NCBI RefSeq assembly: GCF_001457595.1 | Contig: NZ_LN831039.1 | Span: 5,700,001-5,732,000, forward strand | Direction: 5' to 3' | Length of the DNA stretch: 32,000 nucleotides | Origin: Mycolicibacterium smegmatis | Lineage (GTDB): Bacteria; Actinomycetota; Actinomycetes; Mycobacteriales; Mycobacteriaceae | Shown: one piece after another, positions 1-32,000 of the stretch | Layout of the letters: each line of letters begins with the position of its first letter | How positions within the stretch are numbered: the first letter of the stretch is position 1 | Position numbers and translations under genes: made by a program | Notes under the pieces: model-generated | Seen by the model: only the letters and a program-made list of their open reading frames with translations | Database searches by the model: none | Told to the model about the DNA's origin: nothing

Positions 1-25
1 CAAGAAGGACCAACTGCGAGCCACG

Positions 26-481
26 TTGTCTAGCCACGGGTTTTCAGTCAAGGACGCAGAACGTGTGCACCGGCAGCTCGCCGAATCACTCGGCGACGAA
101 GCCTCACGGTATTCCGTTCTCAAGGAATCTCTGGGCGCACGAGCAGACACCGCTAGGTCGTTCGGATTCTCCAGCATCCTATGGCCCAACTTCGACTTCG
201 AAGCGGCGGCGAACGATGCGGGACTACTTGAGTCGGCACGGTATCGGCATGTTCGGAACCGCTCGGACTTGCCCAATTCACCAAGAGAATTAGCGCTGTG
301 GAGCGTCGATGCCACCGAGTTCATCGGCCACTTCGGACCCATGACGGGAGGCGAACAATGGCCCCTGTTTCATGAGCTGCTGCCAGCATATGAAGAGTAC
401 GAATTCCAATGGGATGGGCGGCGTTACGGCGCCGGCTTCAGCTGGGGCCTATTCATGTACGCGGCGGAATACTGGGACTAG
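26..481 (+). CDS. Hypothetical protein with no family recognised. The frame stays open to the window edge, so the true start may lie upstream of base 1.
   Basis: 151-codon ORF from TTG at 26, with no in-frame stop between base 2 and 26. It lies in roughly 50-55% GC DNA against about 67% elsewhere. I can name no diagnostic motif. Confidence 0.45.
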   Translation: MSSHGFSVKDAERVHRQLAESLGDEASRYSVLKESLGARADTARSFGFSSILWPNFDFEAAANDAGLLESARYRHVRNRSDLPNSPRELALWSVDATEFIGHFGPMTGGEQWPLFHELLPAYEEYEFQWDGRRYGAGFSWGLFMYAAEYWD

Positions 482-822
482 CCCCAGATCCCGCTGGCAT
501 TGGCCGGAGAACGATGGGTGCATGGCGATAAGTCGATCACGGAAGCGTTTGCTACTGGTATCGATCGGTGCCAGGCCGCGACGGCATGTACTTCCGACAC
601 GACATCGACACGAATGCGTCCTCAGCAAACAACGTAGACAGGTTTGGACAGGCGACTTGGACGTCCTGAGTGGCACCAACCACTGCCGACTCATTGTTCA
701 TTCATTCGTTTACAACCAGATAGCAACCGCATTTGGATCGAATCATCGGCATCTATTACACGCGATTCGCCCAGGTCAAGGCCAAATATCGCTGATTCGT
801 CGGCAGTCACCGGCAACCATCG

Positions 823-866
823 CTTTCAAAGCCGGTGTCGCAGGTTCGAATCCTGCCGGGGGCACC
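823..866 (+). other. tRNA 3'-half-like fragment running from the anticodon-loop region through the acceptor 3' strand. It is a putative att-site remnant, not a functional tRNA.
   Basis: T-arm GCAGG-TTCGAAT-CCTGC at 840-856, followed by the 7-nt acceptor strand CGGGGGC, discriminator A and CC. CTTTCAA precedes it at 823-829. No matching 5' acceptor strand (GCCCCCG) or D-arm occurs in the 80 nt upstream. Confidence 0.55.
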
Positions 867-884
867 CTGTACCAAGATGGATTC

Positions 885-1301
885 ATGTGGCCTGAGTGGT
901 GGTCGATCGCCATCGGAGTGGTCCTGGGCCTCGCCCTCCTGTGGCTCGCATTGGTGGTCGTCTTGTGGGCGACCAAACCGGACGACGTCAGCCTGCGGGA
1001 TGCGATGCGCCTGCTTCCCGATCTGTTGCGACTGTTCAAGCGGCTCGCTGCGGACCCGACGTTGCCGAGGGGTGTCCGCGTCCGTCTGGCACTGTTGCTG
1101 GGTTACCTCGTGTTACCCTTCGATCTCATCCCGGATTTCGTCCCTGTGCTCGGCTACGCCGACGACGCGATCGTCGTCGCCCTCGCCCTGCGCTCGGTGA
1201 CCCGAAGAGCCGGCCCGGCGGCGCTGTCCGAGCACTGGCCCGGAACGCCCGAGGGTCTCCTCGCGGTGCGCCGCCTGTGCCGACTGCCGGACGGCGAATA
1301 G
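885..1301 (+). CDS. DUF1232 (YkvA-like) membrane protein
   Basis: Carries FDLIPDFVPVLGYADDAIVVALAL, the characteristic DUF1232 core, plus an N-terminal TM helix (WWSIAIGVVLGLALLWLALVVVLW). ATG at 885 is the first start after the tRNA-like fragment. The longer ORF-track version (372..) crosses that fragment and low-GC DNA. Confidence 0.8.
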   Translation: MWPEWWSIAIGVVLGLALLWLALVVVLWATKPDDVSLRDAMRLLPDLLRLFKRLAADPTLPRGVRVRLALLLGYLVLPFDLIPDFVPVLGYADDAIVVALALRSVTRRAGPAALSEHWPGTPEGLLAVRRLCRLPDGE

Positions 1302-1310
1302 CGGATGCTG

Positions 1311-1348
1311 CAGTACACCATTTTCTGAATTCAGAAATAGATGTACTG
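1311..1348. promoter_or_regulatory. Nested inverted repeat, a putative ArsR/SmtB-family operator
   Basis: Sequence is CAGTACAccaTTTTCTGAATTCAGAAAtagaTGTACTG. The inner 16-bp palindrome is perfect (1322-1337, core TTCTGAATTCAGAA 1323-1336). The outer 7-bp arms CAGTACA/TGTACTG are 1311-1317 and 1342-1348. It overlaps the ATG at 1341 of the ArsR gene. Confidence 0.7.
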
Positions 1349-1694
1349 TCGGCGCATGCAGACCGCCTTGCACACCGACGCGCTCGCACGATTCGGCCAC
1401 GCGCTGTCGGACGTCACCCGCACCCGCATCCTGCTGAGCCTCAACGAGTCCCCGAACTATCCCGCCGACCTGGCCGAACAGCTCGGCGTCTCGCGGCAGA
1501 CACTCTCCAATCACCTGGCTTGCCTGCGTGGATGTGGCCTGGTGGTCGCCGTTCCCGAAGGCAGGCGGACTCGCTATGAGCTGGCCGACGCGCGCATCGG
1601 TCGGGCTCTCGACGACCTCATGGGCCTCGTCTTGGACGTGGATCCGGAGTGCCGATGCGTCGGCCCCGATGGCGCCGTGTGCGGATGCGGATGA
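1341..1694 (+). CDS. ArsR/SmtB-family metalloregulator, CmtR-like (Cd/Pb-type thiolate sensor)
   Basis: wHTH segment YPADLAEQLGVSRQTLSNHLACLRGCGLVVA carries the CmtR-type C-x3-C in helix alpha4. The C-terminal tail ECRCVGPDGAVCGCG is Cys-rich. An alternative start is ATG 1356. Confidence 0.85.
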   Translation: MYCRRMQTALHTDALARFGHALSDVTRTRILLSLNESPNYPADLAEQLGVSRQTLSNHLACLRGCGLVVAVPEGRRTRYELADARIGRALDDLMGLVLDVDPECRCVGPDGAVCGCG

Positions 1695-2320
1695 TGGCCG
1701 ACACCAGCAAGTTGACGCCGACTCGACGCGCGGTGCTGGCACGACGTATCCGGATGTTCGTCGCCGCCACCATCACCTACAACGTCATCGAGGCCGTCGT
1801 GGCGCTGACGGAAGGCGCACGGGTGAGTTCGACCGCACTCATCGGGTTCGGCCTCGACTCCGTCATCGAGGTGTCGTCGGCGGCGGCAGTGGCGTGGCAG
1901 TTCGCCGGCCGCGACCCCGAAGCGCGGGAAAAGGTGGCCCTGCGGATCGTCGCGTTCTCGTTCTTCGGCCTGGCCACCTACGTCGCGGTCGACGCCATCC
2001 GATCGCTGCTCGGCATCGGGGAGGCACAACATTCGACCATCGGCATCGCGCTGGCCGCGCTCAGCTTGGTGATCATGCCGGTGCTGTCGTACGCGCAGCG
2101 ACGGGCCGGCCGCGAACTCGGATCGCTGTCGGCCGTGGCGGATTCGAAGCAGACGCTGCTGTGCACCTATCTGTCGGCGGTGCTGCTCGTCGGCCTGCTG
2201 CTCAACAGCATCTTCGGATGGTCATGGGCGGACCCGATCGCAGGCCTGGTGATCGCCGCGGTGGCGGTCCGGGAAGGCCTCGAAGCGTGGAAGGGCGACA
2301 CCTGCTGTTCGGCGGGTTGA
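1691..2320 (+). CDS. Cation efflux protein, CDF-like, membrane domain only
   Basis: About 209 aa of multi-pass hydrophobic protein with Asp-containing TM segments (GFGLDSVIE, WADPIAG) as in cation diffusion facilitators. It has no cytoplasmic C-terminal domain and ends GDTCCSAG. The ATGA overlap at 1691-1694 with the ArsR stop implies coupling. Confidence 0.65.
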   Translation: MMADTSKLTPTRRAVLARRIRMFVAATITYNVIEAVVALTEGARVSSTALIGFGLDSVIEVSSAAAVAWQFAGRDPEAREKVALRIVAFSFFGLATYVAVDAIRSLLGIGEAQHSTIGIALAALSLVIMPVLSYAQRRAGRELGSLSAVADSKQTLLCTYLSAVLLVGLLLNSIFGWSWADPIAGLVIAAVAVREGLEAWKGDTCCSAG

Positions 2321-2348
2321 TTCCGACCTCTGCGGGGCACTCGTCAGC

Positions 2349-3737
2349 ATGGTGTTCACCGAAACCCTGCTTCTGCTCGCGGCCGACGGCGAGCCGCCGG
2401 GCCTGCTGCCCGCACGACAGCAGATGGCGTTCTCACTGGGCTGGCACATCGTGCTGGCGTGTTTCGGGGTGGCGTTCCCGACCATGATCTTCGTCGTGCA
2501 CCGTCGAGGCATCGTGCGTGACGACGCCGTCGCCCTGGGGCTGGCGCAGCGCTGGGCGAAGGTCTCGGCGGTGCTGTTCGCGATCGGCGCCGTGTCCGGC
2601 ACGGTCCTGAGCTTCGAGATGGGCCTGCTGTGGCCGGGCCTGATGGGACGCTTCGGCGACGTGTTGGGCCTGCCGTTCGCTTTCGAGGGCCTGTCGTTCT
2701 TCGTCGAGGCGATCTTCCTCGGCATCTATTTGTACGGGTGGGGACGTATGCCGCCGCGGCGGCACCTGCTGACGCTCATCCCGATGGGCCTCGCCGGCAT
2801 CGTCGGCACGTTCTGCGTCGTCTCGGTCAACGCGTGGATGAACAACCCGGCGGGCTTCCGGATCGTGAACGGCGAGGTGGTCGACATCGACCCGTGGCGC
2901 GCGATGTTCAACAGCGGTGTGTGGCTGCAGTTCGCGCACATGTGGGTCGCGGCGTTCATGCTCGTCGGACTCGTGGTGTCCGGTGTGTATGCGTTCGGCA
3001 TGCTGCGGGGGCGCGTCGACACCCACCACCGGCTGGGCTTCGCCGTGCCGTTCACATTTGCCTCGGTGGCCGCCGTCGCGCAACCGTTGATCGGGCACGT
3101 GCTGGGTATGCGGATCCACGACACCCAACCCGCGAAGCTCGCGGCGTTCGAACTGGCCCAGACCACCGAGGGCCCGGCACCGCTGCGCCTGGGTGGCGTG
3201 CTGATCGACGGAGAGGTGCACTGGGCGCTGACCATCCCACGGCTCGGTTCGATCATCGCGCGCAACTCGCTGGACGCACCGGTGCCCGGGCTGGACGGGG
3301 TCCCCCGTTCGGAGTGGCCACCGGTCAACATCACGCATCTGGCGTTCCAGTCGATGGTCGGCATCGGCACACTGCTGGCGGCCGTCGCGGTGGTGTACTG
3401 GCTGGCGCGGTGGCGCGGCCGGGACCTGCTGGCGAACCGGTGGTTTCTGCGGCTGAGCGTGATCACCGGCCCCCTGGCCGTCCTGGCGGTCGAATCCGGT
3501 TGGGTGGCAACCGAAGTAGGACGTCAGCCGTGGACGGTGTGGAAAGTGCTGACGACGACGGAGGCGGCGAGCCAGAGCAGCGGCCTGTGGTGGAGTTACG
3601 TCATCGTGCTTGTCGTCTACCTCGGCATGACCATCGGCGCCGTCGTCGTCCTGCGGTCGATGGCGCGGCGGTGGCGGGCCGGGGAAACCGACCTGCCCAG
3701 CCCTTACGGACCACCGCGCACGGAGGCCCGGTCATGA
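2349..3737 (+). CDS. cydA: Cytochrome bd-type ubiquinol oxidase subunit I (paralog type)
   Basis: N-terminal ARQQMAFSLGWHIVLACFGVAFP aligns with the CydA helix 1 His-containing motif. The GLPFAFEGLSFFVEAIFLGIYLYGW and GWVATEVGRQPWTV signatures are present. Confidence 0.9.
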   Translation: MVFTETLLLLAADGEPPGLLPARQQMAFSLGWHIVLACFGVAFPTMIFVVHRRGIVRDDAVALGLAQRWAKVSAVLFAIGAVSGTVLSFEMGLLWPGLMGRFGDVLGLPFAFEGLSFFVEAIFLGIYLYGWGRMPPRRHLLTLIPMGLAGIVGTFCVVSVNAWMNNPAGFRIVNGEVVDIDPWRAMFNSGVWLQFAHMWVAAFMLVGLVVSGVYAFGMLRGRVDTHHRLGFAVPFTFASVAAVAQPLIGHVLGMRIHDTQPAKLAAFELAQTTEGPAPLRLGGVLIDGEVHWALTIPRLGSIIARNSLDAPVPGLDGVPRSEWPPVNITHLAFQSMVGIGTLLAAVAVVYWLARWRGRDLLANRWFLRLSVITGPLAVLAVESGWVATEVGRQPWTVWKVLTTTEAASQSSGLWWSYVIVLVVYLGMTIGAVVVLRSMARRWRAGETDLPSPYGPPRTEARS

Positions 3738-4732
3738 CGCAGGCCACCTTCGTCGCGATGGCGATGTTCCTGGGGGTCGTCATCTACGCGCTGTTCGCCG
3801 GCGCCGACTTCGGCTCCGGTTTCTACGATCTCACCGCAGGCGACGCCCGCAGCGGGGCCAAGGTACGCACACTCGTGGACCACAGCATCGGCCCGGTGTG
3901 GGAGGCCAACCACGTATGGCTGATCTACATCCTGGTGATCTGGTGGACGGGTTTTCCGCGGACGTTCGCCGCGGCGACGACAACACTGTTCATCCCGCTG
4001 GCCCTGGCGTTGACGGGAATCGTCCTGCGCGGCGCCAGTTTCGCGTTCCGCAAGTATTCGGCGACGGTGTCGCAGGCGCGACTGTTCGGTGCGATCTTCG
4101 CGGCGTCGTCGTTGATCAGCCCGTTCTTCCTGGGGACTGTCGCGGGGGCGATCGCCTCGGGACGCGTCCCGGCCGAGGGCTACGGCGACCGCATCGGATC
4201 GTGGCTCAATCCCACGTCGCTGGTCGGCGGGTTTCTGGCCGTGGCGACGTGTGTGTTTCTCGCGGGAGTGTTCCTCACCGCCGACGCCGCCCGCTCGGGT
4301 GACAACGGCCTCGCCGACAGTCTGCGACGACGCACACTGGCCGTCGGCGTCGTCACGGGTCTCATAGTGTTCGCCGGCCTCTATCCCGTCGCGCACGACG
4401 CTCCGACCCTGACCGCGGGCCTGCGCACCTATGCGGCGCCGCTTTTGGTGATCGCACTGCTGGCCGGCGTCGCGACGGTGTGGCTCGTGTTCCGGCGCCG
4501 CTACGCGATCAGCCGGATCCCCGCGGCGGTGGCCGTCGCGGCGGTGGTCACCGGGTGGGGCGTCGGGCAGTATCCGTGGCTGCTGGTCGACGAGGTGACC
4601 ATCGCCGACGCCGCCGGTGCGGACGCGACCCTGACGGGGTTGTTGATCGTGGTCGTCCTCGCGGGCGTGATCGTGCTGCCGGCACTGGCCTACCTGTTGC
4701 GACTCACGCAGACCGAGGAGTGGTCACGCTGA
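3734..4732 (+). CDS. cydB: Cytochrome bd-type ubiquinol oxidase subunit II
   Basis: ATG 3734 overlaps the subunit I stop (ATGA). The protein is a polytopic membrane protein with GADFGSGF, GPVWEANHVWLI and ASFAFRKY motifs typical of CydB. Confidence 0.9.
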   Translation: MTQATFVAMAMFLGVVIYALFAGADFGSGFYDLTAGDARSGAKVRTLVDHSIGPVWEANHVWLIYILVIWWTGFPRTFAAATTTLFIPLALALTGIVLRGASFAFRKYSATVSQARLFGAIFAASSLISPFFLGTVAGAIASGRVPAEGYGDRIGSWLNPTSLVGGFLAVATCVFLAGVFLTADAARSGDNGLADSLRRRTLAVGVVTGLIVFAGLYPVAHDAPTLTAGLRTYAAPLLVIALLAGVATVWLVFRRRYAISRIPAAVAVAAVVTGWGVGQYPWLLVDEVTIADAAGADATLTGLLIVVVLAGVIVLPALAYLLRLTQTEEWSR

Positions 4733-5048
4733 CGACCGTGCGGTGAGGGCGGGTTCTGGCCCGAAAGCTCGCCATGGCGACACGCTCGGCGCAAGGATCG
4801 GCCGCATTCGGCTACCACTGCCGACTGGCGCGCCGCGTGAGACTCATCGCAGTCTCACGAGGCGCGTGAGCCACGACCCGCGGCACTGCAAACTTTTGCA
4901 GCCGTGTGACTACTACGGCAGCGAATAGAGCAAAGTTATTGCCACACAATGACAAAACCTGTTTTCAGGAACAAGAAGAAAAGCGTTAAGGTTGTTCACA
5001 GTTGGGGGCAATGAGTAAAACACGGCTAAGTAACCCGGAGGTGGGGGA

Positions 5049-5297
5049 ATGATCCGTTCGAAACTCATGCGGGCCTTGGTGGTCGGCGCCGGCGCCGTCG
5101 CGGTGCCGATGAGTGTGGCGGTTATCGGTGCGGCACCCGCATCGGCCGGTCCCGATCTGTGCGTGAGCGGGCCGTATGGATACGCGTACGCGTGCGTCGA
5201 AGGGCCAGGTTGGGTGCGGCCTTGGGTCGATCCCGGCCCAGGTTGGCGTGGCCACGGTCCCGGCCCTGGCAAGGGCCACTGGAAGCACCACCACTGA
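5049..5297 (+). CDS. Small secreted protein (82 aa) that is Gly/Pro/Trp-rich with a C-terminal His cluster. Unknown family.
   Basis: GGAGG at 5037-5041 lies 7 nt before the ATG. The signal peptide is MIRSKLMRALVVGAGAVAVPMSVAVIGAAPASA|GP. The mature part of about 49 aa has 2 Cys, repeated GPG/PGW units and ends HWKHHH. A strong terminator follows. Confidence 0.7.
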   Translation: MIRSKLMRALVVGAGAVAVPMSVAVIGAAPASAGPDLCVSGPYGYAYACVEGPGWVRPWVDPGPGWRGHGPGPGKGHWKHHH

Positions 5298-5310
5298 ACC
5301 GCAGATGAGC

Positions 5311-5354
5311 AGCGCCGTGGCGGGGATCTCCGGATCCCCGCCACGGCGCTTTTT
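5311..5354 (+). terminator. Rho-independent terminator
   Basis: Perfect 17-bp GC-rich stem GCGCCGTGGCGGGGATC (5312-5328) / GATCCCCGCCACGGCGC (5333-5349) with loop TCCG. The stem extends by one A-T pair, then TTTTT at 5350-5354. Confidence 0.85.
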
Positions 5355-5401
5355 CATGCCACGCCTTCAGTCACTCTCTTAGTTGTAGTAACCTGCCTCA
5401 C

Positions 5402-6616
5402 ATGGAAAACGTCTGGGTGCTGGGCGGCTACCAGAGTGATTTCGCCCGAAACCTCACCCGCGAGAACCTCGATTTCGCGGACTTGACGCGTGAGGTCGTC
5501 GAGAACACGTTGGCGCACGCCAAAATTGACGCCAGCGATATCGGCGTCGTGCACGTGGCCAACGCGTTCGGCGAACTGTTCGCGCGGCAGGGTCACCTCG
5601 GCGCGATGCCCGCGACCGTCCACGAGGGGCTGTGGGACACCCCGTCGAGCAGGCACGAGGCGGCATGCGCGTCGGGCAGCGTCGCCGCGCTCGCGGCGAT
5701 CGCCGACCTGCGCTCCGGTGCGTACGACACCGCACTGGTGGTCGGCGTGGAACTGGAGAAGACCGTGCCCGGTGACGACGCCGCGGCGAACCTGGGCACC
5801 GCGGCGTGGACCGGCCACGAAGGCGCCGACGCCACCTACATGTGGCCCTGGATGTTCTCGAAGGTCGCCGACGAATACGACCGCCGCTACTGCCTCGACC
5901 CCGCCCACCTGCGCGTGATCGCGGCGGTGAACTTCGCCAACGCGCGACGCAACCCCAACGCGCAGACCCGCACGTGGAACGTTCCCGACCCGCTGACCGA
6001 CGACGACGCGACCAATCCGGTCGTCGAGGGCCGCATCCGCCGCTTCGACTGCAGCCAGATGACCGACGGCGGCGCGGGCGTTGTCCTGGTGACCGACCGC
6101 TGGCTGCGCGCACATCCCGGCGTGACGCCGCAGGCCCGCATCGCTGGGTGGGGTCACCGCACGGTGGGGCTCGGCCTGCAGCAGAAGATCGACCGGGCAG
6201 ACGCAGACCCGTACCTGCTCCCCCACGTGCGCGGCGCCGTGCAGGATGCGTTCGGCCGGGCGCAGGTGACCCTCGACGACATCGACGGTTTCGAGGTCCA
6301 CGACTGCTTCACCCCCAGCGAGTACCTGGCGATCGACCACATCGGGCTCACCGGCCCGGGCGAATCGTGGAAGGCCATCGAGAACGGTGAGATCGAGATC
6401 GGTGGACGGCTGCCGATCAACCCGAGCGGCGGCCTGATCGGCGGCGGTCACCCCGTTGGCGCCTCCGGTGTCCGGATGCTGCTCGACGCCACTAAGCAGG
6501 TGAGCGCCTCGGCAGGCGAGTACCAGGTCGAGGCCGCAAAGACGTTCGGCACGTTGAACTTCGGTGGGAGCACCGCGACCACCGTCAGTTTTGTCGTCAC
6601 AGCAGGCAAGGAGTAA
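5402..6616 (+). CDS. Thiolase-fold protein, SCP-x/lipid-transfer-protein type (acetyl-CoA acyltransferase-like)
   Basis: The nucleophile region SRHEAACASGSVAL and the C-terminal NPSGGLIGGGHPVGASG plus GGSTATT blocks are typical of nonspecific lipid-transfer thiolases. Confidence 0.85.
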   Translation: MENVWVLGGYQSDFARNLTRENLDFADLTREVVENTLAHAKIDASDIGVVHVANAFGELFARQGHLGAMPATVHEGLWDTPSSRHEAACASGSVAALAAIADLRSGAYDTALVVGVELEKTVPGDDAAANLGTAAWTGHEGADATYMWPWMFSKVADEYDRRYCLDPAHLRVIAAVNFANARRNPNAQTRTWNVPDPLTDDDATNPVVEGRIRRFDCSQMTDGGAGVVLVTDRWLRAHPGVTPQARIAGWGHRTVGLGLQQKIDRADADPYLLPHVRGAVQDAFGRAQVTLDDIDGFEVHDCFTPSEYLAIDHIGLTGPGESWKAIENGEIEIGGRLPINPSGGLIGGGHPVGASGVRMLLDATKQVSASAGEYQVEAAKTFGTLNFGGSTATTVSFVVTAGKE

Positions 6617-6619
6617 CGC

Positions 6620-8143
6620 ATGCACACCGAGGTCGTCGCGAAGTATCTGTCGACGCTGCCCGAGGATGACACCCACCCGTACCGCACCGGTGCCTGGCGC
6701 CCACAGACCACCGAGTGGGACGCCGACGACCTGACGGTCGTGGAAGGCGAGATCCCCGCCGACCTGGACGGGGTGTACCTGCGCAACACGGAGAACCCGA
6801 TGCACCCGGCATTCAAGGTCTACCACCCCTTCGACGGTGACGGCATGCTGCACGTGGTGGGCTTCCGCGACGGTAAGGCGTTCTACCGCAACAGGTTCGT
6901 CCGCACCGACGGACTGCTCGAGGAGAACGCCGAGGGTGGTCCGCTGTGGCCGGGCATCGCCGAACCGGTCGAGCTGGCCAAGCGCGACTACGGCTGGGGT
7001 GCACGCACTTTGATGAAGGACGCGTCGAGCACCGACGTCACCGTGCACCGCGGCGTCGCGCTGACCAGCTTCTACCAGTGCGGTGACCTGTACCGCATCA
7101 ACCCCCACACGGGCGACACGCTGGGCAAGGAGAACTGGAACGGCGGGTTCCCGGTCGACTGGGGTGTCTCGGCGCACCCCAAGAACGACGACCGCACGGG
7201 CGAACTGCTGTTCTTCAACTACGGCAAGCAGGCACCGTACATGCACTTCGGCGTCGTCGACCAGAACAACAACCTGGTGCACTACACCGACGTCGAACTG
7301 CCCGGACCGCGCCTGCCCCACGACATGGCGTTCACCGAGAACTACGTGATCCTCAACGATTTCCCGATGTTCTGGGACGCCGAGTTCCTCAAACACAACG
7401 CGCACATCCCGCGTCTGCACCGCGACCTGCCGTCACGCTTCGCGGTCGTCCCGCGCCGCGGCGGCGACATCAAGTGGTTCGAGGCCGACACCACCTACGT
7501 GCTGCACTTCACCAACGCCTTCGAGGACGGCGACGAGATCGTCATGGACGGGTTCTTCCAGGGCTCCCCCGAACCCGACGACGACCCGGCGGACAACGGC
7601 ATGAGCCGCAAGTGGCAGCGCTTCTTCCGGTATCTGTCGCTCGACGGCATGCAGACCCGGTTGCACCGCTGGCGCTTCAACCTGGTCACGGGTGAGACCC
7701 GCGAGGAGCAACTCTCGGACAGCCTCACCGAATTCGGCATGATCAACCCGGATTTCGCGACGCAGGACTACCGGTACATCTACGCCGCGACCGGCAAGCC
7801 CGGCTGGTTCCTGTTCGACGGTCTGGTGCGCCACGATCTGCGAACGGGTTCAGAGGAGCGGTACACCTTCGCCGACGGCGTGTACGGCAGCGAGACCGCG
7901 ATGGCACCCCGCGTTGGCGGCAGCGGCGAGGACGACGGCTATCTGGTTACCCTGATCAGTGACATGAACGATGACGCGTCCTACTGCCTGGTGTTCGACG
8001 CCGCCCGCGTCGGCGACGGGCCGGTGTGCAAACTGGCTCTGCCCGAGCGTATCTCCAGCGGCACGCACTCCACCTGGGTCTCCGGTGCGGAGCTGCGGCG
8101 TTGGCACACCTCCGACGACGCGGCGGCCGCGATCGGCATGTAG
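6620..8143 (+). CDS. Carotenoid/stilbene cleavage oxygenase family (RPE65/CCD) dioxygenase
   Basis: Motifs PADLDGVYLRNTENP, YHPFDGDGMLH, HPKNDDRTGELLFF, HDMAFTENYVILND and HFTNAFEDGDEIV carry the four conserved His of CCD enzymes. AAGGAG lies 6-12 nt upstream of the ATG, inside the thiolase 3' end. Confidence 0.9.
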   Translation: MHTEVVAKYLSTLPEDDTHPYRTGAWRPQTTEWDADDLTVVEGEIPADLDGVYLRNTENPMHPAFKVYHPFDGDGMLHVVGFRDGKAFYRNRFVRTDGLLEENAEGGPLWPGIAEPVELAKRDYGWGARTLMKDASSTDVTVHRGVALTSFYQCGDLYRINPHTGDTLGKENWNGGFPVDWGVSAHPKNDDRTGELLFFNYGKQAPYMHFGVVDQNNNLVHYTDVELPGPRLPHDMAFTENYVILNDFPMFWDAEFLKHNAHIPRLHRDLPSRFAVVPRRGGDIKWFEADTTYVLHFTNAFEDGDEIVMDGFFQGSPEPDDDPADNGMSRKWQRFFRYLSLDGMQTRLHRWRFNLVTGETREEQLSDSLTEFGMINPDFATQDYRYIYAATGKPGWFLFDGLVRHDLRTGSEERYTFADGVYGSETAMAPRVGGSGEDDGYLVTLISDMNDDASYCLVFDAARVGDGPVCKLALPERISSGTHSTWVSGAELRRWHTSDDAAAAIGM

Positions 8144-9093
8144 TGGACGATCCGCAGCCGCGGACCGCGTCCGGCCCGACGGAGCTCGCGCCCGGCGGCA
8201 CCAACGCCGTCGGGCACATGCTCGCCCTGCTCGGTGACGAGTGGTCGCTGCTGGTGATGCAGCAGGCCTTGCTGGGCGCAACCCGCTACGGGCAGTTCAT
8301 GTCCCGGCTGCCGATCTCGAACTCGGTGCTGACCCGCCGGCTCGGCACCCTCACCGCCGACGGCTTGCTGAGGCGCCACCGGTATCAGGACCGACCGCCG
8401 CGCGACGAGTATCTGGTGACCGCTCGTGGGCGTGCCCTGTGGCCGATCCTGCTGTCGATCTGGGAGTGGGAACGCCGGTGGGTGCCCGAGCAGCGCGATG
8501 CCCTGCCCGGTATGCGACACATCTCCTGCGGCGAGGAGTTCCACCCGCTGCTGAGCTGCTCGGCCTGCGAGAAGGAGGCGAATCCCGGTGAGGTGGTGGC
8601 CCGTTGGGGACCGAGCGGCGGGTGGCAGCGCGCGCTGCCCGTGGCGACGACCCGCCGCCGATCTGGGTCCGGCTCAGGTGCCGACGACCGCGACTCCCCC
8701 TCGGGTCTGTTCCCTCAGACGATGAGCGTGCTGGGCAACCGCTGGGCGTGTGCGATCCTGGTCGCGGCGTTCACCGGCACCACCCGGTTTTCGACGTTTC
8801 AGAAGTTGCTGGCGGCCCCGCCCGGTTCGGTGTCCGATCGTCTGGCACGCTTCCGCGCGAACGGCATCATGACCACCTCCCCCGAACGGCCGGAGTATCT
8901 GCTGACAGCGAAAGGCGAGGCGTTCCTGCCCGTGCTGGTGACCGGACTGCAATGGGCCCAGGGTTGGTTCAGCGCTCCGGAAGGCCCCGCCGTCAACCTC
9001 ACTCACACCGCCTGCGATCAGGTATTTCACCCTGTTCTACGGTGTGATCGATGCAAGGAACCGCTCACCGGCAACTCGGTCCAAACGATCTAG
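8143..9093 (+). CDS. Tandem HxlR-type winged-helix transcriptional regulator, with two HxlR domains each followed by a C-x4-H-x4-C-x2-C motif
   Basis: Domain 1 is LLGDEWSLLVMQQALLGATRYGQFMSRLPISNSVLTRRLGTLTADGLL...EYLVTARG. Domain 2 is VLGNRWACAILVAAFTGTTRFSTFQKLLAAPPGSVSDRLARFRANGIM...EYLLTAKG. The start is assigned to GTG 8143, which overlaps the oxygenase TAG. ATG 8218 is possible but would clip the first helix. Confidence 0.8.
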   Translation: MDDPQPRTASGPTELAPGGTNAVGHMLALLGDEWSLLVMQQALLGATRYGQFMSRLPISNSVLTRRLGTLTADGLLRRHRYQDRPPRDEYLVTARGRALWPILLSIWEWERRWVPEQRDALPGMRHISCGEEFHPLLSCSACEKEANPGEVVARWGPSGGWQRALPVATTRRRSGSGSGADDRDSPSGLFPQTMSVLGNRWACAILVAAFTGTTRFSTFQKLLAAPPGSVSDRLARFRANGIMTTSPERPEYLLTAKGEAFLPVLVTGLQWAQGWFSAPEGPAVNLTHTACDQVFHPVLRCDRCKEPLTGNSVQTI

Positions 9094-9116
9094 CACTCTC
9101 ACATCTCGAGTGCTAA
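9090..9116. promoter_or_regulatory. CIRCE element (HrcA operator)
   Basis: CTAGCACTC-N9-GAGTGCTAA matches the consensus TTAGCACTC-N9-GAGTGCTAA at 17 of 18 positions with the exact 9-nt spacer. TAATAT (9114-9119) is a TANNNT -10 candidate overlapping the right arm. Confidence 0.85.
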
Positions 9117-9186
9117 TATCGGCGTTGCACAGTGATTGGCTGCCCGCCAGGGTGGCGGGCCCATGCGATACAGGAGGTGGATTGCT

Positions 9187-9645
9187 GTGCTCCGCTTTGA
9201 TCCGTTCAGTGACCTGGATGCCCTGACCAAAAGTTTGCTGTCGACTGGCACCGGGTCATCGCGCACCCCGCGGTTCATGCCCATGGACCTGTGCAAGATC
9301 GACGATCATTACGTCCTGACCGCGGACCTCCCGGGCGTCGATCCGGGCTCGGTCGACGTGACCGTCGACAACGGCATGCTGACCATCTCGGCGCATCGGA
9401 CCGCACGCTCCGACGAATCCGCCCAGTGGCTCGCCAATGAGCGGTTCTTCGGCAGCTACCGCCGCCAGCTGTCGCTGGGCGAAGGTATCGACACGTCGGC
9501 GATCGCCGCGACCTACGAGAACGGCGTCCTGACCGTCACGATCCCGATGGTCGAACGCGCCAAGCCGCGCAAGATCGAGATCGCGCATGGCGGTGAGCAG
9601 AAGTCGATCACCGTCGAAGGCGAGACCGTCAGCAACGATCAGTAG
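9187..9645 (+). CDS. Hsp20/alpha-crystallin small heat-shock protein (M. leprae 18-kDa antigen-like)
   Basis: AGGAGG at 9172-9177 lies 9 nt before GTG 9187. The protein has N-terminal LRFDPFSDLD and an alpha-crystallin core (YVLTADLPGVDPGSVDVTVDNGMLTISAHR, GSYRRQLSLGEGID, YENGVLTVTIPMVERAKPRKIEI). Confidence 0.9.
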   Translation: MLRFDPFSDLDALTKSLLSTGTGSSRTPRFMPMDLCKIDDHYVLTADLPGVDPGSVDVTVDNGMLTISAHRTARSDESAQWLANERFFGSYRRQLSLGEGIDTSAIAATYENGVLTVTIPMVERAKPRKIEIAHGGEQKSITVEGETVSNDQ

Positions 9646-9651
9646 GCCAGA

Positions 9652-10257
9652 TCAGCGATTCCGATCCCGGCGGTCCAGCCTGAAATTCAGGTTGGACCGC
9701 GCTGCGGGCCACTCGATGTCGAGGATCGAGTAGACCACGGTGTCACGGCGTGAACCGTCGGCCGCGATCTGGTGGCTGCGCAGCACACCGTCCTGCTTGG
9801 CGCCCAGCCGCTCGATCGCGGCCCGGCTCGCGAAGTTGAAGAAGTGCGTGCGGAATTCGACTGCGATGCAGTTCAATTCGTCGAACGCGTGGCCCAACAA
9901 CAGCAGCTTGGCCTCGGCGTTGACGCCGGTGCCGCGCGCCGCGGCGGTGTACCAGGTGTGCCCGATCTCGAGCCTGCGGTTGGTGCCGTCGACGTTGAGG
10001 TAGCTCGACGAGCCGACCAGGTTGCCGTCGAGATCACGCACCACGAAGCTCAGGCCGTCATCGGCCGCGCGCAGCTTCAGCATGCGCTCGACCCACTGCT
10101 CGGCCGCACCCGGCTGCGGGGTCGTGGTGTACCAGAGGGTGCCCAGTTCACCGTCGGCGGCGACCGCGTCGATCTCCGGGATGTGTTCGCGGGTCAGCGG
10201 TTCCAGCTGTACCCAGCGCCTACCGGTCAGCGTGACCGGCTTCACGAAATCACTCAT
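9652..10257 (-). CDS. GNAT-family N-acetyltransferase (RimJ/RimL-like)
   Basis: The 201-aa product from MSDFVKPVTL has the GNAT core (IGHTWYTAAARGTGVNAEAKLLLLGHAFDELNCIAVEFRTHFFNFASRAAIERLGA). Its start ATG overlaps the stop of the upstream membrane gene (ATGA at 10254-10257). Confidence 0.85.
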   Translation of the reverse strand: MSDFVKPVTLTGRRWVQLEPLTREHIPEIDAVAADGELGTLWYTTTPQPGAAEQWVERMLKLRAADDGLSFVVRDLDGNLVGSSSYLNVDGTNRRLEIGHTWYTAAARGTGVNAEAKLLLLGHAFDELNCIAVEFRTHFFNFASRAAIERLGAKQDGVLRSHQIAADGSRRDTVVYSILDIEWPAARSNLNFRLDRRDRNR

Positions 10258-10673
10258 CGTCTCCCCAGTGTCGACAACAACGCCCACAACGAAAACAGCG
10301 CGGCGAGGATCGCCAGGCCGCCGCCGGTGTACAGACCGTAGCCCGCGTTCACCGGCGGTTTGACGTTGAGCATGTAGTACCACACGGTCAGGCCCACGAG
10401 CGCAAGCGAAATAAGCAGTCCCGCAGCCGATGCGAGGCGCTCCGAGAGGCCCTGACCAGCCATCGCGCCCGCGACGATCAACGTCGAACCGAGCAGCACG
10501 ATCAGTTGTCCCGGCCCGAAACCGGCGGGCAGCACCATGCTGCCGACCGCGCCGCCGATCGCGTTGGCCCGGCCGCCGCCGTTGGCGCCCGTGGTGAGCC
10601 ACGGCAGCCATGCGGTGACCACGAGGATCGCCGCACACAGTGCCACCAGCCAACCTGGACGCAGACGAACCAT
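10254..10673 (-). CDS. Small integral membrane protein (about 4 TM), unknown function
   Basis: 139 aa with four hydrophobic segments. It is translationally coupled to the GNAT gene. Confidence 0.6.
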   Translation of the reverse strand: MVRLRPGWLVALCAAILVVTAWLPWLTTGANGGGRANAIGGAVGSMVLPAGFGPGQLIVLLGSTLIVAGAMAGQGLSERLASAAGLLISLALVGLTVWYYMLNVKPPVNAGYGLYTGGGLAILAALFSLWALLSTLGRR

Positions 10674-10692
10674 AGCGACGAGACTATCGGGT

Positions 10693-11139
10693 GTGACCGA
10701 ACTCCCCGACTGGGCCGCACCGCTCGATCTCGCCCCACATCCCGAAGGCGGTTGGTACCGCGAAACCTGGCGCAGCGAACTGACCGTGAACCAGACCTCA
10801 CTTCCGGCGGGCTACTCAGGCCCGCGCAGCGCGGGCACGGCGATCCTGTTCCTGCTGATGCCCGGCCAGCAATCGGCGTGGCACACGGTCCGCAGCGCGG
10901 AGTTGTGGTTCCACCACCGCGGCAGCCCGCTGCTGTTGGAGATCGGCGAACAGCAGGAGACTGCGACGACACATCTGCTGGGCCCGGACATCACCACCGG
11001 GCAGCAACCCCAGGTGCTGGTGCCGCCCGGGCACTGGCAGCGGGCCCGGCCGCGCGATGACGAGCCCACCCTGGTGAGCTGTGTGGTGGTGCCCGGTTTC
11101 GACTTCGCCGACTTCGCGCTGGCCGCGCCTACCGACTGA
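10693..11139 (+). CDS. Cupin-superfamily protein, DUF985 type
   Basis: LAPHPEGGWYRETW near the N-terminus plus WHTVRSAELWFHH and VSCVVVPGFDFADF are typical of DUF985 cupins. GTG 10693 is the only start upstream of the conserved PHPEGG block that does not overlap the divergent gene. Confidence 0.75.
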   Translation: MTELPDWAAPLDLAPHPEGGWYRETWRSELTVNQTSLPAGYSGPRSAGTAILFLLMPGQQSAWHTVRSAELWFHHRGSPLLLEIGEQQETATTHLLGPDITTGQQPQVLVPPGHWQRARPRDDEPTLVSCVVVPGFDFADFALAAPTD

Positions 11140-11857
11140 GCAACTCGACCGCGGCCGTCACCAGGGCTGCATTGTCGTCGGCGACGGTGCCGTCGGGAAG
11201 ACGCAGTGTGTCCTCCATCCCGATACGGGTCTGCACGCCACACTGCCCGGCGTGTTGCAGGAGCGGCCAAGCACTTTCGTCGAGGCCGTGCAACAGCGCG
11301 GGAGCCTGCGATCCGGCCGACGTCACGATCGCCAGGAGTTCGTCGGCCGTGCCGGTGCCGGCGTCGGGCGACAGTTCGACCATGACGCGCAGGCAGTGCG
11401 CGGCCATATCGGATGCGGCCCACGCACGCGCGGCGTCGGCGTGGAACAACCCGGCTTCGACGCCCACGCCCCTGCTCAACAGCAACTCGGCCAGCTCCGG
11501 TGAACCCGGTTCGTGCCAGTTGACCGACGCGAAGTCGGGCAACACTTCCCACGCCTCGACCGTTCGCAGCCGTTTCTTGGGGTCCGGAAGCGCCCAGAAT
11601 CCCGTCGTCACCCCCAGTGGGAAGCCCGGCACGGCGTGGCGCACCGCCGACACCGCGGCGGCGACCACGTCGGGTTCCAGGGAATCCGTGCCGTCGTCTG
11701 CTTTGGGATGCAGGTGCACGGCCTGCGCCCCGGCGCGATGCACCGACAGTGCGGCATCGGCCAGTTGGTCAGGCGTGACGGGCAGATTCGGGTGCTGATC
11801 GGGCGTACGCGCACCGTTGATGCACGCCTTGACGTAGGGGGTATGGGAGCGGTCCAT
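11129..11857 (-). CDS. 3-keto-5-aminohexanoate cleavage enzyme family (BKACE/DUF849)
   Basis: N-terminal ACINGAR and VHLHPK motifs plus TRIGMEDT near the C-terminus match the DUF849 TIM-barrel family. Confidence 0.8.
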   Translation of the reverse strand: MDRSHTPYVKACINGARTPDQHPNLPVTPDQLADAALSVHRAGAQAVHLHPKADDGTDSLEPDVVAAAVSAVRHAVPGFPLGVTTGFWALPDPKKRLRTVEAWEVLPDFASVNWHEPGSPELAELLLSRGVGVEAGLFHADAARAWAASDMAAHCLRVMVELSPDAGTGTADELLAIVTSAGSQAPALLHGLDESAWPLLQHAGQCGVQTRIGMEDTLRLPDGTVADDNAALVTAAVELLSR

Positions 11858-11871
11858 ACCCCATCTTTAAC

Positions 11872-12642
11872 TCAATCCTGCAGCGATGACAGGTTGAATC
11901 CGGCACCGGTGGGATCGGCGACGGCCGCGAGCCTGCCGTACGGCGTGTCCTCGGCGGCTCGAACCACCGAACCGCCGTGCTCGACGATCAACTCGATGGT
12001 CTTGTCGACGTCGTCGGCGCCGAAGAAGCACGTCCAAGTCGACGGTGCGTCGCCCAGGAAGGCTGCGCCGTCCATCACGCCGACGAGCTCCTCGCCGTCG
12101 AAGGACGCTGTGCTGTAGCGGAATTCGTCGGTGTCGGCCATGGTGTTGACCGTCCAGCCGAACACGTCGCGGTAGAACTGCAACGCCTTGGCGTAGTCAC
12201 CGGTGGTGAGCTGGTGGTACAGCGGCGCGCCCGGCTCGTTGAACACCTGGAAGCCATTGTGGCCTGCGGGCTGCCACAACCCGAAGAATCCGCCTGCGGC
12301 GTCGGACATCATGGCCATGCGGCCTTTTTCGGGCACGTCCATGACGCCGCCGCAGTTGCTCCCGCCCGCTGCCGCGGCGGCAGCAACCGTGGCTTCGGCG
12401 TCCGCGGTGTGCAGATACGTCGTCCAAATGTCGGGCGTGTTCCACTGCGGGTCGTTCTGCATGAGACCCGCGACCACATGACCTTCGAGGTGGGCGGTGA
12501 CGTAGCCGCCGTACTCGGGGCCTCCGGTTTCGAAGGTCCACCCGAACACCGCGCCGTAGAAAGCCTTGGCGCGCTCGACATCAGACGTCGTCAGGTCGAT
12601 CCAGGTGGGTGCGCCGAGCGGCGCGGTGGAGCGGATGGGCAC
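11872..12642 (-). CDS. VOC-family (glyoxalase/bleomycin-resistance fold) two-domain protein
   Basis: Two repeats of the F(Y)xxVFGW(T) module are present (AKAFYGAVFGWTF and ALQFYRDVFGWTV). The start is GTG with AAGGAG 9 nt upstream. Confidence 0.8.
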   Translation of the reverse strand: MPIRSTAPLGAPTWIDLTTSDVERAKAFYGAVFGWTFETGGPEYGGYVTAHLEGHVVAGLMQNDPQWNTPDIWTTYLHTADAEATVAAAAAAGGSNCGGVMDVPEKGRMAMMSDAAGGFFGLWQPAGHNGFQVFNEPGAPLYHQLTTGDYAKALQFYRDVFGWTVNTMADTDEFRYSTASFDGEELVGVMDGAAFLGDAPSTWTCFFGADDVDKTIELIVEHGGSVVRAAEDTPYGRLAAVADPTGAGFNLSSLQD

Positions 12643-12661
12643 GATGGGTCTCCTTCACGGT

Positions 12662-12689
12662 CATCGGTCAGTTGGCGTACTGACCGATG
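12662..12689. other. Perfect 10-bp stem hairpin or palindrome in the intergenic region
   Basis: CATCGGTCAG-ttggcgta-CTGACCGATG lies between the MPT63-like stop (12743) and the VOC RBS. No T-tract is present on either strand. Confidence 0.5.
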
Positions 12690-12742
12690 CCGCGAGGAAA
12701 ACTCATCGCTGGGGGTTCACCCCGTTCGGGTTATTGGCCGGC

Positions 12743-13222
12743 TCACTGCCCCGCGTCGTCGGTCCAGACGACCTCTTCGGAGCCGACGTCGCTGTACACG
12801 ACGCTGTCCGGGGCCTCACCCTTGACGTCGAAGTACACCTTGCCGGTGGTCGACGCGCCCTCGGTCAGCGGTGCGGGGTTGACGCCCTCAGGCGTCGGCA
12901 CCTCGAACAGGGCCTGGTATGACTGGCCGTCGGCCGTGCGGGCGTTGAAGTTCGAGACGACCGGGGTCACGGTGCCCTCTTTGGCCTCGACGGTGGCCGT
13001 CGCCTCGTACAGCTGGCCCTCGACCTCGGTGGGGATCTGATCGCTGCTCGGAGCGATGTCGGTGACCGTCACGCTGGCGGTGTCACCGGTCGGTGCCACC
13101 AGATCCTGCGCTTCCCCGAAACCGGCTTCGGTCTCTGCCATGGCCAGCGGCGCGGCGCCAAGTGCCATGGCGGCCGTTGCGGTGCTTGCTGCGGCGATCT
13201 TCATACCGGTACGGATATTCAC
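12743..13222 (-). CDS. MPT63-family (DUF1942) secreted protein
   Basis: The signal peptide ends APLAMA|ET. ATATVEAKEGTVTPVVSNFNARTADGQSY and STTGKVYFDVKG match the MPT63 conserved blocks. The start is GTG with AGGAG 5 nt upstream. Confidence 0.85.
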   Translation of the reverse strand: MNIRTGMKIAAASTATAAMALGAAPLAMAETEAGFGEAQDLVAPTGDTASVTVTDIAPSSDQIPTEVEGQLYEATATVEAKEGTVTPVVSNFNARTADGQSYQALFEVPTPEGVNPAPLTEGASTTGKVYFDVKGEAPDSVVYSDVGSEEVVWTDDAGQ

Positions 13223-13330
13223 ACGTACTCCTATTCGTTGGCGGTCAGTGCCCGCGGCACAGCGCTGTTTCGGCTGTGTGCGGTCCTGTTCGCATACCCG
13301 CCTCGTCAGGAGGAAAACATCGGTGCGCGC

Positions 13331-14359
13331 TCAGCCCTGTGCGCTGGGGTAACGCGCCGCCAGCACGTTGCGGTGCGCACGCGGCGACCCGAACAGCGAG
13401 CGGTTGAGCGCGGCCCGTTTGAGGTAGGTGTGCACACCGCTTTCCCACGTGTAGCCGATACCACCGTGCAACTGCATGGCCTTGCCCGCGACGCCCACAG
13501 CCGCTTCTGTTGCATACGATTTGGCTTTCGCGACGGTGTGCGCATCCGGTGCGCTGATCGCGCCGGCGATTAACTGCCGCGCCGCCGTGACCTGCACCAG
13601 CATGTCGGCGCACGCGTGCTTGACGGCCTGGAAAGAGCCGATGGGACGGCCGAACTGCTGCCGCATGGACGCGTAGGACACCGTCGCGTCGAGCATGGCT
13701 GCTGCGATACCGAGGCTGTCGCACGCCACGGCCAGCGCGGCGCGCCGGGCCAGCGCGTGCGGGTCTTCGAGGGGCCACACGTCACGAGCCTCGGCGCCGT
13801 CGGCCTCGACGATCGCGAGCCTACGGGTCTCGTCGAGCACGGGTTGCTCGATGACCGTCGCCGCCGCGTCGACGAGCACCGTCGTACCCGTGGCGTCGCG
13901 CGCGGGCAGCAGCAACCGGTGCGCGTCGCCGGCGTCCGGCACGAATGCCGCGCGGCCGTGCACGCGCCCGTCGGTGGTCACGGTGAACGGGACCCGCGGG
14001 TCACCGGGTACCAGGTCGCCGGGTAACGCGAGCGACACGCGCGTGCGGCCCTCGACGACCTCGGTGAGTAGGTTGTCGCGGGAAGTGTTGGGCGCCACCG
14101 CGAGTAGCGCGCCGACGCCGAGTACGGCGCCGCCGAGGTAGCCGGTGGTGGCTGCGGCACGGCCCAGTTCCTCGCAGATGACGGCCACCTCGGCGAACGT
14201 GGCACCCGCTCCGCCCAGGGACTCCGGCGCGTCGAGGCCGACCCAGCCCGCCTGCACCAGCAGCGGCCAGTCGACGCTGTCCTTCGCGAGCAGATCAGCT
14301 GCCACCGAACGGAGTTCGTCGTGGATCGCTGAGAAGTCTGTAGTGAAGTCTGTCATCAC
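13331..14359 (-). CDS. Acyl-CoA dehydrogenase-fold protein, putative beta (non-catalytic) subunit of a heteromeric ACAD
   Basis: The 342-aa product has an ACAD C-terminal helical domain (QFGRPIGSFQAVKHACADM, LHGGIGYTWE) but lacks the SEPEAGSD loop and the G-W-x-V...E-R block of its upstream partner. Its start overlaps the partner's stop. Confidence 0.8.
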   Translation of the reverse strand: MMTDFTTDFSAIHDELRSVAADLLAKDSVDWPLLVQAGWVGLDAPESLGGAGATFAEVAVICEELGRAAATTGYLGGAVLGVGALLAVAPNTSRDNLLTEVVEGRTRVSLALPGDLVPGDPRVPFTVTTDGRVHGRAAFVPDAGDAHRLLLPARDATGTTVLVDAAATVIEQPVLDETRRLAIVEADGAEARDVWPLEDPHALARRAALAVACDSLGIAAAMLDATVSYASMRQQFGRPIGSFQAVKHACADMLVQVTAARQLIAGAISAPDAHTVAKAKSYATEAAVGVAGKAMQLHGGIGYTWESGVHTYLKRAALNRSLFGSPRAHRNVLAARYPSAQG

Positions 14360-15531
14360 ACCGCACTCGGCTCTCGCGGCAGGCCCAAACCCCGCTCACC
14401 GATGATGGTGCGCTGGATCTCGCTGGCCCCGCCGGGGATGGTCCATTCCCAAGAGCCGATGAAGTCGAGCATCCACGCCCCCGATTCCCATCCGCTCGAC
14501 GCGGGTTTGGTCAGCACGGTGTGCGCGGGCAGCCCGGCGATCTGGGCGCCGAAGTCCGTCATCCGTTGCAGCAGTTCGCTGTAGTACAGCTTGACGATCG
14601 AGGCGTCGGCTGGGCCTGCCTTGCCGGTTTCGCTGCGTTCGACCAGGTCGCGGCACAGTCCGCGCAGGCCGGTGAGCTCGATCTCGAACTGCGCCAGCTG
14701 ATCCGCGATGAGCGCATCGTCCACCGGCGAGCACGCGTCCACAAGCCAGCGGAACCCTGCGTTGCCGAGACGTTCGGCGAGCTCGAGCATGGTCATGCCG
14801 CGTTCGGCACCCAGCGTCGCCTGCGCGACCTGCCAACCCTTGTTCACCGGGCCCACGAGGTTGGCGGCCGGGATCGCGACGTCGTTGAGGAAGATCTCGC
14901 AGAAATGCGAATCGCCGACCGCGTTGCGGATCGGACGCACATCGACGCCCGGCGACTTCATGTCCATCAGGAAGTAAGAAATGCCGTGGCGCTTCGGCGC
15001 ATTCGGGTCGGTGCGGGCCAGCAGCAGGCACCAGTCGGCGTGCATGGCTCCGCTGGCCCACAGCTTCTGCCCGTTGACGACGAAGGTGTCGCCCTCGGCG
15101 CGGGCCGTGGTGCGCAGCGACGCCAGATCCGAACCGGCCTCGGGTTCGGAGAAGCCCTGTACCCAGATCTCGCCGTCGAGGATCGCGGGCAGGTGCCGGT
15201 TGCGCTGTGCGTCTGTGCCCGCGGCGAGCAGCGTCGACGCGGCGTGGTGGATGCCGACGAACGCCAGTACGAGGCGGGGCGCGTCGTGTGCCGCGAGTTC
15301 GGAGTACAGCACGATCTGCTGCGGAACCGACATGCCGCCGCCCCACTCGGCGGGCCAGTGCGGTACGGCGTAGCCGGCGCTGTGCAACTCGGCGAACCAC
15401 GCCTTCTGGAACGCCGCGAATTCGTCGTCGCTCACGCCGGTTTGGGCCGCGCGCCAGTCTTTGGGGACGTGCGCGGCGCACCAGTCGCGCACCGTGGCGC
15501 GGAAGTCGTCCAAGTTTTCGGGGTGGGTCAC
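14356..15531 (-). CDS. Acyl-CoA dehydrogenase, putative alpha (catalytic) subunit
   Basis: Motifs QGFSEPEAGSDLASLRTTA, GQKLWASGA, NKGWQVAQATLGAERG and GGASEIQRTIIGE are present. The GTG start overlaps the hydratase stop (GTGA). Confidence 0.9.
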   Translation of the reverse strand: MTHPENLDDFRATVRDWCAAHVPKDWRAAQTGVSDDEFAAFQKAWFAELHSAGYAVPHWPAEWGGGMSVPQQIVLYSELAAHDAPRLVLAFVGIHHAASTLLAAGTDAQRNRHLPAILDGEIWVQGFSEPEAGSDLASLRTTARAEGDTFVVNGQKLWASGAMHADWCLLLARTDPNAPKRHGISYFLMDMKSPGVDVRPIRNAVGDSHFCEIFLNDVAIPAANLVGPVNKGWQVAQATLGAERGMTMLELAERLGNAGFRWLVDACSPVDDALIADQLAQFEIELTGLRGLCRDLVERSETGKAGPADASIVKLYYSELLQRMTDFGAQIAGLPAHTVLTKPASSGWESGAWMLDFIGSWEWTIPGGASEIQRTIIGERGLGLPREPSAV

Positions 15532-16307
15532 TTGTGTGCCTTCTTCTTGAACGCGAGCAGGCGTGCGCGGTGGTCGTCGCTGCGCATGCTGACCTGCTCG
15601 GCCGCGAAGCCGGCTTGCAGTGGTCCGCTGAGCACCTGCGACAGGTACATGTTGACGACGCGTTTGGTTCCCTGCAGCGCCTCGACGGGCTGCTTGGCCA
15701 GCCGGTGCGCGAGTGTCATTGCCTCACTGCGCAGTTGGCCGGGGGCGACGCTGCGGCTCGCGAGGCCCAACTCGACGGCCTTGCCGGCGTCGATCCGGTC
15801 GCCGGTGTAGAGGAACTCCCGCGAGCGCATGATGGGCGTCAGCAGCGGCCACAGTGCCGCGCCGCCGTCGCCGGCCACCAGGCCCACCGACACGTGCGGA
15901 TCCGCGAGGTAGGCGTCCTCGGAGATCAGCAGGATGTCGCACAACAGCGCGACGCTGCAACCCAATCCGACCGCGGGACCGTTGACCGCGGCGATCACCG
16001 GCAGCGGGAAGCGCAGCATCTCCTCGATGATCTGCGCGCCTTCGCGGATGCTCTCGTCACGCGCGACCGGATCGTCGAGGAACGTTGTGATCCAGCCCAG
16101 GTCGCCGCCCGCGCTGAACGCGCGGCCCGCGCCGGTGAGCACGACGACCTTGGCGTCCTTGTCGGCGGCGAGTTGTCGCCACACGTTGGCCAGCGCCCAG
16201 TGCAGTTTCTCGTTGACGCTGTTGAGGTCGGTCTCGCGGTTGATCGTGACGATGCGCACGGGCCCGTCGGTGGACACGCTGAGTTCGTCGGGCACGTCGT
16301 AGTTCAT
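15528..16307 (-). CDS. Enoyl-CoA hydratase/isomerase (crotonase) family
   Basis: The 259-aa product from MNYDVPDE has VLTGAGRAFSAGGDL and AAVNGPAVGLGCS oxyanion-hole motifs. The ORF-track version (to 16469) adds an unsupported extension that overlaps the upstream gene. Confidence 0.9.
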   Translation of the reverse strand: MNYDVPDELSVSTDGPVRIVTINRETDLNSVNEKLHWALANVWRQLAADKDAKVVVLTGAGRAFSAGGDLGWITTFLDDPVARDESIREGAQIIEEMLRFPLPVIAAVNGPAVGLGCSVALLCDILLISEDAYLADPHVSVGLVAGDGGAALWPLLTPIMRSREFLYTGDRIDAGKAVELGLASRSVAPGQLRSEAMTLAHRLAKQPVEALQGTKRVVNMYLSQVLSGPLQAGFAAEQVSMRSDDHRARLLAFKKKAHK

Positions 16308-17224
16308 GAGAACAGCCCCGTGAGCCCGCGCCGGCCCACACGCCTGGTGAGAATGTCGCGCGTGGTGGAGATCCCGAACGGCAGGCGCCGCAACGGCTGG
16401 CTGTGCCGCGACAGCCACGACAGCGTGGTCTCGTCGCAGAAGCCGACCGCACCGTGGAGTTGGTGGCACACCCGGAACACGACCTCGGCGGCCTCGATCG
16501 CCGCCAGGCGCAACGCGAGCGCATCGTCGACGACCTCGGTGGTGTCATGTCGGGTGAGGCCCCACAGCGCGTGTTTGGCGAGGATGTCGACGCCACTGCG
16601 TTCCACCTCGGCGTCGGTGAGCTGGAACTGCACGCCCTGGAACGACGACAGTGTCTGGCCGAACTGCTTGCGCAGGCTCACGTGCGCGACCGTGAGATCG
16701 ACGGCGCGGTCCAGCAGACCCAGCAGCGTCCAACTGCCCAGCACCAGACCGAGCGCCACGTCGCCGGCGCCCTGAGCGTCGATCTCGACGAGGTCCAGTG
16801 CGGTGGTGAACGCCGGCCCGGTCGCGCCGAGGCGAGTGACCGTGCTGCGCGTGCCGTCCAATGTGACGGCGGCCCAGCGCAGATCGAGCCCTGCGAGCGC
16901 GGCTTCGGGTGTACCGTCGGCCACCACGATGAGCCCGTCGACATCCAGATCGGTCGGCCGCGCCAGGCGTTCGGCGACCGGATACGGCAGCGCCCAGTAC
17001 CCGGCGCTGCGGCACAGCGCGGCCGCGGCCTCCAGCGCGTCGGCATCCGATCGCGGGTCCAGGTCCCAGGCCCCGAGCCCGTCGAGTACAGGACCGACCA
17101 GGCCCTGGCGGGCATCGGGTTTGGCCTCGGCCTGTTGCAGCAGTTCGTCGCCGCCCGCGGACTCGAAGGCCCGGAGGGCCTGGTGGCCGAACTCTTCGGC
17201 ATCGTCGGACAGATCGAGAATCAT
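16304..17224 (-). CDS. Acyl-CoA dehydrogenase-fold protein, putative beta subunit of a second heteromeric ACAD
   Basis: The 306-aa product has only the ACAD C-terminal-type region (LRKQFGQTLSSFQGVQFQLTDAE, QLHGAVGFCDE). ATGA overlaps occur at both ends. Confidence 0.75.
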   Translation of the reverse strand: MILDLSDDAEEFGHQALRAFESAGGDELLQQAEAKPDARQGLVGPVLDGLGAWDLDPRSDADALEAAAALCRSAGYWALPYPVAERLARPTDLDVDGLIVVADGTPEAALAGLDLRWAAVTLDGTRSTVTRLGATGPAFTTALDLVEIDAQGAGDVALGLVLGSWTLLGLLDRAVDLTVAHVSLRKQFGQTLSSFQGVQFQLTDAEVERSGVDILAKHALWGLTRHDTTEVVDDALALRLAAIEAAEVVFRVCHQLHGAVGFCDETTLSWLSRHSQPLRRLPFGISTTRDILTRRVGRRGLTGLFS

Positions 17225-18378
17225 CGGGCGGCTCCTGCGAACATGGTGCGCGACAACAGGATGCGCTGCATCTCGATGCTGCCCGAGGACACCGTGGACG
17301 CCTGCGAATAGCGCCAGTGATCCTCGACCTCGGCGCGGAAGTACTCAGTGCGCTGGTCTCCACCGCGCGGCAGCGCCGCGGCGATTTCCATGAGCACCTC
17401 CGCGCTTTCCTGGTCCAGTCGGGTCACCGCGATCCGATAGGCCGCGGAGTCACCGGGATTCACGCGTCCGGTGGCCTGCATCGCCACCACGCGGTACGCC
17501 ATGAGCCGGGCACGACGGCAGTGTGTGAGCATGCGGGTCCACCGGCCGCGCAGTTCGGCGGGCAACTGATCCCATGCGTCGCCCAGCACGTCGGGCGCGG
17601 CCTGCAGCAGGCGCTCGCAGCGCGCGTAGCGGGCGATGCCCACACGCTCGAACGACACCACGTCCTGCACGATCTTCCAGCCCTCGTCGACCGTGCCCAA
17701 CACATCAGCCTCGGTGACCTCGAGATCGTCGAAGAACACCTCGTTGAGGTGATGTGGGCCCATCATGGTGCGGATGGGCCGCACCGTGATCGCCGGATCG
17801 TCCATGGAGACAAGGAAGATCGTCAAACCCTGCTGCTTTTTCTCACCTCTGGACGTCCGCGCCAACAGGAAGCACCACTGCGCCATGGTCGCGTAGGACG
17901 TCCAGATCTTCTGGCCGTTGATACGCCACCCGTCGTCGACGCGCCGCGCCGAGGTGCGCAGCGAAGCCAGGTCGGAGCCAGCCTCGGGTTCGGAAAACCC
18001 CTGGCACCAGATGACCTCGCCGTTGGCGATCGGCGGCAGGTGCTTGCGCTGCTGCTCCTCGGTGCCGTACCGCATGATGATCGGGCCCACCCAGTTGACG
18101 CCCATGTACTGCGCGCCGCGCGGTTCGTGGTGCGCCCACATCTCCTCGCGCACCACGGTCTGTTCCCACACCGATGCATCCCCGCCACCGAACTCCCGAG
18201 GCCACGACATGCACAGCAGTTGCCGTTCGGCCAGGGTGCGGCAGAACTGTTGTGCCACCGCCAGATCGGCGGGGTTGTCGGTGAACGCACCGAGGAAGTC
18301 CGCGGGCACATGCTCGTCGATGAGCGCGCGCAGTTCACCGCGCAACCGGTTGGCGTCCTCGCCCAGATCGAAATCCAC
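17221..18378 (-). CDS. Acyl-CoA dehydrogenase, putative alpha subunit of the second pair
   Basis: The 385-aa product from GTG 18378 (VDFDLGED) has QGFSEPEAGSDLASLRTSA, GQKIWTSYA, EGWKIVQDVVSFERVG and SGSIEMQRILL. The ORF-track extension to 19104 overlaps the CoA-transferase gene in another frame. Confidence 0.9.
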   Translation of the reverse strand: MDFDLGEDANRLRGELRALIDEHVPADFLGAFTDNPADLAVAQQFCRTLAERQLLCMSWPREFGGGDASVWEQTVVREEMWAHHEPRGAQYMGVNWVGPIIMRYGTEEQQRKHLPPIANGEVIWCQGFSEPEAGSDLASLRTSARRVDDGWRINGQKIWTSYATMAQWCFLLARTSRGEKKQQGLTIFLVSMDDPAITVRPIRTMMGPHHLNEVFFDDLEVTEADVLGTVDEGWKIVQDVVSFERVGIARYARCERLLQAAPDVLGDAWDQLPAELRGRWTRMLTHCRRARLMAYRVVAMQATGRVNPGDSAAYRIAVTRLDQESAEVLMEIAAALPRGGDQRTEYFRAEVEDHWRYSQASTVSSGSIEMQRILLSRTMFAGAAR

Positions 18379-18389
18379 TGTCGCCTCTC

Positions 18390-19541
18390 TCAGCCGGCTT
18401 TGTTCTGTGGGCGCACCTCGGCCAGCATGTCTTCGGTGTCGGCACCGAGTTCCGGCGCGAAGCCCCTGACGTGTCCCGGTGTCTTCGAGAACCACGTCGG
18501 CACCCCCGGAAACCGCACCGGGCCGTACTGGGTGTCGACGGTCTCGAACAACCCGACGGCGGCCAGGTGCGGATTGTCGAAGAGCGCGTCGGGGGTGTGG
18601 ATCGGCGCGGCCGGAATCTCCAGATCTTCGAACAGGTCCAGCCATTCGGCCGTCGTGCGTTCCTTGAGTGTCTGTGCCAGCAGGCCGTACACGGTGTCGA
18701 TCTGACGGGCGCGGGCCTCCAGCGTGGCGTACTCGGGGCGGTTCCACGGCGGTTGCACGGCGTCGATGAACGCGTTCCAGTGCTTGTCGTTGTAGATCAG
18801 CGCAGCGATGTGCCCGTCCTTGGTCTCGTACGGCCTGCGGTTGGGCGCGACGGTGCGCGGATACACCGCGGGTCCCAGCGGCGGGTCGAACATGGCGCCG
18901 TTGGCGTGCTCGACGAGCATGAACGCCGCCATGGTCTCGAACATGCCGACCTCGACCTCCTGTCCCTCGCCCGTGCGTTCGCGGTGGAACAGCGCCATCA
19001 TCGTGGAGTACAGCGCGGTCAGGCCCGCGACCTTGTCGGCCATGATGGTGCCGACGTAGGCGGCCTCCCCCGTCAATTGCTTTTGCACTGCGGGAAGACC
19101 ACATTCGGCCTGGATGGTGTCGTCGTAGGCGGGGCGGTCGGCGTCGGGGCCGCGCCTGCCGTAGCCGTAGCAGTTGGTGTAGACGATGCGCGGGTTGATC
19201 GCGGCGACGTCGTCGTAGCCGAAGCCGAGTTTCGCGATGGCCTTGGCCCGCATGGAGTGGATGAACACGTCGGCGTCGGCGATCAGGTCACGCAGGTCGG
19301 CCTTGCCGGACGCGGTCCGCAGATCCAGCACGATGCTGCGCTTGCCACGGTTGACGTTGACGAACACACCGCTGAGTCCCGGCGCCGGGCCGACCGAGAC
19401 GTAGCGCGTGTCGTCGCCCTGCGGGGGTTCGACTTTGATGACGTCGGCACCCATGTCGGCCATGATCTGCGTGCAGTACGGGCCCATCACCATCGCGGTG
19501 AGGTCGATGACACGGACACCCTGCAAGGGACCGCCGGTCAT
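18390..19541 (-). CDS. Family III CoA-transferase (CaiB/BaiF type)
   Basis: N-terminal GPLQGVRVIDLTAMVMGPYCTQIMADMGADVIKVEPP and NVNRGKRSIVLDL are hallmark family III motifs. Confidence 0.9.
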   Translation of the reverse strand: MTGGPLQGVRVIDLTAMVMGPYCTQIMADMGADVIKVEPPQGDDTRYVSVGPAPGLSGVFVNVNRGKRSIVLDLRTASGKADLRDLIADADVFIHSMRAKAIAKLGFGYDDVAAINPRIVYTNCYGYGRRGPDADRPAYDDTIQAECGLPAVQKQLTGEAAYVGTIMADKVAGLTALYSTMMALFHRERTGEGQEVEVGMFETMAAFMLVEHANGAMFDPPLGPAVYPRTVAPNRRPYETKDGHIAALIYNDKHWNAFIDAVQPPWNRPEYATLEARARQIDTVYGLLAQTLKERTTAEWLDLFEDLEIPAAPIHTPDALFDNPHLAAVGLFETVDTQYGPVRFPGVPTWFSKTPGHVRGFAPELGADTEDMLAEVRPQNKAG

Positions 19542-20458
19542 GATCCGACCCCCTGCGCCGCTTGCGCAAAGCTGTAGCGGATGTGCTCCGCGTGCCCGTC
19601 GGGAACCACGGGGAACGTCACCGGTGCCGAGATGTCGCGGATCTCGTCGATGCGTTCACCCACCTGCTCGACGGTCCACGACGGCTGGTACACGCCGGGG
19701 CTCTCGACGAGCGCGGCACGGCCGATACGCCCGGCGATCGCGACGAGGTATTCGCCGGTGACCGAACAGGTTTCGTGTGCGAGCCAGCCGACCGCGGGCG
19801 CCACCAGGTCCGGGCCCATGGGCGGATATGCCGACGTGTCGAGGCCCTCGGCCATGCGGGTCACGGCACCTGGGATGATCGCGTTGCACGTCACGCCGTC
19901 GGCCGCGCCCTCGAGGGCGACGACGTTGCACAACCCGAGAATCCCGGCCTTGGCTGCGGCGTAGTTGACCACACCGTGGTTGCCGTACAGGCCGCCGATC
20001 GACGACGTCAGCACCACACGGCCGTAACCGGCGTCGCACATGACCGGAAACGCCGGGCGCACCACGTGATAGGCACCGCGCAGGTGCACGTCGAGGACCG
20101 CGTCGAAATCGTCGTCACCGAGTTCCCGCAGCGATCCGCGCCGCACGTTGCCCGCGTTGTGGATCAGGATGTCGACGCGGCCGTAGTGCTCGAGCGCGGT
20201 GTCGACGATGGCCCTGCCGCCCGCCGCGGTCGCGACGGAATCGGTCGACGCGACGGCTCGCCCACCGGCGGCGACGATCTCCTCGACCACGGCGTGCGCC
20301 GGCGCCTCGTCCGACCCGTCGCCGGTCAGGCTGACCCCGGCGTCGTTGACCACCACCTTGGCGCCGCGCGCCGCCAGGAGCAGCGCGTACTCGCGGCCCA
20401 GCCCCCGGCCGGCTCCGGTGACCACGGCGACACGGTCATCGAATCTGAGTGCGCTCAC
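19538..20458 (-). CDS. Short-chain dehydrogenase/reductase, MFE-2-like 3-hydroxyacyl-CoA dehydrogenase type
   Basis: The 306-aa product from GTG 20458 has VAVVTGAGRGLGREYALLLAARGAKVVVND, NAG and the YAAAK catalytic motif. A C-terminal extension of about 60 aa is present. Confidence 0.85.
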   Translation of the reverse strand: MSALRFDDRVAVVTGAGRGLGREYALLLAARGAKVVVNDAGVSLTGDGSDEAPAHAVVEEIVAAGGRAVASTDSVATAAGGRAIVDTALEHYGRVDILIHNAGNVRRGSLRELGDDDFDAVLDVHLRGAYHVVRPAFPVMCDAGYGRVVLTSSIGGLYGNHGVVNYAAAKAGILGLCNVVALEGAADGVTCNAIIPGAVTRMAEGLDTSAYPPMGPDLVAPAVGWLAHETCSVTGEYLVAIAGRIGRAALVESPGVYQPSWTVEQVGERIDEIRDISAPVTFPVVPDGHAEHIRYSFAQAAQGVGS

Positions 20459-20474
20459 GTGCCGGAGGTCCCTG

Positions 20475-22313
20475 TCATGAGATCTCCAACCCGTCGAGGT
20501 CACCCTTGTCGCGCCACTGCTTGAGCAGATCGCCGAAGGCGTAGAAGCCCGGGCCGTACGGCTCACCGAGGTGCGAGCGGATGCCCTCGCCGCCACCGCC
20601 GCCTTCGTTGTTGTAGTAGCCCGGCGTGCATTCGGCGTCGAAAGCCGAGTTGTCGACGAAGTTCTCCTTGATGGTTCGGCACCACGCGTCCTGCGCTTGT
20701 TGGCTGGGCTCGACGGTGGTGACACCGCGGTTGAGCGCCTCGGCGATCACGTACGCGATGTGCTCGCCCTGCAGTTCGTAGTTGGCCGAGATGTTGGCCG
20801 AGATGCCCACCTGGGTGAACCCGGTGAAGAACTGGTTGGGGAACCCGCGGCTGGTCATGCCGTGCAACGTCTTGTAGCCGTCGGCCCAGTGGTCGTACAG
20901 CGACACTCCGCCGCGGCCCTTGATGGAGTCGATCGAGAAGCGCCTGCGGATCTCGGTGGTGATCTCGAACCCGCTGGCGAAGATGATGCAGTCGACCTCG
21001 TACTCGTTGCCGTTGGCGACGATGCCGGTCTGGGTGATGCGTTCGACGCCTTTGGTTTCCGATACGTCGACCAGCGTGACGTTGGGCCGGTTGAACGTGG
21101 ACAGGTACTCGTCGTTGGAGCACGGCCGTTTACACAGGAAGCGGTAGTACGGCTTGAGCGCCTCGGCGGTCTGCGGATCCTTGACGAGCTGGTCGACGCG
21201 GCGGCGCAGCCGCTCCATGACCTTGTAGTCCTCTTCCTCCCGGATGACCATGAACTGCTCGGGGGTCATGGACGCCGGATCTTCCAGCGCCATCACACGC
21301 GCGGCGGTGTTGCGCCCCAGTTCGGTCCAGAAGTCGCACACCAGATCCGGCTGTCCGAGCGCCATGCCCTCGAATGTCCATGCGTGGAAGTTGCGCTGGC
21401 GTTCCTTCTGCCAGCCCGGCTGCAGCGTCTTGACCCATTCGGGATCGGTCGGGGTGTTATTGCGCTCGTCGACCGTCGAGGGCGTGCGCTGGAAGACGTA
21501 CAGGTGCTCGGCGTCCCGGCCCAGGTACGGCACCAACTGCACGCCGGTGGCGCCCGTGCCGATCAGCGCGACCTTCTTGTCGTGCAGCTTGTGCAGATTT
21601 CCGGTCGTGTCGCCGCCGGTGTAGGAGTAGTCCCACCGCGACGAGTGGAAGATGTGCCCGCCGAAGTCCTTGATCCCGGGGATGCCGGGCAGTTTGGGCC
21701 GGTTGAACGATCCGGACGCCATCACCACGAACCGCGCGCGGATGTCGTCGCCGCGGTTGGTCGAGATGCGCCAGCGCTTGAGGTCGTCCTCCCACCGCAT
21801 GTCCCTGACCTGCGTGGAGAAGATCGCACCGTCGTAGAGGCCGAAGTGCTTGCCGATGTTGCGGCAGTGCTGGAAGATCTCGGCGCCGTCGGCGAACTTC
21901 TTGCTGGGCATGAACCCGAGCTCTTCGAGCAGCGGTATGTAGCAATAGGATTCATTGTCGCACTGGATGCCCGGGTAGCGGTTCCAGTACCAGACTCCGC
22001 CGAAGTCGCCACCCATCTCGATGATGTGGACGTCCTCGACGCCGGCCTTCTTCAACGACGCGCCGACCAGCAGGCCCGCGAATCCGCCGCCGAGGACCGC
22101 GACGTCGATGTCGATGTCGAGCGAATCGCGCTCGACGTACGGCGTGTGCGGATCGACCTCACCGAACTGCGCGAACCGATCCCTGGTCTCGACGTACTGC
22201 TTGGAACCCTCTGCACGCAGGCGTTTCTCGCGTTCGACGCGATACTTCTCCCGCAGCGCATCGATGTCGATGTCGGTGGGGGTGTCGGTGGGTCCGCAGG
22301 TGGTCTGGCTCAT
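20475..22313 (-). CDS. Type I Baeyer-Villiger (flavin/NADPH) monooxygenase
   Basis: The 612-aa product from MSQTT has the FAD Rossmann VLGGGFAG, the BVMO fingerprint FGGHIFHSSRWD (FxGxxxHxxxWD) and the second Rossmann IGTGATG. The N-terminal extension is about 60 aa. Confidence 0.92.
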   Translation of the reverse strand: MSQTTCGPTDTPTDIDIDALREKYRVEREKRLRAEGSKQYVETRDRFAQFGEVDPHTPYVERDSLDIDIDVAVLGGGFAGLLVGASLKKAGVEDVHIIEMGGDFGGVWYWNRYPGIQCDNESYCYIPLLEELGFMPSKKFADGAEIFQHCRNIGKHFGLYDGAIFSTQVRDMRWEDDLKRWRISTNRGDDIRARFVVMASGSFNRPKLPGIPGIKDFGGHIFHSSRWDYSYTGGDTTGNLHKLHDKKVALIGTGATGVQLVPYLGRDAEHLYVFQRTPSTVDERNNTPTDPEWVKTLQPGWQKERQRNFHAWTFEGMALGQPDLVCDFWTELGRNTAARVMALEDPASMTPEQFMVIREEEDYKVMERLRRRVDQLVKDPQTAEALKPYYRFLCKRPCSNDEYLSTFNRPNVTLVDVSETKGVERITQTGIVANGNEYEVDCIIFASGFEITTEIRRRFSIDSIKGRGGVSLYDHWADGYKTLHGMTSRGFPNQFFTGFTQVGISANISANYELQGEHIAYVIAEALNRGVTTVEPSQQAQDAWCRTIKENFVDNSAFDAECTPGYYNNEGGGGGEGIRSHLGEPYGPGFYAFGDLLKQWRDKGDLDGLEIS

Positions 22314-23482
22314 GCTGTGACGCTCTCGGGTAGGACGGAGGGATGCAGCGGGGCAGGCATGTCGTGCACGGCGGGCAGCACCTCGGCCGCGAACAGCTTG
22401 ACGCTCTCCATGGCTTCCTCGTAGGGCATGGTGCCGAACTGCGGGACGATGGTGACCTCGGAGAACGAGCACGCCTCCTGCGCAGCCTTGAGCTTCTCGA
22501 ACACGGTTTCCGGCGTGCCGATGAGCAGGTTCGACGCGTGGTATCCGGGTGGTCCGCCCTTCTTCTGGTTGCCGACCTCCGACGCGAGCACCGCGGTGGC
22601 GCTGGCCTCACGCGCGGCGTAGGCCTCATAGCCTTTGACGCCCCGGAAGTTCGACGCGTCGGCGAAGCCGTAGTGCACGTTGACGTCGCGGTTGGCCGTC
22701 CAGATCCACTCCTCGGTCTGTTCGATCTCGTCCTGCGAGTTGGTGCAGTACATGAACATGACGTTCTTGGGCTGGCACGGCGGCAGGCCTTCCTCGGCGC
22801 GGAAGGTGTTGACCTTCTTGACCTCTTCACCGGCGTCCGTGATCGGCTTGTTGCCCACGAACAGCGGCACCATGCCGCGCCGCGACAGGATCTCGAGCGA
22901 TTCGGCCGTCGACGACGAACTGTAGATGCGGTCGTACAGGTCGGTGCTGATCGGTTCGGGGCGCAGCGACATCTCGGGAAAGGAGAAGATCTCGCCCTCG
23001 TAGGAGAACCGCTCACCCGAGAATGCGAGCTTGAGGATGTCGAGGGTCTCGTTGAACCGCTGCCTGCTCTCCTCACGTGGTACGCCCACGGCCGCGAACT
23101 CGCCCTTGGACACACCGCGACCGAGGCCGATCGTGGTGTAACGCCCGTTGGAGACGATGTCGAGGTAGGCGATCTGGGTGGCCAGGCGGATCGGGTTCCA
23201 CCACGGCACCACCGCGACGAACGTGCCGAGGCTCACGCGCTCGGTGCGGCCCGCGAAGTATGTCAGCGCCTGAATGGGATTGGGCGTCATGCCGTACGGC
23301 GTGCCGTGGTGCTCGGGAAACCAGATGCCGTCGAAGCCCAGTGGTTCGGCGAGGTCACCGAGCGCGAGCGCGGCCTGCACACACTGGTGGTCCGGTGTTG
23401 CGGGCGGGCGGCTCCAGTCCTCGGCCAGCACCCGCTCCCAGTCGCGGGAGTTCTGTGCTCCCGTACCCAGATTGACTTTCAT
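22310..23482 (-). CDS. Luciferase-like (LLM class) flavin- or F420-dependent monooxygenase/oxidoreductase
   Basis: The 390-aa product from MKVNLGTG has LGFDGIWFPEHHG and GRYTTIGLGRG blocks typical of LLM TIM barrels. ATGA overlaps occur at both ends. Confidence 0.85.
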   Translation of the reverse strand: MKVNLGTGAQNSRDWERVLAEDWSRPPATPDHQCVQAALALGDLAEPLGFDGIWFPEHHGTPYGMTPNPIQALTYFAGRTERVSLGTFVAVVPWWNPIRLATQIAYLDIVSNGRYTTIGLGRGVSKGEFAAVGVPREESRQRFNETLDILKLAFSGERFSYEGEIFSFPEMSLRPEPISTDLYDRIYSSSSTAESLEILSRRGMVPLFVGNKPITDAGEEVKKVNTFRAEEGLPPCQPKNVMFMYCTNSQDEIEQTEEWIWTANRDVNVHYGFADASNFRGVKGYEAYAAREASATAVLASEVGNQKKGGPPGYHASNLLIGTPETVFEKLKAAQEACSFSEVTIVPQFGTMPYEEAMESVKLFAAEVLPAVHDMPAPLHPSVLPESVTA

Positions 23483-24867
23483 GCGTTCTCCTGGAGGTCG
23501 CGGGGTTCTCCGGTCCCCATGTACTTCGACAGTTGGTAGTGCAGGTTGACGGTGCTGCGTTCGCGGTACGGGTTGGGCTTGGTGCCGGGGAATCCCATCG
23601 ACTTCATGCCCTGTTGCACCGCGGCCATGTTGGAGAAGTCCTGCGGCAGCACCGAGAGCCAGTTGGGGCTGTCGGCCGGCGTGTACTCCCATTCCGTCCG
23701 GGGCTCCTGCCCTTTGGGGAACAGCTCGAAGGTGGCGACCTCGAAGATGCACTTGTCGGGGTTGTAGCTGGGGTGCGGTTTGGCGCTGTAGCACAGCGCG
23801 GTGGTCAGGCCCTGTCCGATCTGGAAGTTGGGGAAGATCTGCCACGCGGTGCCTGCCTGGCCCAGGATGTCGGCCGGGATGGTGGGCCAGATGACGCCGC
23901 GGGCCTCGTCGTCGCGGCGGGCCGAGGCCAGCCAGTGCTCGAGCACCTTGTCGGGTGGTGTGCCCTCGGGCAGTTCGTCGACCAGGCGCTTGGCGGCGTT
24001 GACCAGGGTCTCGGTGGTGGTCGCGTTGGTCTGCTCCCACGTGTACATCTGCATCTCGGCGGTGGAGACGCGCGGATCGTCGCCCGTGCCGAGGCGGATC
24101 TTGGACTTGGTGGCCTCCATGTCCTTCGGCGCGTCGTAGCCGATGTTGCTGTGCTTGCCCTGTGCCTTGGCCCAGCCCTTGAACTCACCGAACTTGTTGA
24201 ACTCCGGATGCGTGGTGAACACGTGGTAGGTCTCGTTGAACGCCTCCAGCGCGACCTTCCAGTTGCAGTCGAAGTACAGCCACTTGCGCCACTTGTAGCG
24301 CATGTTTTCCAGACCGAACGGGTCGAGGATCTTGGCCGCGGGAAACAGGTAATCCGCCAACGGTTCCGGGTCCGGGTCCATGTTGATGAACAGCCAGCCA
24401 CCCCACGTGTCGACGTGTACGCGCGGCAGGTGGGTGTTCTCCGGGGTGAGCGTGCCCTGCCAGTCGTCCTGTTCGCGGATGTGGGTGCACGCGCCGGTGA
24501 GATCGTAGGTCCACCCGTGGAACCCGCACATGAACGATTTACGGGTGCGAGCACATGCGTTCTTGGCGCCCGCGGGGGTGTCGACGAGGCGCCTGCCGCG
24601 GTGCATGCAGACGTTGTGGTGCGCGGCAAACGATCCACCCGAGTCGCCGGGCCCCGTGCGCACCACCAGGATCGAATCGTCGAGGATGTCGTAGGTGAGG
24701 TAGCTGCCCACCTCGGGCAGTTCCTCGACGCGCCCGACCTGCTGCCACACCTTGCGCCACAACCTGTCTCGTTCGGCGCGTGCGTACGCCTCGGACGTGT
24801 AGGCCTCGACCCCGATGGTCATGGGCGTCGCGAGTGCCTCGTCGGTCCTGGGTTGCGTATCGGTCAT
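23479..24867 (-). CDS. Rieske [2Fe-2S] non-heme-iron oxygenase, alpha (catalytic) subunit
   Basis: The Rieske motif is CMHRG...CGFHGW (C-x-H ... C-x2-H). The mononuclear iron motif is NETYHVFTTH (H-x4-H). AAGGAG lies upstream of the ATG. Confidence 0.9.
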   Translation of the reverse strand: MTDTQPRTDEALATPMTIGVEAYTSEAYARAERDRLWRKVWQQVGRVEELPEVGSYLTYDILDDSILVVRTGPGDSGGSFAAHHNVCMHRGRRLVDTPAGAKNACARTRKSFMCGFHGWTYDLTGACTHIREQDDWQGTLTPENTHLPRVHVDTWGGWLFINMDPDPEPLADYLFPAAKILDPFGLENMRYKWRKWLYFDCNWKVALEAFNETYHVFTTHPEFNKFGEFKGWAKAQGKHSNIGYDAPKDMEATKSKIRLGTGDDPRVSTAEMQMYTWEQTNATTTETLVNAAKRLVDELPEGTPPDKVLEHWLASARRDDEARGVIWPTIPADILGQAGTAWQIFPNFQIGQGLTTALCYSAKPHPSYNPDKCIFEVATFELFPKGQEPRTEWEYTPADSPNWLSVLPQDFSNMAAVQQGMKSMGFPGTKPNPYRERSTVNLHYQLSKYMGTGEPRDLQENA

Positions 24868-24900
24868 CCCTACTCCTTTTCCGGCTCCTTCTCGCAGCCT

Positions 24901-25746
24901 CTAGGGCTGCGTTATGGCCGCACGGAAGTTGTCGTCTTTGAGGAACAGCGAGGTGTTGTCGGCCCCGAGGTGGGTCCAGCGCAGGTTGAGCCCACCGTCG
25001 ACCAGCAGGGTCTGGCCCGTGACGTAGTTGGACAGATCCGACAGTAGGAACAGGATGGCGCCGGCCTGCTCGTCGGGCGTTCCGCGCCGGCCCATCGCGA
25101 TCGCGCGCCCGTCGCGCTCGGGATCGGCGTCGACATATGTTGCCGAAGCGGCGGTTTCGGTGACGCCGGGTGCGACGGCGTTGACACGGATACCGGCCGC
25201 CGCGAGTTCCACGGCCATGGTGCGCGTGGCGGCGACGATCGCGGCTTTCGCGGTGCCATAGGCGATGTGGAACGGCGCGGTGTTCATACCGCTGATCGAG
25301 GACACCGACACGATCGATCCCGGGTCGCCGTTGTCGCGGATCTCCGCCGCGACGGCCTGGCTCATGAAGAACATCGTCTCGAGGTTGGCGGTGAACAACT
25401 CCCGCCAGTCGGCGCGTGAGACCCGCGTGGCAGGCATCCACGTGGACGGCGCCGCCCCGCCCGCGACGTTGACCAGGCCGTAGAGCCTGCCGTCGGTGCG
25501 CCGCACGGCGTCGAGCACGGTGGCGATGCCGTCATCGGTGGACGCGTCGGCCGCCACGGTCACCACCGAGAGTCCCTTGTCGGCCAACGGACCCACGTGC
25601 GTGTCGAGGTTGTCCTGTGAACGACTGACCGCCACAACCGTGGCGCCCGCCTCGGCGGCCATGCGCGTGACGGTGGTGCCGATGCCGCCGCCACCGGCAC
25701 CCGACACCACCACGATGCGGCCGTCGAGGTTCAGCAGTTTGTCCAT
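24901..25746 (-). CDS. Short-chain dehydrogenase/reductase, first gene of the minus-strand operon
   Basis: VVVSGAGGGGIGT, NVAG and the catalytic YGTAKAA motif are present. Confidence 0.9.
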   Translation of the reverse strand: MDKLLNLDGRIVVVSGAGGGGIGTTVTRMAAEAGATVVAVSRSQDNLDTHVGPLADKGLSVVTVAADASTDDGIATVLDAVRRTDGRLYGLVNVAGGAAPSTWMPATRVSRADWRELFTANLETMFFMSQAVAAEIRDNGDPGSIVSVSSISGMNTAPFHIAYGTAKAAIVAATRTMAVELAAAGIRVNAVAPGVTETAASATYVDADPERDGRAIAMGRRGTPDEQAGAILFLLSDLSNYVTGQTLLVDGGLNLRWTHLGADNTSLFLKDDNFRAAITQP

Positions 25747-25754
25747 GATGCTAT

Positions 25755-25766
25755 TTGTCCGGACAA
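25755..25766. promoter_or_regulatory. Perfect 12-bp palindrome TTGTCCGGACAA (candidate GntR-family operator O1)
   Basis: Lies in the roughly 40% GC divergent intergenic region, 9 bp from the SDR start codon. It has the GT...AC core typical of GntR-family sites. Confidence 0.6.
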
Positions 25767-25776
25767 CATATGGTGC

Positions 25777-25791
25777 TCTTCATATTGAAGA
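25777..25791. promoter_or_regulatory. 15-bp palindrome TCTTCA-TAT-TGAAGA
   Basis: A second, unrelated inverted repeat in the same divergent region. It is AT-rich and could be a site for a different regulator or part of a promoter. Confidence 0.4.
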
Positions 25792-25849
25792 ACACTATTC
25801 CGCAGGCATTATTCGGCCGTCAAGGGCGTCTACGGATACTTTCGATCTA

Positions 25850-25861
25850 TTGTCTGGACCA
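25850..25861. promoter_or_regulatory. Imperfect copy TTGTCTGGACCA of the O1 palindrome (candidate operator O2)
   Basis: Shares TTGTC-yG-GAC with O1 (10 of 12 positions). It ends 1 nt before the ATG at 25863 of the propeller gene. The O1-O2 centre-to-centre distance is 95 bp. Confidence 0.5.
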
Positions 25862-25862
25862 C

Positions 25863-27491
25863 ATGCAGTTGCTAACGTCCGACACTGTGACTTCGCCGAT
25901 CTCCCTCGGAAACGCCGCGCCTGCCCGCTACACCGCGAATCCCTCGGTGGCCGAGGGCTGGCATCTGCGGCAGGTCACGGCGCCGAGCCGCCTGTTCGGG
26001 GCGAACGGCCTGCGCACGGGTCCGGACGGCCGGGTCTACGTCGCCCAGGTGACCGGCAGCCAGATCAGCGCCCTCGACATCGTCACCGGCGAGCTGCAGA
26101 CCGTGGCCGCCAGGGGTGGCGACATCATCGCGCCCGACGACGTCGCGTTCGACATCCGCGGCAACCTGTACGCCACCGAGGTCATGGACGGCCGGGTGAG
26201 TGTCCGCGAACCGAACGGCACCACGCGGGTGCTGCGCGACGACGTGCCGTCGGCCAACGGCATCACGTTCCACGAGGGCAGGCTGTTCATCGGCGAATGC
26301 CGCGAAGGCGGACGGCTTCTCGAGTTCGACCTGGCCGGCGGACCACCCCGTGTGCTGCTGGAGAACGTGCCGTCACCCAACGCCATGGAGGTCGGCCCCG
26401 ACGGGCTGCTCTACTTCCCGGTGATGGGCGCCAACGAGATCTGGCGCATCCACCCCGACGGCGGCACCCCTGAGGTGGTGGCCACGGGTCTGGGCGTGCC
26501 CGACGCGGTGAAGTTCGGCGCCGACGGACACCTTGTCTCCACGCAGGTCGCCAGTGGCCAGGTGCTGCGCATCGATCCACGCAGCGGTGAGCAGACCGTG
26601 CTGGCACAGCTCACACCCGGCCTGGACAACCTCACGTTCGCCGACGGGCGCCTGTTCGTCTCCAACTTCACCGGCGCCATCACCGAGATCATGGGCGACG
26701 GTACGACGCGGGATTTCCTCGGCGGTGGACTCAACTGGCCGCTGGACCTCACGGTCGGCGCCGACGGTGCGGTCTACGTCGCCGACGGCACGTACTTCTA
26801 CCGTGTCGGGCCCGACGGATCGCTCGACACCGTCGGCATGCTGTTCTCACCGGGCTACCCGGGCTTCCTGCGTGGCGTGATCGCAGGCGGTGCGGGCGAA
26901 TTCATCGTCACCACGGCCGCCGACACCGTCGCGCGCTACCGTCCGGGATCCGACGAGAGCGAGCCGCTCGCGGCCGGTGTCGACCAACCGTACGGCGTCG
27001 CACTCGCGCCGGACGGGACTGTGGTGGTCGTCGAGCAGGGCGCCGGGCGACTGCTCGCGGTGCGACCGGGATCCGTCGACCTACTCGCCGACGGTCTCGA
27101 CACCCCGGTGGGCGTGGCGATCGGGCCGGACGGCGCACCGCTGGTGTCGGTCGCGGGTGCCGTCCTGCGTGTCACCGGCACGGGCGTGGAACCTCTGGTG
27201 GACGGGTTGCACACGCCGCAGGGACTTCTCGTGCGCGACGGTGCGTTGTACCTCGTCGACGCGGGCAGCAAGGACCTGATCAGCGTCGACCTGACCACCG
27301 GCGTACGCACCACCATCGCGTCCGGACTGCCCGTCGGCCCGCCGCCCGGTGTGGTGCCCAAACCGCTCAAGGGCATGCCGCCGTTCTCCGGGCCGCAGGG
27401 CCCGTTCGCCGGGATCGCCGCGGGCCCCGATGGGACGCTGTACATCTCGGCCGACGGCGACGGCAGCGTGCTCGCGCTGCAACGCAGGTAG
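25863..27491 (+). CDS. Tandem beta-propeller protein (SMP-30/gluconolactonase/LRE-like or NHL-type repeats, about 12 blades), a candidate lactonase or hydrolase
   Basis: The 542-aa product carries 10 or more recurrences of G-[PA]-D-G-x-[LV]-[YFV]-[VF] at roughly 40-45 aa spacing (GPDGRVYVAQ, GPDGLLYFPV, GADGHLVSTQ, FADGRLFVSN, GADGAVYVAD, APDGTVVVVE, GPDGAPLVSV, RDGALYLVDA, GPDGTLYISA). No signal peptide is present. Confidence 0.75.
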   Translation: MQLLTSDTVTSPISLGNAAPARYTANPSVAEGWHLRQVTAPSRLFGANGLRTGPDGRVYVAQVTGSQISALDIVTGELQTVAARGGDIIAPDDVAFDIRGNLYATEVMDGRVSVREPNGTTRVLRDDVPSANGITFHEGRLFIGECREGGRLLEFDLAGGPPRVLLENVPSPNAMEVGPDGLLYFPVMGANEIWRIHPDGGTPEVVATGLGVPDAVKFGADGHLVSTQVASGQVLRIDPRSGEQTVLAQLTPGLDNLTFADGRLFVSNFTGAITEIMGDGTTRDFLGGGLNWPLDLTVGADGAVYVADGTYFYRVGPDGSLDTVGMLFSPGYPGFLRGVIAGGAGEFIVTTAADTVARYRPGSDESEPLAAGVDQPYGVALAPDGTVVVVEQGAGRLLAVRPGSVDLLADGLDTPVGVAIGPDGAPLVSVAGAVLRVTGTGVEPLVDGLHTPQGLLVRDGALYLVDAGSKDLISVDLTTGVRTTIASGLPVGPPPGVVPKPLKGMPPFSGPQGPFAGIAAGPDGTLYISADGDGSVLALQRR

Positions 27492-27497
27492 GCGACG

Positions 27498-28235
27498 GTG
27501 ACCGTCTCCCCCGCCGAACACCGCTACCTGCAGGTGGCGCGCACGCTGCGCAAGGAGATCGTGGACGGCGTGTACCCCGTGGGCTCGCACCTGCCCACCG
27601 AGCACGAACTGTGTGAGCGTTTCGAGGTCAGCCGCTACACCATCCGCGAGGCGCTGCGGCGCCTGCGCGACGACAACCTGGTGGAGTCGCGTCCGCGCGC
27701 AGGCACCACGGTGGTGCCCCGACCCACGACCAACTCCTATGCGCAGGACGTCATGTCGATCAACGATCTGTTGGCGTTCGCGACCGGGGCGCAGTTCACG
27801 ATCGACTCCAACGCCATGGTCACCATCGACGACGAACTCGCCGAGCGCACCGGCCTTCCGGTCGACGAGGAATGGCTCGCGGTGCGGGGGTACCGGCAGG
27901 CCGAGGGCAACAAGCCGCCGGTGTGCCGCACCGAGTACTACATCAACCGGTCATTCGCCGCGGTCGGCCGGTTGTTGCAGCGCCACACCGGTCCGATCTT
28001 CCCGCTGATCGAGGATCTGTTCGGCGTCAGCGTCGTCGAGGTGCATCAACAGATCACCGCGGTGCTGGTGGACACCGATCTCGCCGAACTGCTCAAGGTC
28101 TCCCCCGGCACCGCCGCGCTGCAGATGCAGCGCACCTACACCACATCCGACGGTGAGATCGCGCAGGTGACCGTCAACACCCATCCCTCCGGCCGGTACC
28201 GGCACTCCATGACGATGCGCCGGGTCAAGGGCTGA
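27498..28235 (+). CDS. GntR-family transcriptional regulator, HutC subfamily (UTRA effector domain)
   Basis: The N-terminal wHTH is LPTEHELCERFEVSRYTIREALRRLRDDNLVESRPRAGTTV. The C-terminal part of about 160 aa is of UTRA type. The start is GTG. Confidence 0.9.
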   Translation: MTVSPAEHRYLQVARTLRKEIVDGVYPVGSHLPTEHELCERFEVSRYTIREALRRLRDDNLVESRPRAGTTVVPRPTTNSYAQDVMSINDLLAFATGAQFTIDSNAMVTIDDELAERTGLPVDEEWLAVRGYRQAEGNKPPVCRTEYYINRSFAAVGRLLQRHTGPIFPLIEDLFGVSVVEVHQQITAVLVDTDLAELLKVSPGTAALQMQRTYTTSDGEIAQVTVNTHPSGRYRHSMTMRRVKG

Positions 28236-28236
28236 C

Positions 28237-29769
28237 ATGCGCGCCGAGGACGCCTACGAACGCGGGCTGTGGGTACGGACCACGCTGGCCGATACGCTCG
28301 CCGAGGCCGCGCGGGACACACCGCAACGGGTGCTGCTGATCGACGGAGACGTGCGGCTGACGTGCGCCGAACTGCACAGCCGGGCAAAGGCTCTCGCGCA
28401 CGACATGGCGGCCCGGATGCCCGCGGGCAGCGTGGTGTCGTTCATGCTGCCCAACTGGCACGAGGCCGCGATCGTCTACCTCGCGTCGACGCTGGCCGGT
28501 ATGGTGATCAACCCGATCCTGCCGTCGCTGCGCGACCACGAACTGCGGTTCATCCTCGACGACGCAGCAAGCCGCATGATCTTCATCCCCGGCGAGTTCG
28601 GGCAGCACGACTACGCCGCGATGCTGCAGCGGGTGTGTGCGCACCTGCCGACACCGCCGCAGGTGGTCGTGGTGCGTGGTGAGCCCGGACCGCACACGGC
28701 GTTCACGGCACTGGGTGCCCCGGGTGGCGATCTGCCTGCGCTCGACCCCGACTCCGTGCGCATGATGATGTACACCTCGGGCACCACCGGCCGCCCCAAA
28801 GGGGTCTTGCACAGCCACAATTCGATCCACGCGCTCATCTGTCAGCTGCGTGAGAACTGGATGATCGATCCGGGCGACACCTTCCTGGTGCCGTCACCCA
28901 TCGCCCACATCGGCGGCTCGATCTACGCGTTCGAATGCCCGCTGTTGCTCGGGACCACAGCCGTGCTGATGCAGCGGTGGAACGCCGACGACGGTGTGGT
29001 GCTCATGTCCGAACACCACTGCACCCACATGGCCGGGGCGACACCGTTTCTCGATCAACTGCTCAATGCCGCCGAGCGCGCGGGCACACGCCTGCCCGAT
29101 CTCAAGGTGTTCATCTGCGGCGGCGCGTCGGTGCCGCCTTCGCTCATCCGGCGTGCGTCGACCTGTTTCGAGAAGGCCGTGGTGAGCCGCGTGTACGGGT
29201 CCACCGAGGTGCCCGTCACCACCGTCGGATCGATCGAGCCCGGCGATGTCGAGCACGCCGCGTGCACCGACGGCCGGCCCGGCCTCGCCGAGATCCGGTT
29301 GGTGGACGGCGAGATCCGGGCGCGCGGGCCGCAGATGCTGCTGGGTTATCTGCATGCCGAGGACAACGCATTCGACGAGCAGGGTTTCTTTCGCACCGGG
29401 GACCTCGGCCGCTGGGTCGACGGCGACTACCTCACGGTCACCGGCCGCGCCAAGGACCTCATCATCCGCAACGGCGAGAACATCTCACCCAAGGAGATCG
29501 AGGACATCCTGGTCGGCGAGCTGGGTATCAACGAGATCGCCGTGGTGGGTCTGCCCGATGAGCGCACCGGTGAGCGGGCGTGCGCGGTGGTGGTCACCGA
29601 AGACGGTGCGCGACCCGACGTCTCGGCATTGGCCGAGGTGCTCACCAAGGCCGGAGTCGCCAAGTTCAAGATCCCCGAGCAGGTGGAGATCTGGGACGCC
29701 CTGCCCAGGAACGATGCGGGCAAGGTGCTCAAACACCAGATCCGGACACAGTTGTCGAAGGTGGAGTAG
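28237..29769 (+). CDS. AMP-dependent acyl-CoA synthetase/ligase
   Basis: The AMP-binding motif YTSGTTGRPKGVLHSH is present, plus GYLH...FRTGDLG, RAKDLIIRNGENISPKEIE and the terminal GKVLKH. Confidence 0.92.
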   Translation: MRAEDAYERGLWVRTTLADTLAEAARDTPQRVLLIDGDVRLTCAELHSRAKALAHDMAARMPAGSVVSFMLPNWHEAAIVYLASTLAGMVINPILPSLRDHELRFILDDAASRMIFIPGEFGQHDYAAMLQRVCAHLPTPPQVVVVRGEPGPHTAFTALGAPGGDLPALDPDSVRMMMYTSGTTGRPKGVLHSHNSIHALICQLRENWMIDPGDTFLVPSPIAHIGGSIYAFECPLLLGTTAVLMQRWNADDGVVLMSEHHCTHMAGATPFLDQLLNAAERAGTRLPDLKVFICGGASVPPSLIRRASTCFEKAVVSRVYGSTEVPVTTVGSIEPGDVEHAACTDGRPGLAEIRLVDGEIRARGPQMLLGYLHAEDNAFDEQGFFRTGDLGRWVDGDYLTVTGRAKDLIIRNGENISPKEIEDILVGELGINEIAVVGLPDERTGERACAVVVTEDGARPDVSALAEVLTKAGVAKFKIPEQVEIWDALPRNDAGKVLKHQIRTQLSKVE

Positions 29770-30543
29770 ATGCAGGTAGCCATCATCACGGGAGCCAGCA
29801 GCGGTATCGGGTTCGGTTGTGCCACAAAGCTCGCCGAAGCCGGTATGGCCGTGCTCGGGGTCGGCCGCGACAAGGAGCGTCTGGCCGAACTCGCGCAGAC
29901 GATCGACGCGCCGGACCGGGTGGCCACCCTGGCGCTCGACCTCACCGATGACGACGCCCCGCAACGCATCGTCGACGCCGCCGTCACGCGATGGGGCAAG
30001 GTCGACTTCCTGATCAACAACGCCGGTGTCGGCAGCCCCAAACCCCTGCACGAGACCGACGACGAATCCCTCGACTATTTCCTGGGTCTCATGCTGCGCG
30101 CGCCGTTCCGCCTGGCGCGCGACGTGATCCCGCACATGGGGCCGGGTTCGGCGATCATCAACGTGACGTCGACGTTCGCGGTGGTCGGCGGTCTGCGCGG
30201 CGGCGCTTACTCGGCCGCCAAGGGCGGACTCACCGCGCTCACCACCCACATCGCATGCCAGTACGGTGCACAGGGAATCCGCTGCAACGCCGTCGCACCC
30301 GGCGTCACCCTCACCCCGATGGTCGCGACGCGACTGGAAGACGACCGGTTCCGAAAGATCAACACCGAGATGACCCCGCACCAGCGCCTCGGCCGCGTCG
30401 AGGACGTCGCGAGCACCGTGGCGTTCCTGTGTTCTGAGGGCGGCAGCTTCATCAACGGGCAGACCATCGTCGTCGACGGCGGGTGGAGTTCGACGAAGTA
30501 CCTGTCCGACCACGCACTGAACTCGGATTGGGTTCCGCGGTGA
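29770..30543 (+). CDS. Short-chain dehydrogenase/reductase
   Basis: AIITGASSGIG, NNAG and YSAAKGG are present. The ATG immediately follows the ligase TAG. Confidence 0.9.
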   Translation: MQVAIITGASSGIGFGCATKLAEAGMAVLGVGRDKERLAELAQTIDAPDRVATLALDLTDDDAPQRIVDAAVTRWGKVDFLINNAGVGSPKPLHETDDESLDYFLGLMLRAPFRLARDVIPHMGPGSAIINVTSTFAVVGGLRGGAYSAAKGGLTALTTHIACQYGAQGIRCNAVAPGVTLTPMVATRLEDDRFRKINTEMTPHQRLGRVEDVASTVAFLCSEGGSFINGQTIVVDGGWSSTKYLSDHALNSDWVPR

Positions 30544-32000
30544 ACCTTTTCGGCCTGCTGGATCAGACCGCGGCACGCCACGGTGACCGGGGTGCGGTGT
30601 TCTGTGGTGAGCGTGAGCTGTACACGTGGACACAACTGCGTGACCGCGCGGCCCGTCTGGGTTCTACGCTCACCGAACCCGGCACACGCGTCGCGGTGGC
30701 GAGTGAGAACCGGCCCGAGATCATCGAGATCATGTTCGGGGTGTGGGCCGCCGAGTGTGTGTACGTGCCCATCAACTACAAGCTGCACCCGCGGGAGATG
30801 GCCGACATCCTCGCCGATTCCGGTGCGGCGCTGGTGTTCGCGTCACCGAAGATCGCACCCGGGCTTTTTGAGGTCACCGACGTTCCCGTCGAGGTCGTCG
30901 GCACCGACGCCTACACGCAGCGGTTCGAATCCGAGCCGGTGCCGGCGCCGCTGACCGATCCGGCCGAGCTCGCGTGGCTGTTCTACACGAGCGGCACCAC
31001 CGGTAAGTCCAAGGGCGCCATGCTCTCCCACCGCAACCTCATGGCGATGACGGTGGCGCATCTGGCGGATTTCGACGCGCCCGACGAGTTCTGCAGCCTG
31101 GTGCACGGCGCGCCGATGTCCCACGGGTCGGGGCTGTACATCCCGCCGTACGTGCTACGCGGTGCGCGCCAGGTGATCCCGGAATCGGGCGCGTTCGAAC
31201 CCGACGAGTTCCTGGACCTGTGCGATCACCATCCCGGTTGCAGCGCGTTCCTGGCACCGACCATGGTGCAGCGGCTCATCCAGACCGGACGGCCGAGGCC
31301 CGCGAATCTGCGGACCGTGGTCTACGGCGGCGGGCCGATGTACGTCGACAGCCTCAAGAAGGCGCTCGCGGCGTACGGGCAGATCTTCGTGCAGCTCTAC
31401 GGGCAGGGCGAGGCGCCCATGACCATCACGGGCCTGCGCCGCGACGACCACCTCGATGCCGACGACGCGACGCTGGGCTCGGTGGGGTATCCCCGCTCGG
31501 GTGTCCAGGTTGCGGTGCTGCGCGCCGACGGCACGCCCGCCGACATCGGCGAGATCGGCGAGATCGTGTGCCGCGGTGACGTCGTCATGAGCGGTTACTG
31601 GAACAACCCGGAGGCCACCGCAGCCACGCTCAAGGACGGGTGGCTGCACACCGGCGACATGGGCTCGTTCGACGCGCGTGGCCACCTCACACTGCGCGAC
31701 CGGTCCAAGGACGTCGTGATCAGCGGCGGCAGCAACATCTATCCCCGCGAGGTCGAGGAGGTCCTGCTCGAGCACCCCGGCGTGGTCGAGGCCGGCGTCG
31801 TCGGCGCGCCCGATGCCGAGTGGGGCGAGATCGTGGTGGCGTTCGTCGTCACCAACGGGACCCCGGTGGACGCGGCCGCACTCGACGCGCACCTGCTGGA
31901 ACGCATCGCGCGGTTCAAGCGCCCCAAGCGGTACGAGTTCATCGATGCGCTGCCCAAGAACAGTTACGGCAAGGTGCTCAAGCGTGAACTCCGCGAGCGG
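30540..32000 (+). CDS. Second AMP-dependent acyl-CoA synthetase/ligase, 3'-truncated by the window edge and absent from the supplied ORF track
   Basis: My own translation from GTG 30540 (GTGA overlap with the SDR stop) gives VNLFGLLDQTAARHGDRGAVFCGERELYTW...LFYTSGTTGKSKGAMLSHRNL...GWLHTGDMGSFDARGHLTLRDRSKDVVISGGSNIYPREVEEVLLEHPGV...RFKRPKRYEFIDALPKNSYGKVLKRELRER. All 487 codons are open to base 32000. Confidence 0.9.
   Translation, partial: MNLFGLLDQTAARHGDRGAVFCGERELYTWTQLRDRAARLGSTLTEPGTRVAVASENRPEIIEIMFGVWAAECVYVPINYKLHPREMADILADSGAALVFASPKIAPGLFEVTDVPVEVVGTDAYTQRFESEPVPAPLTDPAELAWLFYTSGTTGKSKGAMLSHRNLMAMTVAHLADFDAPDEFCSLVHGAPMSHGSGLYIPPYVLRGARQVIPESGAFEPDEFLDLCDHHPGCSAFLAPTMVQRLIQTGRPRPANLRTVVYGGGPMYVDSLKKALAAYGQIFVQLYGQGEAPMTITGLRRDDHLDADDATLGSVGYPRSGVQVAVLRADGTPADIGEIGEIVCRGDVVMSGYWNNPEATAATLKDGWLHTGDMGSFDARGHLTLRDRSKDVVISGGSNIYPREVEEVLLEHPGVVEAGVVGAPDAEWGEIVVAFVVTNGTPVDAAALDAHLLERIARFKRPKRYEFIDALPKNSYGKVLKRELRER

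Follow-up and report, generated by a model that had tools for sequence, protein, structure and literature searches.

A conserved divergent gene cluster of oxygenases and acyl-CoA enzymes in Mycolicibacterium smegmatis

Gene content and operon layout

Within a 32,000-nt stretch of Mycolicibacterium smegmatis DNA (the window), positions 13331-32000 place a Rieske oxygenase, a Baeyer-Villiger monooxygenase (BVMO), a double beta-propeller and two ACAD pairs side by side, raising the question of whether these genes form one pathway and what such a pathway would degrade. The cluster comprises 16 tightly packed genes in two back-to-back operons (Table 1). Gene models built from codon-position GC, Pfam and start-codon analysis recovered all 16 genes of the original prediction in the order and families it had stated, and independent calls on public contigs with an identical BVMO gave the same gene model. 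The predicted divergence of two operons from the region between the SDR1 and propeller genes also stands, with coupled genes and a conserved shared control region. Both operons are translationally coupled: in the minus operon, start and stop overlap at six of the ten junctions (by 4 nt at five, by 1 nt at one) and gaps of 11-33 nt separate the genes at the other four; in the plus operon, neighbouring genes overlap by at most 4 nt or lie at most 6 nt apart. The start of ACAD beta1 overlaps the stop of ACAD alpha1 by the single base, and that of ACAD beta2 overlaps the stop of ACAD alpha2 by 4 nt. As foreseen, positions 13331-32000 encode no thiolase or alpha/beta-hydrolase; PKS, NRPS and transporter genes are likewise absent from the cluster, all parts of which are catabolic enzyme types.

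The cluster was placed at MSMEG_5618-5633 because of published anchor genes, from which the other tags are inferred. The window's regulator is identical in sequence to the mc2 155 protein MSMEG_5630, which is classed as a HutC protein 245 aa long (PMC2018728). According to the same paper, M. avium paratuberculosis, M. vanbaalenii and M. ulcerans possess orthologues, and M. tuberculosis does not. Residue D33, reported for MSMEG_5623 (PMC6386362), is found in the window's CoA-transferase, anchoring that tag. Acyl-CoA ligase 2 runs to 490 aa and ends about 12 nt past the window, according to a full-length call on contig L001.

Table 1. Genes and control elements of the cluster, in window coordinates.
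Feature	Locus tag	Position	Strand	Remarks
ACAD beta-type subunit 1	MSMEG_5618 (inferred)	13331-14356	-	last gene of minus operon
ACAD alpha-type subunit 1	MSMEG_5619 (inferred)	14356-15531	-	
Crotonase-family enoyl-CoA hydratase	MSMEG_5620 (inferred)	15528-16307	-	accessory; Pfam ECH_1 1.9e-36
ACAD beta-type subunit 2	MSMEG_5621 (inferred)	16304-17224	-	
ACAD alpha-type subunit 2	MSMEG_5622 (inferred)	17221-18378	-	
Family III CoA-transferase	MSMEG_5623	18390-19541	-	Pfam CoA_transf_3 full length, 387 bits
SDR2, MFE-2-type (3R)-hydroxyacyl-CoA dehydrogenase-like	MSMEG_5624 (inferred)	19538-20458	-	deep core
Type I BVMO	MSMEG_5625 (inferred)	20475-22313	-	N-terminal extension
LLM, luciferase-like flavin-dependent oxidoreductase/monooxygenase	MSMEG_5626 (inferred)	22310-23482	-	Pfam Bac_luciferase 3.8e-52
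Alpha-only Rieske non-haem iron oxygenase	MSMEG_5627 (inferred)	23479-24867	-	Pfam Rieske + Ring_hydroxyl_A; deep-core anchor
SDR1, classical	MSMEG_5628 (inferred)	24901-25746	-	first gene of minus operon; Pfam adh_short_C2 1.6e-53
Divergent control region		25747-25862	.	between SDR1 and propeller genes
Operator-like site B, TTGTCCGGACAA		25755-25766		within control region
23-bp inverted repeat		25773-25795		within control region
-10 element, minus operon		25794-25799		
-35 element, minus operon		25818-25823		
Operator-like site A		25848-25861		within control region
Tandem double six-bladed beta-propeller, cytoplasmic	MSMEG_5629 (inferred)	25863-27491	+	Pfam Vgb_lyase + SGL
GntR-family regulator, HutC subfamily	MSMEG_5630	27498-28235	+	Pfam GntR + UTRA
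Acyl-CoA ligase 1	MSMEG_5631 (inferred)	28237-29769	+	Pfam AMP-binding + AMP-binding_C
SDR3, classical	MSMEG_5632 (inferred)	29770-30543	+	Pfam adh_short_C2 4.8e-61
Acyl-CoA ligase 2	MSMEG_5633 (inferred)	30540-32000 (window end)	+	Pfam AMP-binding + AMP-binding_C

A conserved core with a shared control region

A collection holding one genome per species contains at least 590 relatives of the Rieske gene, and synteny was compared among the best 80 of these loci, all from Mycobacteriaceae. Gene order is shared within this set, recurring in 77 loci besides that of M. smegmatis, and the core order is kept in at least 70 loci and in distant taxa. Orthologues with 63-77% identity lie on distant non-mycobacterial contigs, and orthologous cores occur on such contigs with a GC content of 59-66%, including a Rhodospirillaceae MAG. 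The deep core consists of SDR1, the Rieske oxygenase, the double propeller, the GntR regulator and SDR2 (orthologues at 67-69% identity in the distant loci L085, L088 and L089), usually with LLM (71-77% in distant loci) and BVMO. SDR1 immediately precedes the Rieske gene in all loci examined but one (L084).

The cluster does not behave as one fixed 16-gene unit. Both ACAD pairs are confined to fast growers, being missing in slow-grower loci and in about half of the orthologous loci overall, and just 4 of 80 loci have a crotonase orthologue in the corresponding place, which holds a Gfo/Idh/MocA oxidoreductase in 11 others and nothing in most.

The control region carries two palindromes with a GTCCnGAC core; both are kept, at a spacing of 95-97 bp, in each of the 75 orthologous intergenic regions examined. 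In the aligned footprint the operators, -35, -10 and inverted repeat are all invariant, and the TGTCCGGACA motif recurs in non-mycobacterial loci beside GntR, propeller, SDR1 and Rieske genes. Because two invariant operator-like palindromes lie in the divergent region, we predict control by the encoded HutC/GntR regulator, and their arrangement is in keeping with its acting on both operons. Across 19.4 kb, the minus-operon promoter of this region was the sole sigma-70-like match, and terminators were as numerous as in shuffled sequence, none of the internal ones being convincing.

Could these be unrelated units that merely adjoin, with no common pathway? The coming and going among species of the ACAD block, the crotonase, LLM and the TPP/aldehyde dehydrogenase pair described below would fit such a reading, as would a transcription-start-site study of M. 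smegmatis in which no cluster gene was found in those supplementary files that were searched (PMC6448022). We nevertheless consider it very unlikely in view of the conserved core order, the absence of any minus-operon gap longer than 33 nt, the single promoter-like site, the lack of convincing internal terminators and the conserved operator-like sites that flank both first genes. Chance does not account for the arrangement, given that the order recurs in 77 other loci and that the intergenic elements are conserved.

Oxygenase, dehydrogenase and ACAD families

The ligands of the Rieske cluster and the iron are intact (C87-x-H89 ... C114-x-x-H117, H215-x4-H220 and D410, invariant in 26 homologues), and genes for a beta-subunit, ferredoxin or reductase are absent from every locus examined. 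SDR1 carries YxxxK at residue 163, and SDR3 has TGxxxGIG, NNAG and YxxxK motifs. Assignment of the BVMO to type I is upheld by its fingerprint motifs (FxGxxxHxxxWD at residue 217, GGxWxxxxYPGxxxD at 105, Rossmann motifs at 75 and 252) and its place in a bulky-ketone clade, with PockeMO (5mq6, 4.2e-123) as closest solved relative; it scores 693 bits against the NCBIfam PtlE model, under the cutoff of 1100.

The ACADs pair alpha with beta subunits as anticipated, and their best solved relatives are steroid-type heterotetramers. Both alpha subunits show all three ACAD domains and have PimC-large as top NCBIfam match, below cutoff (206 bits for alpha2). Alpha1 is closest to Tcur3483 (5e-42) and ChsE4 (4x28_A), and beta1, in which Pfam matches the N- and C-terminal ACAD domains and not the middle one, to the beta subunit Tcur3481 (4e-30) and ChsE5. 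In beta2 (306 aa) Pfam finds the C-terminal domain only. The MFE-2-like character of SDR2 was confirmed by its best solved relative, the Candida MFE-2 dehydrogenase (5.7e-104).

These relationships raise the possibility that the cluster is an accessory steroid-catabolic module acting on a steroid, bile acid or steroid fragment. Besides the ACAD pairs, SDR2 resembles 17beta-HSD4/MFE-2, PockeMO accepts steroids, and SDR1 and SDR3 have sub-threshold NCBIfam matches to 7alpha-hydroxysteroid dehydrogenases; the Rhodospirillaceae orthologue also adjoins a MaoC hydratase, an ACAD pair, a crotonase and a TonB receptor, a neighbourhood that we take to resemble proteobacterial steroid clusters. However, comparison of the Rieske protein with solved structures at E <= 1e-5 did not recover KshA, slow-grower loci lack the ACAD block, and the regulator is of HutC type, with no KstR-type box seen on inspection of the conserved promoter. 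A phytosterol-response study of a Mycobacterium makes no mention of such genes, which weighs weakly in the same direction. On balance, a steroid substrate appears unlikely.

LLM and its alternative module

LLM, which shares a 90%-identity cluster with the mc2 155 protein A0R3X2, is closest among solved proteins to LuxA-type alkanal monooxygenase (6e-29) and only remotely related to the 3,6-diketocamphane monooxygenase of the camphor pathway (6e-6), which leaves the suggested analogy with that pathway weak. Its top NCBIfam match is an F420 subfamily, below cutoff, and it could be F420-dependent and reductive. Among the 77 other loci LLM occurs in 11, never alongside a TPP enzyme, whereas in 57 of 60 loci lacking LLM a TPP enzyme comes next in the same operon, followed by an aldehyde dehydrogenase in 32 loci, that is, wherever sequence reaches far enough. 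LLM and this pair are thus mutually exclusive; most species carry the pair, and M. smegmatis has neither gene at the locus. The TPP enzyme belongs to the ALS/oxalyl-CoA decarboxylase/HACL superfamily, with acetolactate synthases as near as HACL or OXC and no equivalog cutoff met.

The alternative module invites a second reading, in which methyl-branched (isoprenoid-type) acids or ketones would be degraded by one-carbon alpha-oxidation and then beta-oxidation. The Rieske enzyme would hydroxylate an acyl-CoA, in loci that have a TPP enzyme this would act as 2-hydroxyacyl-CoA lyase to give formyl-CoA, aldehyde dehydrogenase and the second ligase would re-activate the shortened acid, the CoA-transferase would recycle formyl-CoA, and the BVMO would take methyl-ketone ends. 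The superfamily and frequency of the TPP enzyme agree with this, as does the CoA-transferase, whose best solved relatives are formyl-CoA transferase (1e-56) and succinate--hydroxymethylglutarate CoA-transferase. An MFE-2-type dehydrogenase with two ligases also mirrors peroxisomal branched-chain oxidation. Yet the TPP enzyme is equally near acetolactate synthases, the M. smegmatis locus lacks both genes of the pair, we know of no Rieske acyl-CoA 2-hydroxylase, and the CoA-transferase is not racemase-like (the racemase FAR reaches just 3e-28). Alpha-oxidation is accordingly a doubtful account of the cluster.

A tentative route

The reading we favour, as quite possible and still short of probable, is a single HutC/GntR-repressor regulon degrading a lipophilic, probably alicyclic or otherwise bulky, non-steroidal compound. 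The alpha-only Rieske oxygenase would add oxygen with a reductase encoded elsewhere, and SDR1, possibly with SDR3, would oxidise the alcohol(s) to a ketone. The PockeMO/CPDMO-clade BVMO would then convert this ketone, by oxygen insertion, into an ester or lactone; LLM may contribute here in M. smegmatis, its place being taken in most other mycobacteria by a thiamine-dependent C-C-cleaving enzyme and aldehyde dehydrogenase. The SGL-like double propeller would open or otherwise process the oxygenated intermediate, and two ligases and the CoA-transferase (dicarboxylate or formyl-CoA type) would activate the resulting acids. The MFE-2-type dehydrogenase would shorten these with a thiolase from elsewhere, joined by the two alpha/beta ACAD pairs in fast growers and by the crotonase in M. 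smegmatis. An inducer would free the GntR protein from the two operators flanking the shared promoter region.

The complete route originally proposed, from hydroxylation through ketone, ester or lactone, opening and CoA activation to beta-oxidation, is plausible from the enzyme families; its reaction order and its substrate are conjectural. It is not self-contained, because the cluster lacks a thiolase, R-hydratase, flavin reductase and Rieske reductase. No cluster protein reaches an NCBIfam equivalog cutoff, and therefore no substrate can be assigned; the best matches of acyl-CoA ligase 1, all below cutoff, are medium-chain fatty-acid and cyclohexanecarboxylate CoA ligases. Consistent with the earlier failure to match the gene order to a characterised pathway, we found neither such a pathway nor a publication on these genes in the literature. 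The cluster is no new kind of biology; it is a real, widely conserved, tractable and apparently uncharacterised orphan pathway.

BVMO chemistry has been proposed for wax-ester mycolate formation, and the cluster might instead serve to remodel a lipid made by the mycobacterium itself, for instance by turning keto-lipids into wax esters in a Baeyer-Villiger reaction, with no external nutrient catabolised. Expression of MSMEG_5623, annotated as 'L-carnitine dehydratase', is SigF-dependent (PMC4694148), and the cluster adjoins MSMEG_5634, the gene of a START-fold acyl-AcpM-binding protein (PMC9014085). This gene, however, is part of a convergent operon (PMC9014085), orthologous cores extend to the non-mycobacterial contigs, and beta-oxidation and CoA activation dominate the enzyme set, making lipid remodelling highly improbable.

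The double propeller

The proposed role of the propeller as a lactonase after the BVMO is not secured, and the order of steps may be wrong, since it accompanies the Rieske oxygenase and SDR1 even at a locus without BVMO (L089). The start at 25863 was chosen because a conserved operator lies directly upstream and homologues are 530-545 aa long; on reading, the N-terminus has no evident signal peptide. The predicted count of about 12 blades agrees with the AlphaFold (AF2) model (pLDDT 88.7, 47 strands), whose top structural hits are tandem pairs of six-bladed propellers. The protein resembles SGL/SMP-30 in its N-terminal half and NHL/PknD in its C-terminal half, and it scores 128.7 bits against the NCBIfam ScyD/ScyE family, over the cutoff of 80.

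A divergent 16-gene cluster organised as two operons

Because the GC content of the window is high (64–70%), raw ORF lists were noisy. The gene model was built from a codon-position GC filter, Pfam matches and inspection of start codons, and it places eleven genes in a minus-strand operon and five in a plus-strand operon (table). The long ORFs of SDR2, the BVMO, the luciferase-like protein (LLM), ACAD alpha2 and the crotonase were cut to coupled starts, with which independent gene calls concur, and gene calls on public contigs carrying an identical BVMO match the model. Every item of the gene inventory in the original prediction proved correct by these same criteria and gene calls, and its statement that no thiolase or alpha/beta-hydrolase is encoded inside 13331–32000 was borne out. 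Junctions are tight throughout: six of the ten on the minus strand are start/stop overlaps, the other gaps being 11–33 nt, and those on the plus strand overlap by up to 4 nt or leave gaps of up to 6 nt. Rfam found no RNA family anywhere in the window.

Gene model of the divergent cluster, in window coordinates, with locus tags as counted from published anchors
Gene	Locus tag	Position	Strand	Remark
SDR1	MSMEG_5628	24901–25746	–	
Rieske alpha subunit	MSMEG_5627	23479–24867	–	
LLM	MSMEG_5626	22310–23482	–	
BVMO	MSMEG_5625	20475–22313	–	
SDR2	MSMEG_5624	19538–20458	–	
Family III CoA-transferase (predicted)	MSMEG_5623	18390–19541	–	
ACAD alpha2	MSMEG_5622	17221–18378	–	
ACAD beta2	MSMEG_5621	16304–17224	–	
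Crotonase	MSMEG_5620	15528–16307	–	
ACAD alpha1	MSMEG_5619	14356–15531	–	
ACAD beta1	MSMEG_5618	13331–14356	–	
Propeller	MSMEG_5629	25863–27491	+	
GntR/HutC	MSMEG_5630	27498–28235	+	
Ligase 1	MSMEG_5631	28237–29769	+	
SDR3	MSMEG_5632	29770–30543	+	
Ligase 2	MSMEG_5633	30540 onwards	+	end ~12 nt past the window (gene calls on public contigs)

By exact sequence, the proteins are those of M. smegmatis. Gene counts match between the published anchors MSMEG_5605 (cytochrome bd subunit I), MSMEG_5616 (glyoxalase), MSMEG_5617 (MPT63), MSMEG_5623, MSMEG_5630 and MSMEG_5634, and from this counting we infer that the cluster corresponds to MSMEG_5618–MSMEG_5633. Under this numbering, the CoA-transferase gene MSMEG_5623 has been described as an ‘L-carnitine dehydratase’ whose residue D33 is mutated by an SNV in drug-resistant mutants (PMC6386362), and its expression is SigF-dependent (PMC4694148). 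D33 is present in the CoA-transferase of the window. A yeast two-hybrid paper on phage Giles reportedly mentions MSMEG_5625.

Conserved operators suggest a single regulon

The sole sigma-70-like promoter match in 19.4 kb lies in the 116-bp divergent region (25747–25862), with −35 TTGACG and −10 AATAGT on the minus strand. Palindromic operator-like sites, TTGTCCGGACAA and GTCCAGAC, each stand right before a first-gene start codon; the perfect palindrome TTGTCCGGACAA lies 8 nt upstream of the SDR1 start, and the related site TATTGTCTGGAC lies immediately 5′ of the propeller start. Both sites are present in all 75 orthologous intergenic regions (75/75) at a spacing of 95–97 bp, and in an alignment of 77 loci the operators, both promoter elements (−35 and −10) and a 23-bp inverted repeat overlapping the −10 stand out as conserved blocks, the remainder being variable. 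The motif TGTCCGGACA also occurs beside GntR, propeller, SDR1 and Rieske genes in non-mycobacterial loci, while no credible extra operator copy was found elsewhere in the window. On comparative grounds, this conservation argues strongly for the two operons being one regulon, predicted to be under the encoded HutC regulator.

The regulator combines an N-terminal GntR winged helix (Pfam, 2.9e-21) with a C-terminal UTRA effector domain (1.7e-17), and these domains together with the palindromic sites liken the system to HutC/DasR-type GntR repressors, which act at GT-N-AC palindromic operators; the operators of the cluster presumably resemble the DasR-type box. Compared with that type, the arrangement here is peculiar in having two sites ~96 bp apart at the first-gene starts and the 23-bp inverted repeat over the −10. 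An in-silico classification had already placed MSMEG_5630 (245 aa) among the HutC-type GntR regulators, and reported M. tuberculosis to be without an orthologue (PMC2018728). One HutC repressor and two invariant operators would offer a clean regulatory handle on the cluster. None of the cluster's MSMEG tags turned up in the searched supplementary files of a transcription-start-site study (PMC6448022).

The inverted repeat, GTGTTCTTCAATATGAAGAGCAC (25773–25795), overlaps the −10, is kept across 77 orthologous promoters and differs from the GTCCnGAC operators. It may be the site of a second regulator, and on inspection it shows no resemblance to the KstR box.

A conserved core carries variable modules

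Counting one genome per species, the Rieske gene has at least 590 relatives, of which the best 80 all come from Mycobacteriaceae or actinobacterial MAGs at 83–89% identity. Hundreds of mycobacterial species, both environmental and opportunistic, have kept the cluster; M. ulcerans and the M. avium complex are among them. The constant core of these loci consists of ligase 2, SDR3, ligase 1, GntR and the propeller, divergent from SDR1, Rieske, BVMO, SDR2 and CoA-transferase. The module counts that follow tally genomes and should not be read as separate evolutionary events. About 37 loci have the ACAD block, the named carriers all being fast growers, and slow growers (M. colombiense, M. triplex and M. 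interjectum, for instance) lack it; between its two ACAD pairs, four loci hold a crotonase and 11 a Gfo/Idh/MocA oxidoreductase, and in most this slot is empty. Beta-oxidation by the alpha/beta ACADs and crotonase thus appears to be a fast-grower add-on, outside the conserved pathway.

A second exchange concerns the LLM, which is found in only 11 of 77 non-self loci. Of the 60 loci that lack it, 57 carry a thiamine-dependent (TPP) enzyme in the same operon, after the CoA-transferase or the ACAD block, whereas none of the seven assessable LLM-containing loci has one; the two are mutually exclusive, and M. smegmatis is of the LLM-positive, TPP-negative type. An aldehyde dehydrogenase follows the TPP enzyme in all 32 loci with enough fetched sequence (for example at 15348–18562 of the mycobacterial locus L044). 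On this pattern the LLM would be an alternative to the TPP enzyme plus aldehyde dehydrogenase, and because one replaces the other, the exchange hints that both serve the same C–C cleavage or aldehyde-oxidation step. This natural swap could reveal equivalent chemistries.

The TPP enzyme belongs to the acetolactate-synthase/oxalyl-CoA-decarboxylase/2-hydroxyacyl-CoA-lyase superfamily; a firm assignment as 2-hydroxyacyl-CoA lyase was downgraded, acetolactate synthases being equally close. The combination of TPP enzyme, aldehyde dehydrogenase and formyl-CoA-transferase-like protein in most species suggests alpha-oxidation of branched isoprenoid acids as another reading of the cluster, but the TPP enzyme shows no specific likeness to lyases, and at this locus M. 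smegmatis is without it.

More distant loci help to delimit the deep core. Three non-Mycobacteriaceae contigs (L085, L087 and L088; GC 59–66%) carry orthologues of SDR2, GntR, propeller, SDR1, Rieske, LLM and BVMO at 63–77% identity, in some cases with lactonase or esterase candidates nearby (a PTE-family protein and alpha/beta hydrolases). The distant contig L089 has SDR2, SDR1, Rieske and propeller with neither BVMO nor LLM, and in L084, a Rhodospirillaceae MAG, a Rieske orthologue stands with a MaoC hydratase, an ACAD pair, a crotonase, an esterase and a TonB receptor. On this evidence Rieske, SDR1, SDR2, propeller and GntR make up the deep core, with the LLM and BVMO usually along. It is also unlikely that the cluster is a set of unrelated units that merely adjoin each other, or that it serves biosynthetic lipid remodelling, because the genes are coupled, syntenic, share operators and occur together outside mycobacteria.

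Oxygenases and SDR2

The Rieske protein carries the Pfam Rieske and Ring_hydroxyl_A domains, and was examined for the CxH...CxxH ligands of the [2Fe-2S] cluster and a 2-His-1-carboxylate iron site; C87, H89, C114, H117, H215, H220 and D410 are unchanged across 26 homologues. Its top solved relatives are remote (phthalate, carnitine and biphenyl oxygenases, ~1e-20), and its AlphaFold model is too poor for use (pLDDT 36). We rejected a KshA-like 3-ketosteroid 9alpha-hydroxylase, as no KshA chain appears among its 29 solved-structure matches (E ≤ 1e-5). Comparison with the side-chain Rieske enzyme of Sphingobium Chol11 is conceptual only because that enzyme is a KshA homologue. Genes for a beta-subunit, ferredoxin or reductase were found beside the Rieske gene in none of the loci examined, which makes the enzyme an alpha-only Rieske oxygenase, distant from the characterised members.

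A scan for type I BVMO motifs (FxGxxxHxxxW(P/D), two Rossmann GxGxxG and [AG]GxWxxxx[FY]P[GM]xxxD) places the BVMO in that class, with FGGHIFHSSRWD at residue 217, GGVWYWNRYPGIQCD at 105 and GxGxxG at 75 and 252. Among solved structures PockeMO is closest, over the full length (4e-123), followed by phenylacetone, cyclohexanone and steroid monooxygenases. Some source annotations label the protein ‘cyclododecanone monooxygenase’, and it scores 693 bits against the NCBIfam PtlE equivalog, whose cutoff is 1100. As a bulky-substrate BVMO, it is of possible biocatalytic interest.

The LLM matches LuxA-type alkanal monooxygenases at 6e-29 and 3,6-diketocamphane monooxygenase at a marginal 6e-6, on which ground a camphor-type (type II) BVMO was rejected; its cofactor could be either FMN or F420. 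The camphor pathway, with its type II diketocamphane monooxygenases, OTEMO and CoA ligase, does share with the cluster the trio of type I BVMO, luciferase-like flavoprotein and CoA ligase, and OTEMO ranks midway among the matches of the BVMO. The likeness to that pathway drawn in the original prediction is nevertheless weak: the similarity of the LLM is marginal, and the LLM is dispensable, being absent from most orthologous loci.

SDR2 has the TGxxxGxG and YxxxK motifs and matches Candida MFE-2 at 5.7e-104 and rat 17beta-HSD4 at 1.7e-64, with carveol-dehydrogenase-type SDRs among its weaker matches. We assign it as a putative MFE-2-type (3R)-hydroxyacyl-CoA dehydrogenase.

Acyl-CoA enzymes and the case for a steroid-type substrate

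The MSMEG_5623 product matches CoA_transf_3 over its full length (387 bits), identifying it as a predicted family III CoA-transferase. Among solved structures it is closest to formyl-CoA transferase (1e-56), and it also matches succinate--hydroxymethylglutarate CoA-transferase; an alpha-methylacyl-CoA racemase was rejected, racemase FAR matching at only 3e-28.

For the ACADs, we looked for the marks of alpha2beta2 enzymes, namely adjacent co-translated genes, a beta subunit with a degenerate middle domain, and each subunit nearest its own known type. The alpha and beta genes are adjacent with overlapping start and stop codons, and by Pfam the alpha proteins have all three ACAD domains while the beta proteins have no detectable middle (FAD) domain. 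In pair 1, the pair compared with solved structures, alpha1 comes nearest to Tcur3483 and ChsE4, and beta1 to Tcur3481 and ChsE5. These features support ACADs of the alpha/beta type, predicted to form alpha2beta2 heterotetramers, as had been proposed from sequence alone; domain content, overlaps and the pair 1 structure matches all agree. They add two further examples of alpha/beta ACADs beyond the known steroid genes. The crotonase has a sub-threshold NCBIfam match to EchA19.

A steroid-type substrate is suggested by the affinities of the ACADs, the MFE-2-type dehydrogenase and the PockeMO-like BVMO, and the actinobacterial enzymes for beta-oxidation of the steroid side chain and rings C/D (ChsE4-ChsE5, IpdE1-IpdE2, EchA19, Hsd4A/ChsB1) resemble the cluster in adjacent alpha/beta ACADs, the EchA19 match and an MFE-2-type dehydrogenase. 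Against this reading, all matches fall below equivalog thresholds, the regulator is HutC rather than KstR, the Rieske protein is not KshA-like, and the ACADs are dispensable accessories to the core.

The double propeller

The AlphaFold model of the propeller (pLDDT 88.7) has ~12 blades, and a fold search matched it best to tandem six-bladed pairs, of a generic kind only. The N-terminal half contains a Pfam SGL match (45 bits, above the gathering score), and the protein passes the NCBIfam cutoff of the ScyD/ScyE family. E106, N132, N173 and D214, candidates for the central Glu/Asn/Asn/Asp metal site of SGL hydrolases, are invariant in sequence. Reading of the N-terminus revealed no signal peptide. 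Starts at 25755 or 25770 were rejected, since the conserved operator abuts the 25863 ATG on its 5′ side and annotated homologues are mostly 530–545 aa long.

A putative catabolic route

We infer every reaction step from family membership. The Rieske enzyme would oxygenate the substrate, SDR1 and perhaps SDR3 would oxidise the oxygenated product, the bulky-ketone BVMO would insert oxygen, and a hydrolase would open the BVMO product; the two ligases and the dicarboxylate-type CoA-transferase could then activate the resulting acids, which would enter beta-oxidation. This retains, as the most economical reading, the overall logic first proposed for the cluster, and revises it at the ACAD and crotonase steps, the role of the LLM and the placement of the propeller. 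Because the propeller gene travels with the Rieske and SDR1 genes and not with the BVMO gene, the propeller may act on the product of Rieske and SDR1 rather than on a BVMO lactone. On its own the cluster cannot complete this route, for which the Rieske reductase, an R-specific hydratase, a thiolase and any flavin reductase must be encoded elsewhere.

The same sequence of alcohol, ketone, BVMO lactone, hydrolysis, (di)acid and beta-oxidation is followed by the cycloalkanone lactone pathways (cddABCD of Rhodococcus ruber for cyclododecanone, cpd for cyclopentadecanone and chn for cyclohexanol), whose BVMOs belong to the same long, N-terminally extended clade as the one here. Those clusters, however, use alpha/beta-hydrolase lactonases with alcohol and aldehyde dehydrogenases, lack the Rieske enzyme, propeller, paired ACADs, CoA-transferase and HutC regulator, and are not collinear with this one. 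The monoterpene ketone pathway of Rhodococcus erythropolis DCL14 comprises carveol dehydrogenase, a BVMO, the lactone hydrolase MlhB and a CoA ligase. Compared by description only, it is alike in proceeding through an SDR, a BVMO, lactone opening, a second dehydrogenase and a CoA ligase to branched-acid beta-oxidation; to our knowledge a Rieske enzyme, a propeller, a CoA-transferase and alpha/beta ACADs are not part of it.

No collinear characterised pathway was found among NCBIfam equivalogs, whose cutoffs were reached by none of the 16 proteins, or in the openly readable full-text literature, where searches by every MSMEG tag, by orthologue tags and by enzyme combinations returned incidental mentions and no functional study of the cluster. 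This agrees with the earlier view that the gene order matches no characterised pathway. A 2-HIBA lyase cluster and papers on Ambrox and Dietzia were set aside as not collinear or not informative.

The cluster is a putative orphan catabolic regulon that joins known families in a previously undescribed combination and lends itself well to experiment. Its surprise value is moderate because actinobacteria commonly have orphan catabolic clusters of familiar families. Although M. smegmatis serves as the standard mycobacterial genetic model, this 16-gene cluster is without an assigned function, and its substrate, once identified, would extend by one pathway the known range of carbon sources of non-tuberculous mycobacteria. 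As a tentative and rather doubtful extension, the set of Rieske, SDR1, SDR2, double propeller and HutC could form the centre of a pathway, so far undescribed but widespread in soil bacteria, for some abundant natural compound of alicyclic or isoprenoid type. In that pathway the LLM and the TPP enzyme/aldehyde dehydrogenase would be interchangeable for one C–C cleavage step, and the propeller would represent a novel kind of enzyme that opens rings or esters.

Genes flanking the cluster

About 5 kb from the cluster, an Ltp/SCP-x-type thiolase (5402–6616) and an RPE65-family carotenoid cleavage oxygenase (6620–8143), both on the plus strand, look like a two-gene unit (5402–8143). The thiolase could supply the one missing from the route, or could be unrelated.

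Directly downstream of the minus-strand operon, 11129–13222 (minus strand) encodes an MPT63-like secreted protein (DUF1942, MSMEG_5617), the tandem glyoxalase-fold MSMEG_5616, which has a sub-threshold match to the AfsK-binding protein KbpA, and a beta-keto acid cleavage enzyme (BKACE). In other species the TPP enzyme fills this position. MSMEG_5616 and MSMEG_5617 have been reported as SigF- and zinc-responsive. The MPT63-like gene (12743–13222) is followed by ACAD beta, ACAD alpha and crotonase (13331–16307), all on the minus strand, which we take to be the same local order as mpt63 ... fadE18-fadE17-echA13 in M. tuberculosis. Near mpt63, the M. tuberculosis segment Rv1933c–Rv1939 presumably encodes fadE18, fadE17, echA13, an LLM (Rv1936), a Rieske-type oxygenase (Rv1937), ephB and a flavin reductase. 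We regard kinship of the cluster with this segment as a lead, not a finding.

At the other end, the START/SRPBCC gene MSMEG_5634 lies just past the window (1–297 of the fetched locus L001), convergent to ligase 2, and an SRPBCC gene adjoins the cluster in many species, as it does in L087, a metagenomic locus. MSMEG_5634 has been described as an acyl-AcpM-binding START-fold protein in a separate convergent operon (PMC9014085). Farther from the cluster, 2349–3737 (plus strand) encodes a cytochrome bd-type oxidase subunit I, annotated MSMEG_5605 and reported to be SigF-dependent. A single plus-strand ORF at 8026–9093 contains two HxlR-type helix-turn-helix matches; as HxlR regulators are usually single-domain proteins of ~110–130 aa, it may represent two genes or a mis-called long ORF.
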